This document shows, piece by piece, positions 1-64,000 of a stretch of DNA of 64,000 nucleotides. The stretch comes from an uncultured Candidatus Saccharibacteria bacterium (GTDB lineage: Bacteria; Patescibacteriota; Saccharimonadia; Saccharimonadales; JAGQNJ01): positions 20,982 through 84,981 of the forward strand of contig CAZDDV010000001.1 of assembly GCA_964504275.1 (NCBI GenBank), in the 5' to 3' direction. The notes under the pieces were generated by a model, which was not told the DNA's origin, made no database searches, and worked only from the letters and a program-made list of their open reading frames with translations. The stretch's first letter is position 1. The number at the start of each line of letters is the position of its first letter. A program made the position numbers and the translations under genes.

Positions 1-560
1 GAACGGCAAGTAATCACTCAAAAATTCCGCAATTGCATCTTCATCATCGGGCGCAAAGTAAATATCAAGCGCTGGCAAAAACCGTTTGAGCGGCAGGAGA
101 GAAATCGAATCAATTTGGCCTTCTTCGATAATTGCAAAAGATTTAAAATCGCTCAATGCGTAGGTTTTTTGACCAACCCTAATAACGCCGTCGCTCAGTT
201 GGTAGTTCAAAACTGCCGGCTTGCGATTTGCTAAAATCATAAATCCAATTGCGAAAACAATCATGACACCAACCGTAAAAATACTTCGCGTGATAGCGAA
301 TGTAGCGATCAAGAAAATCGCTGTAGCGACGCCAAATTTTATAAACCAGACAGGCGATTTTTCGTGCGCAATATATTCCGATGCTGTCCAAGAAATGTGT
401 TCGCTATCTTGCTCCATAGCGTGTTGCTGGGGAACTTGCTGTTGCGGTTGCGGCGTAATTTGCGGCGCTGGCCCTTGCGCTGGCGTTTGTGGTTCTGGAG
501 ACGGCTGTGGTTGCTGCCCGCCTGGCTGGAATGTCCACCCCGGTTGTTGCTGATCCTGCA
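1..560 (-). CDS. Hypothetical membrane protein, partial (3' end outside window). N-terminus is Pro/Gln-rich and low-complexity, followed by two TM helices and a bacterial PH-like (DUF304/YdbT-like) C-terminal region.
   Basis: ATG at 558-560 (minus). Translation reads MQDQQQPGWTFQPGGQQPQP...FIKFGVATAIFLIATFAITRSIFTVGVMIVFAIGFMIL...; open to the window edge. No strong SD. Confidence 0.4.
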
Positions 561-629
561 TACGCTTATTGTACACGTATCGGTAATACTAAAAAACCAC
601 CTTTGGTAAAGATGGTTATTTTTTGATTA

Positions 630-650
630 TGGCGGAGAGGGAGGGATTCG
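630..650 (-). repeat. 21-nt exact direct duplicate of the 3' end (acceptor 3' strand plus part of T-arm and CCA) of tRNA-Ser(GCU). No matching 5' half, so it is a tRNA fragment / att-like remnant.
   Basis: tggcggagagggagggattcg at 630-650 is identical to 764-784. The upstream tRNA body (GGAGAGG acceptor 5' strand) is absent. Confidence 0.6.
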
Positions 651-730
651 CTTTTCTCGATCAATCTCGAAAAGTGCCGGGGTCAGCCACCCGGGCTAAC
701 CCGTTCGAATCCCATCAACATCAACCATAC

Positions 731-755
731 AAAAAGCCGAACTTAAAGACTCGGC
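731..755 (-). terminator. Rho-independent terminator-like hairpin just downstream of the tRNA-Ser pair.
   Basis: On the minus strand: GCCGA-gtctttaagt-TCGGC followed by TTTTT. Confidence 0.45.
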
Positions 756-763
756 ATTTTGTA

Positions 764-856
764 TGGCGGAGAGGGAGGGATTCGAACCCTCGCTGGAGCG
801 TGAGCCCCACTAACGATTTAGCAAACCGTCCCCTTCAGCCACTTGGGTACCTCTCC
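764..856 (-). tRNA. tRNA-Ser (anticodon GCU), class II with long variable arm.
   Basis: Reverse complement reads GGAGAGG-T-A-CCC...GGG, anticodon stem ACGGT/ATCGT with loop TTGCTAA (GCU), long variable arm, T-arm GAGGG-TTCGAAT-CCCTC, acceptor CCTCTCC, G, CCA. Length 93 nt. Confidence 0.85.
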
Positions 857-927
857 GTATCTATAAATTGTAATGTACTTTGGACCGATACGCATTTGTT
901 TGCCGGCAAACCGTCAATCGATTCACT

Positions 928-1017
928 TGGCGGAAGGGGAGGGATTCGAACCCTCGGAACCGTTGCCGGCTCGCTGGTTTTCAAGACCAGTACCTTCAAC
1001 CACTCGGTCACCCTTCC
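928..1017 (-). tRNA. tRNA-Ser (anticodon UGA), class II with long variable arm.
   Basis: Reverse complement reads GGAAGGG...; anticodon stem CTGGT/ACCAG with loop CTTGAAA (UGA); T-arm GAGGG-TTCGAAT-CCCTC; CCCTTCC-G-CCA. Confidence 0.85.
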
Positions 1018-1060
1018 AGAACAGGGGTGATTATAACAGCAAACTGATGTGAATAAAAGG

Positions 1061-1726
1061 TTAAATCGTTTGGGCGAACGCGCATGCATCGACTTTTTTT
1101 GCGCCGGCTTGTTTGAGGGTGCGTGCAGCTTCGTTCAATGTTGCGCCGGTGGTCATGATGTCGTCGATCAAAATGACGCGTTTTGGCATATGGTTCGAAA
1201 CAGGCAAATACGCGCCCTGGACTTGCTGGATTCGTTTTTTGCGCTCACTGGTGACTTGGCGAGTATTACCTGCGCGAGTCAGCAAAGCTTTGCACGGCAA
1301 ATTTCTAATCTGTGCAAATTCTTTGGCAATCAGCTCAGCGTGATCAAAGCCGCGCGTTCTAACCCGAGACCGCGCCGTTGGCACAAATGTTATGGTAACG
1401 TCTTCAAAATACGGCGATGTTTGGTCCAGCCAACTTGCAATCACCACACATGCACTGCGATCTGGATTAAATTTCATATGCCGCACAAGTTGTTTGGCGG
1501 AATCTTTGTAGATCGTACTGACCCATATTTGGCGCAGTGGCGTTTTGGGCTTGCAAAAAGCGCACACCTGAAAGTCACGTGTTTGGGCCTGGCAAAACGC
1601 ACAGCGGCTCGGCACAGCGTCAAATATGTCGGGTAAGCACCAATCGCAGACAATGGAACCTTCGCGCTCGCAACCAAGACAATTGTTCGGTGCGATCAGA
1701 TTTAGTGCACGATCCAGGATTTTCAT
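1061..1726 (-). CDS. comF: ComF family protein (ComFC-like phosphoribosyltransferase-fold competence protein).
   Basis: N-terminal 4x CxxC zinc-finger (CLGCE...CDWC...CAFCQ...CAFC) plus the PRTase motif VILIDDIMTTGATL. ATG at 1726 is preferred over the TTG at 1855 listed in the ORF track. Confidence 0.7.
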   Translation of the reverse strand: MKILDRALNLIAPNNCLGCEREGSIVCDWCLPDIFDAVPSRCAFCQAQTRDFQVCAFCKPKTPLRQIWVSTIYKDSAKQLVRHMKFNPDRSACVVIASWLDQTSPYFEDVTITFVPTARSRVRTRGFDHAELIAKEFAQIRNLPCKALLTRAGNTRQVTSERKKRIQQVQGAYLPVSNHMPKRVILIDDIMTTGATLNEAARTLKQAGAKKVDACAFAQTI

Positions 1727-1898
1727 GCCCACACAATACGCGCCAATAAACACCAGCGCAACCCCGGCAGCTTCTGCTGTTGTGATTAATGTGTTGTAAA
1801 TGATGTAGGGTAGTTGTTGCCCTCTGGTGTCCAGGTACGTTATACTTGCAAGCAAGACAAAAACGTTTTGGACGAACTACTAACGGAGGGTAACAACC

Positions 1899-2381
1899 AT
1901 GGCGCGCAAAAACCGCGACGAAGATTTATTGATTGAAGACGAACTGACAACCGCATTTTTAAGTGACGATGATGTTGCGGCTGCAGCAGGAGTTGCAATG
2001 CCAGCGACAAACACCGAACAACAACCAACAGACGAATGGGACGAAGAAGAAGCTGTTCCTGGACAACTGGCAGTTGATGTATACGAAACCAAAGAAAAAC
2101 TATATGTAAAAGCTCGCACCGCCGGTGTGAACAAAAGCGATCTTGATGTAAGCATCTCTGATAATACCCTACAGGTCCGCGGTACGTTATCTGCAGGCAA
2201 CGAAGACGATGTCGTAAATTATTTTGTACAAGAATGTTACTGGGGTGAATTCTCACGAAGTCTCGCGCTGCCTATTCCTGTCAAAGAAGACGAAGTAGAA
2301 GCCGTACTAAAAGATGGCGTTCTAACAATTAGCTTTACGAAAGTGAAGCAGGATACCGTTAAAAAGATTCAAGTCTTATAA
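1899..2381 (+). CDS. Hsp20 / alpha-crystallin family small heat-shock protein.
   Basis: ACD core LAVDVYETKEKLYVKARTAGV...LDVSISDNTLQVRG...GVLTISFTK. Strong SD ggagg 8 nt upstream of the ATG. Confidence 0.85.
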   Translation: MARKNRDEDLLIEDELTTAFLSDDDVAAAAGVAMPATNTEQQPTDEWDEEEAVPGQLAVDVYETKEKLYVKARTAGVNKSDLDVSISDNTLQVRGTLSAGNEDDVVNYFVQECYWGEFSRSLALPIPVKEDEVEAVLKDGVLTISFTKVKQDTVKKIQVL

Positions 2382-2472
2382 GACTAAGACGCTCACGTGC
2401 CTTTTCTGTTTTCGACTGGGCCGGCTTACAACTTTTCTATAACGTAAAACAAAAATGGTACTTAAAATAAAT

Positions 2473-2510
2473 CACTCGCTCTGGGTTTGCCCCCAAGCGA
2501 GTGTTTTTAT
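2473..2510 (+). terminator. Rho-independent terminator downstream of hsp20.
   Basis: CACTCGCT-ctgggtttgccccca-AGCGAGTG followed by TTTTTAT. Confidence 0.6.
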
Positions 2511-2563
2511 ATCAGTAGGATTGTCTGCAGTTGAACGAACCAATCGGCCCATCCTGGTCATTT

Positions 2564-2598
2564 GCCAAATAAAATACCCCCAAACTTATGGGGGTATT
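2564..2598 (-). terminator. Rho-independent terminator at the end of the pilin-like gene array.
   Basis: On the minus strand: AATACCCCC-ataagttt-GGGGGTATT followed by TTATTT. Confidence 0.5.
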
Positions 2599-2625
2599 AA
2601 TATTAACTACTAAGCCTGTTTTTAC

Positions 2626-3042
2626 TTAAGCTTCTATAACTCGGCCAAGTACAAATCGAACAATTATTTGTGCCATCGCAACAATGACCAAACCGATGAT
2701 AGCGTATAAAATAGTGTTTTTGGCACCGCCAACGCTTCCGGAGTCACCGCCAGAAGTGATGTACTTAAGACCGCCAACGATAATCATAATCACCGACACA
2801 ACACCGACGACAAGCGAAAAGATGTTAATGACAGATGCAACGATTCCATCTAGCTTGGATTTCGCGTCTTCTGTGCTGGTAGTACAAGTTGCAGGGCCAG
2901 TTTTCAGACATGTCCCGCTGTCTAGTGATCCGGTAATATCCGGTTGTTCTGCGGCGAAAACCGCTGCGGGTGTTAAAACTGCGAACAGTGCCACACCTGC
3001 GCTGGCAAGAGCTAGGCTAATTCTTTTTACTAAACTTTTCAT
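2626..3042 (-). CDS. VirB2/TrbC-like T4SS pilin-family protein, paralog A. Signal peptide, Cys-pair ectodomain, conserved C-terminal TM hairpin.
   Basis: SP ...AVFA|AEQ. C45/C53. C-terminal VSVIMIIVGGLKYITSGGD...AKNTILYAIIGL. SD AAGGAA. Confidence 0.55.
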   Translation of the reverse strand: MKSLVKRISLALASAGVALFAVLTPAAVFAAEQPDITGSLDSGTCLKTGPATCTTSTEDAKSKLDGIVASVINIFSLVVGVVSVIMIIVGGLKYITSGGDSGSVGGAKNTILYAIIGLVIVAMAQIIVRFVLGRVIEA

Positions 3043-3131
3043 TCAATAGTTCCTTTCTTTTGAAATACTTTCTTTAAATAAATCTACCACAGTAGTTCCA
3101 TGGGCGCAAGAAACGCTTATACTTATTGTAC

Positions 3132-3563
3132 TTATGTTGCTGGTGGGGCAGGGGTGCCCAGTATACGCCCCAAAACAAAACGAACGATAATCTGCGCCAT
3201 TGCAGTAACCGCCAGGCCAATAATCGCATAGAGGATCGTGTTCTTGGCACTATTAACACCACTGGAATCTCCTGCAGAAGTAATATACTTTAACCCGCCA
3301 ACAATAATCATAATTACAGATATAACACCGACGATTAGGGATAGGATATTAATTGCCGCCGCGATAACACTATTAATCCTAAGTTGAGCATCTGCAGTCT
3401 GCCCGGGATTACAGGCAGTATTTTGCAAATTTGCTCCCTTACAAGCTTCTTCTTTTGAGTTTGGAAAAAGCTGGGCATGAGCCGGCACGGCAAAAACTAG
3501 CGGAGACATGACCGAGAGCGTTATAAGTGCTGCCCTGATAAGTATTTTTAGTTTTTGAAGCAT
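3132..3563 (-). CDS. VirB2/TrbC-like T4SS pilin-family protein, paralog B.
   Basis: SP ...PAHA|QLF. Two Cys. C-terminus nearly identical to A (ISVIMIIVGGLKYITSAGD...AKNTILYAIIGL). Confidence 0.55.
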   Translation of the reverse strand: MLQKLKILIRAALITLSVMSPLVFAVPAHAQLFPNSKEEACKGANLQNTACNPGQTADAQLRINSVIAAAINILSLIVGVISVIMIIVGGLKYITSAGDSSGVNSAKNTILYAIIGLAVTAMAQIIVRFVLGRILGTPAPPAT

Positions 3564-3582
3564 ATGTTTTTCCTTTTTATTT

Positions 3583-3984
3583 TTATAGTTTACTAAGCAA
3601 AAATGTCACTATCGCCTGAGCGATTGCGGCCACCGCTAAGCCCGCAAGCGCCGCTATAATGGCTTTTTGCATCGTAGCAATTGTATTTGAATCTCCGTTT
3701 GAGACCACAATTCTAAGTCCAGCAATAACGACTGTAAAGACAGCCACAATGCCCAAGATCATCACGAGTAATTGCACCGCTTTGGTCATGATGCCCTCTG
3801 GCCCCAAGATTGGACTAGAGCTAGAACCCGTCGCATTATCCTTGCAAACGGCTGGAGCGTCACCGGCTCGATTGCAAACAGGTTTTAATATATCTGTCTG
3901 AGCTAACGCGACGCTTACTGGCATGAACGTAATACCTAGACTCACTAAGATCAGTACAAACATATTACGGAGTCTTTTGATCAT
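3583..3984 (-). CDS. VirB2/TrbC-like T4SS pilin-family protein, paralog C.
   Basis: Start at ATG 3982-3984 (MIKRLRNMFVLILVSLG...ALA|QTD), overlapping the upstream stop as TGATG. Motif PVCNRAGDAPAVCKD, then GLRIVVSNGD...QKAIIAALAGL. Confidence 0.5.
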   Translation of the reverse strand: MIKRLRNMFVLILVSLGITFMPVSVALAQTDILKPVCNRAGDAPAVCKDNATGSSSSPILGPEGIMTKAVQLLVMILGIVAVFTVVIAGLRIVVSNGDSNTIATMQKAIIAALAGLAVAAIAQAIVTFLLSKL

Positions 3985-4319
3985 CACAGCCTCCCTAAAA
4001 CTACAGAAATAATTGCCTCGGCCAACACAACTATGGCCAGCCCAACACACGCATAAATAATAGTTTGGCGGGCCTTAGCGATAGATTGCGAATCTCCTTG
4101 TGATGTCACTAATTGAAAACCCGCAATAACGATGTAGATAACGGTAACGATACCTATAACTCCAAAGAACACCTGTAAAAAACGGCCTACGACTGGCGCA
4201 TCCAACTGCGCTGTGGGCAAAAGAGTGCCGTTACACGCATCAGGCCCAGCGTTGAAATCACAATTCGCTACGCCTAGTGTCCTCAGGTTTATTTCGTGAG
4301 CAATCAAAAAAGCGTTCAT
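3984..4319 (-). CDS. VirB2/TrbC-like T4SS pilin-family protein, paralog D.
   Basis: NCDFNAGPDACNG Cys pair. C-terminus VIAGFQLVTSQGDSQSIAKARQTIIYACVGL. No obvious cleavable signal peptide. TGATG coupling at both ends. Confidence 0.45.
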   Translation of the reverse strand: MNAFLIAHEINLRTLGVANCDFNAGPDACNGTLLPTAQLDAPVVGRFLQVFFGVIGIVTVIYIVIAGFQLVTSQGDSQSIAKARQTIIYACVGLAIVVLAEAIISVVLGRL

Positions 4320-4720
4320 TATTTTATCACCTGTCCAACTACATAAGTCAGTACTGTTGCAGAGGCAAGCGCAATCACCATCCCAACAACAGATTTTATA
4401 ATAGTATCGCGAGCCTGGGCGGTTTTATCTGGCAAGCCCTGGCTTGAAATATACCGAACGCCGCCCACTATAATAAAAACCGTTGCGACCATAACCGCAA
4501 TACGTAGAAGCATGTCGGTTACCGCCGCCACAATGAGCCAAACATCGTTTATAGAGCTAATCTGCGGAATGCACTGTAATCCACCGATGGAATCAGTCAG
4601 TAGTTGGCCTGGCAAGTATTTATACCATGTAGGGAACACCCCTAGTATTTCTGTACCTGGCTTGCAAGAAGCGGTCGCCGCCTGTCCAAAATTTTGCAAA
4701 AAATTAACAAACGAAATCAT
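4319..4720 (-). CDS. VirB2/TrbC-like T4SS pilin-family protein, paralog E.
   Basis: C19/C50. C-terminus FIIVGGVRYISSQGLPDKTAQARDTIIKSVVGM. SD AGGAAA. Confidence 0.45.
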   Translation of the reverse strand: MISFVNFLQNFGQAATASCKPGTEILGVFPTWYKYLPGQLLTDSIGGLQCIPQISSINDVWLIVAAVTDMLLRIAVMVATVFIIVGGVRYISSQGLPDKTAQARDTIIKSVVGMVIALASATVLTYVVGQVIK

Positions 4721-4728
4721 ATTTTTTC

Positions 4729-5634
4729 CTAGAGTAACCCTCTCGGGATAATCCAGTTTAGTATAGCATAGATAAACATAAAGAAGACCATCGCGCCAAC
4801 ACTACTAACGATGCGCTTAATCGCGTCCGCTGTGGCCTTTGGGTTACCTCCAGATGTAGTAAATTGTATACCGCCGACAATTATAGATGCAACGCAAACA
4901 ATACCTGCCCCAACTGACAAAAAGCGGGAAATTGCCAAGATCATGTCAATGATTGCATTACCCTCGCCCCTACAGCCTATGTCAATACTGGTAAATGTTT
5001 GCCCTTGATCGTCGCTTCCACACTTATACTTATCCGCTTCTGGCAATTTAACTTTTTTGTTGCTCACGGCTAAGGCTGGCTGCGAAGACGTTGCACCAGT
5101 AATGTTTGAGCACTCAGTTTCACGAGCATTCGCCTGAACCGTGCCAGCACCGACACCGCCAGACAACACAAAACACCCGGGCGCTAGCGGAACATCGGCC
5201 GGGCAATTAATTTTTCTAAAGCCACCCACGCTTGCAGATTCAAAACAATTCGCAACCGTGGTGTCATAGGTGATAATCGGCAAGTTGCCAGGCTTATCGT
5301 CCCTAGGAAGCAGTGGAGTAGATGTTGCTTCTGGGCCATTGGCATCATAGCAAGTTGTCTCGACTGGCTTTGTTGGCCCGTATTGCGTGCCCCAACTTAT
5401 ATAGCATTTACCGCCCTGTGGCTCAAAGGCTGGATAAATTGTTTTGATGCCCTCACAGGAGCGGCTGAGCCAAATAATTACCGTTGATCCTGTCGCGGGC
5501 GCACTGACCCAGCAACCTGGTTCAAACCGATGTGCCGAAGCTGGTTGCGGCCTATACAAGCTTGTGCCAAATACACCAAACGCCAAAAATAATCCAGAAA
5601 AGAACGCCAAGAATAAATTACGATTTTTTATCAT
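4729..5634 (-). CDS. Large pilin-family paralog F. About 220-aa ectodomain with 10 Cys, same C-terminal TM hairpin; candidate tip/adhesin subunit.
   Basis: SP/TM MIKNRNLFLAFFSGLFLAFGVFG. C-terminus VASIIVGGIQFTTSGGNPKATADAIKRIVSSVGAM. SD GGAGC. Confidence 0.45.
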   Translation of the reverse strand: MIKNRNLFLAFFSGLFLAFGVFGTSLYRPQPASAHRFEPGCWVSAPATGSTVIIWLSRSCEGIKTIYPAFEPQGGKCYISWGTQYGPTKPVETTCYDANGPEATSTPLLPRDDKPGNLPIITYDTTVANCFESASVGGFRKINCPADVPLAPGCFVLSGGVGAGTVQANARETECSNITGATSSQPALAVSNKKVKLPEADKYKCGSDDQGQTFTSIDIGCRGEGNAIIDMILAISRFLSVGAGIVCVASIIVGGIQFTTSGGNPKATADAIKRIVSSVGAMVFFMFIYAILNWIIPRGLL

Positions 5635-6136
5635 TCGGTTGCTCCAGTTCTATATCATACCGATTTATGCGATAAGTATCTTCTTGTTTCACAATATTAA
5701 ACACGAACTTCAGCATCGTGCCGCCTTGTTTGGTTGGGCACGTGTAATTAACTATCTGTTCGGAATTTGCCGCGTCCGCCACGCACTGGGAGACATCAAC
5801 GTTGGCAAAGACAGATGGTACTTGGGCAACATACTTTTCTTGGGTAACTAGGTTCTGGGTCTCGCTAGAAAATAATTTAAAGGCGTTTTCGTATGTTCCG
5901 TCTGCCATGTGGCGAAAGTATTGCTCTGGTACTTGGGAAGCAACATCAAACTTGGGGCCACTGGCTGTTTTGACATTATTATTAGACATTACAAAAATCA
6001 GGCCAACAATCAGACCGAATACGCCAATCACCCCACCGAACAAAACAAAAGGGTTTGGGCCTTTTTTCTGAATTGGGGCTTGTTGGTTAGTTATAAAATC
6101 GTAATTTGGTTGTACGTTTTGGTTTTGATCGTTCAT
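5618..6136 (-). CDS. Hypothetical bitopic membrane protein (N-terminal TM plus extracytoplasmic domain). Possible VirB8-like T4SS component.
   Basis: ATG at 6136 is preferred over the GTG at 6211. Single TM PNPFVLFGGVIGVFGLIVGLIFV. Position in the operon. Confidence 0.3.
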   Translation of the reverse strand: MNDQNQNVQPNYDFITNQQAPIQKKGPNPFVLFGGVIGVFGLIVGLIFVMSNNNVKTASGPKFDVASQVPEQYFRHMADGTYENAFKLFSSETQNLVTQEKYVAQVPSVFANVDVSQCVADAANSEQIVNYTCPTKQGGTMLKFVFNIVKQEDTYRINRYDIELEQPNDKKS

Positions 6137-6261
6137 GATTTGATTCCATCGTACCGCAAAAACGGCTATCAGAAAAGCCCCTGCAACTTGAATCCGATTT
6201 TCCGGTATCACAAAGGTTTCTTTTGTTATAAAATAAGCACGACAGGTTAATTTAGCTACTT

Positions 6262-9200
6262 ATGCAAAATATTTTTAAAGATTTTAAGGTGTGGTCTACT
6301 CGGTTTGCCCTTTTTACAGCAACCTTTGTGTTTTTTAGCACTCTTATTCTTGGCACCATGACCGCGCAAAAAATTAACGCGCAAACTAAGGTGCTACTAT
6401 CGCCGTCCGAACATGCAATTAAGTATCAGGTTATGCAGTTCCTAAAAGTTTGTGGCGACAACAAGGGCTGGCACAGTAGCCAAGGAGCTGGAACTCGGAG
6501 TGAGGGCCTCTCGGCAGAGGAGCTCAACCAAGGGCGGTTCTTTGATGATGAAATTAAAGATTCAACGATTTTTGGAAACGAAATCAGTGTAGGAGCGCTT
6601 ACTGATGATGATGATGGCAATTTCAACTGCTTAGTAAAGCAAGGGACACCCGCAGTTGTTGTTAACCAGCAATATGACGTACAAAAGGCGGTGCAATACC
6701 AGCAAGAAGACCTTATAAAGTTTCTCGTGGAGAGCAATGTATATCGTGTGGGCGAAAACGGCAGATATTACCTACATGATGAAGAAGATTCTGATCGCAG
6801 CAACAAAGTTATTGAGTATTTCAAGAATAACAATCAGGGATATTCATTCGACGGAGATCTGCCTGATAGTGCGAAATATTTTAACTGGAAGGCGTCCTAT
6901 TTAAAATTTTGTGCAGAAGGTGGAAAGCCAATCGATAGTGGCAGCATAGAATTGCCAAATGTAGGAGAAGACGGGAAAAGACAAAACGACAAGTTTCAAA
7001 TAAAAAGTGATGCGGCCGGAAATAAATCGGTTGGTAGAGGAATGGGCCAAGGAGATCGCGACGAATTCAGTTGTAATGAAATAGCCGACGGAATGCGCGC
7101 CACGGCCGACGCTGCAGTCAAGGGCGTCGAGGATTACGTAAAAGCTGGTGGTAAAGTTAAGCCGAACCCAAATGCGCCGGGTACGGCGGATGATGATAGC
7201 CCAACCTGCGAAAGCTCTGGCGGCATTACTTGGGTGATCTGCCCATTTATCAACGGTTTGGCCGAGCTTGCCGATGGTGCATTCGAAAAACTAATAATTC
7301 CACTACTCAAGACGAGTCCGGTCGACACGACCAATACTAGCAGCCCTATATTCCAGGTTTGGCTGGGGATGCGTAATGTTGCCAATATTTTGCTAGTTAT
7401 TGCCATGATCGTCATTGTGTTTGGTCAGGCAATTGGCGGAGGATTGGTAGACGCCTATACCGCCAAAAAAGTACTACCCCGCATCTTGGCAGCTGCAATT
7501 ATGATAAACCTGTCTATTTATATGGTCGCGTTTGCGGTCGATGTTACGAACGTTATTGGGCAAGGCTTATCAAGACTTATCTATGCACCATTTGATCAAG
7601 TTGGAGCTTTTAAATTTAATCTTTCTTCCTCTACAGCTGGGCTTGGTTTTGTAGGAATGATAGCTGCAAGTGCCGCCATTTGGAAGATCGGCGCTTTGAT
7701 TCCATATTTGTTACTCTTCGTTCTCCTACCCCTCGTACTCGCGGCAGTAGGTGTAATCTTTACGCTCGTACTGCGAATGGGGCTCATTCAGTTCCTGATA
7801 ATCAGCAGTCCGGTTGCTTTTGTGCTGTACTGCCTACCGAACACCGAAAAGTACTTTCAGAAATGGTGGAGTTTATTCATAAAGACATTAATGGTTTACC
7901 CTATCATTGTTCTGATATTCACATTAGCCGACGTAATCGCAGTTACAACGGACATTGCCGCTCAAGAAAGCGATCAAGAAGTTACAGCTGCATTTGGTCA
8001 ACTGATCTCTGTTGTTCTTCTGGTGCTGCCATTATTCATGGTACCCTACGCATTTAAGCTTGCTGGTGGTGCCGTTGGTGCCGTACACGGCGCCCTTTCT
8101 ACTGGCGGCAAAAAGAGCGTCGAAGCCATCAAGGGCAACCCCAACGACCCAAATAGTTTGCGCAACAGAACAAAACGTAACGTTGGATCCTCAATGGTTA
8201 AAAACCGCGCTCAGCTTGTTCGATCAAACCTCGACTATAAAGGCACGGGTTTGAACGCGCGACTCCGTCGAAAATTTGGCGAAAAAGTTAACTATGGAAA
8301 TATAATGGATAAAGAAGCCGAGATCAACGAAGATGCCGCTAAGCGAATGGGCCGAACGATTGGGGCGGGTGACGATCGATACATACGAGCACGGACTTCT
8401 TTGCCACTTTTCCAAAAAGCGGGAGGGGGCGAAACTACTAATACAGCAGAAGCTGTGATGGATACCAGTGGGACAGCTCTGCGCCTACTCAATAAAGATA
8501 CGGGTCAAGCAATGCGCACTTCACTTAATGGACAAAAACGTTTTACTGATGTCGACTACAAAAAGTCTACGCAACTATTCCAAACCATGGGTGAAATGCA
8601 AGAGGCAGTAAACCATGAAGCCAAAAAAACACTTACCGATGGCGACACCGACCGCTTAGTCGGAGGTTACGGCGATTGGGCAAAGCAAGAAGGATTGACG
8701 AAAGAGCAGGCCAGCGGATTATTCACAGGAGTTGCTTTTGCGCGGCAAGGTGAGCGACTTGAACTCAAGCACAGCACGGTGGATGAAGAGATTGACCCTG
8801 ACGATCCGAAAAAACGCAGACTATTCGTCAAAAGCGCAACTGACAATATGAGCGGCACATCAATTGATAGTACCGGTACTGTGAATAAAATCGGGGGACG
8901 CGATGCGTTTGTTCAAGAGCTCTATGACAAAAAGGGCAGTTGGGCAGTTTCACAAATGCATGATTCAACTATCAATCAAGTTGGTGAAGCTAAAGAAAAA
9001 TATGCTGCAGAAATTAAAGACCTATCTTCCAGAGAATCACTCGGAACACTCAGCGAGCAAGAACTTGGAAGGCTTAAATTATCACGGGAAAAACTTGATC
9101 ACATTCAAGAAATGGAAGAATCTTGGGTGGCCGACCCAACCCGAACCGCAACAGGAATTCCAATGGGTGCAGTCGATGACAAGGGTACGCCTGGCTATAG

Positions 9201-9405
9201 CGGCCTCAGCGGAGCAGCCGCTGGTGTATTAGCCGCCGCCAAACGAAGCGCTTTAACAACCCAGCTTGGCGCCGACGGCAAAACATATACAGTTCGAAAG
9301 ATCTACGACAATAAAGGCAATCTGGTGCCCCAAAACGTGCGTGGTGCTGCCATGCCGCCGAGAGGGCCACTCTCTCCAGGTGGTCCAGGAGTAACATCAT
9401 TTTAG
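6262..9405 (+). CDS. VirB6/TrbL-like T4SS polytopic membrane protein (1047 aa) with a large N-terminal extracellular domain and a long C-terminal tail.
   Basis: SP/TM, then a Cys-containing domain, then a block of at least 6 TM helices (aa 370-600), then a charged low-complexity C-terminus. Position upstream of the VirB3/VirB4-like genes. Confidence 0.45.
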   Translation: MQNIFKDFKVWSTRFALFTATFVFFSTLILGTMTAQKINAQTKVLLSPSEHAIKYQVMQFLKVCGDNKGWHSSQGAGTRSEGLSAEELNQGRFFDDEIKDSTIFGNEISVGALTDDDDGNFNCLVKQGTPAVVVNQQYDVQKAVQYQQEDLIKFLVESNVYRVGENGRYYLHDEEDSDRSNKVIEYFKNNNQGYSFDGDLPDSAKYFNWKASYLKFCAEGGKPIDSGSIELPNVGEDGKRQNDKFQIKSDAAGNKSVGRGMGQGDRDEFSCNEIADGMRATADAAVKGVEDYVKAGGKVKPNPNAPGTADDDSPTCESSGGITWVICPFINGLAELADGAFEKLIIPLLKTSPVDTTNTSSPIFQVWLGMRNVANILLVIAMIVIVFGQAIGGGLVDAYTAKKVLPRILAAAIMINLSIYMVAFAVDVTNVIGQGLSRLIYAPFDQVGAFKFNLSSSTAGLGFVGMIAASAAIWKIGALIPYLLLFVLLPLVLAAVGVIFTLVLRMGLIQFLIISSPVAFVLYCLPNTEKYFQKWWSLFIKTLMVYPIIVLIFTLADVIAVTTDIAAQESDQEVTAAFGQLISVVLLVLPLFMVPYAFKLAGGAVGAVHGALSTGGKKSVEAIKGNPNDPNSLRNRTKRNVGSSMVKNRAQLVRSNLDYKGTGLNARLRRKFGEKVNYGNIMDKEAEINEDAAKRMGRTIGAGDDRYIRARTSLPLFQKAGGGETTNTAEAVMDTSGTALRLLNKDTGQAMRTSLNGQKRFTDVDYKKSTQLFQTMGEMQEAVNHEAKKTLTDGDTDRLVGGYGDWAKQEGLTKEQASGLFTGVAFARQGERLELKHSTVDEEIDPDDPKKRRLFVKSATDNMSGTSIDSTGTVNKIGGRDAFVQELYDKKGSWAVSQMHDSTINQVGEAKEKYAAEIKDLSSRESLGTLSEQELGRLKLSREKLDHIQEMEESWVADPTRTATGIPMGAVDDKGTPGYSGLSGAAAGVLAAAKRSALTTQLGADGKTYTVRKIYDNKGNLVPQNVRGAAMPPRGPLSPGGPGVTSF

Positions 9406-9411
9406 GTAATT

Positions 9412-10488
9412 ATGGCGCAGTATAAAGTTTTACAGGATATAGAGGCAGAGGATAAGCTCCTTGGTCCATTAAGTTTGCGGCAATTTATCTACGCGATTAT
9501 TGTGATTGTGCTGGGGTTTATCGCTTTCAAGCTCGTGACCGTTGCTTGGTATTTGGTAATTCCTTTTTTACCGCCGATGGTGTTTTTTGGTTTATTGGCG
9601 GCGCCGATTGGCCAAAACCAGTCGTCTGAAGTTTGGCTGCTGGCCAAAATTCGCTTTTTTGTTTTTCCGCGACTGCGCATCTGGAACCAATCTGGAATAG
9701 AAGAACTAGTACACATTACCGTGCCTAAAAAAATCGAAAGATACTTGTCAAAGGGTTTTAGTAAAGACGAGGTTCGCAGCCGTCTGAACGCCCTTGCCAA
9801 CACACTGGATACGCGTGGATGGGCGATAAAAAACATTACGCCAGATGTTTTTAAACGCGCAACAGCGTTTAACTCTGCACAATCTGCTGATCGATTAATT
9901 GACATCAATAGTATTCCACAAAATGCACAGCCAAACGAAATGCCTGGCGACGATGTATTTGACGCACAAAGCAGCCCGCTGGCACGAATAACCAACCAGA
10001 ATATTCAGGCGTCGGCTGAGCAGCACCGTCAGCAATTGCTTGACAACATGCAAAACCAAATTGCCCAAACGCGAACAAGCGCGCCGCTAGCGCCAACAGC
10101 TCCGCAAACTACTCCCACGGCAAGCACACCAAATCTACCAAGCCTACCCAATCCAGTTGTTGTGTCGCCACACCCCGAAACACCAACGTCAACACCAATA
10201 CAACCGCAACCAATCTTGAGCAGTACCGGCCAACCCGTCCACGAAATGCCACAACCTACGCAACAACCCATACCGCTACCTCAACCGGCGCCAATGCCAG
10301 AGCCGATGCCGATTACTCCATATCAGCCGGCGCCTGCCAATATGCTGCAAAAGCCACAAGCGCCGATGACAAGCACAGCGCAAACTGTTAAACTAAATGA
10401 TGTTACGAATACTGATCGCAGTTCGATGAATGTGCCGCATGCAGACAACGATGATTCGCCAGACGAAGTCGTTATCTCGCTTCACTAA
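9412..10488 (+). CDS. PrgI/VirB3-like small membrane protein fused to a Pro/Thr/Gln-rich low-complexity C-terminus.
   Basis: N-terminus LLGPLSLRQFIYAIIVIVLGFIAFKL...IPFLPPMVFFGLLAAPIG (two TM helices). Position immediately 5' of the VirB4 region. Confidence 0.4.
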   Translation: MAQYKVLQDIEAEDKLLGPLSLRQFIYAIIVIVLGFIAFKLVTVAWYLVIPFLPPMVFFGLLAAPIGQNQSSEVWLLAKIRFFVFPRLRIWNQSGIEELVHITVPKKIERYLSKGFSKDEVRSRLNALANTLDTRGWAIKNITPDVFKRATAFNSAQSADRLIDINSIPQNAQPNEMPGDDVFDAQSSPLARITNQNIQASAEQHRQQLLDNMQNQIAQTRTSAPLAPTAPQTTPTASTPNLPSLPNPVVVSPHPETPTSTPIQPQPILSSTGQPVHEMPQPTQQPIPLPQPAPMPEPMPITPYQPAPANMLQKPQAPMTSTAQTVKLNDVTNTDRSSMNVPHADNDDSPDEVVISLH

Positions 10489-10502
10489 GCATCTCTCGGA
10501 GC

Positions 10503-11399
10503 GTGTTCGGTGGGCAAAATTATATGAATCCACAGCAAAATTTACCAAACCAGACTGTTCCACAATCTGCTCCGCCAAGTGCGGCCTTCGCGCCAAACCC
10601 GGTAGTTGTGTCTGGCCAGCCACAAAACGGCAACCAAACAAATTTACAACCGCCACAACCACAAGTAAAAGTTAACCCAACCAGTACGCAAAATGTGTTG
10701 CAAGTTGCCGAGATCCGAGACGGCATTGTGATCATGAATGACGGCTCATTCCGATCTGTTATTATGGCGAAATCGATTAACTTCGACCTGATGAGCCAGA
10801 TCGAACGCGAAGGTGTCGAGGGCGGCTACCAAGCGATGTTAAACTCACTGTATTTTCCAATCCAGATTTTTATGCGCAGCCAAAAAGTTGATTTGCGACC
10901 GTACATCGAAAAGCTCGACAAAATCCGCACCGAACACGACAACATGCTGTTAGCATTATTAATGGAAGATTACATAAATTATATTTCTGAGCTATCGACG
11001 CAAACCAACATCATGGACAAAAAATTCTATCTGGTGATCCCGTATTTTCCAAAGGCCGACGTGCAAAAAGCGATTACCCAAAGTAAAAACTTTTTTTCTG
11101 GACTAGGAAATATTTTTAACTCCAAGCCAACACATGTGACTATCAACGAAAAGGATTTAGAGGATGCAAAAATTGAACTCCGAAACCGCGTGCAATCAAT
11201 TTTGGGCGGACTAATGCGATGTGGTGTCAAAGCCCTGCCGCTGGATACGCAAGAATTAATCGAGCTATTTTATGACAGCTACAACCCCGATACCGCCACA
11301 CGCCAACAGCTCAAAAACTTTGATGATTTATCTGTGCCAATCGTAACCAAAGGCAAAGGCGCTGCGCCACAACCAAACCTCAACAAGGATCTCCAATGA
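10503..11399 (+). CDS. Hypothetical protein; possible detached N-terminal domain of VirB4.
   Basis: GTG (10503) or ATG (10524) start. P/Q-rich N-terminus. The stop overlaps the virB4 ATG (ATGATG at 11396-11401). Confidence 0.35.
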   Translation: MFGGQNYMNPQQNLPNQTVPQSAPPSAAFAPNPVVVSGQPQNGNQTNLQPPQPQVKVNPTSTQNVLQVAEIRDGIVIMNDGSFRSVIMAKSINFDLMSQIEREGVEGGYQAMLNSLYFPIQIFMRSQKVDLRPYIEKLDKIRTEHDNMLLALLMEDYINYISELSTQTNIMDKKFYLVIPYFPKADVQKAITQSKNFFSGLGNIFNSKPTHVTINEKDLEDAKIELRNRVQSILGGLMRCGVKALPLDTQELIELFYDSYNPDTATRQQLKNFDDLSVPIVTKGKGAAPQPNLNKDLQ

Positions 11400-13321
11400 T
11401 GTTTGGTAAAAAAATCCCTACTAATGACCCGGTGGCGCTAGCACAAGCCCAGCGCGCCCGCGAACAGCAAGAAGTAAGCGTTGCGTTCCAAAAAGGCGTG
11501 GTGGCGCTGCGAGATTTTATTGCACCAAGTTCGATCGAACTTAAAAACGCTTACTTTCACATCGGCACACGACTAGCCCGAACCTTTTACGTCTACGCCT
11601 ATCCGCGCCAGGTGTACACCGGCTGGCTCAGCGGCATGATTAATATCGACGAGATTATTGATTTATCAATGTATATCTACCCCGTAGAAAGCCAAGTCGT
11701 GCTCGAAAACTTGCGCAAAAAAGTTTCTCAGCTAGAAGCAGGGCTGCAAATTGACGCCGAAAAGGGCCGCGTGCGCGACCCGGGCAAACAAGCCGCAATT
11801 CAGGACGCCGAAGAAATGCGCGACAAATTGCAAGTTGGCGAAGAACGCTTCTTCCGCCTGGGCTTTTACTTTACGCTGTATGCCGACAGCTTGGATGAAC
11901 TCGACTTTGTCACGCACAAGATTGAATCGATGCTCGGCCAACAACTGGTGTACTCCAAGGTCGCAACAAGCCAGCAAGAACAAGGGCTCAACAGTACGAT
12001 TCCGCAGTTTACTGACCAGCTGCAAATTCGCCGCAACATGAGTACCGGAGCAATTAGCACGACATTCCCGTTCACTAGTGCCGACCTCAGCCAAGATTCT
12101 GGCATTTTGTACGGTATTAATATGCACAACTCTGGTCTTGTTATTTTTGATCGCTTTACGCTCGAGAACAGCAACTCGGTGGTGTTTGCAAAATCTGGTG
12201 CGGGTAAATCGTTTGCGGTCAAACTCGAAGCGCTGCGCAGCATGATGTTCGGCACCGAGGTTGTTATTATCGACCCAGAAAACGAATACCAGCGCATGTG
12301 CGAAGCAGTTGGTGGTGCGTATGTTCGGCTCAGTCTGTCGTCGGCGACTCGAATCAATCCTTTTGATTTGCCAAAAGTCATCGATACCGACGAATCCGAC
12401 AACGCCCTGCACAGCAACTCGATCACACTTCTGGGCCTACTGCGCCTAATGATGGGTGGCGCGCAAACCCAAATGTTGGCTTCGGCCTCTAGTGGCGGTG
12501 GTGGCTTTGCGCCGTCGTTATCTCCGGTTGAGGAAGCCGATCTTGATGCGGCAATTATCGAAACGTACGCCAAAGCTGGCATAACCAAAGATCCGCTGAC
12601 GCACAACTCGCCGCCGCCAACAATTACTGATTTATACGATACACTGCTACACATGGGCGGAACTGGGCCACAACTTGCCCAGCGACTGCGCAAATACACC
12701 ACTGGTACGTTTGCGGGAATCTTTAGCCAGCAGTCCAACATCGACATCAATAACCAAATGGTGGTGTTTAACATTCGCGATTTAGAGGACGAACTTCGCC
12801 CGGTTGCTATGTACATTGTGCTCAATTACATCTGGAACAAAACCAAATCCGACCAACGAAAACGCTTGTTGATCGTCGACGAAGCCTGGCAATTAATGAA
12901 GTATGAAGATTCGGCCAACTTTATGTTTAGTCTTGCCAAACGTGCCCGAAAATACAACCTGGGTATTACGACGATTTCGCAGGATGTCGAAGATTTCATG
13001 GCTAGCAGAATGGGCCGCGCCATCGTCGCTAATGCTTCGATGCAATTATTGCTCAAGCAGGCGCCTTCGGCAATTGATGTGTTGTCAGATATCTTTAAAC
13101 TCACCCAGGAAGAAAAAAGTCGCCTAACGCAGTTCCCGATTGGTCAAGGATTATTCTTTGCTGGCCAAAACCATGTGCATATTCAGATTATCGCCAGCCC
13201 AACCGAAACCGGCCTAATTACCACCAATCCTGCGCAGGTCCAACAAATGAACGAACAAGGACAACTTGAGGGCGAGCAGGGCACCATCGACCTTAAAAAC
13301 CGCCTCCAACCGGGCGTATAA
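11396..13321 (+). CDS. virB4: VirB4/TrbE-family T4SS ATPase.
   Basis: Walker A FAKSGAGKSF and Walker B LLIVDEAWQL. 641 aa. Confidence 0.8.
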   Translation: MMFGKKIPTNDPVALAQAQRAREQQEVSVAFQKGVVALRDFIAPSSIELKNAYFHIGTRLARTFYVYAYPRQVYTGWLSGMINIDEIIDLSMYIYPVESQVVLENLRKKVSQLEAGLQIDAEKGRVRDPGKQAAIQDAEEMRDKLQVGEERFFRLGFYFTLYADSLDELDFVTHKIESMLGQQLVYSKVATSQQEQGLNSTIPQFTDQLQIRRNMSTGAISTTFPFTSADLSQDSGILYGINMHNSGLVIFDRFTLENSNSVVFAKSGAGKSFAVKLEALRSMMFGTEVVIIDPENEYQRMCEAVGGAYVRLSLSSATRINPFDLPKVIDTDESDNALHSNSITLLGLLRLMMGGAQTQMLASASSGGGGFAPSLSPVEEADLDAAIIETYAKAGITKDPLTHNSPPPTITDLYDTLLHMGGTGPQLAQRLRKYTTGTFAGIFSQQSNIDINNQMVVFNIRDLEDELRPVAMYIVLNYIWNKTKSDQRKRLLIVDEAWQLMKYEDSANFMFSLAKRARKYNLGITTISQDVEDFMASRMGRAIVANASMQLLLKQAPSAIDVLSDIFKLTQEEKSRLTQFPIGQGLFFAGQNHVHIQIIASPTETGLITTNPAQVQQMNEQGQLEGEQGTIDLKNRLQPGV

Positions 13322-13332
13322 ATATTTAGATT

Positions 13333-16300
13333 ATGGGATTACCAGCAAGAAACCTCAACGAAGATGATGACCGAAAACTAAGCGCCGCCGAGCGAGCAGA
13401 GCGACAATGGGGGATGGATCCATCGTCTGAGCCAAAAAACCCAAACGATGACGATACAAAAAAATCGGCACGAGAACGTGCTGATGAAAGTTGGGGGATG
13501 AATTCTGGTGGCGAATCTGACACCAAAGATGGCGGACTGTACAACCCATCCGGCGATTCCGACGAACGCGCCGCTCTTGATGGATCTAAGCCAGATAGCG
13601 CGATGGGCGTGAAAGAGCTTTATGCTGGCGGTGACAAAGGCGGTGCGAAGCGGATTATCATAGAGGACTTCTTTCGCAAAAAAGGTATTCCAATAATTGG
13701 TGGTGGCGCTGGAGCCATAATGATCATTATGTTTTTATTCGTGTCGTTTTTTTCTATAAATAAAACTGCCCATATAATTGAAGATATCGAAAACAAAGTG
13801 GGTAATGTGCCCGAGTATGCCGTGGAGCGTCGCTTGGAATACTACATGAGCCGTTATTTGATTCTGCGACAACTTGCAAAAGCCGGCGTTCCGGAGGCTA
13901 CGATCCAAAAAGAATATGTGTACCTCAGTAAAAAGGGTAGTACTTTTGATACACTCTACACTAACTGGAAGGGAGCGAAGCTAGAGGGCCTCTTAGAAAG
14001 TGAGTATGGTGTGCGCTTGCAGCCACGTAATCTAGAGGTAAATACCAAGGTGTGGAATCGCGAATATGCGCAACCGAATCGTTGGGAGATTGAAATCGTA
14101 GATGCTGGCAAGGCAAGAGCAAAAGGCATTAACCCGGGTTCGTTAAATTCTATAGAATCGCGAAAATTTATAAATATTCTTGCCAACAAAGAAACCCGTT
14201 CGTTTCAGGTACTCAAGCGTTACAACGTGCGTAAAAACTTAAAAAAATACAATGGCATCGATGGCTGGAAACAATTTGCATACGACAAAAGCGAAAAATA
14301 CAAAAACGCCACAGATCGTTACCGAGAAGGTAAAAAAAACTTTAAGAAAAAAACCATAGAGAACACGATCAAAAGAGTCAACGTGAATTGGGGCAATTAT
14401 ATGATTTGTCTTATCGATGGCGACCCAAAAAAAGCCTGCAAGGATATTCGCAAGGGCAAGACCCCTTCCACAGAAGTAGGCAGCATGATTGATGAAAGCG
14501 AACTAACTGGAGTGGTCGACGAGGCGCTAGACAAAAAGATAGTACGCGAAGGAGCCGAAGAAGCAGGCGAACGCGCAGGGAAAGAGATCACTCAAAAAGT
14601 AACGGCGTCGACGGTCAAAAAATTCTCTGCTCGCGCAATACCTGTGGTTGGCTGGGTGATCGGCGCTAGCCATCTTATTAACTCTGCTGATAATGGAATA
14701 CTAAGCCAGGTCATATACCAAAGAAACGCTACTCAGTATGGGGCGTTCGGCGCAGGGTTCATGAGCGGGTCTGACCAAATAAAGTCTGGTATCGACATAG
14801 ACGGTGACGATGCGCGAGTTCTCAATGAAACGTTTACCAATTACGAGCAGGAAAGCCAAGTTTACCGCGCTTCTCGGCCAGGCTATAAAATTGAACCGGG
14901 TAAAAAAATAAAACAAGACTGCAATAACGACGGCGACACAACTGATGCAGATGATTTTGTGACATCCGATGACCCTGTGTGCGCGTCTAAGAAAATACTC
15001 CAACCCAAAGAAACTTTCACAGAAGACCCTGCCTGGGAGGTTGTTGCCGGACTATCCCAAAAACTAACTGGAGAAGACAGCTGGATAAAATCAGTGATCG
15101 ACGTTTTTGAAGGTGGGTTAGCAACAGTTATGGAAAAAACAGGCATCTCGGCTGGTATTGCATATATCATAGAAGAAACTGGTGCAGATAAAGCGCTTGC
15201 TGAGAAATTTCAAGAGCTGCTCGCTAAAATAGCGGCCCCTGTTATTACTGGTGCAGAGTCAGGAGGCTCAGCATACGATGCGTTATTCGCTAGCATCTCG
15301 GTCCAAAAATCTTCTCTTGGTGGCGGTGTTGGCGAAAATCGTGAAGATACAATTGGAGGTGCGGTTTTAAGCATGGAGGAGGTCGCCCAGATAAAAGAGG
15401 ATCAGTACGATAAACGACAGTTAGAGTTGAGGGGCACTGAGAAGTTTGCCAGATACTTCTCGCCCGATATCCCCGAAAGTCTAACGTCACAAGCGGTGAT
15501 GGCGCTACCGTCATCCTCGACGCAAACTGTGAGCAAGTTTAGTAGTTTGCTCAATCCAGGAAATTTTATTAAAGGGTTGGCATCAGCTTTCACGAGCAGT
15601 GCAGAAGCCCAAAACTCACAAGACTATAACTTCTTTAATGCGATTTACTACGGATACCCGTCGGACAGCGACGTATTCAATGCAAATGATGGCAGCGGGA
15701 TGGAGCACGATGAGTTGTATAAAAAATACAAATGCGATGAGCCTATTGAGAAGCGTCAGGAAAATTCAATGGGCAATGTTGAAGGAATTCCGTTCAAAGT
15801 GGCAGTCAAAGTAGACCCATGCTTGCTCGAAAAGGCGGTCGAAGACGCCGGCAGTCGATACTTTACCGGTGCGTATGACGAAGGTATCGACGAAGGGTCG
15901 AAAAGAACCTCTGGCGGCCAAACTGGCCTACTTAACCCGGGTGGCTTGGCGTGGCCAACCAAGGCCGAAGGTTCTCATATATCTAGCTGTTTTAACGAAC
16001 CGCGCTCTGGCGGGCCCCACAAAGGAATGGATATTGCCATTGCAGCCGACACTCCAGCGTTTGCAGTCGCTGACGGCGAAGTCATCATAGCTGGCGGCAA
16101 GGCAGACGGCTACGGACCAAACTATGTCGCCATAAAACACACCAAAGCCGACGGCACCACCTTTGTTTCTGGTTATGGACACATGAATTCAAAAACAGTT
16201 GAGGTTGGCGACAAAGTTACACAAGCTCAGCAAGTGGGCACTATTGGTAGTCTGGGTTATTCTACAGGACCCCACATGCACGTCATCATAAATGTCGGTG

Positions 16301-16395
16301 GGAAAGATAATTTTAATGGCGATGTTGACCCGCTTACTAATGGGATGGAAGTTCCCCCGGGAGCACTGAACGCAAAAGGGTGCCCGAAGTACTAA
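13333..16395 (+). CDS. T4SS-associated cell-wall hydrolase. Acidic N-terminal tandem repeats, one TM, a large central domain and a C-terminal M23/LytM peptidase.
   Basis: Repeats AERAERQWGMDPS / ARERADESWGMNSG. TM IIGGGAGAIMIIMFLFVSFF. M23 motifs PHKGMDIA...GHMNS...GPHMHV. Confidence 0.6.
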   Translation: MGLPARNLNEDDDRKLSAAERAERQWGMDPSSEPKNPNDDDTKKSARERADESWGMNSGGESDTKDGGLYNPSGDSDERAALDGSKPDSAMGVKELYAGGDKGGAKRIIIEDFFRKKGIPIIGGGAGAIMIIMFLFVSFFSINKTAHIIEDIENKVGNVPEYAVERRLEYYMSRYLILRQLAKAGVPEATIQKEYVYLSKKGSTFDTLYTNWKGAKLEGLLESEYGVRLQPRNLEVNTKVWNREYAQPNRWEIEIVDAGKARAKGINPGSLNSIESRKFINILANKETRSFQVLKRYNVRKNLKKYNGIDGWKQFAYDKSEKYKNATDRYREGKKNFKKKTIENTIKRVNVNWGNYMICLIDGDPKKACKDIRKGKTPSTEVGSMIDESELTGVVDEALDKKIVREGAEEAGERAGKEITQKVTASTVKKFSARAIPVVGWVIGASHLINSADNGILSQVIYQRNATQYGAFGAGFMSGSDQIKSGIDIDGDDARVLNETFTNYEQESQVYRASRPGYKIEPGKKIKQDCNNDGDTTDADDFVTSDDPVCASKKILQPKETFTEDPAWEVVAGLSQKLTGEDSWIKSVIDVFEGGLATVMEKTGISAGIAYIIEETGADKALAEKFQELLAKIAAPVITGAESGGSAYDALFASISVQKSSLGGGVGENREDTIGGAVLSMEEVAQIKEDQYDKRQLELRGTEKFARYFSPDIPESLTSQAVMALPSSSTQTVSKFSSLLNPGNFIKGLASAFTSSAEAQNSQDYNFFNAIYYGYPSDSDVFNANDGSGMEHDELYKKYKCDEPIEKRQENSMGNVEGIPFKVAVKVDPCLLEKAVEDAGSRYFTGAYDEGIDEGSKRTSGGQTGLLNPGGLAWPTKAEGSHISSCFNEPRSGGPHKGMDIAIAADTPAFAVADGEVIIAGGKADGYGPNYVAIKHTKADGTTFVSGYGHMNSKTVEVGDKVTQAQQVGTIGSLGYSTGPHMHVIINVGGKDNFNGDVDPLTNGMEVPPGALNAKGCPKY

Positions 16396-16396
16396 T

Positions 16397-18268
16397 ATGA
16401 GGATACCTTTTACGAATCTGATGATTTGGCTACGACTACTAAAGAGACTGTCCTTGTTGATACTGGCTGTTCTGTTTTTATCGAGTCTTGCTCTGACCAC
16501 CAAAGTTTCGGCACAAACACCTCAGCCGACAGAGTTAACCCGCGATCAAGCCATGAACTATCCGATGCTTGGTTTTGGTGGCTGTAGTGGCACCCCGGGA
16601 AGCTCAGCGCCCTCAGCAAAAATAAATGGCAAAAATATCTACATACTTGGTGACTCAATCACCGCCGGCGCTAAAGATGCATACAAAGATGCGTTCAAGG
16701 ACAAGGACCTAACCATCAGTGCTAGAGTGGGACGTTCGTGGGGAACGGCAGGGCAAGACTCGCCAGCAAACATTGGCAGCCAAGGCACTGGTAAAGAGGC
16801 CTTCGCGGCCGACACTGAAAAAATTAAATCCGCGGACGCAATTATTATTGCGCTCGGCACCAACCAAATGGGTGGAGATGAAGCCAGCCAAAACCCGATC
16901 GGGAGCATCATTACCGCTTTCCGTGGCGTCAATGAAAAAGCCCCAATCTGGTGGGTAAATATCGCTAACAGCGGGGTCGCGGGAGTACCTAGTTTCAACG
17001 AAACACTCAAACAACAGGCAGGCGATAAGTATACCGTGATCGACTGGGCAAAAACCGTTGACCCAACTGGGGATGGCACAAATAACCCCGGCAAACTCCT
17101 GTCGACCGACGGGACACACCCAAGCTCCGAGGGTACCAAAAAATTGGTTGATTTGGTCGTTAGTGCTGTCACAAGCGGCGCTGGCGTACAAAATAATGGA
17201 GTTGCGGCTGGTGACTGTAAATGTAGTAGCGGTGGCACTACAGGCGGAGGAGACGCGATCACCAAATTCTTGCAAGCGCTGGCATTCCAAGAAAGTGGCG
17301 GACAGTTGAACTTAGTGAGTTCTGGTTCAGCGCGTGGAAAATTCCAGTATATTGACTCGACGTGGAAAGGCGTCGCCCAAAAGTACTATCCACACGCGTT
17401 GAAATACGCAAACGCAAACGGGGCGCCAGAATCAGTCCAAGACGCACTCGTCTATATCGAGTACACCGATAAATTTAACACTTTTAACGGCGATCTGTTC
17501 AAGCTGGCTGTCAGCCATTTCTATCCTTTGGCAAACCAGGAGGCTAAGTGGCTCGACATAATTCCGCCATCAAATGTCGTAACTCCAAGACAATACGCAG
17601 AGAAATTAGTTGCGGGATATAACAGTGGTGCCGGAAAAGAAATAAAATTCTACTATAACGATGCGCCGGAGTTTAAAGAATCTCTTGCTGCTGTTGGTGG
17701 CCAAACTACCGCTAGCGTAAAAAGCGGTGAGGGCAGTTGCAGCGCGCCTGGCCAAATCGGACCAGGTGAAGCCGCTGGTAAGATCGTGGAAACCGCTCTT
17801 AACCTGGCATGGGACACCAAAAAAGACGGATTAATTGAAGAGAAAGACGCAAAACCAACCTACCAAGCGGCCATGCCAAAATTTAATGGAAGCACCAACA
17901 CAACCGGCGATCCAAAACTAACGCCATGGTCCGATTGTGGTGTATTTGTCGCAACGGTCATGCATATGAGCGGCGTTGATACAGCATATCCAAAACGTAA
18001 CACTCTTACTCAAGAACCATATACGACAAACTCCGAAAGATACGAGCGCATCACGAACGTGACCGACTCTTCACAACTAAAGCCCGGGGACATCATTATA
18101 AACAAACACCACACAATGATTTTCGTCGGCCCACAAACAGGCCCAGCGGGTGAATACAACACCGTTGACGCATCATTTGGTGATCGCGTACCCGGAGCAA
18201 AAGTCTTTGCTCCTCATCCAGACACCCAAGACCCTGATTCGTATGATGCGTATAGGATAAAAGGATAA
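16397..18268 (+). CDS. Secreted multidomain peptidoglycan hydrolase: SGNH/GDSL hydrolase plus lytic-transglycosylase-like domain plus C-terminal CHAP/NlpC-P60-like domain.
   Basis: Signal peptide. GDSITAG block. FLQALAFQESGG (SLT-like catalytic E). SDCGVFVATVMHMSG...HHTMIFVG (Cys/His). Confidence 0.5.
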   Translation: MRIPFTNLMIWLRLLKRLSLLILAVLFLSSLALTTKVSAQTPQPTELTRDQAMNYPMLGFGGCSGTPGSSAPSAKINGKNIYILGDSITAGAKDAYKDAFKDKDLTISARVGRSWGTAGQDSPANIGSQGTGKEAFAADTEKIKSADAIIIALGTNQMGGDEASQNPIGSIITAFRGVNEKAPIWWVNIANSGVAGVPSFNETLKQQAGDKYTVIDWAKTVDPTGDGTNNPGKLLSTDGTHPSSEGTKKLVDLVVSAVTSGAGVQNNGVAAGDCKCSSGGTTGGGDAITKFLQALAFQESGGQLNLVSSGSARGKFQYIDSTWKGVAQKYYPHALKYANANGAPESVQDALVYIEYTDKFNTFNGDLFKLAVSHFYPLANQEAKWLDIIPPSNVVTPRQYAEKLVAGYNSGAGKEIKFYYNDAPEFKESLAAVGGQTTASVKSGEGSCSAPGQIGPGEAAGKIVETALNLAWDTKKDGLIEEKDAKPTYQAAMPKFNGSTNTTGDPKLTPWSDCGVFVATVMHMSGVDTAYPKRNTLTQEPYTTNSERYERITNVTDSSQLKPGDIIINKHHTMIFVGPQTGPAGEYNTVDASFGDRVPGAKVFAPHPDTQDPDSYDAYRIKG

Positions 18269-18271
18269 CCC

Positions 18272-18937
18272 ATGCAATTTGATGGAATTTCATTAATAAA
18301 ACGCTATAAAAACCTTCTAATTATTGGAGCGGTCTTGATTGCAGTAGGGCTTATCGCGTCTCAAGCATACAACTATTGGCGCGCGCAAAACTACGCCGTG
18401 CTAATCGTGAACGGATCTCCGGTTGACCTCACAATGCAACTCGGAGACAAGAAGTACAAAAAACCATCCAAAATTTACGTTTCGCCAGGCGAATACACAC
18501 TAGGGTTTTCACGCGATAACTTTTCGTCAACATCCAGAAAAGTAACTCTTGAAAAACAAAAAACCACCACAGTTAACGTTCCGCTATACGCCACCAACGA
18601 AGAAGGGGAGAAATATTTTAAAATCCCTGCTAACCAAACGCAAGCAGAGTTTGTTGGTGGGCTTTGGGAAGACGAAACTTCGACCAAGTTCACTAATGAC
18701 TTCCCGATTGTTCGCTCACTCCCTATTACTAGGCGTGATTTTATTATCGATTATTCATCACGTGGAGAGCTCGAAAATCGTACCATTTATATTCGGATTA
18801 CACATGCTGGTACGCTCGGCAAAAAAAATGCCGAAGACTGGATTCGTCAAAAAGGCTATGATCCAGCGACGTTCGATATTTCGTACATTGATATTTCAAA
18901 AATTCCAATAGGAACCGATGAGGGAAGCGGGCATTAA
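18272..18937 (+). CDS. Hypothetical membrane-anchored protein; last gene of the T4SS-like operon, possible VirB8-like component.
   Basis: N-terminal TM LLIIGAVLIAVGLIASQAY. SD aaggat. Confidence 0.3.
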   Translation: MQFDGISLIKRYKNLLIIGAVLIAVGLIASQAYNYWRAQNYAVLIVNGSPVDLTMQLGDKKYKKPSKIYVSPGEYTLGFSRDNFSSTSRKVTLEKQKTTTVNVPLYATNEEGEKYFKIPANQTQAEFVGGLWEDETSTKFTNDFPIVRSLPITRRDFIIDYSSRGELENRTIYIRITHAGTLGKKNAEDWIRQKGYDPATFDISYIDISKIPIGTDEGSGH

Positions 18938-18944
18938 GCTCCAG

Positions 18945-20000
18945 CTACAACATAATCAGTTTGCTGGTTTGGGCGAAGTTATGGGCGATGACGTCCGCAT
19001 CTGTAGTTGTGATGAACGTTTGATAATTGCGCAAAAATCTGGTTAGACTTTTTCGGCGCACGCCATCAAGCTCGCTAAACACATCGTCAAATAGCAAAAG
19101 TGGCCGCAAGCCGCGGGACTGTTCGAGCATCAGCAGTTCTTGAATCTTTAGGCTGAGCAATATTGTGCGCGTCTCGCCGCGTGAGGCTGCTTGTAGTAAC
19201 GGCCGGTTGTTAATTGTAATCAATAGGTCATCTCGGTGCGGACCATTGCCCGTAAAGCCTCTCTGCAAGTCTTCGCTTATTGTGGCCTCCAATCTTTTTA
19301 GTAGTGAGCTGCCGTACTGGTCCAACTGACATTCGCTTTCGTACGCCAGAGCAATAACATCCTTGCTCCCGGCAATCTCTTGATAATTATTAGTAAACTT
19401 AGCGTTTATTGTTTCGATAATTGCCTGGCGCTTGTTGGCTATCACTGCACCAAATTCGCTGAGACGCAGATTCCAAACAAATAATTGTTGGGCAGCGTCC
19501 TGTGGTTTTTGTTTTAAAAGAGCGTTTCGCTGCGCGAGTACACGTTCGTAATTTCGTTGTTGCTTGGAATACTCCGGGTCAATTTGGCTGAGCAAATCAT
19601 CGATAAACAAACGGCGCTGCGAGGGGGAAGTCGTAATTGATTGCAATTGGTTAGGCTCAAATAACACTATTGGGATTGTTTGCGCAAAGTTCAGGCGTTT
19701 TCGAGTTTGTTCATCAATTTCGAATGTTTTATCAATCTTCTCGCCTTGTTTTTGTAGCTTTACTACCCTGGTTTGATTCTGTTCGTCGGTGCTATCCAAA
19801 CGTGCCCATTCTTGGTCATTTTGCACTAAATCGATGTCGCGTGCTCGATACGAACTGCCGCGGCACAACACCAAAATCGCTTCGAGCAAATTAGTTTTAC
19901 CGCTGGCATTTGGGCCAACTACAATATTCACGCCAGCCTCAAACTCAAACGATTGATCGCCGTACGAACGAAAATTTTTAATTCGTAAGCTCGTAATCAT
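18945..20000 (-). CDS. recF: DNA replication and repair protein RecF.
   Basis: MITSLRIKNFRSYGDQSFEFEAGVNIVVGPNASGKTNLLEAI; Walker A. Confidence 0.9.
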   Translation of the reverse strand: MITSLRIKNFRSYGDQSFEFEAGVNIVVGPNASGKTNLLEAILVLCRGSSYRARDIDLVQNDQEWARLDSTDEQNQTRVVKLQKQGEKIDKTFEIDEQTRKRLNFAQTIPIVLFEPNQLQSITTSPSQRRLFIDDLLSQIDPEYSKQQRNYERVLAQRNALLKQKPQDAAQQLFVWNLRLSEFGAVIANKRQAIIETINAKFTNNYQEIAGSKDVIALAYESECQLDQYGSSLLKRLEATISEDLQRGFTGNGPHRDDLLITINNRPLLQAASRGETRTILLSLKIQELLMLEQSRGLRPLLLFDDVFSELDGVRRKSLTRFLRNYQTFITTTDADVIAHNFAQTSKLIML

Positions 20001-20024
20001 ATATTCATTATCTAGGTTTTGTAC

Positions 20025-21122
20025 CTAACTTTTCAATGGCATGACTATGTGTATATATTCGTCACCGTCTTTGCTGACACTTTTTATTACCACAGGGTCG
20101 AGTTTGCCGTTAAAACAAAACGCCACCATATCGCTTTTAATCGCTTGCAGGCCTTCTAGTAAATAGCGTGAGTTTAGTGTGATGTCGCCGTTACTCGAAA
20201 CAACTGCTTCGGCACTAGCGGTGTTTTCACCAACTTGTGATGCGACCGATCGAATGCTAATTGTTTTCGTTTCGTCGTCAAGATGCACTGTAATACTACC
20301 GGCACTTTCACGAGCAAAAAGACTAGAAACTTTCGTAATATTTATGAGTTCTTCGCGGGAAACCTCAGCAACACAGGTAAAGTTTGATGGAATTAATTTT
20401 TGATAATCCGGGTATTTTCCTTCGATCAAACGCGCAACTAGTTCGGTTGGTCCAACCTTAAATAACACCTGTTGTTCGTCGTGAGTTATATCTACCGTTT
20501 CAATGTCGTCAGAAATAATTCGCAGTAAATCTTGCATCGCACTATTTGGTACGAGCACATTAATTTCTTCTGAAACGCCGTCAACTATTTTTTGTGCTAA
20601 TCGGTAACTGTCGGTTGCTGCAATATATAATTTCCCGTCATTTGAGTGCATAAATACTCCAGTGAGCACCGGGCGAGCTTCGTCGTTTGATGCCGCAAAC
20701 ACTACTTGCTGTAACGCTTTTTTAAGTTCTTGGGCGGGGACTTTCCATGATGTACCATCAGTAATAATTGGCATTACAGGGAATTCTTCGCTTGAAACTC
20801 CGTTAATTGTTGAGTCGTAATTACCAGCTTTTATATGTAATTTATGTTCCTCTTGTTTAATCGCGATTGTACCTTTTGGTAAACTCGACACAAAATCTTG
20901 CATGAGCCGGGCTGGAATCGTGAGCGTTCCTTCGCTTGCTACCTTGGCGCCAATCACTTGAGTAATCGCAATATCCAAATTTGTTGCTGAGATAGAAAGA
21001 CGATTATCTTCGATCTTTAAAAGCACATTACTTAAAATTGGTAGTGTACTTCGCCCGCCAGCAACTCGTGCAACGATTGCTAATGCTTTGTTTAAATTTT
21101 CCTGAGTAACTTGTAAATCCAT
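20025..21122 (-). CDS. dnaN: DNA polymerase III beta sliding clamp.
   Basis: Typical N-terminus MDLQVTQENLNKAL...TLPILSNVLL; about 365 aa; synteny with dnaA and recF. Confidence 0.9.
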   Translation of the reverse strand: MDLQVTQENLNKALAIVARVAGGRSTLPILSNVLLKIEDNRLSISATNLDIAITQVIGAKVASEGTLTIPARLMQDFVSSLPKGTIAIKQEEHKLHIKAGNYDSTINGVSSEEFPVMPIITDGTSWKVPAQELKKALQQVVFAASNDEARPVLTGVFMHSNDGKLYIAATDSYRLAQKIVDGVSEEINVLVPNSAMQDLLRIISDDIETVDITHDEQQVLFKVGPTELVARLIEGKYPDYQKLIPSNFTCVAEVSREELINITKVSSLFARESAGSITVHLDDETKTISIRSVASQVGENTASAEAVVSSNGDITLNSRYLLEGLQAIKSDMVAFCFNGKLDPVVIKSVSKDGDEYIHIVMPLKS

Positions 21123-21395
21123 TACGAGAGCTCCTTATATGTATTTAATATAGTTTTAATAGTAGGCATTGTGGATAATGGGTATAACCATGAATTAACA
21201 GAGAGAATTTGAAAGAAATTGCCTGTTGATTGGTTGTGGAAACAACTCCCATAACGTTTGTATAAGTTAAATCTTGGAAGTCTAAAAATAGTAGAGTTGT
21301 GGATGGTCTTGTATAACTCGACGAGTTGTACAAGACTTGTGCGCAGGTTATGCATGGCTAATCCACAACACCAATCCATAAAATCAGAAAAAACA
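21123..21395. promoter_or_regulatory. oriC half: DnaA-box cluster plus AT-rich DUE candidate between dnaA and dnaN.
   Basis: Perfect TGTGGATAA at 21169-21177. Near-boxes TAATCCACA (21358-21366), TGTGGATGG (21289-21297), TGTGGAAAC (21234-21242). AT-rich 21135-21165. Confidence 0.6.
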
Positions 21396-22763
21396 CTAGA
21401 CATACAAACGTTCCTTAATATGACCTATTGCGGTTTTAATGCTTGGATCAGCAGCAGATTCGCGCTCAATTTTTTCGACAGAATGAATGGCGGTAGTGTG
21501 ATCTTTGCGTCCAAGCTCACGAGCAATTTTCGGGAAACTTAAATGGAGTTCGCTCCGAAGCATATACATTGCGACTTGGCGCGGCACGACAATATCTTTG
21601 TCGCGCTTTGGACCCAAAATATCATCGGTAGAAATTTGAAAATACTTGGCGGTTCGTTCAATAACTTGGCGCGCACTGATGTGTTTTGGGCGAATACGAC
21701 TGGCGCCCAGAACGCTTTTGGCCATCGCAAGATCAGGGGTTATGTTGCGCATTTCACACATTGCAATTAACTGGTTGAGCGCGCCTTCAAGCTCGCGAAT
21801 GTTGGTTCGCACGTTCGTCGCAAGATGTTCTACGACGGGCGGAGTGAGTTCAAACCCGGCTGCCCCGGCTTTGGTTTGCACGATCGCACAACGCGTCTCA
21901 AAATCTGGAATCTGCATGTCTATATTCATGCCCCACGCAAACCGTGATTTTAATCGTTCCTCGAGTGTTGGAATATCTTTTGGCGGTTTATCACTACTGA
22001 TAATAATTTGCTTGTTGGCTTGGTGGAGCGCGTTAAAAGTGTGAAAAAATTCTTCCTGAGTTTTTTCTTTACCGGCAATAAATTGAATGTCATCAATAAT
22101 GAGCACGTCTGCAGATCTATAATATCCGGCAAAATCGGTATTTTTTTTGAATCGAATCGCATCTAAAAATTCTTGCACAAACTGCTCGGTCGAAATATAC
22201 ACCACGTGCGCTTTTGGATTCTGGGCAATAACTTCGTTGCCAACCGCTTGGATCAAATGCGTTTTTCCAATTCCAACGCCACCATATAAAAACAAAGGAT
22301 TGTATTTTTTGCCCGGCATGGCCGCAATCGCCTGGCAAGCAGCGTAGGCAAGTTCGTTGCCTGAGCCAACAATAAAGCTTTCAAAGGTGTATTTGTCGTT
22401 TAAGCCCTTGCGGTAGCTGTGGCTGAGGCTACTTTTTGTGACCGAGCTGGCTGTTTTGGTCTGTCCTTTTGGCCTGTCGATAACAACAGCAATTTCTTCA
22501 ACAATTTTTTTATGAGCGCTCCCGGAGTGGATTTTATAATCGATACGTTTTGGGGTGAACCCGTTGTGCTCCAATGCATCTGAGACTAGTTGATTAAACT
22601 TGCGCTCCAATTGCTGCTTAATAAATATATTTGGCACACCGATTGTCAAAACATTGTTTTCAAACCGAACCATACGGGTATTTTTAAACCACGTTACAAA
22701 GCTGGCCCGCGAAACCGACACTTCGATTTCTCCTAGAACTGCCTGCCATACGTGATCTTGCAT
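21396..22763 (-). CDS. dnaA: Chromosomal replication initiator DnaA.
   Basis: AAA+ Walker A GVGIGKTHL and a C-terminal DnaA-box-binding domain. ATG 22763 with SD GAGGGG, preferred over the extended ORF-track start. Confidence 0.9.
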   Translation of the reverse strand: MQDHVWQAVLGEIEVSVSRASFVTWFKNTRMVRFENNVLTIGVPNIFIKQQLERKFNQLVSDALEHNGFTPKRIDYKIHSGSAHKKIVEEIAVVIDRPKGQTKTASSVTKSSLSHSYRKGLNDKYTFESFIVGSGNELAYAACQAIAAMPGKKYNPLFLYGGVGIGKTHLIQAVGNEVIAQNPKAHVVYISTEQFVQEFLDAIRFKKNTDFAGYYRSADVLIIDDIQFIAGKEKTQEEFFHTFNALHQANKQIIISSDKPPKDIPTLEERLKSRFAWGMNIDMQIPDFETRCAIVQTKAGAAGFELTPPVVEHLATNVRTNIRELEGALNQLIAMCEMRNITPDLAMAKSVLGASRIRPKHISARQVIERTAKYFQISTDDILGPKRDKDIVVPRQVAMYMLRSELHLSFPKIARELGRKDHTTAIHSVEKIERESAADPSIKTAIGHIKERLYV

Positions 22764-22793
22764 AACCCCTCGTCTTATCTGTTTTCCACCCAT

Positions 22794-23093
22794 TTCGTAG
22801 TGCTAACTATACGCGCCTCGGCTCGACTTTTCCACATGTTGGTAAAAATTACGCCAATCTATATAAAAAATCCGCGAACAGATTGAAAGTTATACACACC
22901 ACACGCTAACACCTTAGGAAGTGTGGACAAAAATGCTGTTTTGGTGGATAAGTCGCTTCATGTGGTGGGGTAAATATTGTAAATACTACGTCTCAAGCAA
23001 CGATACGCAAAAATTGGTTCCTAATGCTAGGACTTGCAATAACAGTGGTTTTCTGGTAGTTTTTATAGGTTAACTTAATTCTTTTATACACAT
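22794..23093. promoter_or_regulatory. oriC half / dnaA promoter region with DnaA boxes.
   Basis: TTTTCCACA (22828-22836), TGTGGACAA (22923-22931), GGTGGATAA (22943-22951). AT-rich tract at about 22858-22875. Confidence 0.55.
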
Positions 23094-23231
23094 ATGCCTA
23101 AACGAACATACCAACCAAAGAAACGCCACCGCGCTCGACAGCACGGATTTTTTAAGCGCATGGCTACCAAAGCCGGACAACGCGTTCTGAGAGCTCGTCG
23201 ACTTAAGGGTCGCAAGCAATTGACCCAATAA
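23094..23231 (+). CDS. rpmH: 50S ribosomal protein L34.
   Basis: Translation reads [45 protein letters not shown], the classic L34 sequence. Found by manual reading because it is under 60 aa. Confidence 0.9.
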
Positions 23232-23311
23232 GACTTATTAAAGCAACATTTGTTCCATACTTTTATTTGAAAGTATCATCATATTGACGCAGATCGTACT
23301 ATGCTAGAAGT

Positions 23312-23656
23312 ATGCTAATTGCTACTCACCGATTTCACGGACTTGGCAGCCTTAATTTTGTAATGAAGTCTGGCAAAACGGTTCGCGATAAAAACCTTGC
23401 CCTCAGGTACTGCATTAATACGCGTCGTAAGACATATCGATTAGCCGTTGTGGTGAGCAAAAAAGTTCACAAATCAGCCGTGGTTCGTAACCGAATCCGT
23501 CGTCGCATGTTTGAGCATTTTCGCCAAGCAAATTTTGCGATTGCAGAGCCGTACGACTTGGTAATCACGGTATATAGCGATGAACTACTAGAAACAAACA
23601 CCAAACACATAACAGAAATCTTGCAAAACTTGCTCAGCCAAACCCGAATTATATAA
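23312..23656 (+). CDS. rnpA: Ribonuclease P protein component.
   Basis: Basic 114-aa protein containing the RNR motif (RNRIRRRM). Synteny rpmH-rnpA-yidC-jag. Confidence 0.85.
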   Translation: MLIATHRFHGLGSLNFVMKSGKTVRDKNLALRYCINTRRKTYRLAVVVSKKVHKSAVVRNRIRRRMFEHFRQANFAIAEPYDLVITVYSDELLETNTKHITEILQNLLSQTRII

Positions 23657-23747
23657 ATGTAATCACTTAGTCGTTACGGTGCAGTCGTCAGCGTGGTATC
23701 ATACATATACAATATATCCGCTTTGAATGCACGTGAGGAGTTCGCCG

Positions 23748-24677
23748 ATGTTTACAACGTTTATCGTTCAGCCAATTTTTAACCTTTTAGTCGCGATTTA
23801 TGCACTACTGCCTGGCCATGATTTTGGCCTGAGTATTATTTTATTCACGATTTTGGTTCGGTTACTGATGTGGCCGCTTATCAAAAAACAACTGCACCAT
23901 GCTAAGGCAATGCGCGATTTGCAGCCAGAGCTCAAACGCATCAAACAAGCAACCAAAGGCGATCGCCAAAAAGAATCCCTCATGGTAATGGAGCTGTACA
24001 AAGAGCGACAAATCAATCCGTTTGCCTCAATTGGGTTGCTGATTGTGCAAATTCCAATTTTGATTGCACTGTATAGCGGACTGACCAAACTGATTAATGA
24101 CCCGCAGTCGATTGTAAATTTTAGCTATCCATTTATTCAAAACCTCAGCTGGATTCAAAACCTTGCTGGAAACATCGGTGATTTTCACGCTTCACTGTTT
24201 GGGCTCGTCGATCTTAAAAAAGCCGCATTCCCAAGTGGCGGTCCAATCTATTGGCCGGCGATGATGCTGGTTATCGCGAGCGCTTTTTCGCAGTACTATC
24301 AAAGCAAACAGTTATTGCCGGATTCAAAAGATCAAAAAGGCCTGCGCCAAATTTTAAAAGACGCTGGTTCTGGCAAACAAGCCGATAACTCTGACGTCAA
24401 CGCAGCAGTTGGCCGTAATATGCGATTTTTTGTACCAGTCATGGTATTCATTTTTACTATTGGCTTGCCTTCGGCGTTGCCATTGTACTGGCTAGTAACT
24501 GGCGTTGTTGCGATCATTCAACAAGGTCGCGTGCTTAATACAAACGAAGACGAGTTAGAAAAAATTGCCGAAGATAAAACCACTGGTAAAGTTATCGAAG
24601 GCGAAGTGATTCCTCCAAAAAACAAAAACAATAAAAAATCGAAAGGCAGTAAGTCTAGTAAAAAAAGGAGGAAGTAA
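23748..24677 (+). CDS. yidC: Membrane protein insertase YidC (short Gram-positive-type form).
   Basis: Start at ATG 23748 with SD gaggag (ORF track extends to 23727). Multiple TM helices and a basic C-terminal tail KKSKGSKSSKKRRK. Confidence 0.8.
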   Translation: MFTTFIVQPIFNLLVAIYALLPGHDFGLSIILFTILVRLLMWPLIKKQLHHAKAMRDLQPELKRIKQATKGDRQKESLMVMELYKERQINPFASIGLLIVQIPILIALYSGLTKLINDPQSIVNFSYPFIQNLSWIQNLAGNIGDFHASLFGLVDLKKAAFPSGGPIYWPAMMLVIASAFSQYYQSKQLLPDSKDQKGLRQILKDAGSGKQADNSDVNAAVGRNMRFFVPVMVFIFTIGLPSALPLYWLVTGVVAIIQQGRVLNTNEDELEKIAEDKTTGKVIEGEVIPPKNKNNKKSKGSKSSKKRRK

Positions 24678-25276
24678 TGAGCGAACCACAAGCAGCCCAT
24701 GATCAGAATGACAAGCAGGACATTGAACACTCCATACAATACGCCAAAAAATTTCTTGAAGATGTTTTGTCTTTTTTTGGGCTAAACAGCGACATTTACG
24801 CGACGGCGAACGAGGATAATGTGGTTGAGCTACATGTTCCATCCACGCATCTAAACGGATTTTTGATCGGCCAACACGGTGACACGATTCGATCATTGCA
24901 GTTTATGGTTAGCACGGCACTCCGCAATAATAATTACGAATACAGTCGTGTGCACGTTGACATTGCCGACTACAAAAAACAACGGGCCGAGCGTTTGGCG
25001 GAAAAAGCGCTAGAATGGGTCGCGTCAGTAAAAGAATCGAACGAGGCTCGCGAACTACGACCGATGAATTCTGCCGATCGTCGCGTTGTGCACAAAGTAG
25101 CGACCGAAAACGGGCTAGAAACCGAATCAATTGGCGAAGGCCGCGAGCGACGTGTTGTGCTTAAACCCTTAGGCGGTTCTGACTCCAAAGAATCTGCAAA
25201 TACTAATGACGAAGCCACGGAGAGTGCTATAGACGAAACCAAAGAAGAAGCCAAAACAGGCGAGTCTGAAGAATAG
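24677..25276 (+). CDS. jag: Jag/KhpB-like RNA-binding protein (KH + R3H).
   Basis: SD aggagg. TAATG overlap with yidC. R3H-like region near DRRVVHKVATENG. Confidence 0.75.
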   Translation: MSEPQAAHDQNDKQDIEHSIQYAKKFLEDVLSFFGLNSDIYATANEDNVVELHVPSTHLNGFLIGQHGDTIRSLQFMVSTALRNNNYEYSRVHVDIADYKKQRAERLAEKALEWVASVKESNEARELRPMNSADRRVVHKVATENGLETESIGEGRERRVVLKPLGGSDSKESANTNDEATESAIDETKEEAKTGESEE

Positions 25277-25286
25277 TCTAGTTTGG

Positions 25287-26393
25287 CTATTCGCCCAAAG
25301 CTTTTTTATACACGGCCAATGTTTGTTCGGCCATCCGTTGCCACGAATACGTTTTGGCGAGCGCGTAGCCCCTTGCCTGCAACCGCTCTGCTAGATTTTT
25401 GTCGCTCAAAATCTCGTCAATTGCTGTAGAGATAGCTTGCGAATCATTCGGGTCAAAATAATGAACGGCATTTTTATACACCTCGGGTAAGCAAGATGCA
25501 TTGCTGGAAGCGACGGCACTTTTGCCGTTTATCATAGCTTCGAGCGCCGGCAGGCCAAACCCTTCACTCAGACTCGGAAACACGTACACGCGGGTATGCT
25601 GGTATAGCCACAGTTTTTGGCCTTCGCTAACCCATCCGGCGAAAACAATGTTTTTTATATTTGAGCGCTTTGCGTACGCTTCAAGTTTGTCGTACGCTTT
25701 GTCTTTTTTGCCAACCAAAACCAGTACGAGTTTTGGTTGTTTTTTTTGTAACAATGCGAACGCGTCAATCAGTCGTTTTAAATTCTTGTGTGGTTGCGGC
25801 CGGCCAACAAACAAAATGAAATCTTTACTCACTACTTTTTCTAACGGTTCTGGTTCGGCGGCAATTTTATCGGCAGACTCGTATGTTACGGTAATTTTGC
25901 TGCTATTTATTCGCGCAAATCGCGCCACGTCGTCTTTTACAAATTCCGTCGGTGTAATAATTGCCGCCGATTTTTTTGCAATATATTTTGCGCCCCATTT
26001 GTATAGTTGTTGTTTAATTTTAAATACCAACCAGTTTTTAGCCGGATTAGTATAACGAATTGTAATAAGATCGTGCATGGTTGTAACGACGTTGCCGCGG
26101 AACAAAATCGGTTGTTGTGTCATGCCAAAATGAACAAGATCAGGGCTGAGTTTTTGTAGTTGCCTTTTGAGGCCAAGCTGCTCACCAAGACTAAACTCTT
26201 TGAACCGTGTTGCATGAACGTCAAAATTTGGTGCAATTTCTTTCATGAACGCCACACGTTTTTTATTGGTTAAAATTGTAAAACGCACCGAGGTTGGAAT
26301 CTCGTGCAGATACTTAACTAAGTTATCAACGTACGTTCCGGTACTGCTACCCGACTCTCGCGCATCAATGACGATGTGTTGTTTATTTTTCAT
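25287..26393 (-). CDS. Glycosyltransferase family 4 (GT-B, retaining).
   Basis: SLSEGFGLPALEAMINGKSAVAS (E-x7-E). Start ATG 26393 (MKNKQHIV). Confidence 0.7.
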   Translation of the reverse strand: MKNKQHIVIDARESGSSTGTYVDNLVKYLHEIPTSVRFTILTNKKRVAFMKEIAPNFDVHATRFKEFSLGEQLGLKRQLQKLSPDLVHFGMTQQPILFRGNVVTTMHDLITIRYTNPAKNWLVFKIKQQLYKWGAKYIAKKSAAIITPTEFVKDDVARFARINSSKITVTYESADKIAAEPEPLEKVVSKDFILFVGRPQPHKNLKRLIDAFALLQKKQPKLVLVLVGKKDKAYDKLEAYAKRSNIKNIVFAGWVSEGQKLWLYQHTRVYVFPSLSEGFGLPALEAMINGKSAVASSNASCLPEVYKNAVHYFDPNDSQAISTAIDEILSDKNLAERLQARGYALAKTYSWQRMAEQTLAVYKKALGE

Positions 26394-27337
26394 TTTTGTT
26401 CCATGGCATTCAAAATTTCTTTGCTGGAAACAGTTCGTGTGCGCTGAATTTTCGATCGCTTTTTTAGTGTTGCAGGAACATGTATCAGTGCCCAAAAAAA
26501 TGCTTTTACGAATGCGCCAAATTGGTGATCGCGCAGACTGCCAAGTTTCATGCGCACGAGCTGCCATAAAAATATTGGCTTGCGCGCCCAAAATAAATGC
26601 CCAGGCATGTTTTTGTTATACAACATAATATAGTTTTTAACGCTGTGATAGCGTGTAAAACTGCCCATTTTACTGCTGGTGTGTCCAACGCGGTGGAATG
26701 CGATTGCCGCGGGTTCGTACCAAACTTTTAGCCCCAACAGTTGTGCGCGGAAACACAAATCAACATCCTCATAGTAAGCAAAAAAATCTTCATCAAAGTA
26801 ACCAATTTTTTTAAACAAACTGCTGCGATACAAACTGGCGCCACCGCTGGCCGCAAATACATAGCCAGGGGTTTCGTACTGGCCGCGGTCTAATTCGTCG
26901 CGTCCACGTGGATAAGGCATCCCAGATTTTCCTATGAATTCACCGGTGCTATCGATATGTTTGTGGTCGTCCCGAAGTAGTTTTCCACTAAACACCACAC
27001 ATTCAGGCTTTTTAATCGCCGCTTCGTGCAATGATTGTAGCCATTCTGGATCTGCAGCCGCGTCGTTATTAAACAGGGCAATAAATTCAAAACCATCTTT
27101 TATGGCTTTTTTGATACCTACATTAATCCCACCCGCAAACCCACGGTTAGTTTTGAGCCGAATAATTTCTACGTCCGTAAATCGCTCGGCAACCATGTCG
27201 CTTGATCCATCGTCTGATCCGTTGTCCACTACAATAATGTGAGCCGAGAGTGTTTGGTCTTGCAGCGATCGCAAGCACTGAACCAGCAAGTCCTTGCCGT
27301 TCCAATTTGGGATGATGATTGCAGTAGTATTTTTCAT
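26390..27337 (-). CDS. Glycosyltransferase family 2.
   Basis: AIIIPNWNGKDLL...VVDNGSDDGS...D-x-D. Confidence 0.75.
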   Translation of the reverse strand: MKNTTAIIIPNWNGKDLLVQCLRSLQDQTLSAHIIVVDNGSDDGSSDMVAERFTDVEIIRLKTNRGFAGGINVGIKKAIKDGFEFIALFNNDAAADPEWLQSLHEAAIKKPECVVFSGKLLRDDHKHIDSTGEFIGKSGMPYPRGRDELDRGQYETPGYVFAASGGASLYRSSLFKKIGYFDEDFFAYYEDVDLCFRAQLLGLKVWYEPAAIAFHRVGHTSSKMGSFTRYHSVKNYIMLYNKNMPGHLFWARKPIFLWQLVRMKLGSLRDHQFGAFVKAFFWALIHVPATLKKRSKIQRTRTVSSKEILNAMEQK

Positions 27338-27378
27338 AAACTAACTAGTACATTTTATACCAACATGGCCAATAAACA

Positions 27379-29505
27379 TTGTCGATGTTGGTGGCCACCC
27401 ATCGGTCTGATAAACTACTACTAACTATGGCGGAATCTAATAATCGTGAAAAAGAGCTCGAATCTGCACTTCGCCGAGCAAATACAACGCTTCAGCAGCG
27501 AACCAGACTTGCAAAAAAACTCGACAAAGACATAAAAAGCATTAAGGACAACCGGCTTTTTTTCGTGTATTTAGTCATGAGAAAAAGTATTGAGGCACCC
27601 AAAAAACTTGTTCGGTACACAAAACACATCGGATATTTAACAGCGCGCCGACTTATGCGAACCGACACAACGCGCCGCGTGGCAATCAAAATCGCCAAGA
27701 AAGCGCGACGAATCATGCCCGGTAGTCGCGCCGGCAAAAATACACGGTTGTTTGTTGAAGCACTCGATGCAACACGTCGCAAGCAGTATCAACAATGGGT
27801 CAAAAATCATTATCCTAACAAAGCAGTGATTGCCGCGCAAACAGAAAAATCAAACAATTGGAGCAAACGGCCGCTCATTAGCATTCTGGTACCAACCTAC
27901 AATACAGACATTTCTTTTTTGCGTGACGCGATTGACTCGGTTCAAAATCAAAGCTATCAAAATTGGGAACTGTGTATTGCTGACGATGCATCAACAGACC
28001 AAGAAGTTCGCGCAGTTATTCAAGACTACGCAAAAAAAGACGAACGCATAAAATACGTATTTCGCAAAAAGAATGGGCATATCTCTGAAGCATCGAATAG
28101 CGCGCTCGAGCTTGCTACTGGCGAATTCACCGGGCTGCTTGACCACGACGATGTACTATGGCCGAATGCATTATACGAAGTTGTAAAAGCCATACATACC
28201 GATGACGAAATTGACGTGCTGTATTCTGACGAAGAAAAAATTTCCGAAAATGGCAAGATCCACGAAGATCCATATTTTAAACCCGACTGGAGCCCCGACC
28301 AACTACGCTGCCATAATTACATGACACACTTTACTGTTATGCGAACTAAACTGGCTCGCAAAGTTGAGGGTTTTCACAAAGGATACGAGGGCGCACAAGA
28401 CTGGGATTTAATTTTGCGCACAACACGCGAGGCGCGAAAAGTTTTCCATATCCCAACAATTTTGTACAGTTGGCGCAAAGCACGAAATTCAACAGCGCTT
28501 CGGGCCGACGCCAAAGGCTATGCCTGGACGGTCCAAGAACATTTGCTCGCAGACGATCTAAACGCACGCGGTTTTGAGGGCAAGGTTATGAAAACCTCGA
28601 TGCTCGGTTTTTGGAAGATAAACTATAGATTAGACATGTCGCTCGTCTCGATAATTATTCCGACTAAAGACCAGTATGATCTGATAAAAAAATGCCTAGA
28701 ATCGATTGCCAAGTATACAACGTACCCAAACTACGAAATTATAATTGTTGATACCGGTTCGACCGATAAGCGTGTGTGGAGTTTGTACGAGTCTTACGCA
28801 AACAAAAATCTGCGAGTAGAAACATGGGAAAAGCCATTTAACTTTTCGAGTGTTTGTAACTACGGCGCCAAAAAATCAAACGGCAAGTATTTACTATTTT
28901 TGAATAATGATACCGAAGTAAAATCAGTCGATTGGGTCGAAGGATTAATGGGTTTGGCTCAACAAAAACATGTTGGCGCGGTTGGATGTAAACTGCTGTA
29001 TCCTGATGAGCGCATTCAACATGCAGGAATTATTTTGGGCGACGGTGGATTTCCGGACACGCCGGCGATAGCCGGGCATATTTTTGGCGGCTGGGACAAT
29101 GGCTTGCAAGACCAATACAAAATTATGTTTACCGAAGCCGTGCGCAATAGCTCGGCCGTTACTGCAGCCTGTATTATGATTTCGCGGCAGAAATTTGACG
29201 AAGTAAACGGTTTTGACGAATCATTTAAGATTGCGTTTAACGATGTAGATTTTTGCCTAAAACTGAGAGCCAAAAATTATGCGAATGTTTATAACGCCAA
29301 CGTTCGTATGTATCATCACGAGTCAGTTTCGGTTGGCCGAGCTGAGCGGGGTAGTCGCGACCTTGAACTATTCAAGCAAGAACATCGCCGCATGGCCAAA
29401 AAGTGGGGAAGTGAAACATTCGAAAACGATCCGTACTTTAACAAAAACTATACAATCGTGAACGGGCATGTAGAAATAAACCCGGACGCAGGCATAAACG
29501 ATTAG
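27379..29505 (+). CDS. Tandem two-domain GT2 glycosyltransferase.
   Basis: ISILVPTYNTD...CIADDAST and VSIIIPTKDQ...IIVDTGSTD. Alternative start at 27427. Confidence 0.7.
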   Translation: MSMLVATHRSDKLLLTMAESNNREKELESALRRANTTLQQRTRLAKKLDKDIKSIKDNRLFFVYLVMRKSIEAPKKLVRYTKHIGYLTARRLMRTDTTRRVAIKIAKKARRIMPGSRAGKNTRLFVEALDATRRKQYQQWVKNHYPNKAVIAAQTEKSNNWSKRPLISILVPTYNTDISFLRDAIDSVQNQSYQNWELCIADDASTDQEVRAVIQDYAKKDERIKYVFRKKNGHISEASNSALELATGEFTGLLDHDDVLWPNALYEVVKAIHTDDEIDVLYSDEEKISENGKIHEDPYFKPDWSPDQLRCHNYMTHFTVMRTKLARKVEGFHKGYEGAQDWDLILRTTREARKVFHIPTILYSWRKARNSTALRADAKGYAWTVQEHLLADDLNARGFEGKVMKTSMLGFWKINYRLDMSLVSIIIPTKDQYDLIKKCLESIAKYTTYPNYEIIIVDTGSTDKRVWSLYESYANKNLRVETWEKPFNFSSVCNYGAKKSNGKYLLFLNNDTEVKSVDWVEGLMGLAQQKHVGAVGCKLLYPDERIQHAGIILGDGGFPDTPAIAGHIFGGWDNGLQDQYKIMFTEAVRNSSAVTAACIMISRQKFDEVNGFDESFKIAFNDVDFCLKLRAKNYANVYNANVRMYHHESVSVGRAERGSRDLELFKQEHRRMAKKWGSETFENDPYFNKNYTIVNGHVEINPDAGIND

Positions 29506-29572
29506 CAACCGGATCCTTTTGCTCCAACATTAAAATACGCGAAGACAATCAACATGCACAACAAATGCGAAG

Positions 29573-31234
29573 TTATTTTATTTTGTCGAATAATTTTTTG
29601 CTAATAAAGAGCGAGCTACTAACTCCCCAACTGCGCGCTTTTGATTTACTGGTGGTACTCTCTAGATTGCCCGGAGATTTAATTCGGTAGTATTTGCTTC
29701 CGTAGCGGAAGGTTCGGCCAATTTCTCTGCTTGCAACCGGAAGTATGCTTAGGACATTTGGCGACAGCGTTGGTCCGTTTAGTACCCAATAGTTTGTGTT
29801 TCCGGCTTTTATTTTTCGTACTTTGCCGCTATCAATAACATACCACTGTGAGCCGACTTTAAACTTGTAGCTCATGCTTCGCTCGGTCGGAAGGCTGTTC
29901 ATCGTTGTTTCAGAAAAAGACTTGGTAAGTGGCCTGTCGTCTCCACCACGAATGAGATCTCGCGTCGAGCCACTCGAAACACGATACTTCTTGCCATTTT
30001 CTACAAAGTAGACTGCACTGCCGCCGGTTTTTTTAATCATGTAGGAAAGCGATTTATATTTGGTTAGCGTGTCGATCGTTTCACTGTTCAGGGTTGCGGC
30101 GTCACCAGTTTGCAGATTCCAAGCAGCACTAATAGCGTTTGAATGAATATAGTGTGCTTTGCCGCTATCTATAAAATACGGCTTGCCGCTACTGTGGGAT
30201 TTAGCAACTCTAGTGAGACCTTCGGCCACAGTCGGATATCCAGCTAAACTTTCACTTCCTATCACATCAATAGTATTGTCATGGAAGTCCCACGCTTTTA
30301 GCGCATCGTAGGTGAACACAGGAACTTTGCTGCCACGATCGATAAGATATATTCCGCCGTTTGCTGTTGCTCGCACTAGTTGTATTCCGCCACGTGTTGA
30401 GCCGAACCAGTTCTCGAACGACCGCACAAAATTATAACTTCCGGTGTAGTACTGGCCTTTTGTGCCGTATTTCGGCAGACCATACAGACCTTTTGGATTG
30501 TTGTAGGCGTGCGGTGTATAGCAGTAGAACGCGGCGGTTGCTGCGTTTTCCATATAGTGGGTTCGGTATGATGTTCCGTTGCCGTCCTTGAACGTAACGT
30601 TTTGCCTTGGATATAAATTAGGCGAGTAGAAATTCTTTTTGGTTCCACAGGTCCAACTGGAGCTTGGAGTCCACCAACTGTTATTCCGGTTGGCGCGCTC
30701 GTAGTGATAGCGCATTACCCAGGTACCGCTGTCGATTTGGTAGGCAAAATTTGATGATCCACTGCAATCACCCGTGGTCGGACAACCATATCCCATTGCT
30801 TGACTGAGCTGCCAGCTAGTCGGGTTTGTGGTGGTAATTAGGCTTTGTTCTTTTTGTAGCGTCGCTAAAATTACGCGTGGGTTGACGCCGTAGATCCTCG
30901 CAGCATAGTAGATGATCCTCGAGGCTAAATATTCTTCACTACAACTTGCGCCAGCAGCTTCGTAGAGTTCGCGCTCTTTGCTGTCAGACCCGTAACATTC
31001 GATACCATTTGCAGGCCGAAAATTTTTGAGTCCGCTATTTTTGGATTCCAAAAAGGTTTGTATTTGATCGGCAGACATGGTGTTTGCATCGCGAAAAACA
31101 GCATCGTCAATGATTCGACCGCCAGCATACGCAGCTGATGCAGATGGTGCAAAAAGCAGAGAGGCAAACATAAACAGCGCAGCAATAATGCTGCCAGAAA
31201 TGAGCCAGCGACTACGAAGAGTTTGGAGTAGCAT
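29573..31234 (-). CDS. Secreted protein with a hydrolase-like N-terminal domain and about 5 C-terminal repeats of roughly 40 aa (possible cell-wall-binding).
   Basis: Signal peptide ...PSASA|AY. Repeats GSKVPVFTY / GKPYFIDSGKAHYI / GKKYRVSSG / GSQWYVIDSGKVRKI / GSKYYRIKSPG. Confidence 0.3.
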   Translation of the reverse strand: MLLQTLRSRWLISGSIIAALFMFASLLFAPSASAAYAGGRIIDDAVFRDANTMSADQIQTFLESKNSGLKNFRPANGIECYGSDSKERELYEAAGASCSEEYLASRIIYYAARIYGVNPRVILATLQKEQSLITTTNPTSWQLSQAMGYGCPTTGDCSGSSNFAYQIDSGTWVMRYHYERANRNNSWWTPSSSWTCGTKKNFYSPNLYPRQNVTFKDGNGTSYRTHYMENAATAAFYCYTPHAYNNPKGLYGLPKYGTKGQYYTGSYNFVRSFENWFGSTRGGIQLVRATANGGIYLIDRGSKVPVFTYDALKAWDFHDNTIDVIGSESLAGYPTVAEGLTRVAKSHSSGKPYFIDSGKAHYIHSNAISAAWNLQTGDAATLNSETIDTLTKYKSLSYMIKKTGGSAVYFVENGKKYRVSSGSTRDLIRGGDDRPLTKSFSETTMNSLPTERSMSYKFKVGSQWYVIDSGKVRKIKAGNTNYWVLNGPTLSPNVLSILPVASREIGRTFRYGSKYYRIKSPGNLESTTSKSKARSWGVSSSLFISKKLFDKIK

Positions 31235-31236
31235 AA

Positions 31237-31809
31237 CTATTTAAACCTCACAGGAATCTCAACAACATCAACTTCTGTGTCGTCGGCGAGTGTTCGGAAG
31301 ACATCGACGCGACCTTCGCTGCCGTTAGAGCTGAAGCTAAATGTGCCAGAGAATTTTCCGCTAACAACTTTGAGTGTGCCGGTGCCAATGACGCCGATTT
31401 TATCGTCGATGAGCCGGTAGCTAATGGTGCCAACTTTTGACGAGCCGCTAATTGTGGCGTCATTGTCGAGTAGCGTATTTTTTGCGGGCTGGTTGACAGT
31501 AATATTGCCAGAACTAGAAGATATGCTCGAGCTTGTATCTGTTTGTGGCTTTGTTTTGTTTGGTTTGTCGGCGTCATCAATAATGCCACCATCGCGCGCG
31601 ACTGATTCGGTAACGGTGCGTGGCGTGCCTTCTTTAAAATCTGAATCTGCCGCAGGGGCGTTAATTTCAGCCGTAGAATTCGCGTTGCGGCGTGTCCAAA
31701 ACCACCAACCACCAAGCACGATAATCGCTATCATAAAAATCGTAAAAAACATGACAAAACGTTTGTTGTTTTTGGTTTTGCGCGGAGCTCGGTAGTTGTA
31801 GGTTTTCAT
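31237..31809 (-). CDS. Hypothetical membrane-anchored protein.
   Basis: N-terminal TM FVMFFTIFMIAIIVLGGWWFW; Ser/Thr-rich linker. Confidence 0.3.
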   Translation of the reverse strand: MKTYNYRAPRKTKNNKRFVMFFTIFMIAIIVLGGWWFWTRRNANSTAEINAPAADSDFKEGTPRTVTESVARDGGIIDDADKPNKTKPQTDTSSSISSSSGNITVNQPAKNTLLDNDATISGSSKVGTISYRLIDDKIGVIGTGTLKVVSGKFSGTFSFSSNGSEGRVDVFRTLADDTEVDVVEIPVRFK

Positions 31810-31968
31810 GTAATTTTGATCCTTTAACCTAATTAGCTTTAGGATAATTTGCTGGCTTGCAATGATGCAAAAAGGGAATACAAGTATTATATCCCCCCAG
31901 AACTACCTTAGCATAAGCTTTTCTTGCCCGCAACCTCTGTAACTGCTCGCTTGCACGCCGACTAGTCA

Positions 31969-33102
31969 GTGATGTTGCTACCTGGTACACTTGCCGGTAG
32001 TGTTATGAATGATCGACCTCGGAAAATAAAAGTGTGTTACGTGCTTTCGTATCACCAGCCGAACTACGTGCGCTCCCTGGCGTTACTTGGGCTTCTGCGC
32101 GCCAATAATCAGTTTGAAGTTCTTGAAGCCAGAAATAAAACAAAAGGTTTGCTTCGGTATGCTCAAACAATACTGCAACTTATTTTGTGCCGAATAAAGT
32201 ATCGCCCAGATGTATATATATTGGGTTTCCGTGGATATGAAATTTTCCTGCCCGTACGCATACTTACCATTGGCAAGCCACTTATATACGACGAGTTTAT
32301 CAACTTGTACGACTGGTTTGTGTTGGAGCACAAAAAAATAAAATCAGATTCGTTCACTGCGCGTCTTATTATGTGGTACAGTCGGCTGACGCTGAAGTTG
32401 TCGGATAGTGTTGTGACCGACACAAGTTTAAATGCAGAATTTTCTAGTCGTGTGCACGGGCTCGAACGGACAAAATTCACGCACATATATGTTGGCACCG
32501 ACGAAGCAACATTTACGCCCGGCAATAAAAAAACACCAACAAAAAATCTAGAGGTTTTGTTTTATGGAAACATGTTGCCGCTGCACGGTGTTGAGCATAT
32601 GCTTGATGCAATGCGACAGTTACAAGATAAGCCAGTTCATTTTACAATTATTGGTGGCAAAAAAACAAAATACGAAACAGTTATACATCAGTTTTTGAAC
32701 GAGCATAATCTTTCAAATGTAACCTATAAAAATTGGGTTCCGTATCATGATTTGCCAACATACATTGGTGCCGCTGATTTGTGTTTGGGCGGACCATTTG
32801 GCGGAACATCACAGGCGAGCAAGGTTATAACGGGCAAGACATTCCAGTTTTTGGCGATGGCAAAACCGGTGCTGATTGGTCATATTGATGAGGAAGTTGG
32901 TTTTGTAGACGGCAAGAATTGTTTAAAAATTTCTCAGGCTAGCGAAAAACAATTACGTGAAAAAATTGTCTGGGCCATACAACACCGCGGTGAGCTTGAG
33001 CAGATTGGTCTTGGCGGTAAAAGGTTGTATGATGAAAAGTTTTCGAAACAGGCACAACACCAAAAACTCACAGATATTATTGCGAAAGTAACGAGAGTTT
33101 AA
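31969..33102 (+). CDS. Glycosyltransferase, GT-B fold (GT1/GT4-like).
   Basis: C-terminal Rossmann half with VLFYGNMLPLHGVEHML...IIGG...KPVLIG. Confidence 0.5.
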   Translation: MMLLPGTLAGSVMNDRPRKIKVCYVLSYHQPNYVRSLALLGLLRANNQFEVLEARNKTKGLLRYAQTILQLILCRIKYRPDVYILGFRGYEIFLPVRILTIGKPLIYDEFINLYDWFVLEHKKIKSDSFTARLIMWYSRLTLKLSDSVVTDTSLNAEFSSRVHGLERTKFTHIYVGTDEATFTPGNKKTPTKNLEVLFYGNMLPLHGVEHMLDAMRQLQDKPVHFTIIGGKKTKYETVIHQFLNEHNLSNVTYKNWVPYHDLPTYIGAADLCLGGPFGGTSQASKVITGKTFQFLAMAKPVLIGHIDEEVGFVDGKNCLKISQASEKQLREKIVWAIQHRGELEQIGLGGKRLYDEKFSKQAQHQKLTDIIAKVTRV

Positions 33103-34160
33103 GCTACGATATTTTCGTAAATGCTTTGGTAGTCTGCTGTCATTTTTTGAAAATGTTTGTCTGTAGTCTCGGCGCGAATAGTTTGGTTTTTTAACGCGGT
33201 GGACATTATTTCTGCAAAAGCAATCCAATTTTTGCTGACATCGGCAGTGAAGATATTCGCCTCGGACAAATCGATCTGCTCGCTAATAGCAACAGTCGTA
33301 CCAAGTTGCAGGCTTTCAGTAATCACTAGCGGTGGCTGAAATTTACTGTCCATTTTTTTGCTCGGAAATATCACGAGGTCGGCAGCCTCAAGTAGTGGAA
33401 TTATTTCGCTGGTCTGACCAACGGAAAAAACGCGGCCAGGGAATTTTTCTGCAAGGATTTTTCCGGTTCCACGCGAATCAAATCGGCAGGCAAGCAGCAC
33501 AATACTGTTCGGTGTTTTTTGCAGAAAAAGTTTGAGTGCTTCGGCAAAGCTTACGTCGACACCAAGTCTATCGAACTCGCCCGGGAACACGACAATATGC
33601 TTTGCGCCCAAAAACTGCGCCCGCGTTTTTGTTCGCCGCGCTGCATCATATGCAATTCGTTTTTTCGGCGGCCAGGGGCAAATCAAAGAAACATGATCAT
33701 GGAGTTTGGAGACTTGCTGAAACGTTTTTTCTGACTGACAAACAATATGATCGCCCCACAGTAATTTTTTGAGTTCTTTCTGCGAAATATCAACTTTCGG
33801 CAATCCAGTAATTGTCTGCACGAATTTTGTGCCTTGTCTGCGGGCACGTTTTGTCGCTAACTTTATGAGTAATACATTTTGTTTGGTCGGAATATGTGCG
33901 GTCTGAACAACGTCAAACAAATGTGCCGTTTTAAAAATACCCCGCAAGAATTCGTTGCGCTGTTTGGTGTTCCAGCCGATATCACTAAAGATTTTTTTGG
34001 TTTGCAGGTTACTGTCGGTTATTGTTGCAGAAAAAAAGTAGGGCTCGATAATTGTACTGTTCGCAAACGACGTCGCGATGTCTTTTAGTAATACAAAACC
34101 GCCTTCATGCGGTGGCGATTCAATCGCGCGAGTTGCAAACAATACATTGATCGGCTTCAT
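33099..34160 (-). CDS. Glycosyltransferase, GT-B fold (GT4-like).
   Basis: Start ATG 34160 (MKPINVLFATR). C-terminal LLEAADLVIFPS...ITESLQLGTTV. Confidence 0.45.
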   Translation of the reverse strand: MKPINVLFATRAIESPPHEGGFVLLKDIATSFANSTIIEPYFFSATITDSNLQTKKIFSDIGWNTKQRNEFLRGIFKTAHLFDVVQTAHIPTKQNVLLIKLATKRARRQGTKFVQTITGLPKVDISQKELKKLLWGDHIVCQSEKTFQQVSKLHDHVSLICPWPPKKRIAYDAARRTKTRAQFLGAKHIVVFPGEFDRLGVDVSFAEALKLFLQKTPNSIVLLACRFDSRGTGKILAEKFPGRVFSVGQTSEIIPLLEAADLVIFPSKKMDSKFQPPLVITESLQLGTTVAISEQIDLSEANIFTADVSKNWIAFAEIMSTALKNQTIRAETTDKHFQKMTADYQSIYENIVA

Positions 34161-34161
34161 A

Positions 34162-35385
34162 CTACTTTTTCGGCGATACTTTTTTGAAGTAACCGCGAAC
34201 CATGCGTTTGGATTTGGCGCCATAATGTTTCAGCAACATTTTGTATCGCTTTAAATGATTGCGAAGTGGCGTGCGGCGTTTTTTGATAAATTTTGCGCCA
34301 GCAGCGACGCCGATTTTAATGTGATCTTCGTGAAAATATACCGATAGATCATCTGGTTGCGTAAAAACGTATTTGTTTTTTTTCAAAAAGCCGGCTAATA
34401 ATCGAACGGCTTCACCATTGCTGAATGATTGTTCATTCAAATCTATGTCGACCGAACTCGCTAGTTTGATTAAACGAGCTTTGTAGTCCTCGCCAGTTTT
34501 TGGTTTTTGAATTACTGCGTGGTAGAGCAGGCTGTAAAAAAAGTCTTCTGGCGCCGCAACGTAAAATCCCTTTTTGTTCAAAACGCGGCGTTTAAGAATA
34601 TCGATTTCCCACAACGGATCGTAGTAGTTATCGCCAACATTTCTAAAATCAAAAAATACTTTTTCGTTTTTGATTATTACTTCGTTGTATACTCGGTGAT
34701 TTTGAGCAAATACGGCTTTGGCATTTGTTGTGAGCGCCGCATCTTTGTAATCAGCAACCAACATATCAATATCGCCGTGGTCTTTGGCGTAGTATTTGTC
34801 AGGTATTGCGTCAAAATTCCGAAGCACAACATAATCAATGGTGTTGTTGAGCACGTACAGCACTTGCTCTAAACTTTGCCAGTCATCTGCGCCTACGACA
34901 TCTTGTTTGTAGATTTCGATATCACGACTTGGCTTCCCAAATGTCTTTACAAGGTCTTCAGTATTTTTGCCAAAAAGTAATGTTAAGTCGTGGTCAGTTT
35001 CGGTCGGGGAGTTAGTGCCGTGAATTAAATGCCCACCACCAGTCCATTCGCGGTGCGTGGTTTTGGCCAAAAATAAATTACTGTTGACCTCTTTGTCGCC
35101 CTTTGATGTTGTGTGAGTTTTGTAAGTTGGATTTTGGTCCTCAACAATAACAGCCAAAAATGGGTTTGTACCAATGTGAGCTTCTTTTTTGGCGTTTGGC
35201 GGCAGCTGCGTCCCATAAAAACGTGAAAGGTTTTGGGTGAAGTTTTTCTTGTTCCAGTGGATTTCGTAAACTTTTAAGATGTTAAATCGCACAGATATAT
35301 CGTCGAGGATTTTTTGTTCGATAACGCGCGCGTTCTCCCAGATAATAAACAAGTGGATTTCTGGAGTGTTAGTATTTTTTAGCAT
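34162..35385 (-). CDS. Hypothetical protein; possible LicD/fukutin-like nucleotidyltransferase-fold phosphotransferase.
   Basis: HGDIDMLVAD motif; location within the glycan locus. Confidence 0.25.
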   Translation of the reverse strand: MLKNTNTPEIHLFIIWENARVIEQKILDDISVRFNILKVYEIHWNKKNFTQNLSRFYGTQLPPNAKKEAHIGTNPFLAVIVEDQNPTYKTHTTSKGDKEVNSNLFLAKTTHREWTGGGHLIHGTNSPTETDHDLTLLFGKNTEDLVKTFGKPSRDIEIYKQDVVGADDWQSLEQVLYVLNNTIDYVVLRNFDAIPDKYYAKDHGDIDMLVADYKDAALTTNAKAVFAQNHRVYNEVIIKNEKVFFDFRNVGDNYYDPLWEIDILKRRVLNKKGFYVAAPEDFFYSLLYHAVIQKPKTGEDYKARLIKLASSVDIDLNEQSFSNGEAVRLLAGFLKKNKYVFTQPDDLSVYFHEDHIKIGVAAGAKFIKKRRTPLRNHLKRYKMLLKHYGAKSKRMVRGYFKKVSPKK

Positions 35386-35388
35386 TAC

Positions 35389-36756
35389 TTAATTGTACTG
35401 TTTTGGTTTACGGCCGACAACCTTAAGCATCCACGAACGCAAGATACCAAACGGAAGCGACCACACGCCCAAGTATCGTCGCACTAAAATCAGCATAATG
35501 ATGTTAGATAACCCGACTGTAACCGCGGTTGCAATTGCAGCGCCTACAACTCCAAAATGTGGAATGATTGTTACTCCGAGCACAATATTAATACCAAGCG
35601 ATCCACAAACCGTTGCGGCCAGTGCTTTCTCGCGGCCGGTCATCGCTAGAATAAAAAGTGTCGGCCCGACAATGATATTAACGAATTGCCCAACAGCCAA
35701 GATTCGGAGTGCAGTAACGCCACCTATAAATTCTGCGCCAAACAGGCCAAGGATAAATTCCGGGAAAACCATCATGATTAAAAATAATGGCAAGCCGAGC
35801 AAAAATCCAAGCGCGCTGGTTTTGCCAAATATTTTTTCTAACTTACTTTTTTGATTACTGGCGTACAGTTCAGAAATTGTCGTGCCGGCAATCGTGTTGA
35901 TTGCAGTGAGTATTAGTGTGAGCACCAACGAAACTTTCAGCGCTGCATTGTAAACACCAACATCCGTCGTGCTGGCGAGCGCGCCCAAAACTAGAACGCT
36001 GGCTTGTCCAATCATTTGCGTCCCGAAAGCCACAAACAGCAGCGGAACGCCACTGGAAAGCAGCATTTTTTTGCTGTATGTTTGGTTGGTTTTTGCAGCC
36101 GGTAAGTATTTGTGTACAAAAAACATGCCCACGACGACCGAAATCGCGCAGCTGAGTACAAAGCCGACGGCCATGCCCTTGATTCCGTACAGTGCACCCA
36201 GGCTAAAAATTGCCACGATGCCAAGCGCATAGATTATAACGCGTTCAACAATTAAAGATTCGCGGGTGCGTTTTAGTGCTCGCAGGAAACCACCGTAAAT
36301 AAATCTAAGCGAATAAAACGGCAAACCAAACGAGAAAATCTGAATGTATATTGTAAGCCCAGGATCATTGAATACGCGCGCCGCGAGCCATGGAGCCGCC
36401 AAAAATAGTCCAAAGGTCAAAATGGCTGTTAGCGTAATGACAATCCCAAGAGTTGTGCGTTTAATTGCCGACGCACTGTCGTAATCTTTTTTGAGCAGCA
36501 AAGGCGGCATCAGTCGGACAACCGTTCGATCAAGCCCGATGTGCCCAAGGAGCGAAAGCGTCAGAATAACTGAGAAGCATAAGTAAAAAATCCCGGTACC
36601 GCTGGCGCCGAATTGTCGTGCCATCAAAAGGTCAAACACAAACTGAATGCCAGTTGCCAGTCCAAGAATAAGCAAGCCCCAGATAGAATGCCGAATAATC
36701 TCGACAAAATCTTTATCGCCAGTTTTAAATAACAAGCTTAGCCTCGTTGCTTTCAT
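35389..36756 (-). CDS. Polysaccharide flippase (Wzx/MOP superfamily).
   Basis: About 12 TM helices in a 455-aa protein, typical length and topology. Confidence 0.55.
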   Translation of the reverse strand: MKATRLSLLFKTGDKDFVEIIRHSIWGLLILGLATGIQFVFDLLMARQFGASGTGIFYLCFSVILTLSLLGHIGLDRTVVRLMPPLLLKKDYDSASAIKRTTLGIVITLTAILTFGLFLAAPWLAARVFNDPGLTIYIQIFSFGLPFYSLRFIYGGFLRALKRTRESLIVERVIIYALGIVAIFSLGALYGIKGMAVGFVLSCAISVVVGMFFVHKYLPAAKTNQTYSKKMLLSSGVPLLFVAFGTQMIGQASVLVLGALASTTDVGVYNAALKVSLVLTLILTAINTIAGTTISELYASNQKSKLEKIFGKTSALGFLLGLPLFLIMMVFPEFILGLFGAEFIGGVTALRILAVGQFVNIIVGPTLFILAMTGREKALAATVCGSLGINIVLGVTIIPHFGVVGAAIATAVTVGLSNIIMLILVRRYLGVWSLPFGILRSWMLKVVGRKPKQYN

Positions 36757-36866
36757 TACTTATGCAGTATAGCAAAAGTAATGGCCGAGAGCTGTAGCTG
36801 TGCCAGGATTAGCCGTAAGTACGATATAATATGAGCAGTAAAACAGACTGGTAATGAAAAGGGAAT

Positions 36867-38342
36867 ATGGCCAAACCAAACCAAAAAACAACCAAACGCA
36901 ATAATCCTGAGTCCAGGCAGCGTGGTTTTGTTGCGCGCACAGCAGAAACCATACTACGCGGTATTGGTTCTAAAAAGTTTTTGTATGCGACGCTTATTTG
37001 GTTTGTTTTTTCGGCTGGATTTATCGCAATGACGACCTCTCGGGCCGTGGCGCCAGACGAAACAGCACATCTCAGCAGAGTTAAGATATATGCAGAGGGC
37101 GGAGTCACGCCGTTTATCCACCAGACGGAAGCAACGTATTATCTCGGTGCTGTCGAACAACAGCCAAATTACTTATTCCATTATCTAATGAGTATGCCGT
37201 ATCGATTCATGCCAGATGCGTGGTCGCCAAACACAAAAATCGTATTGCTTAGATTAATCAACATGGTATTTGTGCTTTGCGGGCTGGTGGTTTTTAGTCG
37301 TACAGTACGACGGTTAACAAGAAGCACTTTAGTACAAAATCTTAGCGTTTTTATGCTGAGTAACACGCTGATGTTCGTGTTTTTGGCGGGCGTGCTCAAT
37401 TATGATAATCTTTTCTTTTTGACTACGTGCGTAGCATTTTACTACTTGGTAAAACTACTGCAGAAGTTTAGTTTGCAAGATTTCCTTAAGCTTGGAATCG
37501 CTGTTGCGATTGCGCTATTAACTAAATTTACCTTCGTGCCACTTGCGGTCATGTTTGCAATTGTATTGATTGTTCGATATTGTCGTGAATTACGATCAGT
37601 CTGGCAAACAAGCAAAACAGAAATCAAAGAATACAGAAAACCACTTATTATTTTGGCGATATTATTTGCGCTGGTATTTGGTTTTTTTGCCGAGCGCTAC
37701 GTCGGCAACTTTATAAAGTACGGCAGCTATCGCCCTAAATGCGAGAACGTCCTTGGGCATGAAAAGTGTCTGAGCAGCGCCTTGTACCGTAGGAACCTTT
37801 CGTTTAAGGACAAAGAGGTTACTCAAAAAATTCCTAACGAACAATTCGTAGCAAAATGGATGTTGCGAACCAAAGAAACAATTTTTGGCATTATGGGCCA
37901 CCATTCGCTTGCGCAGGCACCGCTGATTAAATATGGCAGCCTGGTTGTGATTGCAGTTATGCTGTTTGCATTCGTGCGCACGGTGAGCCCGCGGGATAGC
38001 ACTATGTTTTATTTGATTGCCATAATTTTGATGTATGTTGGGACGCTTATTATTCACAATCATAATTTATTTCAGCGATCACAGATTTTTGGCATGGCAC
38101 TGCAAGGGCGATATATTTTCCCAGTACTAGGAATGATATATTTTGTCGGCAACTTTTTTGTAGAGCGTCTGATGCGCAAAAATCGCGTGGCGTATGCAAG
38201 TTACGCACTTTTTGTAGTTGTACTATTTTTTGCCAGTGCATTACCAGCCTATATATATGTCACGAGTTCGATTTGGTTTATGCCGTCGGCGGAGCCATTT
38301 GTGCATCAAATACAATTGGTATTGAGAGCGATTCTTCCCTAA
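36867..38342 (+). CDS. Polytopic membrane protein, GT-C-like (ArnT/PMT-type) glycosyltransferase candidate.
   Basis: Multi-TM with an early extracytoplasmic loop after TM1. Confidence 0.3.
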   Translation: MAKPNQKTTKRNNPESRQRGFVARTAETILRGIGSKKFLYATLIWFVFSAGFIAMTTSRAVAPDETAHLSRVKIYAEGGVTPFIHQTEATYYLGAVEQQPNYLFHYLMSMPYRFMPDAWSPNTKIVLLRLINMVFVLCGLVVFSRTVRRLTRSTLVQNLSVFMLSNTLMFVFLAGVLNYDNLFFLTTCVAFYYLVKLLQKFSLQDFLKLGIAVAIALLTKFTFVPLAVMFAIVLIVRYCRELRSVWQTSKTEIKEYRKPLIILAILFALVFGFFAERYVGNFIKYGSYRPKCENVLGHEKCLSSALYRRNLSFKDKEVTQKIPNEQFVAKWMLRTKETIFGIMGHHSLAQAPLIKYGSLVVIAVMLFAFVRTVSPRDSTMFYLIAIILMYVGTLIIHNHNLFQRSQIFGMALQGRYIFPVLGMIYFVGNFFVERLMRKNRVAYASYALFVVVLFFASALPAYIYVTSSIWFMPSAEPFVHQIQLVLRAILP

Positions 38343-39838
38343 GACTTCTTTGCGGTCAGTCGCCACATTATAATCGCCTGAGTAGTGAGGCCAGCAACAA
38401 GGCCGATTATCAGTACGGGTAGCAATAGGCCGGGTATATCATTTTTTTCGGTGATTCCTGTATAGAGTGCTTGTATCGGGTTGGTCATCACAACTTTAAA
38501 CTGCCGCACTAGGATGCTGGTTGCACTGGTCATAATTGATAGCCAGCCAAGAACCACGATTAGTAAAACGCCCTGGCCGCGCAACTTTTTAAAATACAAT
38601 GCGCCGACGGCCATGAACCCAGCAAATGATAGCCAAGCTGGCAGTAGGTAGCGCCGATTCACTCCGCCATAGCCAACCGAGTAGGCAATTTGTTGGCCAT
38701 ACGTAATAATAAATTGCAGCAACAATAAACCGATAATCGCCCACATAATTACTGTTAGTTTTTTGCGTGATTTCCATATTTGCGCGACCGCGCCATACGT
38801 AACAGTTAAGATAATTAGTAGCGACGGCCAAAAGTTAATCGCTTGATTACCAACTCTTGGCAGAATTTTCCAGGATCTTCCGTACAAACCGGTTGTAAGC
38901 ATCTTCCAGGTTTCCGGGGAAGTTAAAACTTCTGGCAGCGTTTCGTATTTACCTGGCAAGATATTTTGCGCCGAACCTGGCGGGCGATTCCTAAAAGGCG
39001 AACCACTTAATTGATAATTGTGAACATAAAACCAACCAATACCAATCGCAATAACGATCGTAATGATCGCCGAAGCCTTAATCGCTGGTAGCAGTTTTTG
39101 TAGCCATGTTCCTTTGGTATGTAACCAAGCAGCAATAAAAAGTGTGACGAACACAACCAGTACGGTTCCGAAAAATGAAGCTTTGGTTGCCATACCGCCT
39201 AGGCACACAACTGCCAGCCACGCTGTATAAGAGGTTTTAATGCCACTTTGAACCGTGCGAATTGATAGCACTAGTGCCAGTGTTGCAAATAGCATCATGA
39301 GTCCGTCGTTCATGATTTCGGCCGCAACATAAAATGCTAAAAGCGATGATCCAATCGCCGGTACAGCAACCGCAAATAGGGCGCGCCGTTTACCGCCAAT
39401 AACCCAGCCACCCCACGCCATGGCTAGGACACACAGCACGCCTATAATAATGCTTATCACCCGCGCAATTGCGGTGGCTCTAACCCAGTGGCCATCGTCT
39501 AAAAGCGGCGTTACGAATGGCGCCAGGATTGCATAGTAAAGCGGCGGATGATGTGACACAAATTGAATTTTCGATTTCGGTCGCCCAAGCGGTGCTTGCG
39601 TGCCTTGCCAAAAATCTGGCAAATTGCCATGTCCAAGTTGCCAGGCGTAATCAAGATGTTGCGGCGCGTCAGTGGTTCCGCGCCACGGAACGGCCGAAGC
39701 AAAAATTGCCATGCCGCAGATCATCGCTAGAATGACTCCCAGCACCCCAATGCTTGCCCGTTTTCGTTCCGCAGTTGAAAGAAAGCTTTTTATAATCCAA
39801 AGCCGCAAACTTTTGTAGAACCCCCGCAACGTTTCCAT
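38339..39838 (-). CDS. Polytopic membrane protein, GT-C-like (ArnT/PMT-type) glycosyltransferase candidate.
   Basis: At least 11 TM helices; paired with a polyprenyl-phosphate GT2 downstream. Confidence 0.35.
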   Translation of the reverse strand: METLRGFYKSLRLWIIKSFLSTAERKRASIGVLGVILAMICGMAIFASAVPWRGTTDAPQHLDYAWQLGHGNLPDFWQGTQAPLGRPKSKIQFVSHHPPLYYAILAPFVTPLLDDGHWVRATAIARVISIIIGVLCVLAMAWGGWVIGGKRRALFAVAVPAIGSSLLAFYVAAEIMNDGLMMLFATLALVLSIRTVQSGIKTSYTAWLAVVCLGGMATKASFFGTVLVVFVTLFIAAWLHTKGTWLQKLLPAIKASAIITIVIAIGIGWFYVHNYQLSGSPFRNRPPGSAQNILPGKYETLPEVLTSPETWKMLTTGLYGRSWKILPRVGNQAINFWPSLLIILTVTYGAVAQIWKSRKKLTVIMWAIIGLLLLQFIITYGQQIAYSVGYGGVNRRYLLPAWLSFAGFMAVGALYFKKLRGQGVLLIVVLGWLSIMTSATSILVRQFKVVMTNPIQALYTGITEKNDIPGLLLPVLIIGLVAGLTTQAIIMWRLTAKKS

Positions 39839-39873
39839 TAGCTTAAGTCTACCAGGCTCTTGCCGGTTTTGGG

Positions 39874-40836
39874 TTATTTTTTGGTCGAGTTTTTGTCGTA
39901 CTGAATTTGACGAAGTTTATGTAAGTTTTCTTCCAACAAGCGGCGATTAATTGCAATAAGATCCGCAATGATTCCAAGCACAATTGTCAAAAATCCAACA
40001 ATAATTAAAACCGCTCCCGCAACAAGCGATTGTAAATGCCCGCCAATTGGGTCGCCATGAGTAATGACTAAGAATAAGTATCGGAACATCGGCAGCGTAC
40101 CAACCCCGAAAATAAATATACCTACACTAAAGAAAATTTTAAACGGTTCGTGCATAGCGTAGCTTTGAAAAATCGTCGAGGTTGATTTCCATATGTGCTG
40201 GAACATGTTTTTAAACAATCGAGACTCGCGAGTTTTTGGGTTTGTTTTAATCGCCACAAACGTAATCGGCACGCGCTTTTTGCCAGCATGAATAATTGTT
40301 TCGGTGCAATAACTAAACGTTGTAACGACATTTAAATCGAGCGCCGCTTTTCTGGAATATGCGCGGAAGCCACTGACGGCATCTGGGATACTCGTGCCTG
40401 CCGCTGCGTTGACCAAACCGCTACCAAGCTTTTGCAGTACTTTTTTGAGCGGACTAAAATGTGCAATCGTGCGAGTTTGACGATCGCCGACCACCATATC
40501 GAATTCGCCGCTCAAAATCGGTGCAATGAGTTTTGGAATGTCTTCTTGCGGGTATTGGTTGTCGCCGTCGGTGTTTACGATAACGTCGGCACCAAGCCGC
40601 AAGCATTCTTGGACTCCGTCGTAAAATGTTGCCGCTAAACCTTTGTTTTTCTTGTGTCGCACAATGTGGTCGACGCCAAGTTTTTTGGCAACTTGAATCG
40701 TTTTGTCTTTTGATCCGTCGTCGATAATCATGACTTCGACAGAATCAATGCCGGCGATCTTGCGCGGAATACTGTTTACTACCAAATGCAGCGTTTCTTC
40801 TTCGTTATAGCAGGGAATTTGTACAATTAGTTTCAC
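39874..40836 (-). CDS. Polyprenol-monophosphate glycosyltransferase (GT2, ArnC/GtrB/DPM1-like).
   Basis: IPCYNEEE...IIDDGSKDKT...DGDNQ plus two C-terminal TM helices. Confidence 0.75.
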   Translation of the reverse strand: MKLIVQIPCYNEEETLHLVVNSIPRKIAGIDSVEVMIIDDGSKDKTIQVAKKLGVDHIVRHKKNKGLAATFYDGVQECLRLGADVIVNTDGDNQYPQEDIPKLIAPILSGEFDMVVGDRQTRTIAHFSPLKKVLQKLGSGLVNAAAGTSIPDAVSGFRAYSRKAALDLNVVTTFSYCTETIIHAGKKRVPITFVAIKTNPKTRESRLFKNMFQHIWKSTSTIFQSYAMHEPFKIFFSVGIFIFGVGTLPMFRYLFLVITHGDPIGGHLQSLVAGAVLIIVGFLTIVLGIIADLIAINRRLLEENLHKLRQIQYDKNSTKK

Positions 40837-40900
40837 GGGGTGTCCTTACTTTTTAGGGTCTACTCAAATCGTGTTTTTATTATAAACGATTTATTCAACC

Positions 40901-41758
40901 TTGTTGCTACAAACTTGCCCTCAAACCAACAGAATGCATTATAATGAGTGGCTGATGCTGCGACATATACTATCAAAAAAGAATAAAGTTCTGCTTAACG
41001 AACTCGTGCGTACAGACTTTAAGCTACGCTATCAGGGTTCAGCACTTGGTTACGCCTGGTCATTGTTGCGTCCACTGATGCTATTTTTGATTCTCTATCT
41101 TGTATTTGCGCGCTTTATTCGTGTCGGCGACAGCGTGCCGCACTTTCCGGTTTATTTGCTGCTCGGTATTGTGCTTTGGAATTTCTTTGCCGAGATGACT
41201 TCTATGAGCCTTGGCTCGATTGTTGGCCGCGGTGATTTAATACGAAAAATCAGAATTCCCCGCTGGATTATTGTGTCATCAAGTAGTCTGTCGGCGGTTA
41301 TTAACCTCGGGCTAAACATGCTAATTGTGTTGGTGTTTGTCATTGTTAACCGAGTTGATTTATTGCAAACGAGTTTGTGGTTGCCACTTATTATTATAGA
41401 AATGTATCTGTTTGCGCTCGGCATCTCGCTTATTTTGGCTGCTGCTTTTGTGAAGTATCGAGATGTTAGTTATGTATGGGAAGTTACAACGCAAGGTTTG
41501 TTTTATTTAACACCGGTCTTGTATCCGCTGGCGCTTATTAAAAACGAGTTTTATCAAAAAATACTACTGATGAGTCCCATGGGTCAAACGATTCAAGATG
41601 CACGCTACGCATTAATTACTCATGAAACGCTTACCACGACACAAGTGTACGGCTCACCGTGGTGGCGCATTGTTCCGGTTGGTATTTCTTTGCTCGTTTT
41701 GTTTTTGGGCATTTGGTATTTTAGATCGCAATCTAAACATTTCGCGGAGAATATTTAA
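40901..41758 (+). CDS. ABC-2 type polysaccharide/teichoic-acid export permease (Wzm/TagG-like).
   Basis: LVRTDFKLRYQGSALGYAWSLLRPL; 6 TM helices. Confidence 0.7.
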   Translation: MLLQTCPQTNRMHYNEWLMLRHILSKKNKVLLNELVRTDFKLRYQGSALGYAWSLLRPLMLFLILYLVFARFIRVGDSVPHFPVYLLLGIVLWNFFAEMTSMSLGSIVGRGDLIRKIRIPRWIIVSSSSLSAVINLGLNMLIVLVFVIVNRVDLLQTSLWLPLIIIEMYLFALGISLILAAAFVKYRDVSYVWEVTTQGLFYLTPVLYPLALIKNEFYQKILLMSPMGQTIQDARYALITHETLTTTQVYGSPWWRIVPVGISLLVLFLGIWYFRSQSKHFAENI

Positions 41759-42982
41759 ATGGATAATGAAGTTAGCGATCAAAATGCAATAACCGTTACT
41801 AGTCTGAGTAAGTCGTTTAAGTTACCACACGAAAAACTAAGCTCAATCAAAAGCACCGTGCTCAATTTTTACAAACGGCGGAGTTACGAACAGCAACGCG
41901 TGCTTCACGATATTTCCTTTGAAGTTAAAAAGGGTGAATTCTTTGGAATCGTCGGACGGAACGGAAGCGGAAAGAGTACACTATTAAAAATTCTGGCCGG
42001 AATATATTCTGCCGATAAAGGTGACGTCATTGTGAATGGTTTGCTGACGCCTTTTATTGAGCTAGGCGTTGGGTTCAACCCGGAACTTACTGGCCGTGAG
42101 AATGTTTATTTGAACGGTGCTCTGCTTGGTTTTGATCGCAGGGAAATGAGCAAGATGTACGACGGCATTGTGGAGTTTGCCGAACTAGAGCGGTTCATGG
42201 ATCAGAAGCTCAAAAATTATTCTTCTGGCATGCAAGTTCGGCTAGCTTTTTCGATTGCGATTCGTGCAAAGTCAGACATTTTACTTATCGATGAAGTTCT
42301 GGCTGTTGGCGACGCAGCATTTCAACAAAAATGCTTTGACGTGTTCGCAAAACTCAAAAAAGACGGAACGACAATTATTCTTGTTACGCACGATATGGGT
42401 TCGGTTTTGCGTTTTTGTGATCGCGCAATGCTGATTGATAAAGGTGACGTAATCAAAATCGGTAATCCTCACCAGGTTGCAGATACGTACTTAGAGCTAA
42501 ACTATAATCCAGCCAAAAAAGACAAAGAAATGCAAAAGAGTATCGACAAAAAAAAGAAAGAGCCGGCAATTAAAAACGTTTCAATTAGTGGACTCGAAAA
42601 AGAAGAAAAGCATCGTTTTTTACCCGGTGAAAAAGCACGCGTATGCATCAAGTTTAAAAATAACTCACAAAAAAAACCGCTTCATTTCGGATTACAGATT
42701 TTTAGCGAGAATGGTACGTACTGCTTTGGTACAAATTCTAATATTTCCGGCCTTGGCGCGTACAAATCACAAAAAGAGAATGATGAAGTATTTGTCGACC
42801 TTGGTCTTGATCTAGTTCCTGGAACGTACTCTGTGACGGCCGCGCTCATGAACGAGTCGGCAACAACTGTGTATAGCTACCGCGATCAAGCCTGCAAATT
42901 TAGGATTATAAAAAATACTCAGAACGACGGTATAGCACTGCTAAGTGTAGATTGGCAACTTGATAAATTAAACAAAAAGTGA
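41759..42982 (+). CDS. ABC transporter ATP-binding protein (Wzt/TagH-like) with a C-terminal extension.
   Basis: GRNGSGKST; YSSGMQVRLAFS; ILLIDEVLAVGD. Confidence 0.8.
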   Translation: MDNEVSDQNAITVTSLSKSFKLPHEKLSSIKSTVLNFYKRRSYEQQRVLHDISFEVKKGEFFGIVGRNGSGKSTLLKILAGIYSADKGDVIVNGLLTPFIELGVGFNPELTGRENVYLNGALLGFDRREMSKMYDGIVEFAELERFMDQKLKNYSSGMQVRLAFSIAIRAKSDILLIDEVLAVGDAAFQQKCFDVFAKLKKDGTTIILVTHDMGSVLRFCDRAMLIDKGDVIKIGNPHQVADTYLELNYNPAKKDKEMQKSIDKKKKEPAIKNVSISGLEKEEKHRFLPGEKARVCIKFKNNSQKKPLHFGLQIFSENGTYCFGTNSNISGLGAYKSQKENDEVFVDLGLDLVPGTYSVTAALMNESATTVYSYRDQACKFRIIKNTQNDGIALLSVDWQLDKLNKK

Positions 42983-42986
42983 AATC

Positions 42987-44189
42987 CTAGTTCTTTTTTC
43001 CTTTTTCAGCTAGCCAGGTATTTATTATTGGATTACGCACGCTACGAAGTTCTGACTCCTTTTGTTGCATGGCTTCGATAGTAACTTCAAGCGACTTAAT
43101 CTTGAGCGGATTTTCAACTATGAATTCTTTTAATATGACTTCGATGGGTTCAATTTTTGCTAGGTGAGAAAAATCTATTTTTTTATTTAACTCTAGTGTC
43201 ATACGTTTGTACGAAAAAATTTCGTGGTGCCTTAACATGAGTTCAGTACGAAGGGTGTAGTATTGTCTTTTTAGCCTTTGCCAAGTATCGTGCTTTTCGG
43301 AGTCACCGGTAATACGACTCTTCAGTTTTTCATAATTACTAGGTTTTTGAGCGATTACTACATGCGTAGCTGCCATTGCACGAGCTTCGTACATAGAATA
43401 GTTATTCATAAAACTATTTTTACTCGTCGTATCTTTTTCGATATGTGACAAAAACTTACCAACAGGCATGGAGAGGAATTTTTGCTTTTGTGCCTCACTG
43501 AGGTTTGCCATGAAGCGATTAATCGTCATATTAACCGACATTAACGCGGTGCCACTTTCAGGAATGTAACTTTCTAATATCTTAAAATCATCTACAAGAT
43601 ATGTTTCATTCGCTTGAGGCGTCAAGGCAAAATAATGCCCTGGAAAACCATGGTACGGTTGGTAAAATGAATTATTAATTCTAAACACACCCTTCGGTTT
43701 TAGAACTCGCTTCACTTCATTTATTGCAGCGATTGGATCATAGACGTGCTCAAACACGGCAGTTGAATCAACAAAATCGAAGGAGTTGTCCAGAAAAGGC
43801 AAGTGCTCGGCTTCGCCTACGACATCAACCTGCGAGCAAGGTAAAATATCGAGCGAAATAACCCGCGAATCTGATGTTGGAACATTTCCAGAGCCGAGGT
43901 GAAGCACTCGTTTTGCACGCTTGTGCTGTTCTGGCACGACGTACTCAGCATGTGTTTTGGATATTTTACCTTCTTCCGGAGGCGTAACATGCATCGGTTC
44001 AGCTTTGAGAACAAGCACAGGCACACCACCAACAAGCCTATATGATCTCCCCGAGCTTGATATTAATTTATCGCCACGAAGTTTTAACGGCTCGCCTGTA
44101 TGTGGTGAAGCGAGTATGCTCACAAAGTTAGCTATTTTTTTTACGTTCGATTGTTTATTTATTTTGAAGTCGCTACGAAAATTCAACAT
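42987..44189 (-). CDS. SAM-dependent methyltransferase with an N-terminal Trm112-like domain.
   Basis: N-terminus PHTGEPLKL...YRLVGGVPVL. MTase motifs VLHLGSGN...DFVDSTAVFEHV...LKPKGVF. Confidence 0.6.
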   Translation of the reverse strand: MLNFRSDFKINKQSNVKKIANFVSILASPHTGEPLKLRGDKLISSSGRSYRLVGGVPVLVLKAEPMHVTPPEEGKISKTHAEYVVPEQHKRAKRVLHLGSGNVPTSDSRVISLDILPCSQVDVVGEAEHLPFLDNSFDFVDSTAVFEHVYDPIAAINEVKRVLKPKGVFRINNSFYQPYHGFPGHYFALTPQANETYLVDDFKILESYIPESGTALMSVNMTINRFMANLSEAQKQKFLSMPVGKFLSHIEKDTTSKNSFMNNYSMYEARAMAATHVVIAQKPSNYEKLKSRITGDSEKHDTWQRLKRQYYTLRTELMLRHHEIFSYKRMTLELNKKIDFSHLAKIEPIEVILKEFIVENPLKIKSLEVTIEAMQQKESELRSVRNPIINTWLAEKGKKN

Positions 44190-44192
44190 TAC

Positions 44193-46748
44193 TTAACCCC
44201 TTCGCTCAATTTGTTCGAGATAACTATGTTTTGCGTATGGCGAAATCATTTCTTGAGATTTTTTACCCATTGCTAGCAATGCTTTATTGGCTGTTTTATC
44301 TTTATTGAGTACTTGTTCAATTACGCGTGCAATTTGGTCAGTATCGAACAGGCTCAGCTTGTAGCCGTTGCGGCCAGCCAGTAATTGTTCGTCGACGCCA
44401 GCACTATTATTTCTAAGTACGAAACTGCCCATGTACATTGCCTCGGCAACATAGAGCGCAAATGTTTCGCTTAGCGAAGTGCACAACACAGCGTTACACT
44501 GGGAGTAGATGCCGAGTACTCTATTTTTTGGCATTGATGGATACAGTCGCAAACGCTCACCAAGAATTGTTCCCCCGATCGCTTCGATTTGCCGTGACAT
44601 ATAATCATCGCCAATTGATACAAACGTTAGTGAAAAATCTCGATATTTCTTTGGGTTCTTTGCATAATATTTTTTTAGAAAAGTATCAAATGCAATTAGG
44701 GCGGTAAAGTGACCTTTGCGGCCATCTTGCGGCGTGCCTTGCAATAAGAAATTAATACTATTAAAGTCTTGGACTTTACGTTTGAGGTGATAGCGTTTGC
44801 CAACACCAATATTTAAGAGAATAGTTCGAACGCGGTCAGTATTAAAAAGCGCATTGTACTGTTTCATAACGCTATGAGACGGTACGAGCATAGAAAGCTT
44901 TTTCTTTCGCACTAACGCGCCTAACATTTTCGGGTCAAGTTTGTCGTGGAATGATTTATTGATGCTATTGTACTGCGTTACGTCTTCGTGAATAAACCAG
45001 TAGGCATGATGCAAGCCATTATGTTCGAGTAAGTCCAGTACGTAGCGTCGATAGTTTTCAAACACGGCAACAGTATTCATCATCACAAAATCATGTGGTT
45101 GCAAGTTGAGCTGAAATGCAATTTCGTGTTGTGGGTGAGTCGCGCTTGCCAAGTAAATTTTTACTCCCGCCTCGCGGAGTTCGCGCACCAGATTTTGTTC
45201 GACATATGGCGATACGATGCAGACTCGGGAAGCACCGTATTTTTTGCAGTATTCGCGAATGACTTGCAGCATCACAAGTGGCGCGCCGGTATGGTCAATG
45301 GCGTGAGCGATAAATACATATCGCCGTGGTGTTGCTTGGGTTTTTCGCGTCACGTTTTGGCTGGCAACAAAATAGAGTCGTTTCCAGCCATTTGTCTTAC
45401 CGTAACGAACAACGCGTGGCAAAAATAACGCCGCACTTTTAGTAGTTTGCATGGCTTTCCGCGTCAGTCTTGTTGCGAATCGCTGCGGCGCACTATCTGC
45501 TCCATGAACGACGACCGTACTGCGAAACCGGCTTTCGTCGGCAAATGGTAGTGGGTGAGCCGAAAGACGTAGCAGGGGACGAACAACATCGTGCCAAAAA
45601 TATTTTTGTTTAATTTCTTTCACTTGTTCTTTGACGTGCACTAATTGTTCGGGATGTGCCGCGACATCAGCAATGGTTTGGTGAATATCATCGGCAGAAA
45701 GTTTTTTAATTCTAATTGCCGCATTATTGTCGAGTAGTTCTTCACTGAGCGGATCGCCGCCATTTGTGATGATCGCAAGTTCTCCCCAAACAAAATCCAT
45801 CACGCGTGTACGCCACGAAAACTGATTTTCTTCGCCTGGTTTGTTCAGGCTGATTACCGTATTGCAATGAGCAAACCAATTAATGCGATCTTCAAAATCT
45901 ACCCACTCAACAAAAAACATAGTCTTGTTTAAAAGTTTATGCTTCTTAGCAAAATCAACCGCTTCGTCGTGCTGACGAGAAAAATCAGGATTTGGATTAA
46001 ACGGATTTTTACTGCCGACAAAAACCAGTTTTATTTTTTTATCGCCAGAAAGTTTGAGGGCAGCCTCCAGAAGATCAGCGACTTTAAACCACGGATACAA
46101 ACCACCAAACCACATGACTACAAAATCATCATCTTTTATGCCAAGCTTATGATAAGGATTTTCTTTTGGCTGAATTGGCTCGTCGTGTAATCCAAAAGGA
46201 ACAACATGCAAGCGATCTTTGCGGTAGCTATACGGATTGATGATTCCAAGCGCTGAGAATACACCCATGTAATACGTTTTTTGAAACTTATTCGCACACA
46301 TAAAGTAATCACCGCGCTTGAGCACTTCGTTGTAACCTTCGATATCGCGCATGTAGTATCCGTATTCGTGTTGCAGGTTTTTAGAATCACGAGCAGATAC
46401 TTCGACATAAATTGGTACATACAAATCGAGCACTAAGCAAATTTGTGGGCTAATGTGCCGAGCAACAAATACCGAAGGATCGCCCATGCAATAACTCATG
46501 ATTACCATGTCGTACGAGTTAATAAGATCGATAAAATTACTATCAAGCGTCCAGTTTGTGAGCAGTACTCCCTCGCAAGAATCAGCACCTTGCGGGAACG
46601 ATTCGTTTACTGCGACTGTAACGCGCGTACCATTTGCACTGAGTCCTTTTGCCAGCCCCCACGCCCGCATGCCGCCACCTTCAACGCGGGTGCACTGCTC
46701 TGTCGGAACCGGGCCATATGTAATTATTAAGCATGTTTTTTTTGCCAT
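44193..46748 (-). CDS. Large two-domain GT4-like glycosyltransferase.
   Basis: 851 aa. Second domain carries the E-x7-E motif SETFALYVAEAMYMGSF. Confidence 0.5.
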   Translation of the reverse strand: MAKKTCLIITYGPVPTEQCTRVEGGGMRAWGLAKGLSANGTRVTVAVNESFPQGADSCEGVLLTNWTLDSNFIDLINSYDMVIMSYCMGDPSVFVARHISPQICLVLDLYVPIYVEVSARDSKNLQHEYGYYMRDIEGYNEVLKRGDYFMCANKFQKTYYMGVFSALGIINPYSYRKDRLHVVPFGLHDEPIQPKENPYHKLGIKDDDFVVMWFGGLYPWFKVADLLEAALKLSGDKKIKLVFVGSKNPFNPNPDFSRQHDEAVDFAKKHKLLNKTMFFVEWVDFEDRINWFAHCNTVISLNKPGEENQFSWRTRVMDFVWGELAIITNGGDPLSEELLDNNAAIRIKKLSADDIHQTIADVAAHPEQLVHVKEQVKEIKQKYFWHDVVRPLLRLSAHPLPFADESRFRSTVVVHGADSAPQRFATRLTRKAMQTTKSAALFLPRVVRYGKTNGWKRLYFVASQNVTRKTQATPRRYVFIAHAIDHTGAPLVMLQVIREYCKKYGASRVCIVSPYVEQNLVRELREAGVKIYLASATHPQHEIAFQLNLQPHDFVMMNTVAVFENYRRYVLDLLEHNGLHHAYWFIHEDVTQYNSINKSFHDKLDPKMLGALVRKKKLSMLVPSHSVMKQYNALFNTDRVRTILLNIGVGKRYHLKRKVQDFNSINFLLQGTPQDGRKGHFTALIAFDTFLKKYYAKNPKKYRDFSLTFVSIGDDYMSRQIEAIGGTILGERLRLYPSMPKNRVLGIYSQCNAVLCTSLSETFALYVAEAMYMGSFVLRNNSAGVDEQLLAGRNGYKLSLFDTDQIARVIEQVLNKDKTANKALLAMGKKSQEMISPYAKHSYLEQIERRG

Positions 46749-46793
46749 TTTTAGAACTCCATTTTACGGTAACTATAGCACATAAGCCCGATA

Positions 46794-48632
46794 TTATTTT
46801 AGCCACCGCGACATCCAGAAGTGTCGCTTGCCCATAATGTTGTATATAGTATATGCGCTAAAAATCATCAAGCCGGCTATAGCACTTAATATAAGAGCAT
46901 TGCGAGGCTCAAATATCCAGCTGACTTTTCGTAGCTCATAGCTATAAAATATAGTGAACAATAAGTGAATACACTGCAACATAAAGGCAAACAGGACCCA
47001 GTATGGTTTACGCAGGCGCACCAATAATGCTACTGCCAACCCAGCTAAGAGCACAATAATTGCCTGGGCAAAATGCAATGAAGCGATGGCTCGTGATCCG
47101 CGCCAGCCAACAATTGCCGTTGCACAAAGAATCGGCACGGTAACCAATATCCAATAATCCATTTTCTTGATGCGCAGAAATACAGCAATGATTGCAGGAA
47201 TAATAAGTCCCAAACCAAGCGACCCTGGTATCGAAAATAACCCGACTGCCCATAGTCGCCTAAACCAGCTTTGGCCACCGCCGGAATAAATAAGATCATA
47301 CGGAGTCAGTAAGTAAAAAAGCGTATCGAAACGAATCGAAATAATTTCTTGAATAGGTGTTTTTAAAAAAGTGGCAATGATTTCTTTTTCTTTTCCAGGT
47401 GGCGGCAATCCTTGGGTTGAAAGTGGATAGAGTGCAAATGTACTTGGTTTGTCATACACAACAGATGATATAAACATCCACGGAAGTATAAAAATCGAGG
47501 CCACGCCAACCAGTACCACGGCGTCACGGAAGCGTTTTTTGAAACACAGGAGTAGTACTAATGCTGCTATATAAAATACCGCCAAATCATGCGTCAAGTA
47601 TGCGAGCCCGCCGATAGCACCGGCTAGTATTATGTAGCGCAACTGTTTTTCGTAACTCAGCAAAAACATTGTCAGTACAAAAAATGCTACGAGTGATTTT
47701 GGCCAGCTGAATACAGCATTGTATAAAAAGAACGGGCTGCTTATTAGGAATAAGTTGGTAATCGCAGCAACTTTTGGATTGAACATTCGTCGCAGCAAAA
47801 ACCAAGCAGATAGCAAAAAAAGCGCGTTAAGAACGTTGGCAATTATTTGGAATTTTTCATACGTGTGATCCGGATCTCCGGTTGTATCTGCCCACAAATA
47901 ATGAACGGGCGGAGCGTCAGTAAGTACCGTAAAATATCCAGCTGTCACCGCACCAAGTAGCGGGGTTCGTTGAAAAAAGTGTACGCCCCAACTACAAATA
48001 AAACAGTCGGTTCCGAGATTCGATCGGTTTACAATAAACTGCGCCTGACGATACGGCACATAATTATCGTTTGCCTGTGTTTTAACGATGTTGAGCACTT
48101 TAACATTTGCAACATTATAGTTATGGACTGCTACTGGCTTGGGATCAGGAACGTATGTATACGGCGCATCAAATCGCATCGTTAAAAATGCACAACTTAA
48201 AGCTGATGCGAGTACTAAGCACAGCAACGGGAAGCCATATTGTCGAAAGTCTTTGTATAATTTTTGTTGTACAAACACGACGCCAGAACCAATGAGTGCA
48301 ATCCATCCGCAGAGAGAAATAAAATAAACTGGCAAACTGGTCATGTACCAAACCAGCGCAATGAGCGCGAAAAACACAATACTAAAAACGTAACCAACAA
48401 CCAAACGCAGCTCGGGTTTTAGGCGCAAAAATGGTATTTGCATAGCAATCACGTAGCCTGGCATAAAAAGAGACACATGAACAAACACAAAGAAGAATGT
48501 AAATAGAAGCAGCGTAGCCATTACTTTAATTATAGCAAGAATATTTGGTAGCATTTTGAAAAGTTTGTTGGTGTTATTATATATAGAGTGAAAAATGTGA
48601 TACGGAATTTTAGGACGCAAACATTGCTGCAT
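46794..48632 (-). CDS. Large polytopic membrane protein (GT-C / polymerase-like candidate).
   Basis: About 14 TM helices. Real start probably internal (MLPNIL...), which would remove the overlap with the divergent neighbour. Confidence 0.3.
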   Translation of the reverse strand: MQQCLRPKIPYHIFHSIYNNTNKLFKMLPNILAIIKVMATLLLFTFFFVFVHVSLFMPGYVIAMQIPFLRLKPELRLVVGYVFSIVFFALIALVWYMTSLPVYFISLCGWIALIGSGVVFVQQKLYKDFRQYGFPLLCLVLASALSCAFLTMRFDAPYTYVPDPKPVAVHNYNVANVKVLNIVKTQANDNYVPYRQAQFIVNRSNLGTDCFICSWGVHFFQRTPLLGAVTAGYFTVLTDAPPVHYLWADTTGDPDHTYEKFQIIANVLNALFLLSAWFLLRRMFNPKVAAITNLFLISSPFFLYNAVFSWPKSLVAFFVLTMFLLSYEKQLRYIILAGAIGGLAYLTHDLAVFYIAALVLLLCFKKRFRDAVVLVGVASIFILPWMFISSVVYDKPSTFALYPLSTQGLPPPGKEKEIIATFLKTPIQEIISIRFDTLFYLLTPYDLIYSGGGQSWFRRLWAVGLFSIPGSLGLGLIIPAIIAVFLRIKKMDYWILVTVPILCATAIVGWRGSRAIASLHFAQAIIVLLAGLAVALLVRLRKPYWVLFAFMLQCIHLLFTIFYSYELRKVSWIFEPRNALILSAIAGLMIFSAYTIYNIMGKRHFWMSRWLK

Positions 48633-50450
48633 ATTGTCGGGCTTTTTTTTGTGGGCGTCGTTGTAGCTCTTGCGCTATGGCAACATATTGCGCCGGACTA
48701 TCACGGCGAATATGGCATTATTGGCACACTCAGCAAAACTGGTTATCATCCGCTCACCAATATGCTCAGGTTTTTGCTATTTATATTACTACCAGCGTTA
48801 TTAATTGGGATGTATTGGTTTTTCGCCAAACCTAAAAATGTGATATATCCAGAGCCAAAACGTGAGAAGGTTGCCCTTTCATGGCCAGTAATTCTGATCT
48901 CTACCGTCACATGTTTGATAATGATCGTCGTTGCATTGAATGCTCCAACCTATCATTCGTGGGGGAGTTTTGATAGTTTTCACGAAGGCGAGGCTCTCGG
49001 TTCGTCCGAAGCTTATGGAGCTGGTTTAGCGCCGTACAAAGACTACGTTATTTACCACGGAGTTTTTCAGGATCCACTGCGCGTAATCGTGGCATTTAAT
49101 ATTTTTGGTGAATCAATCGGCTCCGTGCGAACACTGGAGTCAATTATAAAAATAGTAACCTATGTTTTATTCGCGGGGCTAATTTTGCTGCTATTTAGAT
49201 TTAGGTTTGTTCCAACAATGATCGCGGTCGCTGTGTTCACTACACTTCATTTTATTCGAACTATTGGCCCGATAGGCTACGACATTATTATTATGAATCG
49301 TGAAATTCCAATATTGTTGTTTTTAATTGCGAGCATTATTTTTTATGATTACTTAAGAAATGTTCGAGCCAAGCACGCGTTATGGAACGTTTTTAGTCTA
49401 GCGGCAATTCAAGGAGTTTTAGTTTGGGTAGCTTTTGCTTACTCGATTGACCGTGGAGCTTACTTGCTTGCACTCTACCCGTTTGCCATAGCAGGGCTTG
49501 TCGTGATCGCAAAGCCAAAGTATCGCAAAGTATTGCTAGCTGGAAATGCAGTAGGGCTTATTGTCGGCACGATTATTTTCGGAATTCTTATTAAAGGTGC
49601 ATGGTTTGAGTTTGTTAATTTTATTATGGTTGATGTGTCTAAATATGTTGAACCAATGTTCGGCTTGCCATATCCGGTTGATAAAAAAATATTCCTGAGT
49701 GCGCTTATAATATTTGCCGCTAATGTCTTGTGGTTGTTGTGGCGGTTCTTGCAAGCACAACACCCAAAGATTCACAGAAAATTCCTGCCATTTATACAAG
49801 ACTATTTCATCGAACTCATGTTACTGGGGCTGAGCTTGTTCGTGTTCCGCGGCGCGCTTGGACGAAGTGACCCAGAGCATTTGGCATATAGTACATGGCC
49901 AATGATATTGCTGAGCCTATATATATGTATCAAATATTATGTCTTGCCGTTTCTTGAGCGAAACATGTATGCCGCAAAGTTTGTAAAAAACGGATCAGTT
50001 ATTTTTGTGATACTTGCGCTTGGCGCAGGGTCGATGCGAATTGCCGAGCGTGATCTTTGGGTGCAGAATTTCCCTTTACGCGTTCCAGACAGTTTATTTA
50101 TTCCGTCCAACTATACTGAGGCTACGACGTTTTTTAAACATGAAATATCGCAAGGTAAATCATTCGCGACGTATACATCAGAAGCCGGGTGGTACTATAT
50201 GACAGACCAGACGCCACCAACACGCTTTGGCATAATTTGGTTTGCAGCAGCTAATGTTCATCAACAAACTGCGATAAACGAGCTTCAAAATAACGATGTT
50301 GATTTCATTCTTTATAGTAATGATTTTTGGGCAAATAAAATCGATGGAATTTCTAACCAAGAACGTTTACCATTGCTATACCAATATGTAAATGATGAGT
50401 ATCAGCCACATGTCAACTTACAAGGAAACCAAATTTGGATAAAAAAATAG
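48588..50450 (+). CDS. Large polytopic membrane protein (GT-C / polymerase-like candidate).
   Basis: At least 12 TM helices; C-terminal soluble domain. Confidence 0.3.
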   Translation: MKNVIRNFRTQTLLHIVGLFFVGVVVALALWQHIAPDYHGEYGIIGTLSKTGYHPLTNMLRFLLFILLPALLIGMYWFFAKPKNVIYPEPKREKVALSWPVILISTVTCLIMIVVALNAPTYHSWGSFDSFHEGEALGSSEAYGAGLAPYKDYVIYHGVFQDPLRVIVAFNIFGESIGSVRTLESIIKIVTYVLFAGLILLLFRFRFVPTMIAVAVFTTLHFIRTIGPIGYDIIIMNREIPILLFLIASIIFYDYLRNVRAKHALWNVFSLAAIQGVLVWVAFAYSIDRGAYLLALYPFAIAGLVVIAKPKYRKVLLAGNAVGLIVGTIIFGILIKGAWFEFVNFIMVDVSKYVEPMFGLPYPVDKKIFLSALIIFAANVLWLLWRFLQAQHPKIHRKFLPFIQDYFIELMLLGLSLFVFRGALGRSDPEHLAYSTWPMILLSLYICIKYYVLPFLERNMYAAKFVKNGSVIFVILALGAGSMRIAERDLWVQNFPLRVPDSLFIPSNYTEATTFFKHEISQGKSFATYTSEAGWYYMTDQTPPTRFGIIWFAAANVHQQTAINELQNNDVDFILYSNDFWANKIDGISNQERLPLLYQYVNDEYQPHVNLQGNQIWIKK

Positions 50451-50471
50451 GGTAGGGCAGAAAGAATACAT

Positions 50472-51116
50472 ATGATATTGGACCAAGTATATAAACGAAG
50501 ATTCGAAAACACCGAAATGCGAAATCAGCTTTGGGGCATTTTAGTCCGCAGTTTTTTTCAGAAGTATGTCGACCCAAATGATATCGTGCTCGACGTGCCG
50601 TCTGGTTACGGCGAATTTATAAATCAGGTGAACTGCAAGAAAAAGTATGCGCTGGATATAAATCCTGATGCAAAAAAGCATGTAAAAAAAGGGGTTAGTT
50701 TTTTATTGGCGAGTTCAACCAAAATTCCATTACCAAAAAACTCAGTAGATAAAATTTTTGTCTCAAACTTTTTTGAACATTTAACACACCAAGACATAGA
50801 AAAAACAATTCGTGAATTTAAACGGATTCTAAAAACCGGTGGACGTGTGATGGTCTTGCAGCCAAACATTCGATTTGCCTACAAAAATTATTGGATGTTT
50901 TTCGATCACATAACTCCGGTTGACGATCGAGCGCTCGAAGAAATTTTTAGTATTATTGGGTTTACTCCAAAAGAAAAAATTCTTCGTTTCCTGCCATTTA
51001 CAACAAAAAGCAAACTGCCAGTTAAAGCGGTATTTGTACGCTTGTACCTTCACATTCCGTTTTTGTGGCGTGTATTTGGCAAGCAAAGTTTTTTGATTTT
51101 CGAAAATGAAAAATAA
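50472..51116 (+). CDS. Class I SAM-dependent methyltransferase.
   Basis: IVLDVPSGYGEF...VDKIFVSNFFEHL...LKTGGRVMV. Confidence 0.6.
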   Translation: MILDQVYKRRFENTEMRNQLWGILVRSFFQKYVDPNDIVLDVPSGYGEFINQVNCKKKYALDINPDAKKHVKKGVSFLLASSTKIPLPKNSVDKIFVSNFFEHLTHQDIEKTIREFKRILKTGGRVMVLQPNIRFAYKNYWMFFDHITPVDDRALEEIFSIIGFTPKEKILRFLPFTTKSKLPVKAVFVRLYLHIPFLWRVFGKQSFLIFENEK

Positions 51117-51134
51117 TTAGGAGTACTAAAAATA

Positions 51135-51872
51135 TCAGTTGGATTTTTTATAGTCACCGCGCGACAGCCATTTTTCGATTAAGCAATACAAGATAATATA
51201 AAAGTAGCGACTACCCATTTCTTTTATTTTTAGCTTGGATTCGCCAGCAGTACGATTAGTCCAATAGTTTGGCACTACTGTATATGAATAACCGCGAACG
51301 ATGGTCTTTAGTGGAAGTTCTACAGTGAGGTTAAAATGATTGCTCAAAAATGGCTCAAGTCCTTCGATAGTCTCTCTTTTATAGAGCTTAAAAGCATTAG
51401 TAACGTCGTTATAACGAATTCCAAATAGTAGTTGTATGAGTCCGTTGGTGAAACGATTAAATATAAGCTTAACTTTCGGATAATCAATCACCTTGCCGCC
51501 TTTTTTAAAACGTGAGCCAAAAACCGCATCGTAGTTTCCTTCGACCATAGTTTTATAATAGGCGATTAGATCCACGGGTCGATCAGATAAATCGGCCATA
51601 ACGATCGCCACACAATCACCAGTAAAGTTTTTGAGCCCAGTCCGTACGCCAAAACCAAAACCATTTGGTGGCTGGTTGTTAATGTATCGAATTTCGCGAA
51701 CATCTTTCGATAACTTCTTGAGTATAGATTCGGTACGATCCTTACTATTATCATTTACGACTAAAATTTCATGCTTAATTTTTTCAGCTTTTAAGGCTTT
51801 ATGAAATGCCAGTGCGGTTTTTTTAATCGAACCCTCTTCGTTGTAGGCTGGTATGACAATTGATAGTTTCAT
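51135..51872 (-). CDS. Glycosyltransferase family 2 (soluble, DPM1-like).
   Basis: LSIVIPAYNEE...LVVNDNSKDRT. Confidence 0.75.
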   Translation of the reverse strand: MKLSIVIPAYNEEGSIKKTALAFHKALKAEKIKHEILVVNDNSKDRTESILKKLSKDVREIRYINNQPPNGFGFGVRTGLKNFTGDCVAIVMADLSDRPVDLIAYYKTMVEGNYDAVFGSRFKKGGKVIDYPKVKLIFNRFTNGLIQLLFGIRYNDVTNAFKLYKRETIEGLEPFLSNHFNLTVELPLKTIVRGYSYTVVPNYWTNRTAGESKLKIKEMGSRYFYIILYCLIEKWLSRGDYKKSN

Positions 51873-51874
51873 GG

Positions 51875-52942
51875 TTATGACAAAATTGATTTTAGGCTAT
51901 CTTCGTTTTCGTGAATCCAATTATAAATATCAATCACTGTTGCTCGTGCATCTTTTTGCCAACTTAGTTTGGATTGTTTTAAAAACTTAGTAGAATCAGC
52001 AATGAAAAATCGCAAGTCTGCGGGTCTATTCTCTTTTATGGATTCGATTGAAATTGTATTACCGGTGATTTCTTGGCAAAGCTTTGTAAGCTCTTTGAGT
52101 GAAATGCTATTTTCAAGGCCCCCACCAATATTGTATGTTTTGCCCTGGTAATCACCGAAGTTCTGTAGTTGTGTTTCAATAGCTTTGTACAAATCGTCTA
52201 TGTGAATAAAATCACGTACTTGTTTGCCCTCGCCACCGTAGCCAATGTACGAAAGTTTTTGTTTAAAATAATGTTTTGCGACCCATAAAACAAATACACC
52301 TTGGTCAACTTTACCCATTTGCCACGGTCCTGTTATGACGCCGCAACGATTGTTGATGCCTTTTATTCCGTAATTATCCATATATTCTGTTAGAAATAGT
52401 TCCGATGCTAGCTTTGTAGCGCCGTATAGTGATCTTGGGGCATCAAGCGGGAAGTCCTCGGCAATACCACGACTACTCGCACCGCTAATTTTTTGTGTAT
52501 CTTTTATTTCAAAACGAGTTGGAGTTTCGGTAAAAGCGAGATCATTTATATAGCTCATTGGGTAAATGCGACTGGTTGAAAGAAATAACACATGCGAGTT
52601 GTGCTGCCGGGCCAGTTCAAGGCAATTGAGTGTACCAATAAGATTTGTGTTAATTAAATAATCGGGTGACGAATTAATTCCGGCAAGTACGGACGGCTCG
52701 GCCGAGCATTCAATTAGTAAATCGATATTCTCAAAAACTAGATCTTCTTGATTTCTGATGTCGCCGTGCACAAACTCGATGCCAGTATCTTTAAGTCGTT
52801 TAATTGAGAGTTCTGAGCCCCGACGCTTGAGATTATCAAGACAAGTGATAGTCAACTTTGGAAAATTTGTTTTGAGTTTGATAGCTAGATTTGATCCGAC
52901 AAACCCCGCCCCGCCAGTTATGAGTACGTGCTTGTAGTCCAT
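51875..52942 (-). CDS. NAD-dependent epimerase/dehydratase (extended SDR).
   Basis: VLITGGAGFVGSNL. About 355 aa. Confidence 0.7.
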   Translation of the reverse strand: MDYKHVLITGGAGFVGSNLAIKLKTNFPKLTITCLDNLKRRGSELSIKRLKDTGIEFVHGDIRNQEDLVFENIDLLIECSAEPSVLAGINSSPDYLINTNLIGTLNCLELARQHNSHVLFLSTSRIYPMSYINDLAFTETPTRFEIKDTQKISGASSRGIAEDFPLDAPRSLYGATKLASELFLTEYMDNYGIKGINNRCGVITGPWQMGKVDQGVFVLWVAKHYFKQKLSYIGYGGEGKQVRDFIHIDDLYKAIETQLQNFGDYQGKTYNIGGGLENSISLKELTKLCQEITGNTISIESIKENRPADLRFFIADSTKFLKQSKLSWQKDARATVIDIYNWIHENEDSLKSILS

Positions 52943-53995
52943 TTAACGCTGTACCGCTGCACACATTTCATCAAGAATCATATTGATGTCGTACTTAAAA
53001 TCCCATTTTGGGTAGTGTTTTTTAAATTTAGAAACATCAGAGATGTACCAAATGTGATCACCAATACGGTTTTTTGTAGACAGTTTATAGTTGGCTTTCT
53101 TGCCAAGGCGTTTTTCGATTGCCTCAATTGCTTCAAGCATGGAGATGTTTGAGTTTCGTGCGCCACCCATATTGTAGACTTCGCCAGAACGAGGTTTTTT
53201 ATAGAAATGCCAGAACGCATTTACTAAATCGTGCGAGTGAATATTATCGCGCACTTGTTTACCTTTGTACCCAAAAATCGTGTATTGCTTGCCCGAATAG
53301 ATGCACTTAATCAAGTACGCCAAAAAGCCATGTAGTTCTGCACCAGAGTGAGACGGCCCAGTTAAGCATCCACCACGGAAAACTGCAGTCTTAAAACCAA
53401 AGTACTTACCGTATTCTTGAACCATAACATCAGCAGCAACTTTTGATGCTCCAAAAATTGAATGTTTTGTATTATCAATACTCATTGACTCGTCGATGCC
53501 TTTATAAAACTTATGGTTTTTTGGTAGCTCCCAGCGAGTCTTTCGTTCAACCAGCGGGAGGTTGTTAGGAGTATCGCCATATACTTTGTTGGTCGATGTA
53601 AAAATGAACACAGCTTTAGGACAAAACTTGCGCATGTTTTCGAGCATGACAAGTGTTCCATTCGCATTGACGGTAAAATCTGTGATTGGTTCTTTTGCCG
53701 CCCAATCGTGGGATGGTTGTGCAGCAGTGTGAATTACGACGTCAAATGCATGCGCTTTAAAAACGCGAGCAACTGCTTTGTCGTCACGAATATCAATATT
53801 ATAATGTTTGTATAAACTGCCAAGATCCTTTTTTATTTTTTTACGGTTCCAGTCGGTACTTGCTTCTTCGCCAAAAAAATAACTGCGCATATTGTTATCA
53901 ATACCAACAACTTCAAATCCTTTTTTGGCAAAAAACTTTGCTGCTTCAGATCCGATTAAACCCGCGGATCCCGTGATAAGTACTTTTTTCCCCAT
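52943..53995 (-). CDS. NAD-dependent epimerase/dehydratase (CDP-paratose-2-epimerase-like).
   Basis: [14 protein letters not shown]. About 350 aa. Confidence 0.65.
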
Positions 53996-54102
53996 GAGTT
54001 CCTCTTCTGGTAAGTATTAGTACTAGTATATTTGCATCTGTCCACATCGTCAATTTAATGGAGATGTAGTATATAAAACACTTACAAGTAAAAAGTTTGA
54101 AT

Positions 54103-54888
54103 CTACCTACGTGGTTCTATGATTGCGCACATTTGGTGTTTACCTTCACCAACTCGATAAAACTCAACGAGTCGGAATCCAACGTATTCTAAAAGTTCGA
54201 TAAATTCTGCAGGAGAGTATTGTTTGCAATGATACATTGGCAGCGGATTATGTTCTGCGCCTGGCGCCGCTGCGGGAATATTTTTAAAGTGTTGGTAACG
54301 AGTCCACGGGTGGTTTTCCATCGCCGGCCATTCCATATCATCCGGAGTTGATATTACAGCAAGTTTACAATGGGTCTTAATCCACATTAAAAGCGGTAGT
54401 GGGGACCACAGTAAATGTTCAAGTGTTTCTACAAAATAACAAACATCGAATTGTTCGTCTGGAAGTTGCCATTCAGCCGTGTCGATATTTGCTTGGTGAA
54501 ACACGACATTCTTTGGTTTCCATCGCGGCAAATAAGATTTGTGATCAACACAGGTCACCTTATTAAAGAAATGTGACAGTGACATTTCTACTGCACCTTG
54601 AAATGTTCCAATGCCAATTGCTTTGCCGTGTTCGATTCCAATATGTTTGACGCTTCTTGCTAGAATGTCATTGTTCCATGTGTATTGCAGCTCCGAATAG
54701 TCAGCATCAGAAAGTTTATTTTCTTTCGTAATGCGTGTTGTGTATTCGTGTAATAATTCAGCGGCTCGTTTTTCGCTTAACGGTTCTATGGTTGATGCCG
54801 GTGCCGCGACTTTATTCGCAACTCTTTTTGTTTGTGCTTTTGCAACACGCTTGGCTTTTGCAGCAACAGACTTTGCTTTTTTAATCAT
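54103..54888 (-). CDS. Hypothetical; methyltransferase-like with a Lys/Ala-rich N-terminus.
   Basis: Perfect SD ggagga. FDVCYFVETLEHL resembles a methyltransferase motif. Confidence 0.3.
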   Translation of the reverse strand: MIKKAKSVAAKAKRVAKAQTKRVANKVAAPASTIEPLSEKRAAELLHEYTTRITKENKLSDADYSELQYTWNNDILARSVKHIGIEHGKAIGIGTFQGAVEMSLSHFFNKVTCVDHKSYLPRWKPKNVVFHQANIDTAEWQLPDEQFDVCYFVETLEHLLWSPLPLLMWIKTHCKLAVISTPDDMEWPAMENHPWTRYQHFKNIPAAAPGAEHNPLPMYHCKQYSPAEFIELLEYVGFRLVEFYRVGEGKHQMCAIIEPRR

Positions 54889-54939
54889 GATTCCTCCTCA
54901 TTTAGTTCTGATAATATACCAATAGTAATTTTATGTGTA

Positions 54940-55326
54940 TTATTCGCGAAATATATATTTTTTATACAGTATATACGTCCAGCTAATTTGTATTGTAACT
55001 GCCAAAATTTTTGCAATACTATAGTGCATAAAATTTGTGGCAATGCTAATAAATAGGATTGTAAAAATATAATTGCACACCAAGAGTATTCCGTAATATA
55101 GTGCATGCTTTTTCACTGACTGGCGTTGCCCGGCGTCAAAAGTCCAAAATCGGTTCATCGAAAAATTGTACAAAATCGAGCTCCAGTACGCAATCGACGC
55201 GGAAACGACTAGGTGCATATCAAGGATATCGTGTAGCAAAAAAAGTATGAAAAAATCTAAAACAAATGTTGTGCCACCAACAAATACATATCGAAAAAAC
55301 GAATGTTGATATGCAAATTCGGCCAT
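54940..55326 (-). CDS. GtrA-family small membrane protein.
   Basis: FRYVFVGGTTFVLDFFILFLL...NRFWTF. ATG at 55326. Confidence 0.7.
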   Translation of the reverse strand: MAEFAYQHSFFRYVFVGGTTFVLDFFILFLLHDILDMHLVVSASIAYWSSILYNFSMNRFWTFDAGQRQSVKKHALYYGILLVCNYIFTILFISIATNFMHYSIAKILAVTIQISWTYILYKKYIFRE

Positions 55327-55348
55327 TTTTTTTATTTGTATACGCACA

Positions 55349-56713
55349 CTATCTTCCAACTCCAATATGCCTTAGATCAATTTTTTCGACGGCTTGTTTA
55401 TTGATTATATTTACGGCATCTACTACTAGAGTTCCACGCATTAGATTTTTAAACACATCGATTTTTATTGCAGCAAACTCAGGCCATTCGGTGCTGATGA
55501 GTACCGCATCGGCATCTTGCAGCGCTTCTTCGTAGCTGTTGCAGAGTTCGATAGAGCGATGTATATCTTTGCGAGCTTCTTCGTTTGCTTGTGGATCATA
55601 AGCAAAAACTTTGGCGCCGTTTTTTGCCAAAACATTGGCCAGTTTTATTCCAGGCGATCGTCGCACATCGCTTGTACCGGCTTTAAATGCTAGGCCCAAA
55701 ACTGCAATACGTTTTTGAGAAAGGTTATCGCCAAGTGCTTTTTTTATTTTTTCAGCAATGTACCCTGGCATAGTTTCGTTAACGTCAGTTGCTGCTGTCA
55801 TGATTGGCATATCGACGCCGCGTTCTTGGGCGCTGGCGATTAGGCCGCTGACGTCTTTAGGAAAACAACCGCCACCATAGCCGCGGCCAGCATTTAGAAA
55901 AGCTCGGCCAATGCGCCTGTCTGCACCAACGGCGTCCATGACTTCGTTTACGTCTGCGCCGGTTTGGTCGGCAAGTTTCGCAATCGAATTAGCAAAAGAA
56001 ATCTTGAGCGCTAAAAATGCGTTGGCGGTAACTTTTATAAGTTCGGCACTGTTTCTGTTTGTAATAATGTATGCGCCCTTATCATTTTTTGTGTCAGTTT
56101 TTGGTGATTGTATCCCAGCACGCTTGGCAATTTCTGCTCGGCGAGATTCGACAGATTTGTATAAATCCATAACTTTACTGACGGATTTTTTATCGTTGCC
56201 ACCAGCCACAATGCGGTCAAACCACAACGTGTCAGTTATTGCGGTTCCTTCGCGTAAAAATTCCGGGTTAGAGACGTAAGCGACTTTCTTTTTTATTTTT
56301 GCGAATTGTTCTTTGACTCGTTCGCCGGTTCCAACTGGAACAGTACTTTTTTGAATATAAATACTATTTGCTGCCATGAGTCTGCTTGCTTGTTCAGCTG
56401 CTGCAAACACGTAGGTTAAGTTTGAACTGCCGTCGGGATTATCAGGCGTTCCGACACAAGAAAAAACAAACTGACTGTGCGGTATGCTGTCTTCGTACGA
56501 ATCAGTCGGGATTAATTTTTTGTTATCAATGGCGTGTTTTATAAGCGGGTTAATGCCTTCTTCAAAAAAGAACGAACGGCCTTCTTTTATTGCCTGCAAA
56601 CGCTGCTGATTGATATCGAGTACGTAGGTAGTGTGTCCAGCTTCGGCTAAAAGTGTCGCCGTGGTGAGGCCAACGTAGCCGGCGCCAATGACGGTAATTG
56701 TCGTGTTCGCCAT
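55349..56713 (-). CDS. ugd: UDP-glucose 6-dehydrogenase.
   Basis: ITVIGAGYVG...GGGCFPKD. Confidence 0.85.
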   Translation of the reverse strand: MANTTITVIGAGYVGLTTATLLAEAGHTTYVLDINQQRLQAIKEGRSFFFEEGINPLIKHAIDNKKLIPTDSYEDSIPHSQFVFSCVGTPDNPDGSSNLTYVFAAAEQASRLMAANSIYIQKSTVPVGTGERVKEQFAKIKKKVAYVSNPEFLREGTAITDTLWFDRIVAGGNDKKSVSKVMDLYKSVESRRAEIAKRAGIQSPKTDTKNDKGAYIITNRNSAELIKVTANAFLALKISFANSIAKLADQTGADVNEVMDAVGADRRIGRAFLNAGRGYGGGCFPKDVSGLIASAQERGVDMPIMTAATDVNETMPGYIAEKIKKALGDNLSQKRIAVLGLAFKAGTSDVRRSPGIKLANVLAKNGAKVFAYDPQANEEARKDIHRSIELCNSYEEALQDADAVLISTEWPEFAAIKIDVFKNLMRGTLVVDAVNIINKQAVEKIDLRHIGVGR

Positions 56714-56722
56714 AATGAGCCC

Positions 56723-57586
56723 TTACGCGTCCGCAATTCGTTTTAGGTATTTTCCGTAGCCAGATTTTTCGAGTGGTTCGGCCAGTTTATGCAAACCGTC
56801 TTTGCTGAGCCAGCCACGACGAAAGGCAACTTCTTCGATGCAACCAATTTTTAGTCCGGTACGCTTTTCGATTACTTCTACAAATTGCGAGGCGTCACTC
56901 ATTGACGCAAACGTGCCAGTATCCAACCACGCTGTTCCGCGGTCCATGACCTGGACACTGAGCTTGCCACGGTTCAGGTACTCTTCGTTTATGGTTGTAA
57001 TTTCTAGTTCGCCGCGTTCACTTGGCTGAATATTTTTGGCAATTTCTACCACACTGTTATCGTAAAAGTACAAACCAACCACGGCCATTGATGATTTTGG
57101 TTTTTCTGGTTTTTCCTCGATCGATATTGCACGTTTATTTTCGTCGAACTCTACTACGCCGTATCGTTCTGGGTCAGAAACTTGGTATGCAAATACGGTT
57201 CCGCCGTTCGGGTTTATGCATTCTTTTAAGCTGTCGCCAAATCCGTGCCCGTAAAAAATATTGTCACCAAGAATCAGCGCTACGTTATCATCGCCAATAA
57301 ATTCTTCGCCAATAATAAATGCTTCGGCCAAACCATTCGGTTGTTCTTGCGCAGCGTACTGCAAGTTAATACCGATGTCGGAGCCGTCGCCCAACAAACG
57401 TTTAAATTGGCTTTGATCTTCTGGCGTGGTGATTAGCAAAATATCGCGAATTCCAGCCATCATTAATGTTGACAATGGATAGTAAATCATCGGCTTGTCA
57501 TAGATTGGCATTAGTTGCTTGGAAATTCCTTTTGTAATTGGGTAAAGTCGTGTGCCTGATCCGCCGGCTAAAATAATACCTTTCAT
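56723..57586 (-). CDS. rfbA: Glucose-1-phosphate thymidylyltransferase.
   Basis: [18 protein letters not shown]... Confidence 0.9.
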
Positions 57587-58437
57587 GATGTTTGCTCCTT
57601 TTGAATATATTGTTTGAGGTTTTCTTTCCAGTCGGCAGGTGTAAATCCAGTCGCTTGAATTTTTTCTAAACTGAGGCTACTTTGCAATGGTCTCGGGGCG
57701 ATACCGTCTTTGCCTTTAAAATATTCTGCAGTGGTGGTGTCGGTAACTTGCAGGTCGTAACTTGCTTGCGCAAAAATCTCGCGCGTAATGTCCGCCCAAC
57801 TGGCAGCAATGCCCGAGTTCGATACATTATATGTACCAAAATCTGCCTTTTTTGTAAGCAAGTGATCAATTGCGCGAACCAGTTCGGATGTAAAAGTAAG
57901 TCGGCCAATTTGATCAGCAACCACGGTTGGGTTAATTCCTTTTTTGCCAAGACCAAGCATGGTGCGAACAAAATTATTGCCCTCGCCAATCACCCAACTG
58001 GTGCGCAAAATATAAAACTTTGGAGCCAGCGAAACTAACAAATCTCCGGCAGCTTTACTGGCGCCGTACACACTTAAAGGCGCGAATGCTTCGGTCTCTT
58101 TATGCTCATTTTTTGTTCCATCAAAAACATAGTCGGTCGATATGTGCACTAAAATTGCATCGTGTTGTGCAGCGGCGGCAACTAAATTTCCAACCGCATC
58201 GGCATTTACTTTCCATGCAAGTACGCGGCCTTCGGGTGATTCGGCGCCATCGACATTTGTGTAGGCCGCGGCGTTTAAAATAATGTCGACACTGCTCCAG
58301 TCGTAGCTCGCGACCGATTCTTTATTGGTAATATCGAGCTCATCAATATCAGCCGTCTGTGCATTTGGGTATTTTGCTTTGAGCTCTAAACCAAGTTGTC
58401 CGTTTGCACCTAAAATTAAAATTCGTGACGTATCCAT
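57583..58437 (-). CDS. rfbD: dTDP-4-dehydrorhamnose reductase.
   Basis: [11 protein letters not shown]. Position within the rml operon. Confidence 0.8.
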
Positions 58438-58439
58438 TT

Positions 58440-59006
58440 TTATAACTCCAATGCTTCAACATCTTTAAGTAATGGGTTCGCGGCATCTTTGTCGGAAATA
58501 ATCGCGGCATCTTTGCTAATTGGCCAGGTAATACCAAGCGCTTCATCAAAAACATTAATAGCAACATATTTTACTTCTGGCGACCAATGCGCATTTACGA
58601 GGTAGGTGTAGGTAATGTTTTCTTCCAAAGTTTGGTAACCGTTAGCAACGCCGCGCGGCACAAAAACTGCAACGCCAGGATTAATTTCCAGGCTGAGTGT
58701 TTTGCCAAAACTTGGACCTTTGCGCAAGTCTACCCACGCACCAAAAACTGAGCCATTGGCGACAGAAATAAATTTTTCCCAGGGTTCGGCGTGCAGTCCG
58801 CGAATAACACCCTTTTCTTTATTGAACGAAAAATTATTTTGCACGACTTCAAAAGCGGGAAGCCCAAGCGCCTCTAGTTTTTCTTTTTGATAATTTTCTT
58901 TGAACCAACCGCGGTTATCACCATGAACCGGCAAATCAATAATATAAAATCCAGGAATTTCAGTTTCACGTACTTTGAGTTCGTTGTGTGTGGAAGGGTC
59001 AAACAC
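58440..59006 (-). CDS. rfbC: dTDP-4-dehydrorhamnose 3,5-epimerase.
   Basis: HGDNRGWFKE...GLHAEPW. Confidence 0.85.
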   Translation of the reverse strand: MFDPSTHNELKVRETEIPGFYIIDLPVHGDNRGWFKENYQKEKLEALGLPAFEVVQNNFSFNKEKGVIRGLHAEPWEKFISVANGSVFGAWVDLRKGPSFGKTLSLEINPGVAVFVPRGVANGYQTLEENITYTYLVNAHWSPEVKYVAINVFDEALGITWPISKDAAIISDKDAANPLLKDVEALEL

Positions 59007-59008
59007 GA

Positions 59009-60814
<1,806 letters not shown>

Positions 60815-60835
60815 AATTTTTGTTATGATGGTGCA

Positions 60836-61288
60836 ATGAAGCGAGTGATTTTGAGCGGTTATTTTAATCCTTTGCACGGTGGTCATTTAGATATGATCGA
60901 AGCCGCGCGGTCTGTTGGCGACCATTTGATAATTATTGTGAATAACGACCAACAACAACTTCTAAAGAAAAATAAAATTATTCTGGATGAGAAAAATCGG
61001 CTGCGATTAATGTCGGCGCTCAAAGTTGTCGATGAAGCCTTGCTGGCGCTGGATGGCGATCCGACGGTTATAAAAACATTGCAACACATTGCTGAAAAAT
61101 ATCCACAAGACGAAATTATTTTTGCTAATGGTGGCGATCGTGACGGCAAACGGGTGGTGCCAGAAACTGCTGTTTGTAGTGATTTAGGGATCGAAATGGT
61201 GTTTGGTGTTGGTAGTGACAAAGTTGTAAAGCGCGACAGCTCAACCAGAATTGATCAAGCAATTGGACACGAAGCACGAAATATCTAG
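60836..61288 (+). CDS. Cytidylyltransferase-family nucleotidyltransferase (TagD/RfaE-domain-II-like).
   Basis: GYFNPLHGGH (HxGH). Confidence 0.65.
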   Translation: MKRVILSGYFNPLHGGHLDMIEAARSVGDHLIIIVNNDQQQLLKKNKIILDEKNRLRLMSALKVVDEALLALDGDPTVIKTLQHIAEKYPQDEIIFANGGDRDGKRVVPETAVCSDLGIEMVFGVGSDKVVKRDSSTRIDQAIGHEARNI

Positions 61289-62361
61289 CTAGTTTTTGCG
61301 ACGAAGAATTTTTTGATGTTGGTTTGAAAAGCCGCTTCGTTAAATGCTTCTGCAGATCTTGATACTTCGCGCACATCAAATTTTGTATGGTCAAATGTTT
61401 GTAATGTTTTAATCAAAGAATTGGCAGTTTGTCTGTCAAAAAACATTCCCGTTTTGCCTGGCATGACGTAATCTAGTGCGCCACCGGCTTTGTAGGCAAT
61501 GACTGGTGTTCCGGCAGCTAGTGCTTCTACTGGCGTAATGCCAAAGTCGTCGTGTGCTGCAAAAATAAAACCGATCGAGTTTTGCATGTAGTGATTTACG
61601 GCCTGGTCGTCAGCGTTATCATCAAACGTGATAGTTGGTCCGGCAATTGCTTGCAGTTTGCGTAGTTCTGGACCGCTCCCAACTACGGTGAGTGGAAGAC
61701 GAAGCTCGTTACACGCCTCTACAATAATTTCGACGTGCTTTGCTGGAACCAATCGCCCAACGGTCACAAAACCACTACGAGATTGCGAGATGTTTTTATT
61801 AAACCTCACGGTATTTACCGGCGGATGAATAGTAATGGCTTCGCGGCTGTAATATTTTATGATGTCGTTACAAATGTGGTTCGAGTTGCCAATAAAATAA
61901 TCAACGCGCTGCGCTGCTTTGTAATCTAATTTGCGAAGTGGCCCGGCCAAAAGTTTCAGGCCAAAACTGCCAAGAAAAAACCCAGGATTTTTTGCGTAGT
62001 CGTCGTAGTGTCGCCACAAATAGTGAACTGGTGTGTGGCAGTAACATATATATGTAGCCGATTTTTTGGGGCGCACAAATTTTGCTTCGCCGTTTCCGGT
62101 GCTGCAAATTACCAAGTCAAAATCTGACAGGTCTAAACTTCTGAACCAAAGAATTCGAAGTAATCCCACGTATTTTCTGAGCGCCGAAAACGGCCAGGAT
62201 TGTAAATATCCGGTTACAACTTTGCCACCGAGTTTTTTTCGCCATGAATCCGAACAATACGATGTGTAGATTGGCGCGTCAGGATAAAGTTTGTGTAGTT
62301 GCTCGACAACTTTTTCGGCGCCACCACCAATTAACCAGTCATGAACAATCGCAACTTTCAT
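61285..62361 (-). CDS. Glycosyltransferase family 4.
   Basis: E-x7-E region ...FGITPVEALAAGTPVIA. Confidence 0.7.
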   Translation of the reverse strand: MKVAIVHDWLIGGGAEKVVEQLHKLYPDAPIYTSYCSDSWRKKLGGKVVTGYLQSWPFSALRKYVGLLRILWFRSLDLSDFDLVICSTGNGEAKFVRPKKSATYICYCHTPVHYLWRHYDDYAKNPGFFLGSFGLKLLAGPLRKLDYKAAQRVDYFIGNSNHICNDIIKYYSREAITIHPPVNTVRFNKNISQSRSGFVTVGRLVPAKHVEIIVEACNELRLPLTVVGSGPELRKLQAIAGPTITFDDNADDQAVNHYMQNSIGFIFAAHDDFGITPVEALAAGTPVIAYKAGGALDYVMPGKTGMFFDRQTANSLIKTLQTFDHTKFDVREVSRSAEAFNEAAFQTNIKKFFVAKTS

Positions 62362-63779
62362 TGATCGTTTTGATTAATGACAACTCGCAAAGTTTTTAGC
62401 ATGATGACGATATCAAACCAGAAGCTCCAGTTCTGCACATAAAATACGTCTAGTTTTCGTCGTTCGTCGAAGCTGATATTTTTACGACCCGAGACCTGTG
62501 CCAGCCCAGTCATGCCAGATTTTACACTCAAAATTTTGTGCTTGTTGGTGTAGGCTTCGAGTTCGTTTGGAACAAGCGCGCGCGGTCCAACCAGGCTAAT
62601 ATCACCTTTTATAACGTTAAAAAGTTGCGGCAGTTCATCGAGGCTAGTCCTGCGCATAAATCTTCCAAATCCTGTGAGTCGCGGGTCGTTCGACAAAAAA
62701 TCGCCATTTTTGCGGAACTGCGTTAAGAGCAACGGCTGGTTCATTTTTGCAAAACCTTCCTCCGGAGACATCCCGTTGTAGGCTTTTTTTAGGGTTTGAA
62801 ATTTAAAGACACGAAACTTTTGATTAAAACGTGTAAGCCGCGTTTGGCGGAAAAAAACTCCGCCAGTAAACATGAAATTAAGCAGCGCAATAATAAGGAG
62901 CAGCGGGGAAAGCAAAATGCATAGTAGCGAAGCCACCAAAAGATCAAACAATCGTTTTACGATTCGTCCCCAGCCAATGAGCGCAGTTTGATGGACGGCT
63001 ATCATCGGGATTGATGATTGAAACAATTCGACATCGATATTTCCAATAAACAATTCAGTATTGCCAGGAATAAATCGATACGCCACATGATTGGTTTGGG
63101 CAAAAGTAAGTACCTCGCTATTTTTGGCGGCGTCGGCAAAAAGCTCAGTTTGCATAATGCTGTCAATTTTTTTGGATCGTAATGCCTTGGTGGCTTCGCT
63201 AAAACTCGTAAAATGTCGGATTGATCCATGCTTATGACCAGACACTGTTGCAAGGATTCTATAGCCTGATATTTGTGGTTTTCCCAGCCAATCAATGAGT
63301 TCCACTGACATATCGGTGTTGCCAACAATCAAAACATTACTAACGCCAAAATTGTAGCGGAATAATATCTGTCGAATAAGACGCACGATGTTTCGGCTTA
63401 AAATTAGCAAAATAAAGGTCAGGCCAGCGGCGTAGATCGGCACCATTTTGGCCGGAAAAATCGGGTCGTTCGTAAAGTATTCCACCGCGATAATCGACAA
63501 AACGCCCAGAACCGTGCCAATTGCCAGACGGCTGATTTCGCTAAACCGCTTGTCGTAAACGCTGCGGTTGTACAAACCAAGCAGTGAAAAAATAATAATC
63601 CAAATCGGCACTAAGCTCAGTGTAATCGCAAAATATGTTCGCGCCGGAACAGGGGTGATAATTGGGGTTGCGCTTAGACTCACTCGCAGGACGAACGCGG
63701 CCACAAAAGCCGCCAGCAGTGTAAGGCTGTCGCTCATGATCATGAACAGGCTGTAAAGTAATGAGGCGTTATTTTTCAT
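62358..63779 (-). CDS. Polyprenyl-phosphate sugar phosphotransferase (WbaP/EpsB-like priming glycosyltransferase).
   Basis: KRLFDLLVA...[34 protein letters not shown]. Confidence 0.85.
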
Positions 63780-63868
63780 AAGAATTACTCATTTAACTAT
63801 ATCATTTTACAATGTTTTTAGGGGCGAACTGCTATACTAAATACGAACAAGCTTATGGCGAAACAATC

Positions 63869-64000
63869 ATGACAACACGAAAATCTGAAACAAATCGAAT
63901 TATTGAATACATGATCACCGGCGGTGCGTTTTTTTGGTCTGGCTATATTGTTTTTGCTGTTTTGTATTCGGTGTTTCATGTTGATCTGGTCGTTGCAAAA
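63869..64000 (+). CDS. GtrA-like small membrane protein, 5' partial (continues past the window).
   Basis: MTTRKSETNRIIEYMITGGAFFWSGYIVFAVLYSVFHVDLVVAK... Confidence 0.4.
   Translation, partial: MTTRKSETNRIIEYMITGGAFFWSGYIVFAVLYSVFHVDLVVAK

Follow-up and report, generated by a model that had tools for sequence, protein, structure and literature searches.

Does a type IV secretion system (T4SS) with neither a coupling protein nor a relaxase at its side serve DNA uptake, conjugation or contact with a host? The question is raised by a locus at 2.6-18.9 kb of the window, the 64-kb stretch of Saccharibacteria DNA that was analyzed here. A preliminary description had recognized VirB2-like pilins, VirB6-like and VirB3-like proteins, VirB4 and two peptidoglycan hydrolases, and this parts list was confirmed. 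The locus comprises five VirB2-like pilins and a pilin-domain fusion, an NTF2-like (VirB8-like) protein, a VirB6-like protein, PrgI/VirB3, a TrsD-like split VirB4 N-domain, VirB4, two large cell-wall hydrolases and a PEGA protein. It is the conserved Saccharibacteria T4SS located beside the replication origin, and its essentiality for growth on the host has already been published.

The pilin array lies on the minus strand, where a Pfam scan found five open reading frames at or above the gathering score of the T4SS_pilin model PF18895 (26.6 bits). These were pilin 1 (2626..3042, 138 aa, 41.9 bits, with a weak TrbC match), pilin 2 (3132..3563, 143 aa, 38.0 bits), which is 49% identical to pilin 1, pilin 3 (3583..3984, 133 aa), borderline at 26.6 bits, pilin 4 (3984..4319, 111 aa, 35.3 bits), which has no classical signal peptide, and pilin 5 (4319..4720, 133 aa, 40.0 bits). 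Pilin 1 has a signal peptide, a Cys45/Cys53 pair and a two-TM hairpin. The pilin 3 open reading frame spans 3583-4050 (155 aa) and gives 133 aa when counted from an internal Met, the length at which the gene was called in a related locus (L003). The adjoining 301-aa fusion (4729..5634, minus strand) consists of a signal peptide, a Cys-rich ectodomain of about 200 aa and a C-terminal pilin-type two-TM domain, with 11 Cys in all; its PF18895 match was sub-threshold (21.5 bits) and the match to NF045849, Mbov_0395 pilin-like, was weak. It is a candidate pilus-associated or tip subunit. The bitopic membrane protein at 5618..6211 (minus strand; a 197-aa open reading frame, 172 aa from M26) has an NTF2-like ectodomain and is a candidate VirB8-like protein, a weak assignment because the NTF2 fold is common.

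The platform proteins are encoded on the plus strand. The first, a polytopic protein of 1047 aa (6262..9405), had no direct sequence match in Pfam, NCBIfam or PDB, but five weaker lines of evidence suggest that it is VirB6-like, 1) it precedes prgI-virB4, as in pCF10, 2) at least six TM helices were predicted, 3) PF19590 is precomputed on most of its homologues, 4) Foldseek gave weak matches to R388 TrwI/VirB6 (8rtd_L, prob 0.89, E 0.17) and 5) its counterparts in Southlakia epibionticum ML1 have a published VirB6-like annotation (PMC10633639). The AF2 model (pLDDT 72.8) has a variable N-terminal ectodomain, a helical TM bundle (~323-624) and a well-folded C-terminal domain (~630-1025), and BLASTP matched the protein to its positional counterpart in Pontibacillus (3e-5). 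It is followed by a PrgI/VirB3-like protein of 358 aa whose long tail is rich in Pro and Gln (9412..10488; PF12666, 34.8 bits, cutoff 27) and by a 298-aa TrsD-like protein (10503..11399), a detached VirB4 N-terminal domain whose gene overlaps virB4 by 4 bases. The TrsD-like open reading frame, left unnamed in the preliminary description, matched NCBIfam TrsD (1.5e-5, 24.9 bits against 200) and positions 106-180 of the conju_CD1110 profile (25.2 bits against 325), both weakly and far under the cutoffs; the identical gene product carries PF26593, TraC-like.

The ancestry of the system was decided by VirB4 (11396..13321, plus strand, 641 aa; P-loop_TraG, 94.5 bits), which has the Walker A motif AKSGAGKS at residue 265. 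The protein passed the NCBIfam model conju_CD1110 (NF045971, monoderm MPF-FATA) with 365.7 bits against a cutoff of 325, and failed both the VirB4_CagE (116 against 643) and CedB (49 against 700) models, so the ComB-like ancestry that had been proposed was rejected. Its best solved relative was the Firmicute VirB4 4AG5 (4.6e-50), while TrwK gave only 4e-6. VirB4 identity was 78-85% among the 80 related genomes fetched, and the nearest plasmid relatives, from Actinomycetota and Bacillota, were 35-38% identical. In a published phylogeny, the Patescibacteria VirB4 clade is nested inside MPF-FATA (PMC12102498). The preliminary description had held that its reading would fall if VirB4 grouped with MPF-FATA alongside a cognate relaxase; the MPF-FATA membership was found, the relaxase was not found in the 64 kb. 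The ancestor of the window T4SS is Gram-positive conjugation machinery, not the Helicobacter DNA-uptake system, and the sequences point to derivation from a monoderm (MPF-FATA) apparatus whose relaxase and coupling protein are no longer in cis.

Comparison with known conjugation systems is consistent with this descent. The MPF-FATA prototype, Prg/Pcf of the Enterococcus plasmid pCF10, has the same order, prgH-prgI-prgJ-prgK, encoding a VirB6-like protein (PrgH), PrgI, VirB4 (PrgJ, also of the CD1110 family) and the large wall hydrolase PrgK, together with a small VirB8-like protein. However, PrgJ and the window VirB4 are 24% identical, VirB4 is split into TrsD-like and VirB4 parts in the window, the VirB6-like family had no profile match to PrgH, and pCF10 has a coupling protein (T4CP; PcfC), the relaxase PcfG, MobC and surface adhesins but no pilins. 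The closest non-CPR VirB4 found (38.6% identity) is encoded on the linear plasmid NZ_CP108778 of Embleya sp. NBC_00896, where an unannotated VirB2-like pilin open reading frame precedes the genes for a polytopic protein of 753 aa and for a PrgI protein with a TrsD-like part. Unlike the window locus, the cluster on this actinobacterial plasmid has a T4CP, a relaxase-like gene of the replication-relaxation family and an NlpC/P60 protein right after virB4, and therefore looks conjugative.

These relationships raise the possibility that the window T4SS still functions in conjugation or mobilization through a coupling protein and an unrecognized relaxase encoded elsewhere in the genome. The curated conjugal ATPase model that VirB4 passes and the T4CP and replication-relaxation gene in Embleya favor this explanation, as do the T4CP homologues reported in 2,918 of 3,035 Patescibacteria genomes (PMC12102498). 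Nevertheless, relaxases were reported in only 103 of the same 3,035 genomes (PMC12102498) and the word 'relaxase' is absent from the ML1 annotation tables. In the window, Pfam scans and a survey of Walker A motifs agreed with the original observation that no VirD4 or relaxase is visible; the large open reading frames at 24-64 kb belong to a polysaccharide cluster, and among all open reading frames of at least 250 aa in the window only VirB4, RecF, DnaA and Wzt have a Walker A motif. Nor was VirD4 or a relaxase found just outside, in the 8 kb upstream in a sister haplotype. The T4SS locus has no T4CP, relaxase, integrase, replication or partition gene and no notable inverted repeats. The absence of a coupling protein holds for the locus but not as a genome-wide claim, since ML1 has two T4CP-like genes away from its locus, SEML1_0293, non-essential, and SEML1_0142, called essential (PMC10633639).

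The chromosomal position also argues against conjugation. Beyond the operon lie recF, dnaN and dnaA (18945-22793) and, upstream of dnaA, five clustered near-consensus DnaA boxes (22828..23092), a probable oriC about 4 kb past the operon end. The dnaA-proximal position and gene order were fixed in the 80 Saccharimonadales loci fetched wherever the flank reached, with dnaA present in 55 and recF in 67, the remainder being cut by contig ends. Moreover, being essential for growth is not a trait of conjugation genes. Continued conjugation is therefore highly improbable, and the evidence supports a chromosomal T4SS with no sign of a conjugation module.

The other end of the locus bears on DNA uptake. 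The ComF-family protein (1061..1855, minus strand) has a PRTase domain (Pribosyltran, 36 bits) and a zinc ribbon (DZR_2, weak), and matched TIGR00201 with E=6.5e-22 but with 78 bits, under the 233.55 cutoff; translation probably begins at M44 (1726). The gene had been placed immediately outside the pilin array, but hsp20 (1899..2381, plus strand; PF00011, 64.6 bits; median identity across species 77%), convergent with the pilin operon, intervenes, as does a strong terminator-like hairpin directly 3' of the last pilin gene (2573..2598, minus strand; 10-bp stem, 5 GC pairs, T-run). Transcription of comF is thus separate from that of the pilins, and the gene evolves independently, with 37% identity across species versus 82% for VirB4. 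It is a flanking gene outside the machine.

The counterpart in S. epibionticum ML1 (SEML1_0005-0019; Wang et al. 2023, Cell; PMC10633639) is syntenic gene for gene. Both have tRNA-Ser, comF and hsp20, then the array of six pilins, VirB6-like and NTF2-like proteins, PrgI, TrsD-like protein and VirB4, a peptidase protein, a lysozyme/Cys-peptidase protein and PEGA, then recF, dnaN and dnaA, and neither has a T4CP or relaxase in the locus. They differ in that ML1 has two VirB6-like genes and the window one, in the 301-aa pilin-domain fusion of the window, in the C-terminal domain of the first hydrolase (M23 in the window, M15/DD-peptidase-like in ML1) and in the second hydrolase (SGNH and SLT-like, versus glucosaminidase and phage-tail lysozyme). 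By Tn-seq, SEML1_0005-0011 and 0013-0019 were called growth-defective or essential, the NTF2-like SEML1_0012 being the exception; the PEGA counterpart SEML1_0005 and the hsp20 orthologue SEML1_0020 were called essential, whereas comF (SEML1_0021, same position), comEC and dprA were called non-essential (PMC10633639). Deletion of comEC abolished transformation, and T4SS mutants were not viable (PMC10633639). Transformation needs ComEC, yet ML1 grows normally when comEC, comF or dprA is mutated and fails to do so when the T4SS is. The essential role in ML1 therefore does not operate via ComEC, ComF or DprA and, judged from ML1, ComEC/ComF-dependent DNA uptake cannot explain it. DNA uptake as the main job, as the preliminary description had suggested, is accordingly disfavored.

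A broader version of this idea is that the pilus captures DNA and brings it to the membrane, the source being the medium (ComB-like) or the host cell itself (Ced-like and ComEC-independent). If true, it would feed an organism unable to make nucleotides; the competence machinery is dispensable for ML1 growth, so ML1 must obtain nucleotides in some other way, for which the T4SS has been put forward in the literature. Helicobacter pylori ComB likewise has no VirD4, VirB11 or relaxase and has VirB2-, VirB3-, VirB4- and VirB6-like parts, the lack of T4CP and relaxase in cis is shared with Ced, comF is a conserved near neighbor in Saccharimonadales and ML1, and TM7x T4P-2 mutants are still competent. 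However, ComB belongs to the diderm VirB-type systems, has VirB7-10 and works through ComEC, the window locus has no outer-membrane core, and its VirB4 is neither ComB4/VirB4_CagE-type nor CedB-type. The separation and low conservation of comF also speak against this idea, the hypervariable pilins and the swapping wall hydrolases are unexpected for a DNA-binding machine, and the direct host-to-epibiont route is hypothetical. Import of DNA or nucleotides is thus unlikely.

Two wall-cutting enzymes follow VirB4. The first, a membrane-anchored protein of 1020 aa (13333..16395, plus strand; TM segment 117-149), ends in a solid M23 peptidoglycan endopeptidase domain (PF01551, 72.7 bits; PDB matches to 1e-17; HxxxD and HxH motifs) and occupies the position that PrgK has in pCF10 (VirB1 role). 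The second, an exported protein of 623 aa (16397..18268, plus strand), has an SGNH/GDSL esterase domain above threshold (GDSL_2, 40.6 bits), an SLT/transglycosylase-like (lysozyme-like) stretch that was sub-threshold on the isolated segment (24.3 and 20.3 bits) and a faint NlpC/P60-like Cys/His tail. The SLT/lysozyme-like stretch includes E299 and the NlpC/P60-like tail C514 and H572; E299 and H572 are near-invariant among positional orthologues. The operon ends with an exported PEGA-domain protein (18272..18937, plus strand, 221 aa; PF08308, 21.0 bits against 20.8). Hydrolase catalytic domains are exchanged between species: VanY, M23, GDSL, M14 and amidases at the first position after virB4, and phage lysozyme, GDSL, M23, Amidase_3, CHAP, NlpC/P60, glucosaminidase, SLT and GH3 at the second.

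Across species, identity was 82% for VirB4, 35-51% for the pilins, 30% for the VirB6-like protein and 24-32% for the hydrolases. Two co-occurring haplotypes, each confirmed by independent assemblies, have a backbone that is 99.8-100% identical and three cassettes, the pilins, the VirB6-like protein and the non-catalytic part of the M23 protein, that are 45-71% identical. The parts with predicted exposure act as hypervariable cassettes, a pattern to be expected if these surfaces face a partner that varies, although phage pressure or host defence could explain the hypervariability as well as host recognition does.

A pilus for adhesion only, in which translocation was dropped and variant pilins bind different host surfaces, has a precedent in Bartonella Trw, which also combines the lack of a T4CP with tandem divergent VirB2 copies and has been proposed to mediate host-specific adhesion. 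The pilin cassette that differs between otherwise identical haplotypes fits such a pilus. Trw, however, belongs to the diderm MPF-T systems and has multiple copies of VirB5, which was not found in the window locus, and the resemblance is functional, not by descent. Saccharibacteria already bind hosts via type IV pili, and the large VirB6-like channel protein with its conserved folded C-terminal domain has been kept, as have the two hydrolases, suggesting passage through walls rather than adhesion alone; the T4CP-like SEML1_0142 of ML1, called essential, also argues against adhesion only, which is quite unlikely.

Nothing essential distinguishes the locus from the Patescibacteria-clade T4SS (Quinonero-Coronel et al. 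2025, Microb Genom; PMC12102498), which likewise has VirB4 in MPF-FATA, TrsD, PrgI, VirB6 and arrays of 2-11 VirB2 genes near dnaA, with the relaxase absent and the T4CP not adjacent. That study highlighted comF co-localization in the ABY1 class; it occurs here in Saccharimonadales too, though with hsp20 between. Reviews call the function of these systems 'completely unknown', and no pilus or channel has been observed in the published accounts. The interpretation as a non-conjugative system for host interaction is supported but had been published before, and the ComB precedent and the hypothesis of import from the host are also in print. Of the preliminary interpretation, the chromosomal, non-conjugative T4SS and the link to the epibiotic lifestyle stood, the S. 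epibionticum orthologue being essential for epibiotic growth; the ComB ancestry did not.

Overall, with a probability of about 75%, the locus is the origin-proximal T4SS typical of Patescibacteria, matches the S. epibionticum system and acts as a host-contact conduit, a function transferred from one cultivated relative, ML1, a member of another family. The window lineage is environmental (microbial-mat) and the ML1 lineage oral. By homology, VirB4 would work with its detached TrsD-like N-domain and PrgI/VirB3 as anchor, seated on the polytopic VirB6-like and bitopic NTF2-like (VirB8-like) proteins, and would power the assembly of the five divergent pilins and the pilin-domain fusion into a VirB2-type pilus or channel. 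The two exported multi-domain hydrolases may cut peptidoglycan, their presumed target, so that the structure could cross the epibiont wall and probably the host wall too. The apparatus, which would be needed for the epibiotic lifestyle as indicated by Tn-seq of the ML1 orthologue, most likely serves host contact, as a conduit or attachment device by which macromolecules are exchanged with an actinobacterial host, through effector export or import of host material.

Two tRNA-Ser genes (764-856 and 928-1017) and a ComF-family gene (1061-1855), all on the minus strand, were followed by hsp20 on the plus strand (1899-2381) and then by a minus-strand group consisting of five VirB2-like pilin genes (2626-4720), a gene encoding a 301-aa protein that ends in a pilin-type domain (4729-5634) and one encoding a 172/197-aa, NTF2-like membrane protein (5618-6211). 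A divergent, plus-strand operon opened with the gene for a VirB6-like polytopic protein of 1047 aa (6262-9405) and continued with PrgI/VirB3 (9412-10488), a TrsD-like protein of 298 aa (10503-11399), VirB4 (11396-13321), a 1020-aa M23 protein (13333-16395), a 623-aa GDSL/SLT-like protein (16397-18268) and a 221-aa PEGA protein (18272-18937). The genes recF, dnaN and dnaA lay beyond it on the minus strand (18.9-22.8 kb), with rnpA and yidC after them. Five near-consensus DnaA boxes clustered within 265 bp upstream of dnaA (22828-23092) mark a probable oriC, placing the T4SS locus, which adjoins recF, dnaN and dnaA, no more than a few kb from the likely replication origin. The source lineage is environmental and belongs to the Saccharimonadales; its VirB4 was 78-85% identical to that of 80 genomes labelled Candidatus Saccharibacteria or Saccharimonadales, and the matching contigs originated from a microbial-mat metagenome.

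Two other features of the window were recorded. A 93-aa ORF (21122-21403, minus strand) between dnaA and dnaN overlapped both gene ends and was gene-called in the sister contig; it matched no family, and homologues were nearly absent from related genomes. The region from 24700 to 64000 was taken up by a cluster of some 40 kb for the synthesis of a polysaccharide or glycoconjugate, with many GT2/GT4 glycosyltransferases, PMT-like transferases, a flippase, a Wzm/Wzt-type ABC exporter, sugar epimerases/dehydratases, a UDP-glucose dehydrogenase and an initiating sugar transferase; three of its large ORFs (553, 499 and 620 aa) had no Pfam match.

The preliminary description had recognized pilins, VirB3-, VirB4- and VirB6-like proteins and two peptidoglycan hydrolases. 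Curated models reached or passed threshold for the pilins, PrgI, VirB4 and the M23 domain, and the second hydrolase had a GDSL/SGNH domain above threshold, an SLT-like part that was sub-threshold and an NlpC/P60-like part that was faint. A PDB sequence search with this 623-aa protein gave no match; its Glu299 and His572 were nearly invariant among positional orthologues. In the pilin array, five ORFs scored at or above the PF18895 threshold and one below it; the paralogues were 22-49% identical to one another, and each pilin combined a hairpin of two TM segments with a pair of Cys residues in its exposed N-terminal part. PrgI/VirB3 matched PF12666 with 34.8 bits. The TrsD-like and PrgI/VirB3 genes, directly upstream of virB4, were present in 72 and 80 of 81 loci, respectively. 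PF26593 (TraC-like) was recorded for a gene product identical to the TrsD-like ORF, a component left unnamed in the preliminary description, which matched NCBIfam models weakly and far below cutoff (TrsD, 24.9 bits; CD1110 N-part, 25.2 bits). This ORF aligned with positions 106-180 of the CD1110 VirB4 profile and VirB4 proper began at position 185; the two cover successive parts of the profile and thus represent a VirB4 split into two genes with a 4-base overlap.

The VirB6-like protein carries the weakest label in the locus. Its position ahead of prgI-virB4, its predicted transmembrane topology (at least 6 helices, with a helical membrane bundle in the AlphaFold model) and repeated but weak, non-significant Foldseek matches to R388 TrwI/VirB6 favor the assignment, as does BLASTP, which weakly matched the protein to its positional counterpart on a Pontibacillus plasmid. 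On the other side, nothing was found in Pfam, NCBIfam, a phmmer search of the PDB or a comparison of a 44-sequence profile with the PDB, and hhalign gave no match to pCF10 PrgH. Homologues carried a precomputed PF19590 tag, which agrees with the assignment; it was not reproduced with current Pfam, and the PF19590 name was absent from the literature search.

The locus had also been described as lacking a coupling protein and a relaxase. Of the ORFs in the window that reach 250 aa, only four carried a Walker A motif (VirB4, RecF, DnaA and the Wzt ABC ATPase), and the Pfam scans agreed. By these two methods no coupling protein (VirD4/PcfC, CD1115 family) was present in or near the cluster, and Pfam detected no relaxase domain in the window; the module had no integrase or replication gene. 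Approximately 8 kb upstream of the locus, as read from a sister haplotype in the same metagenome, contained no relaxase or T4CP domains, only small unknown genes, TrmB, HIT, a HAD/HTH protein and an aminoacyl-tRNA synthetase, probably valyl- or leucyl- from its Pfam class-I families. The scans and the upstream interval therefore show that the absence was correctly reported for the locus. No oriT-like or notable inverted repeats were seen in the locus, where an oriT is not excludable from sequence alone. The locus is chromosomal and its position near dnaA is fixed across species which, with no T4CP, relaxase or integrase in cis, upholds the view that it is not a conjugation module.

The absence of a coupling protein applies to the locus and need not extend to the genome. 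The cultivated epibiont Southlakia epibionticum ML1 has two T4CP-like genes away from its T4SS locus (Wang et al. 2023, PMC10633639): SEML1_0293, with Pfam T4CP domains, was called non-essential, and SEML1_0142, a core, Patescibacteria-enriched protein with a TraM-recognition domain, was called essential at all three time points (Table S1 of the same paper). A published description of the T4CP homologue of ML1 as non-essential is consistent with SEML1_0293; SEML1_0142 is a second T4CP-like gene, called essential. T4CP homologues have been reported in 2,918 of 3,035 Patescibacteria genomes, almost always at a distance from virB4 (Quinonero-Coronel et al. 2025, PMC12102498).

The analogy with Helicobacter ComB was tested at the level of ancestry. 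VirB4 scored 365.7 bits against NCBIfam NF045971 (conju_CD1110; cutoff, 325) and only 116.3 bits against TIGR00929 (VirB4_CagE; cutoff, 643.1). H. pylori ComB4 belongs to the VirB4/CagE family of diderm VirB systems. The nearest solved structure was the Thermoanaerobacter VirB4 domain 4AG5 (4.6e-50), with R388 TrwK at 4e-6; the closest plasmid-borne relatives were from Actinomycetota and Bacillota (35-38% identity), and pCF10 PrgJ was 24% identical. Pfam and NCBIfam found no domains of a VirB7/9/10-like outer-membrane core in any ORF of the locus. The family score, the structural match, the plasmid relatives and the missing VirB7/9/10 therefore identify a derivative of monoderm conjugation systems rather than a relative of ComB, and ComB-like descent was rejected. 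Nor was VirB4 a CedB-type ATPase of the archaeal Ced/Ted DNA-import systems, the scores for CedB (NF041017, 49.4 bits; cutoff, 700) and CedD (28.6 bits; cutoff, 600) being far below the cutoffs; TcpF gave 26 bits. The preliminary description had proposed placing VirB4 against the conjugative clades: the match was to CD1110 (MPF-FATA), and a cognate relaxase was found neither in the window nor in the 8 kb upstream of the sister haplotype. Our own test was that of the curated NCBIfam cutoffs, while the clade placement is that of the published tree, in which the Patescibacteria VirB4 proteins form a monophyletic clade nested in MPF-FATA (PMC12102498). The exclusion of ComB by descent is a clean test that may help future work.

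The nearest relative found outside CPR was carried by the linear plasmid NZ_CP108778 of Embleya sp. NBC_00896 (Streptomycetaceae), with a VirB4 38.6% identical to that of the window. The gene order was pilin ORF, a 753-aa polytopic protein, PrgI with a TrsD-like part and VirB4, followed by a T4CP, a replication-relaxation gene and an NlpC/P60 protein. The pilin ORF, unannotated and encoding 176 aa (10577-11107, plus strand, of the plasmid locus L088), lay directly before the VirB6-like gene and had a clear VirB2/T4SS-pilin motif, VGGVRYLMAGGDP. The nearest conjugative cousin, which keeps a pilin, a T4CP and a relaxase-like gene, is on a plasmid of the Actinomycetota, the phylum that hosts cultivated Saccharibacteria. 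The same module was observed on the 898-kb plasmid NZ_CP062975 of Pontibacillus sp. ALD_SL1 (Bacillota; 10483-20036 of locus L087), where genes for an Mbov_0395-type pilin and a membrane protein of 779 aa accompany those for a TrsD-like protein, VirB4 (36% identity) and an M23 protein of 1050 aa. Annotation within 15 kb of it showed neither a T4CP nor a relaxase, and flagellar genes adjoined, so relaxase-less versions of this T4SS type may exist outside Patescibacteria. The pilins in both clusters indicate that pilins are not a CPR-only addition to this monoderm T4SS branch.

The system has a characterized counterpart in ML1 (PMC10633639). The ML1 order is dnaA (SEML1_0001), dnaN, recF, 0004, a PEGA protein (0005), a protein (0006) that combines two lysozyme-like domains with a Cys-peptidase domain, a large protein (0007) ending in a DD-peptidase domain, VirB4 (0008), a 294-aa protein (0009), PrgI (0010), two VirB6-like proteins (0011 and 0013) on either side of an NTF2-like one (0012), six pilins (0014-0019), Hsp20 (0020), ComF (0021) and tRNA-Ser (0022); the window is its mirror image, gene for gene. 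By Tn-seq, SEML1_0005-0011 and 0013-0019 were called growth-defective or essential, and ComF, ComEC (0777) and DprA (0298) non-essential. Deletion of comEC abolished transformation; T4SS mutants were not viable, whereas comEC was dispensable for growth and needed for transformation (PMC10633639). The Patescibacteria-clade T4SS has been catalogued in 2,417 of 3,035 Patescibacteria genomes; it was noted to lie near dnaA, to comprise TrsD, PrgI, VirB6 and arrays of 2-11 pilin genes and to lack relaxases, and it was proposed that DNA or other macromolecules are imported from the host (PMC12102498). A 2024 PNAS perspective cited H. pylori ComB as precedent for a role in nucleotide acquisition, and a 2025 FEMS review stated that T4SS essentiality cannot stem from interplay with ComEC. 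The synteny with ML1 and these proposals, the ComB precedent included, make the idea of the preliminary description a rediscovery; with both system and hypothesis in print, the finding is not novel and adds little alone.

DNA uptake as the essential role is contradicted in its Com-dependent version, ComF, ComEC and DprA being non-essential in ML1 and the T4SS genes, apart from the NTF2-like SEML1_0012, not. Nor was comF, contrary to the earlier reading, immediately beside the pilins: a convergent hsp20 and a terminator-like hairpin with a 10-bp stem (2573-2598) separate it from the pilin operon. It was kept beside the locus wherever the fetched flanks of Saccharimonadales loci reached, and it was 37% conserved across species compared with 82% for VirB4. 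The ComF-family protein, a positional orthologue of ML1 ComF, matched TIGR00201 (E=6.5e-22, 78.4 bits) below the cutoff of 233.55; Pribosyltran was above threshold and DZR_2 below, and four CxxC pairs were present. The hsp20 gene (1899-2381, plus strand) was 77% conserved across species, its protein was identical in both haplotypes, and the gene at the same position in S. epibionticum was called essential; it may be connected with the T4SS, perhaps through pilin handling.

By homology, VirB4 and the TrsD-like N-domain, PrgI, the VirB6-like protein and the NTF2-like protein, a VirB8-like candidate, would form a membrane platform, and the pilins a VirB2-type filament or channel, in which the 301-aa Cys-rich pilin fusion may be a specialized subunit. 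The domains and position of the two large hydrolases suggest that they replace PrgK/VirB1 and open the peptidoglycan. The T4SS would be needed for epibiotic growth independently of ComEC, ComF and DprA, as shown only in ML1. Com-dependent DNA uptake cannot be the essential role, and the system is most likely a host-interaction machine; the interpretation in the preliminary description is thus upheld in part.

Conservation across the 80 species was uneven. Median identity to the window protein was 82% for VirB4, 77% for Hsp20, 71% for DnaA and 67% for the TrsD-like protein, 46% for PrgI, 35-51% for the pilins, 30% for the VirB6-like protein (best aligned stretch, about 36% of the protein) and 24-32% for the hydrolases (partial alignments). 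The two genes 3' of virB4 kept their position and size, and their catalytic domains differed between genomes (related loci L007-L086; for example L008:11942-18369). Among 45 genomes, the first position had VanY (14), GDSL (5), M23 (4), M14 (2) and amidases, and the second phage-tail lysozyme (24), GDSL (15), M23 (9), Amidase_3 (7), C39-like (6), CHAP (6), NlpC/P60 (6), glucosaminidase (5), SLT_2 (4) and GH3 (3) domains.

A second haplotype co-occurred in the same microbial-mat samples (contigs NODE_5192 and NODE_1864 of ERZ505514) and was compared with the window. Independent assemblies supported both: Logan SRR6448209 (100% over 5,450 nt) and IMG 3300020057 contained the window haplotype, and IMG 3300020219 and Logan SRR6448204 the other. 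The nucleotide identity was 99.9% over the tRNAs, comF and most of hsp20 (1-2250), 65% over the five pilin genes (2626-4720), 96.5% over the N-domain of the 301-aa protein and the NTF2-like gene (4991-6200), 45% in the VirB6-like gene (6201-7500), 84% over the N-terminal part of PrgI (9412-9900), 99.8% over the PrgI tail, the TrsD-like gene and virB4 (9901-13321), 52% over the first ~840 residues of the M23 protein (13333-15850), 100% over its catalytic domain (15851-16395) and 99.9% over the second hydrolase, PEGA, recF, dnaN and dnaA (16397-23300). The haplotype contigs lacked window positions 7701-9099, which hold the central stretch and the greater share of the C-terminal part of the VirB6-like gene. 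A backbone of 99.8-100% identity was thus set against 45-71% in three cassettes, the pilin array (2300-5000), the VirB6-like gene with the PrgI N-terminus (6200-9900) and the first ~850 residues of the M23 protein (13300-15900). Protein identity between haplotypes was 64-76% for the pilins and 56% for the M23 protein. With the backbone nearly identical and the predicted exposed parts divergent, the exposed parts behave as recombining cassettes in a clonal backbone.

The mosaic would fit a structure that meets a variable partner. We consider it tentatively, with a probability of roughly one in three, that the exposed parts (the pilins, the VirB6-like protein and the 850 non-catalytic residues of the M23 protein) are exchangeable specificity cassettes whose polymorphism within one population is maintained through recombination and frequency-dependent selection, with the motor and the catalytic domains remaining clonal. 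Phage or host-defense pressure shaping the cassettes would give the same picture, and a related reading is that the T4SS is itself a target of host or phage counter-defense; a 2026 preprint on host defense against epibionts did not mention the T4SS. The mosaic was undescribed in a full-text search of a limited collection of papers, and it is the mosaic cassettes and the domain swapping that are worth following up.

The Patescibacteria T4SS is the first T4SS reported to be essential to its own carrier bacterium, and what it does is a recognized question for the biology of ultrasmall epibionts. The hypervariable parts predicted to lie at the surface point to interaction with the host surface, and cassette swaps would offer a handle on host range. 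If the exposed parts are indeed specificity cassettes, then, together with the swapping of hydrolase domains, the T4SS would determine which host envelope an epibiont can breach.

Follow-up and report, generated by a model that had tools for sequence, protein, structure and literature searches.

Six tandem T4SS pilin-like genes beside the origin-proximal secretion locus of a Candidatus Saccharibacteria bacterium

Six ORFs in tandem on the minus strand at positions 2626 to 5634 of a 64-kb window (the whole stretch of DNA analyzed, 64,000 nucleotides) were best explained as the pilin-like subunit set of a chromosomal, origin-proximal Saccharibacteria T4SS, a reading that, together with the mechanism proposed for it below, was given a probability of about 0.75. 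The ORF list of the window confirmed the six consecutive minus-strand genes of 111 to 301 aa described in an initial annotation (here P1 to P6). The array was positioned head-to-head with a divergent operon predicted to encode PrgI, VirB4, and hydrolases, followed by recF, dnaN, and dnaA. The features of the locus were as follows.

2573..2598, minus strand: intrinsic terminator closing the pilin operon immediately downstream of the P1 stop; 10-bp stem (5 G-C pairs) and T-run
2626..3042, minus strand: P1, pilin-like subunit (138 aa); signal peptide, Cys45/Cys53, hairpin at 57-137; PF18895, 41.9 bits
3132..3563, minus strand: P2, pilin-like subunit (143 aa); signal peptide, Cys41/Cys51; PF18895, 38.0 bits
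3583..3984, minus strand: P3, pilin-like subunit (133 aa); signal peptide, Cys37/Cys47; PF18895, 26.6 bits
3984..4319, minus strand: P4, shortest pilin-like subunit (111 aa); without signal peptide, Cys20/Cys29; PF18895, 35.3 bits
4319..4720, minus strand: P5, pilin-like subunit (133 aa); without clear signal peptide, Cys19/Cys50; PF18895, 40.0 bits
4729..5634, minus strand: P6, pilin-like subunit (301 aa); signal peptide, ectodomain of ~190 aa with ten Cys; PF18895, 21.5 bits
5618..6211, minus strand: U7, accessory membrane protein, bitopic with one TM segment (197 aa from the called start; a second possible ATG start lies at 6136)
6262..9405, plus strand: presumed VirB6-like platform, polytopic (1047 aa); signal peptide, at least 6 TM segments at 373-594
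9412..10488, plus strand: PrgI-family (VirB3-like) protein; PF12666, 34.8 bits
10503..11399, plus strand: conserved T4SS-locus protein (298 aa); no Pfam match, 69% median identity across related loci
11396..13321, plus strand: VirB4-type ATPase; PF19044, 94.5 bits; PF12846, 47.4 bits
13333..16395, plus strand: 1020-aa protein with C-terminal M23 peptidase domain (PF01551, 72.7 bits); cell wall hydrolase, VirB1/PrgK-like role
16397..18268, plus strand: GDSL hydrolase (PF13472, 40.6 bits) with a transglycosylase-like domain (PF06737, 20 bits, below cutoff)

P1 to P6 formed a single operon ending in the terminator. Three TGATG or near-overlapping junctions had been annotated; the tight or translational coupling was borne out, with the detail that the junctions were TAATG (P5/P4), a TGATG overlap at the P4 stop (P4/P3), and an 8-nt gap (P6/P5). 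Gaps of 19 nt and 89 nt separated P3 from P2 and P2 from P1, respectively, and P1 was the last gene of the operon, behind the 89-nt spacer. The P3 start was ATG, in agreement with the choice of gene callers. SD-like cores (GGAG, AGGA, AGGTGA, GGGAGG, and AAGGA) were located 5 to 7 nt upstream of every start, as had also been annotated. Since the operon is translationally coupled, all six pilin genes are expected to be coexpressed. U7, which opens the operon in this genome, overlapped the P6 start by 17 nt; it gave only weak NTF2-like hints (DUF3887, E = 0.016; MecA_N, E = 0.073), and roughly 8 of the 35 related arrays had a comparable ORF.

All six ORFs could be assigned by sequence comparison to the T4SS_pilin family, as the label of T4SS pilin-type proteins had anticipated. 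Five (P1 to P5) reached the PF18895 gathering cutoff of 26.6 bits, with P3 exactly at it, and P6 scored below it. In profile-profile comparisons, the P3 positional group was homologous to position 1 (P = 2.7e-32), as was the profile of P6 orthologue hairpins (P = 2.3e-15, probability of 98.5%), and the six positional profiles were mutually homologous (P ≤ 2.3e-15). The family yielded 3,674 homologues, many of which also carried a precomputed PF04956 match. Alignment and hydropathy placed a homologous C-terminal pair of hydrophobic helices, separated by a short charged loop, in all six proteins. An HMM trained on 210 related hairpins matched exactly P1 to P6 in the 64-kb window (E values of 7e-19 to 5e-29) and no further ORFs there, a pattern far beyond chance. 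The hairpins had been called near-identical, which was overstated: identity was 74% for P1/P2 and 19 to 43% for all other pairs. The motif quoted for them was exact in P1 and P2, and the remaining four fit it loosely as [GA]-G-x-[KRQ]-x-x-x-S-x-G, the loop motif being common to all six. P2 is a close paralogue of P1 (51% full-length identity; 71% identity over 188 nt of DNA). An AF2 model of P1 contained helices at 57-96 and 101-137 with a pLDDT of about 90, preceded by an N-terminal part of low confidence.

The more specific label VirB2/TrbC was weakly supported. Scores against PF04956 (gathering cutoff of 27.9 bits; 63.2 bits for Agrobacterium VirB2 as a control) were 21.0, 19.1, 14.6, and 14.8 bits for P1, P2, P4, and P5, respectively, with no match for P3 and P6, and about half of the close P1 homologues carried a precomputed match. 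Comparison of profile A2 with eight alphaproteobacterial VirB2/TrbC sequences by hhalign gave P = 0.0026 (probability of 11.6%, 63 columns in register), with per-position P values of 0.0065 to 0.17. The family profile aligned better with PrgF_B2 of Enterococcus faecalis pCF10 (hhalign score of 32.2, P = 2.5e-5, probability of 75%, 69 of 75 residues); segment-preserving shuffles scored 12.2 ± 2.3 (maximum of 18.1, with 0 of 100 reaching 32.2), reversed PrgF scored 18.2, and the unrelated two-TM protein AtpE scored 11.8. The hairpin profile was a better match to the Gram-positive PrgF than to diderm VirB2. The best scores against NF045849 (cutoff of 40 bits) were 37.4 for P4 and 28.2 for P1, both below the cutoff. 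A fold comparison, which had been proposed as a check, has no discriminating power here, since unrelated chains that match a helical hairpin number in the thousands.

These relatives shared some features with the array and lacked others. PrgF_B2 is likewise a two-TM hairpin with a charged loop, has the G-[LV]-K-x-I-x-SG loop start in common, and is part of a T4SS of the monoderm MPF-FATA type that includes PrgI and a VirB4. Unlike P1 to P6, it is a single 75-aa gene without signal peptide, N-terminal ectodomain, or Cys pair, and its system, which includes a relaxase and coupling protein, is conjugative; no protein of this minimal architecture (~75 aa, single copy) was found in the array, whose six copies are 111 to 301 aa in length with N-terminal extensions. 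Diderm VirB2/TrbC proteins (PF04956; T-pilus, R388, and F-type pili) have a signal peptide, a two-helix hairpin with termini outside and loop inside, and a VirB4 locus, but their systems use one major pilin plus VirB5 and include outer membrane components that are absent here. The Mbov_0395 family (NF045849) of Mycoplasma ICEs comprises small two-TM proteins of a monoderm MPF-FATA T4SS, in that case wall-less, and is encoded by a single-copy gene on a mobile element.

The proposal that the array feeds one secretion apparatus agreed with its position beside a single T4SS encoding PrgI/VirB3, VirB4, and M23 and GDSL/transglycosylase wall hydrolases. VirB4 was 79 to 85% identical to that of 80 Saccharibacteria genomes, which places the source among epibiotic-type CPR (Ca. 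Saccharibacteria), as had been surmised. The 1047-aa protein had no Pfam or NCBIfam match and no match to PDB sequences, and a 59-sequence profile of its TM region scored 11.8 against PrgH by hhalign, under shuffled controls (14.0 ± 2.6). It shares position and size with SEML1_0013 of Ca. Southlakia epibionticum ML1, annotated as TrbL/VirB6 by structure (PMC10633639), and is presumed to be VirB6-like on the basis of that position and annotation.

Strain ML1 carries six pilin genes, SEML1_0014 to SEML1_0019, in an essential T4SS (Wang et al. 2023, Cell; PMC10633639). Both loci contained six PF18895 genes in tandem and of comparable length (132, 185, 103, 126, 127, and 138 aa in ML1), head-to-head with a polytopic VirB6-like gene of ~1050 aa followed by PrgI and VirB4, with Hsp20, ComF, and tRNA-Ser as flanks and dnaA, dnaN, and recF adjoining. 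The array as a whole is orthologous to that of ML1, in a locus whose synteny extends to the flanks. The source here is a different, environmental Saccharibacteria lineage, in which the long gene (301 aa) lies beside the VirB6-like gene and is preceded by the extra bitopic gene U7, whereas the 185-aa gene of ML1 is second. In ML1, Tn-seq gave a score of GD/ES/ES for every one of the six pilin genes, the operon's last gene among them, and the requirement for epibiotic growth is known from ML1 Tn-seq only (PMC10633639). For the upstream pilin genes of ML1, polarity of the transposon insertions could account for the essential score.

In its passages on pilin arrays, a survey of Patescibacteria described 441 arrays of 2 to 11 VirB2-like pilin genes, abundant in Saccharimonadia and often near virB4 and dnaA, with a mean within-array identity of about 25% and a maximum of 54% (Quinonero-Coronel et al. 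2025, Microb Genom; PMC12102498); P1 and P2 here were 51% identical in full length and 74% identical in the hairpin. The same passages proposed host adaptation or variation as the role of the arrays. Given the ML1 synteny with Tn-seq essentiality and this survey, the array is a further clear instance of a published locus type and not a new kind of system. Added here are the positional orthologous lineages, the position-conserved signal peptide pattern, and the greater proximity to PrgF than to VirB2; positional orthology and signal peptide classes are absent from the survey's array passages.

Signal-peptide-like N termini, of which three had been annotated, were found in four proteins (P1, P2, P3, and P6) and were lacking in P4 and P5. 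This pattern recurred by position across related species, with a signal peptide h-region in 34 to 35 of 35 sequences at positions 1, 2, 3, and 6, in 11 of 35 at position 5, and in 2 of 35 at position 4 (absent from 33 of the 35 P4 orthologues). The conserved Cys pair attributed to each gene was present in the N-terminal part of each of P1 to P5, and it was conserved across species at positions 1, 2, 3, and 5. P6 instead contained ten N-terminal Cys, kept in its four close full-length homologues, with 3 of the 10 invariant once a shorter fifth sequence was counted. Only four homologues of P6 were found at E ≤ 1e-3, the N-terminal part at its position varied from 62 to 258 aa across species (signal peptide included), and its AF2 model was unreliable (pLDDT of 54).

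Each of the 35 related species-level genomes compared (210 hairpins) had the locus architecture seen in ML1 and here, with six genes in one shared order and pattern of sizes, so that gene number, order, and size classes were conserved position by position. The nearest neighbor of a hairpin was at the same position in another genome in 35 of 35 cases at positions 1, 4, 5, and 6, and the P1 hairpin was the best conserved across species (67% mean pairwise identity). Each of the six positions is a stable orthologous lineage, with turnover only among P1 to P3, which favors six nonredundant subunits over interchangeable variants.

The latter, variants of one pilin serving antigenic variation or host-surface matching, had been suggested in the initial annotation and correspond to the idea voiced in the survey's passages, which cite the divergent tandem VirB2 genes beside the T4SS of Anaplasma, Bartonella, and Rickettsia as an analogy (PMC12102498). 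As annotated, all six proteins did combine differing N-terminal halves with the shared hairpin, and divergence was much stronger in the N-terminal parts than in the hairpins, within the array (22 to 39% identity versus up to 74%) as well as between species (19 to 33% versus 39 to 67%), as would suit variants. Copy number was 5 to 7 in some relatives, always by change in the P1/P2/P3 part, and 14 of the 210 hairpins had their nearest relative within the same genome. Against these observations stand the strict orthology of positions 1, 4, 5, and 6, with position-specific size and signal peptide status; the scoring of all six genes as essential in ML1, unexpected for redundant variants; and coexpression from the coupled operon. 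Silent cassettes were absent, as were invertible segments and long DNA repeats, and between-species divergence of the pilins (median of 34 to 51%) did not exceed the values for other envelope components of this T4SS (PrgI, 46%; VirB6-like protein, 30%; M23 protein, 23%). The copies of the intracellular diderm pathogens belong to PF04956 and are thought to be alternative variants, whereas those here were position-specific lineages. Interchangeable variants were accordingly judged unlikely.

The six subunits are most likely nonredundant, being separately conserved old lineages that were all scored essential in ML1. As T4SS pilin-like subunits, they would each reside in the cytoplasmic membrane with the N-terminal part and C terminus outside and the charged loop (G-x-K/R-x-x-x-S-x-G) in the cytoplasm. 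P1, P2, P3, and P6 would be inserted via Sec and signal peptidase, and the signal-less P4 and P5 may insert as short N-tail proteins, for instance through YidC, encoded 18 kb away and assumed to act here. The N-terminal Cys pair would form an extracellular disulfide. By comparison with VirB2 and PrgF_B2 systems, VirB4 would power extraction of subunits from the membrane and their stacking on the polytopic VirB6-like platform. The product would be a short tube or pilus that crosses the wall, its lumen lined by the loops and its outside bearing the N-terminal parts. The structure would serve host contact or exchange for epibiotic growth and not conjugation. P1, P2, and P3 may be the polymerizing subunits, with P1 a candidate major subunit; P4, P5, and P6 may be present in few copies as initiators, tip subunits, or adhesins, with P6, a candidate tip or adhesin subunit, perhaps carrying a species-specific, disulfide-rich host-binding domain. 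We infer this major/minor split.

A bolder version is tentative and was considered rather doubtful: an obligately heteromeric T4SS pilus or conduit of fixed parts, in which P6, P5, and P4 would form a conserved initiation or tip module (P6 presenting a host-recognition domain that is lineage-specific and has five disulfides, and P4 and P5 inserted signal-less) and P1, P2, and P3 the polymerizing shaft, the only part gaining or losing copies, the module being inherited with monoderm MPF-FATA machinery (PrgF-like) and not from a diderm T4SS.

Pilus formation has been called a possibility for the Patescibacteria T4SS (PMC12857230), and the filaments whose structure was solved from Ca. Mycosynbacter are Pam pili, which are unrelated. 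That P1 to P6 are instead non-pilus membrane components, either part of the T4SS channel or anchors displaying short extracellular peptides with the hairpin as membrane anchor, would suit the generic hairpin fold, the signal-less P4 and P5, and the lack of any published observation of a T4SS pilus on a Saccharibacterium or on Patescibacteria generally, but it is improbable given that similarity was specific to pilin families (PF18895, subthreshold TrbC, NF045849, and PrgF_B2) with unrelated two-TM proteins unmatched, that the loop motif is conserved in all six as expected of a lumen-lining element, and that the PrgF_B2 loop is label-accessible from outside only if extruded from the membrane (ter Beek et al. 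2025, bioRxiv 10.64898/2025.12.18.695078).

Few machines have been shown to be indispensable to Saccharibacteria as epibionts; the T4SS is one of them, and the pilin array is its oddest feature. With P1 to P6 read as its pilin-like subunits, the question narrows from why there are many variable pilins to the role of each of six conserved subunits, for which PrgF_B2 of Gram-positive plasmids is the nearest experimentally tractable relative. A heteromeric pilus, if true, would be the T4SS counterpart of the major/minor pilin organization of type IV pili. The comparative results are an increment, useful for the design of experiments in Southlakia or Nanosynbacter.

The pilin-like genes P1 to P6, numbered from the last gene of the operon, lie in a single compact minus-strand operon (window 2573-6211) headed by an accessory gene, U7:

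5618-6211, minus strand: U7, first in transcription order, 197 aa as called, with an alternative ATG at 6136
4729-5634, minus strand: P6, 301 aa
4319-4720, minus strand: P5, 133 aa
3984-4319, minus strand: P4, 111 aa
3583-3984, minus strand: P3, 133 aa
3132-3563, minus strand: P2, 143 aa
2626-3042, minus strand: P1, 138 aa
2598-2573, minus strand: terminator with a 10-bp stem, end of the operon

U7 and P6 overlapped by 17 nt, P6 and P5 were separated by 8 nt, the P5/P4 and P4/P3 junctions were TAATG and TGATG, respectively, and gaps of 19 and 89 nt separated P3 from P2 and P2 from P1. An SD-like core of 4 to 6 nt was found 5 to 7 nt 5' of every start; the initial annotation had likewise described tight junctions and per-gene SD sequences. 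The P2/P1 spacer (3043-3131) was the sole long intergenic gap in the array and contained a weak terminator-like hairpin (3103-3087, minus strand); expression of P1 may differ from that of the five upstream genes. U7 was mostly bracketed by a 16-nt inverted repeat (5615-5630/6092-6107, 94% complementary), which could be due to chance. The U7 protein was bitopic, with only weak NTF2-like hints (DUF3887 and MecA_N) and a marginal PHROGs match (E = 0.079). A VirB8-like role is conceivable from these hints, although only about 8 of the 35 related arrays carried a comparable ORF.

The C termini of P1 to P6 each consisted of two strongly hydrophobic helices and a loop of ~20 residues starting [GA]-G-x-[KRQ]-x-x-x-S-x-G. 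An HMM of 210 related hairpins picked exactly these six ORFs (E = 7e-19 to 5e-29) and no further ORF in the 64-kb window, confirming six tandem pilin paralogues. The hairpins, previously described as near-identical, were homologous, with 74% identity between P1 and P2 and 19 to 43% for every other pair. Signal-peptide-like N termini were found in four proteins (P1, P2, P3, and P6) rather than three, and P4 and P5 had none. The expected Cys pair preceded the hairpin in each of P1 to P5; the P6 ectodomain (~190 aa) instead contained ten Cys, all of them kept in four close full-length homologues. The initial observation is confirmed with these minor corrections.

Compared to PF18895 (T4SS_pilin; cut-off, 26.6 bits), P1 to P5 scored 41.9, 38.0, 26.6, 35.3, and 40.0 bits, respectively, and P6 scored 21.5 bits, under the cut-off. 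Profiles of positional orthologues from related arrays showed all six positions to be homologous to position 1 (P = 1e-41 to 2.3e-15), and P6 is therefore a true though divergent member of the family. P4 narrowly missed the cut-off of the NCBIfam Mycoplasma-ICE "pilin-like conjugal transfer protein" (37.4 versus 40 bits). At E ≤ 1e-3, P1 had 3,674 homologues, with a precomputed PF04956 (TrbC/VirB2) match in about half of the closest, and P6 had only four. Neither P1 nor P6 matched PHROGs, and a profile of the six-paralogue alignment returned only a spurious MacB match among PDB sequences (E = 1.5).

In the AF2 model of P1 (51-sequence alignment), the hairpin was predicted with confidence (helices 57-96 and 101-137; pLDDT about 90); ahead of it lay the signal peptide and ~25 low-confidence residues that include the Cys pair. 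The P6 model (5-sequence alignment) had a mean pLDDT of 53.8, and its ectodomain was unreliable. In profile comparisons (hhalign), the match to eight annotated VirB2/TrbC genes of conjugative plasmids was weak (probability 11.6%, P = 0.0026), with both helices in register. The match to PrgF of pCF10, recently shown to act as an essential VirB2-like component in a Gram-positive T4SS (bioRxiv 10.64898/2025.12.18.695078), was better (probability 75%, P = 2.5e-5, score 32.2, 69/75 residues). This score exceeded those of 100 shuffles preserving the TM/loop/TM segments (12.2 ± 2.3; maximum, 18.1), reversed PrgF (18.2), and the unrelated two-TM protein AtpE (11.8), and per-position profiles ranked alike (PrgF > VirB2 > AtpE). 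These comparisons indicate that the hairpin is a specific pilin-type module, nearer to the monoderm PrgF type than to diderm VirB2. The earlier VirB2/TrbC-like label is right as to T4SS pilin identity but fits VirB2/TrbC proper less well than the PrgF type, given the better PrgF match and PF04956 scores of at most 21.0 bits for P1 to P6 (cut-off, 27.9 bits; Agrobacterium VirB2 control, 63.2 bits).

Seven genes lay head-to-head with the array and were followed by recF, dnaN, and dnaA; the other flank carried genes for Hsp20, a ComF-type protein, and two tRNA-Ser:

764-856 and 928-1017, minus strand: tRNA-Ser genes (GCT and TGA anticodons), beside ComF and Hsp20
6262-9405, plus strand: 1047-aa polytopic protein (signal peptide; ectodomain of ~330 aa; at least 6 TM helices; C-terminal domain of ~450 aa)
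head-to-head gene set: PrgI-family (VirB3-like) protein
10503-11399, plus strand: conserved 298-aa protein between PrgI and VirB4, without a family match
head-to-head gene set: VirB4 ATPase
head-to-head gene set: M23 peptidase, 1020 aa
head-to-head gene set: GDSL/transglycosylase protein
head-to-head gene set: PEGA protein
23727-24677, plus strand: YidC, adjoining dnaA
25287-63779: surface-glycan cluster, one large cluster filling the remaining ~40 kb of the window

The glycan cluster encoded GT1, GT2, and GT4 transferases, a Wzt-type ABC ATPase, a flippase, PMT-like transferases, a UDP-glucose dehydrogenase, and a sugar transferase. Among the window ORFs scanned, none encoded a coupling protein or relaxase. 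The 1047-aa protein, presumed to be a VirB6-like platform, had no Pfam, NCBIfam, or PDB-sequence match and no similarity to PrgH by hhalign, a negative result for the VirB6 test. The 298-aa protein was the second-best conserved of the T4SS operon (median identity, 69% across 77 loci) and is a conserved core component. A 110-aa ORF with a TTG start (221-553, plus strand) had an extremely Cys/Gly-rich tail, CCWGTCCCGCGVICGAGPCAGVCGSGDGCGCCPPGW, and no Pfam match, in a stretch without another long ORF; it may encode a genuine small Cys-rich peptide or may be artefactual. The exact P1 protein was present on environmental metagenome contigs (JGI 3300020057 and SRR6448209), and the window VirB4 was 79 to 85% identical to those of 80 species-level Candidatus Saccharibacteria/Saccharimonadales genomes.

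The locus type to which the array belongs by orthology has already been published and studied experimentally. In "Candidatus Southlakia epibionticum" ML1, the T4SS locus SEML1_0006-0019 is essential for epibiotic growth (Wang et al. 2023, PMC10633639). Its gene order and flanks are the same as those of the window, including tRNA-Ser beyond the ComF-type gene: SEML1_0010 is PrgI, SEML1_0013 is VirB6-like (1088 aa; supplementary tables) and occupies the slot filled here by the 1047-aa protein, and the PF18895 genes 0014-0019 (132, 185, 103, 126, 127, and 138 aa), all scored GD/ES/ES, are followed by Hsp20, a ComF-type gene, and tRNA-Ser (PMC10633639). The Tn-seq essentiality of the upstream ML1 pilin genes may be polar. 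Quinonero-Coronel et al. 2025 (PMC12102498) report 441 VirB2-like arrays of 2 to 11 genes in 383 Patescibacteria assemblies, abundant in Saccharimonadia, with ~25% mean within-array identity and dnaA often near, and, drawing a parallel to Anaplasma and Bartonella, propose that the arrays serve adaptation to different host strains. Because these two studies cover both, the array and the hypothesis of host-surface variation were already known.

Among 35 fetched loci with a complete six-gene array, order and size pattern were constant (~140, 135, 130, 100, and 130 aa, then 150 to 330 aa). Nearest-neighbour analysis of the 210 hairpins revealed strict positional orthology at positions 1, 4, 5, and 6 (35/35 each). 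Leakage into neighbouring positions was seen at 2 and 3 (same-position nearest neighbour, 20/35 and 24/35), and the nearest relative lay within the same genome for only 14 hairpins. Signal-peptide h-regions were found in 34 to 35 of 35 arrays at positions 1, 2, 3, and 6, in 2 at position 4, and in 11 at position 5. Two Cys were present at positions 1 (34/35), 2 (30/35), 3 (24/35), and 5 (27/35), the pair occurred at position 4 in only 14/35, and position 6 had 2 to 12 Cys, mostly in even counts. Copy-number change (related loci L022, L025, and L057; 400-4500) was limited to the signal-peptide-bearing P1-P3 part, with additional P1/P2-like copies in the seven-gene arrays of some relatives and one of P1-P3 missing from five-gene arrays. 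Mean pairwise identity between species was 39 to 67% for hairpins and 19 to 33% for N-terminal parts. Median pilin identity to the window (34 to 51%) was unexceptional for the locus (M23, 23%; 1047-aa protein, 30%, among the fastest diverging; PrgI, 46%; RecF, 51%; VirB4, 82%).

The comparative data speak for six old subunits, co-expressed and non-redundant, rather than for a set of pilin variants that could replace one another. The latter reading, antigenic variation as initially suggested, is not favoured, since the six positions are old conserved lineages without cassettes or invertible repeats. At the DNA level the array showed no silent cassettes, invertible segments, or long direct repeats, and a shufflon or cassette mechanism was discarded; the sole repeat was the P1/P2 paralogy, over 188 nt with 71% identity.

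For six non-redundant subunits, the most likely mechanism is drawn from the VirB2 and PrgF_B2 systems. Membrane insertion would leave the N-terminal part and C terminus of each pilin outside and the charged loop inside, and a disulfide would lock the N-terminal loop. VirB4 would supply the energy to pull the subunits out and stack them on the polytopic platform; the resulting short tube would cross the wall, its lumen lined by the loops and the N-terminal parts exposed. No T4SS pilus has been observed in Patescibacteria in the literature, and the filaments solved on one cultured member of the Saccharimonadia are unrelated Pam pili. A division is suggested in which P1, P2, and P3 would form the shaft, with P1, the last gene behind the 89-nt spacer, being the best-conserved subunit; P6, P5, and P4 would be low-copy initiator or tip subunits, P6 carrying a lineage-specific, Cys-rich host-binding domain. 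To the known locus type, the positional orthology, the signal-peptide classes, and the PrgF match add modest increments.

Follow-up and report, generated by a model that had tools for sequence, protein, structure and literature searches.

In Southlakia epibionticum ML1, the genes SEML1_0005-0008 are essential for epibiotic growth (PMC10633639), and two of them, SEML1_0007 and SEML1_0006, were reported as essential by Tn-seq (Wang et al. 2023, PMC10633639; PMC12102498) and annotated as a DD-peptidase and as a protein with two lysozyme-like domains and a cysteine proteinase (PMC10633639). A review has stated that peptidase/lysozyme homologues encoded 3' of virB4 may take the place of VirB1, and homologues of TrsG, CD419 or VirB1 are mostly unlinked to virB4 in Patescibacteria (PMC12102498). 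We analyzed the positional equivalents of SEML1_0007 and SEML1_0006, referred to here as proteins A and B, in a 64,000-nucleotide stretch of DNA from an uncultured Candidatus Saccharibacteria bacterium (the window); equivalence was judged by position and architecture rather than by sequence alignment. Since the S. epibionticum equivalents are already published as essential, the core finding is known, and the idea of a wall-hydrolase pair in the Saccharibacteria T4SS is not new. In the papers cited here on this T4SS, we found no description of the scaffold family, the cargo interchange, the module shuffling in protein B or the allele swap reported below.

The window locus is a Saccharibacteria/Patescibacteria T4SS adjoining dnaA (coordinates are on the plus strand unless noted). 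Six VirB2-like T4SS pilin genes in an array (2626..5634, minus strand) are followed by genes for a polytopic VirB6-like protein of 1047 aa (6262..9405; identified from its position and from TrbL_3 at a homologous locus), a PrgI/VirB3-like protein (9412..10488), a TrsD/VirB4-N-terminal-like protein (10503..11399) and the VirB4 ATPase (11396..13321; NCBIfam CD1110-type VirB4, 365.7 bits), such that TrsD/VirB4 is split in two directly 5' of protein A. Protein A (13333..16395, 1020 aa) starts 11 nt past the VirB4 stop, and is followed by protein B (16397..18268, 623 aa), by a PEGA-domain exported protein that is the last gene of the operon and the equivalent of SEML1_0005 (18272..18937), and then by recF, dnaN and dnaA. 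Intergenic gaps of 1 to 11 nt indicate that these genes form one operon. Both the extent of the pair (13333-18268) and the two protein lengths had been given exactly in the original prediction, as had its position directly after VirB4. The gene order is that of SEML1_0003-0020, in which dnaA-dnaN-recF lead to PEGA, hydrolase, large protein, VirB4, TrsD-like, PrgI, VirB6-like, pilin array, Hsp20, ComF-like and tRNA-Ser, although S. epibionticum differs from the window in having two VirB6-like genes with an NTF2-like gene between them. The order of VirB4, scaffold protein and hydrolase protein is kept in 9/9 distinct loci, spanning lineages with VirB4 identity down to 79%, and the scaffold family adjoins VirB4 in every locus examined.

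The arrangement resembles that of PrgK of pCF10, the DELTA-class Gram-positive VirB1, which is likewise encoded directly after a VirB4 homologue (PrgH-PrgI-PrgJ-PrgK), and the window has the pCF10-type order of VirB6-like, PrgI, VirB4 and hydrolase. PrgK shares with protein A an N-terminal cytoplasmic part and a single transmembrane (TM) helix, and with A and B together the combination of LytM/M23, lysozyme-like (muramidase) and Cys/His (CHAP) domains, but these three kinds of domain lie on one protein in PrgK and are split over two in the window. Moreover, the ~700-aa scaffold that precedes M23 in protein A has no PrgK counterpart, and the SGNH domain of protein B is extra. PrgK also provides a caveat to reading activities of A and B from annotation, as domains labelled LytM and CHAP may turn out to be regulatory and one labelled 'SLT' to be a muramidase (PMC12857230). 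LytM and CHAP of PrgK are apparently regulatory; the M23 motifs in the window are intact. Given the muramidase nature of the PrgK 'SLT' domain, sequence cannot settle whether the corresponding domain of protein B is a lytic transglycosylase or a muramidase. The core of protein B follows the same two-domain logic (SLT/muramidase with CHAP/NlpC/P60) as TraG of pIP501, Orf14 of Tn916 and CwlT-type enzymes; unlike these, protein B has a signal peptide instead of a TM anchor, an additional N-terminal SGNH domain, and a Cys/His domain that falls below the Pfam thresholds for both CHAP and NLPC_P60. The original prediction had read the pair as the wall-hydrolase module of a monoderm-type T4SS, and this reading is borne out by the PrgK-like operon position, the synteny in 9/9 loci and the retention of catalytic residues, which we found kept in all four domains of A and B when we looked for their loss. 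Thus, we consider it likely that A and B are the VirB1/PrgK-equivalent wall-breaching module of a chromosomal, origin-proximal, pilus-bearing Saccharibacterium T4SS.

Protein A is a single-pass membrane protein in which a conserved scaffold carries a C-terminal M23 endopeptidase. Its N-terminal cytoplasmic tail (residues 1-117; 13333..13683) holds two imperfect 18-aa repeats, DDDRKLSAAERAERQWGM (residues 11-28) and DDDTKKSARERADESWGM (residues 39-56). The tail had been described as acidic and repeat-bearing; the repeats are present, although they are absent from all protein A homologues compared and the tail itself is not conserved, while its acidity is only mild (26 D/E vs 20 K/R). A single TM helix at ~residues 117-149 (13681..13779), likewise expected, was found by a hydropathy scan; G123 and G124 within it are invariant among homologues, and basic residues on its N side indicate an N-in/C-out topology. 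The mostly helical ectodomain scaffold that follows (~710 aa; 13780..15912) had no relative in Pfam or the PDB, and its AF2 model (pLDDT 50.5) has no recognisable fold. Among 35 scaffold family members, Cys359, Cys530 and Cys830 are invariant; Cys550 is invariant in that 35-member set only. Together, the TM helix and ~700-aa ectodomain make up ~85% of protein A, all of it unannotated, and the scaffold family falls into at least 1307 clusters when grouped at 50% identity. A junction motif, DPCLLEKAVEDAGSRYFTGAYDEGID (residues 828-853; 15814..15891), lies between scaffold and cargo and holds a 3' recombination breakpoint; it takes the form DPCLL... or ...SLLxxDDLA. Beyond it, the peptidase M23 (LytM-type) domain (residues 895-991; 16015..16305) matches PF01551 with 72.7 bits (cut-off 28.7) and PDB M23 chains down to E 1e-17, and its zinc ligands and catalytic His are intact (H896-x3-D900 as HxxxD, H950, and H981-x-H983 as HxH). 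The M23 assignment of the original prediction therefore stands; its description of protein A as a giant multi-domain hydrolase does not, since a single catalytic domain of ~100 aa sits on a non-catalytic scaffold of ~860 aa. Protein A is instead a conserved scaffold linked to the T4SS, and the enzyme at its tip can be swapped. Similarly, the large protein of S. epibionticum (1113 aa) has a recognisable domain at its C-terminus only, which is a Hedgehog/DD-peptidase (M15-type) domain in place of the M23 of the window.

Protein B is predicted from its sequence to be a secreted three-module wall hydrolase. A Sec-type signal peptide occupies residues 1-39 (16397..16513), with a likely cleavage site between KVSA and QT; a database copy of the protein (P0001) begins 20 codons later. 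The first module, an SGNH/GDSL esterase-type domain (residues 81-253; 16637..17155), scored above the cut-offs of PF13472 (40.6 vs 32.9 bits) and PF00657 (29.4 vs 23.6 bits) and contains blocks I (GDS, S87), III (GTN, N156) and V (DxxH, D238 and H241), as had been proposed. The G-D-S, G-T-N and H-P motifs, with the catalytic Ser and His and the Asn of block III, are invariant across 16 SGNH homologues, while the block V Asp of protein B is not found in all homologues. In a profile search, the nearest solved relatives were the OatA C-domain (6WN9/6VJP, E 6e-11) and also PatB (7TJB/7TRR), the identities of these entries being taken from PMC9487903. The second module, a lysozyme-like or family-1 lytic-transglycosylase-like domain (~residues 285-437; 17249..17707), bears E299-S300, GKFQY and YNSG motifs. 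Tested as an isolated domain, it fell just under the Pfam cut-offs (PF06737, 24.4 vs 27; PF01464, 21.0 vs 21.3), and the transglycosylase-like label it had been given is thus borderline by Pfam. That label is supported by the catalytic Glu E299 of the E-S motif, which is invariant in 18/18 homologues, and by the fold: the AF2 model (pLDDT 81.6; ~90 over this domain) retrieved lytic transglycosylases at ranks 1-31 in a Foldseek search against the PDB (probability up to 1.0, E 0.02-0.2). Precomputed PF06737 or PF01464 matches are also found on many homologues of protein B.

The C-terminal module of protein B (~residues 458-623; 17768..18265) had been called CHAP, a family membership that we reject, as PF05257 gave no match even at E<=10. 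Faint matches to NLPC_P60 and ELLD (E about 0.07) were the only ones obtained with this domain, but 13 of 19 homologous domains matched NLPC_P60 (best 3e-5), eight of the 19 ELLD (2e-6), and two CHAP (E about 0.08). Profile-profile alignment to true CHAP domains with hhalign gave 89.6% probability and E 2e-6 with the Cys aligned; D-C514-G and H572-T are invariant among homologues; and the AF2 model has a helix followed by a beta-sheet. By these sequence comparisons, this domain is a divergent Cys/His papain-like member of the NlpC/P60-CHAP superfamily. The second S. epibionticum protein (643 aa) also ends in a domain of the cysteine-proteinase fold, preceded by two lysozyme-like domains (glucosaminidase and PF18013) where the window has OatA-like SGNH and SLT-like domains. 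The three modules of protein B are reshuffled freely among its homologues, with the lysozyme-like and Cys/His modules directly adjacent in 21 of 72.

These features suggest how the pair might act. Protein A, held in the membrane by its TM helix with the N-terminus on the cytoplasmic side, could use its ~700-aa ectodomain as a scaffold or stalk at the T4SS channel, an association that gene order points to, and would present an interchangeable C-terminal enzyme, here a predicted M23 metallo-endopeptidase that would cut peptide cross-links. Protein B, presumably exported by Sec, would combine three activities in a single chain: its OatA/PatB-like SGNH domain most likely removes MurNAc 6-O-acetyl groups, which would free the C6 hydroxyl needed by the adjacent transglycosylase-like domain for glycan-strand cutting, and the Cys/His domain may cut stem peptides or the amide bond. 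These substrates, and the coupling of de-O-acetylation to strand cutting, are suggested by the domain assignments. The SGNH enzymes that act on MurNAc 6-O-acetyl groups include the OatA C-terminal domain, PatB and Ape1, of which OatA and PatB are the best solved relatives of the domain in protein B. In OatA, the C-domain acts as a transferase and is joined to an acetyl-donor domain of the AT3 type. Protein B lacks an AT3 partner and instead has a glycan-cleaving domain joined to its SGNH domain, so that the latter is probably an esterase that removes O-acetyl groups rather than a transferase. We note that the closest solved relatives are O-acetyl-transferases, which counts against the esterase reading.

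The cargo of the scaffold family is highly variable. Among 155 members, 36 have no cargo and the remainder carry more than 10 unrelated types, including M23, VanY/M15, M74-like, NlpC/P60, GH5, phosphoesterase and beta-helix domains. Within the M23-like cargo cluster, 20 of 30 are degenerate, and the scaffold family is not always in need of an active tip; this and the cargo-free members count against the wall-breaching reading. The layout, with a junction motif between a constant N-terminal part and an enzyme at the C-terminus that varies, is that of polymorphic toxins such as Rhs, CdiA-CT, LXG and 'evolved' VgrG, in which the C-terminal enzyme behind a conserved delivery part is swapped by recombination. 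Unlike these toxins, however, the scaffold family is membrane-anchored, carries mostly wall-degrading rather than cytotoxic cargo, and has no small immunity gene after it: directly 3' of the scaffold gene, the loci examined always have another hydrolase and then PEGA. It also differs in what was exchanged, as the window allele and its counterpart differ by exchange of the conserved scaffold part and not of the cargo. An allelic cassette at 13322..15816, with one breakpoint at the stop codon of virB4 and the other at the DPCLL motif of the junction, is replaced in the otherwise 99.9%-identical contig L001, and also in L002, by an allele with 42-64% amino acid identity. More generally, A and B diverge far faster than VirB4 (41-52% vs 94% amino acid identity).

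This variability bears on whether the module acts on the wall of the cell itself or also on that of the host. A purely self-directed VirB1 role, in which A and B open the cell's own peptidoglycan locally for assembly of the T4SS channel or VirB2-like pilus and do nothing to the host, is the established one for VirB1-class hydrolases (PMC12102498) and agrees with the operon position and N-terminal membrane anchor shared with the Gram-positive conjugation proteins PrgK and TraG. The chemistry of the cell's own wall should be constant, yet non-orthologous catalytic modules replace one another among close relatives, the cargo of some members is a GH5, phosphoesterase or beta-helix domain without a peptidoglycan substrate, and an exchange of scaffold allele sets apart genomes that are otherwise 99.9% identical. 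Thus, we regard an exclusively self-directed role as possible but rather unlikely. The original prediction had suggested that the four activities may reflect a need to breach both the cell's own envelope and the host wall. The extreme turnover of modules and the non-peptidoglycan cargo of family members make this more plausible, and we read the module as probably directed at the host wall as well, although the observations fit action on either wall. The presence of GH5 cellulase, phosphoesterase and beta-helix cargo alongside peptidoglycan peptidases speaks for such a host-directed component, as do the faster evolution of A and B and the allele swap.

We considered that the cassette might be an assembly artefact, a chimeric metagenome contig in which conserved sequence has served to join two Saccharibacteria from one sample. 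Both sequences come from metagenomes, the window allele is on record in one contig only, and each breakpoint falls in a conserved stretch (the end of virB4 or the DPCLL motif) of the kind at which an assembly graph may switch paths. Nevertheless, sequence identity is 100% over kilobases to either side, beyond a mere junction k-mer; each allele is an intact ORF; two independent data sets contain the alternative allele between these flanks, with a third near-identical copy; and the window allele shares 52% identity with the allele of another species and 42% with the conspecific one, as is typical of exchanged alleles. An artefact is therefore improbable, and we take the cassette as an exchanged allele. 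That A and B are housekeeping autolysins for growth or daughter-cell separation (budding) that merely lie beside the T4SS near the origin is very improbable: M23, NlpC/P60-like and transglycosylase-like domains are typical of the divisome and autolysins, and essentiality in S. epibionticum is what one would expect of division genes, but the strict VirB4 adjacency in all nine loci, the tight spacing inside one operon, and the constant pairing of the scaffold family with VirB4 argue against it.

With the pair read as the wall-breaching module of this T4SS, we tentatively raise a further idea, doubtful as it stands: the scaffold family may be a strain-variable T4SS-linked device that presents interchangeable 'warheads' (peptidoglycan peptidases, cellulase, phosphoesterase and polysaccharide-lyase-like domains) against the host envelope, such that exchange of scaffold and cargo tunes host range. 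If so, the scaffold family of protein A would be a host-range determinant of epibiotic Patescibacteria that is built like a polymorphic effector, and the exchange of scaffold alleles and cargo would set which host bacteria a Saccharibacterium attaches to and feeds on.

The genes for protein A (1020 aa; 13333-16395, + strand) and protein B (623 aa; 16397-18268, +) are consecutive and lie directly after that for VirB4, with the coordinates and sizes that had been predicted. The stop codon of the VirB4 ATPase gene (11396-13321, +; NCBIfam CD1110-type VirB4, 365.7 bits) and the start of protein A are separated by 11 nt, the genes for proteins A and B by 1 nt, and the latter and a PEGA-domain gene (18272-18937, +) by 3 nt, beyond which follow recF, dnaN and dnaA on the - strand. 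Upstream, VirB4 is split, such that a 298-aa TrsD/VirB4-N-terminal-like ORF (10503-11399, +) shares 4 nt (ATGA) with the ATPase ORF, consistent with reports that TrsD and VirB4 are typically paired in Patescibacteria; this gene is preceded by those for PrgI (9412-10488, +) and a polytopic VirB6-like protein (6262-9405, +; 1047 aa), while six VirB2-like pilin genes (2626-5634, -) occupy the opposite strand. The last pilin gene (4729-5634, 301 aa) encodes a Cys-rich N-terminal extension of ~230 aa ahead of the pilin domain. The VirB6-like gene and the pilin array flank a 197-aa ORF (5618-6211, -) with an N-terminal TM and no Pfam match; in the corresponding intergenic region, Southlakia epibionticum has an NTF2-like (VirB8-like) protein. 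The T4SS operon (8000-18000) also stands out from the rest of the window in its higher G+C content (0.47-0.50, against ~0.42-0.44) and its strongly positive AT skew (0.14-0.20). A large gene cluster for surface polysaccharides and glycosylation (GT2, GT4/GT1, PMT-like, Wzx-type flippase, UDP-glucose dehydrogenase and initiating sugar transferase genes) takes up most of 23700-64000, and a scan of ten large ORFs in this region revealed neither a relaxase nor a coupling protein.

This locus is a gene-for-gene match to the essential T4SS of S. epibionticum ML1, in which SEML1_0001-0003 are dnaA, dnaN and recF, 0005 is the PEGA protein, 0006 (643 aa) has two lysozyme-like domains and a cysteine proteinase, 0007 (1113 aa) has a Hedgehog/DD-peptidase domain at 951-1105 as its sole recognised domain, 0008 is VirB4, 0009 TrsD-like, 0010 PrgI, 0011 and 0013 VirB6-like, 0014-0019 pilins and 0020 Hsp20 (PMC10633639 supplements). 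SEML1_0005-0010 and the pilins 0014-0019 fall in the growth-defective or essential class, and 0012 is non-essential (PMC10633639 supplements). The shared synteny reaches past the T4SS, since two tRNA-Ser genes and a ComF-like phosphoribosyltransferase gene (764-1855) followed by Hsp20 (1899-2381) reproduce the order of SEML1_0020-0022. Moreover, peptidase and lysozyme homologues downstream of virB4 have been suggested to replace VirB1 (Quinonero-Coronel et al. 2025, PMC12102498), and VirB1-like components are listed for this system in a T4SS nomenclature review (PMC12857230). Thus, the core point of the original prediction was already published.

Protein B begins with a Sec-type signal peptide followed by an SGNH domain, which scored above the PF13472 cut-off (40.6 vs 32.9 bits) with its catalytic residues in place (S87, N156, D238 and H241), as had been proposed. 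A profile of 16 homologous SGNH modules matched best in the PDB to the extracytoplasmic SGNH domain of OatA, a peptidoglycan O-acetyltransferase (6WN9/6VJP, E 6e-11), and also to OatA 5UG1/5UFY and PatB 7TJB/7TRR (entry identities per PMC9487903). The middle domain, predicted to be transglycosylase-like, narrowly missed the Pfam cut-offs (PF01464, 21.0 vs 21.3; PF06737, 24.4 vs 27), but its E299-S motif is invariant (18/18 homologues) and its fold matches lytic transglycosylases: when residues 273-623 were modelled with AF2 (mean pLDDT 81.6; ~90 over the LT-like domain), Foldseek PDB ranks 1-31 were family-1 lytic transglycosylases (Cj0843, Slt, MltE, LtgA), with probabilities up to 1.0 and E values of just 0.02-0.2. 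The C-terminal domain had been called CHAP, a family name that we reject: the domain yielded no CHAP match in Pfam at E ≤ 10 and matched NLPC_P60 and ELLD just faintly, and its profile matched in the PDB only Spr/MepS, weakly (E 0.2-0.4). Nevertheless, D-C514-G, G-D and H572-T are invariant over 19 homologous domains, which gave weak Pfam matches to NLPC_P60 (13/19, best 3e-5), ELLD (8/19) and CHAP (2/19), and hhalign aligned the domain, Cys to Cys, with the genuine CHAP domains found in its place in sister proteins (89.6% probability). On these grounds, it is predicted to be a divergent papain-like member of the NlpC/P60-CHAP superfamily. In sequence searches of the PDB, only domain profiles gave matches; a phmmer search with whole protein B found nothing at E ≤ 1. 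Among 72 homologues of protein B, the three modules are shuffled in many orders and combinations, with PF18013, CHAP, Amidase_3, M23, C39_2 and GH3 as other partners.

Protein A proved not to be the giant multi-domain hydrolase that had been described, but a scaffold with one catalytic domain. Its sole Pfam match is the predicted Peptidase_M23 (residues 895-991, 72.7 bits vs a cut-off of 28.7), with complete metal and catalytic motifs (H896-x3-D900, H950, H981-x-H983), and solved M23 enzymes align to it with E values down to 1e-17; residues 1-866 gave no match even at E ≤ 10. Since the catalytic residues are retained in the predicted domains, the original prediction was not refuted and is largely correct, one family name (CHAP) and one protein (A) having been mischaracterised. 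As proposed, there is a single TM helix (~117-149), flanked by basic residues at its N-terminal end. The 18-aa repeats of the tail are also real, in two copies (DDDRKLSAAERAERQWGM at residues 11-28 and DDDTKKSARERADESWGM at 39-56), although the tail is just mildly acidic (26 D/E vs 20 K/R); the repeats are present in no homologue and are not a family feature.

Alignment of protein A with its relatives showed that the segment from the TM to ~residue 860 is a conserved block, beyond which the C-terminus varies. An exhaustive search with a profile of this scaffold block (alignment A2) retrieved 1307 cluster representatives at an E-value threshold of 1e-3 and 609 at 1e-30; almost all of the matches span the full length and lie in proteins of 820-1320 aa. 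The family thus comprises at least 1307 clusters at 50% identity. A search of GTDB genomes with one narrow peptide pattern returned 1 locus only. A profile of 35 cargo-less scaffold proteins matched no Pfam family and nothing credible in the PDB (best, a designed TM protein, E 0.03), and we claim no fold for the scaffold because its AF2 model (residues 105-862, 10-sequence alignment; pLDDT 50.5, pTM 0.33) was too poor for a fold search. The scaffold and the mutually unrelated classes of tips meet at a conserved motif, DPCLL... here and ...SLLxxDDLA in the family at large. Among the best 155 members, 36 have no part beyond the scaffold block, 42 carry VanY/M15 tips (some with an added GDSL domain), 30 M23-like tips, 30 tips of an unnamed class whose HYTGDAVDF...HLH motifs have a LAS-like appearance, 4 M74-like tips, 2 GH5 cellulases, 2 NlpC/P60 domains, 2 right-handed beta-helices (1 Pfam-confirmed, 1 by eye), and one each a phosphoesterase, a tip whose HELGH motif is suggestive of a metalloprotease, and the Cys/His domain of protein B. 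Of the 30 M23-like tips in this family (P0103-P0208), only 10, including that of protein A, keep HxxxD and HxH; in the other 20, DxGxD replaces HxxxD and HxH is missing. These degenerate tips resemble the LytM domains of EnvC and NlpD, a likeness suggesting that in many lineages the tip serves in regulation or binding. One related locus (L010) encodes a second VanY-bearing protein (14483-17353, 956 aa), a few genes downstream of its scaffold protein; this is possibly a second, paralogous member of the scaffold family.

In 9/9 distinct loci, VirB4 is followed by the scaffold protein and then by a hydrolase protein, but the catalytic content differs. M23 on the scaffold occurs with SGNH-SLT-Cys/His or GDSL-PF18013-C39_2 in the second protein, an M74-like domain with PF18013-M23, VanY with an Amidase_3 protein or PF18013, and a scaffold without cargo with PF18013 or GDSL-PF18013-CHAP. 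By non-orthologous parts, a predicted peptide-cutting activity is retained in every locus, and a recognised, putatively glycan-cutting domain in all but one.

A base-by-base comparison with L001 (ENA ERZ505514), a near-identical contig, revealed a second allele of the scaffold. L001 shows no differences from the window between 13000 and the virB4 stop and only 7 over 15817-26395, but its DNA identity falls to 30-65% over 13322-15816, the stretch encoding residues 1-828 of protein A (the whole tail, TM and scaffold). Amino acid identity between the alleles is 42% over residues 118-645 and 64% over 646-860. The 3' breakpoint is the DPCLL junction motif, and thus the M23 tip and the gene for protein B are common to both alleles. 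The difference might still be an assembly chimera; the alternative allele (protein P0074) recurs in Logan SRR6448204 with the same flanks and in a near-identical JGI copy. The window allele is nearer to that of another species (52%, with VirB4 at 94%) than to the conspecific one (42%), which points to scaffold alleles that have been exchanged or long maintained. We also observed a second divergent patch at 9390-9880 (L001 1-500), covering the VirB6-like 3' end and the PrgI N-terminus, with 86 differences in ~490 bp, compared to 3 in the next 3.4 kb; L001 ends ~285 bp upstream of this patch, within the VirB6-like gene. Membrane and surface parts flanking the invariant TrsD-VirB4 on both sides may be strain-variable.

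We consider it probable that proteins A and B together form a wall-breaching module equivalent to PrgK. Protein A would be anchored N-in, and its T4SS-associated scaffold would display an active M23 endopeptidase. Protein B would be secreted, with its SGNH domain probably removing the 6-O-acetyl groups by which lytic transglycosylases are blocked, its LT-like domain cutting glycans and its Cys/His domain cutting stem peptides. Here, we infer the substrates, the esterase direction of the SGNH domain and the association of protein A with the channel. We favour a variable target, presumably the host envelope, besides the cell's own wall, based on how rapidly the parts turn over, on cargo in relatives that is not directed at peptidoglycan, and on the swapped scaffold allele.

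To the published system we add a scaffold family whose tips are interchangeable, the fusion of an OatA-like SGNH domain with an LT-like one, and the allelic cassette; a search of one literature library yielded no account of the scaffold family, of the polymorphism of its tips or of the allele swap. No T4SS before that of Patescibacteria had been shown to be essential for the bacterium that carries it, and the identity and modular exchange of its wall-cutting activities bear on whether it breaches the wall of the host to allow attachment or feeding. The fusion of an OatA-like SGNH domain to a transglycosylase-like domain suggests a route past O-acetylated (lysozyme-resistant) host walls. Saccharibacteria are now genetically tractable, and the scaffold family, which comprises at least 1307 clusters, varies in its tips and shows an allele swap between near-clonal genomes, is a candidate host-specificity locus.
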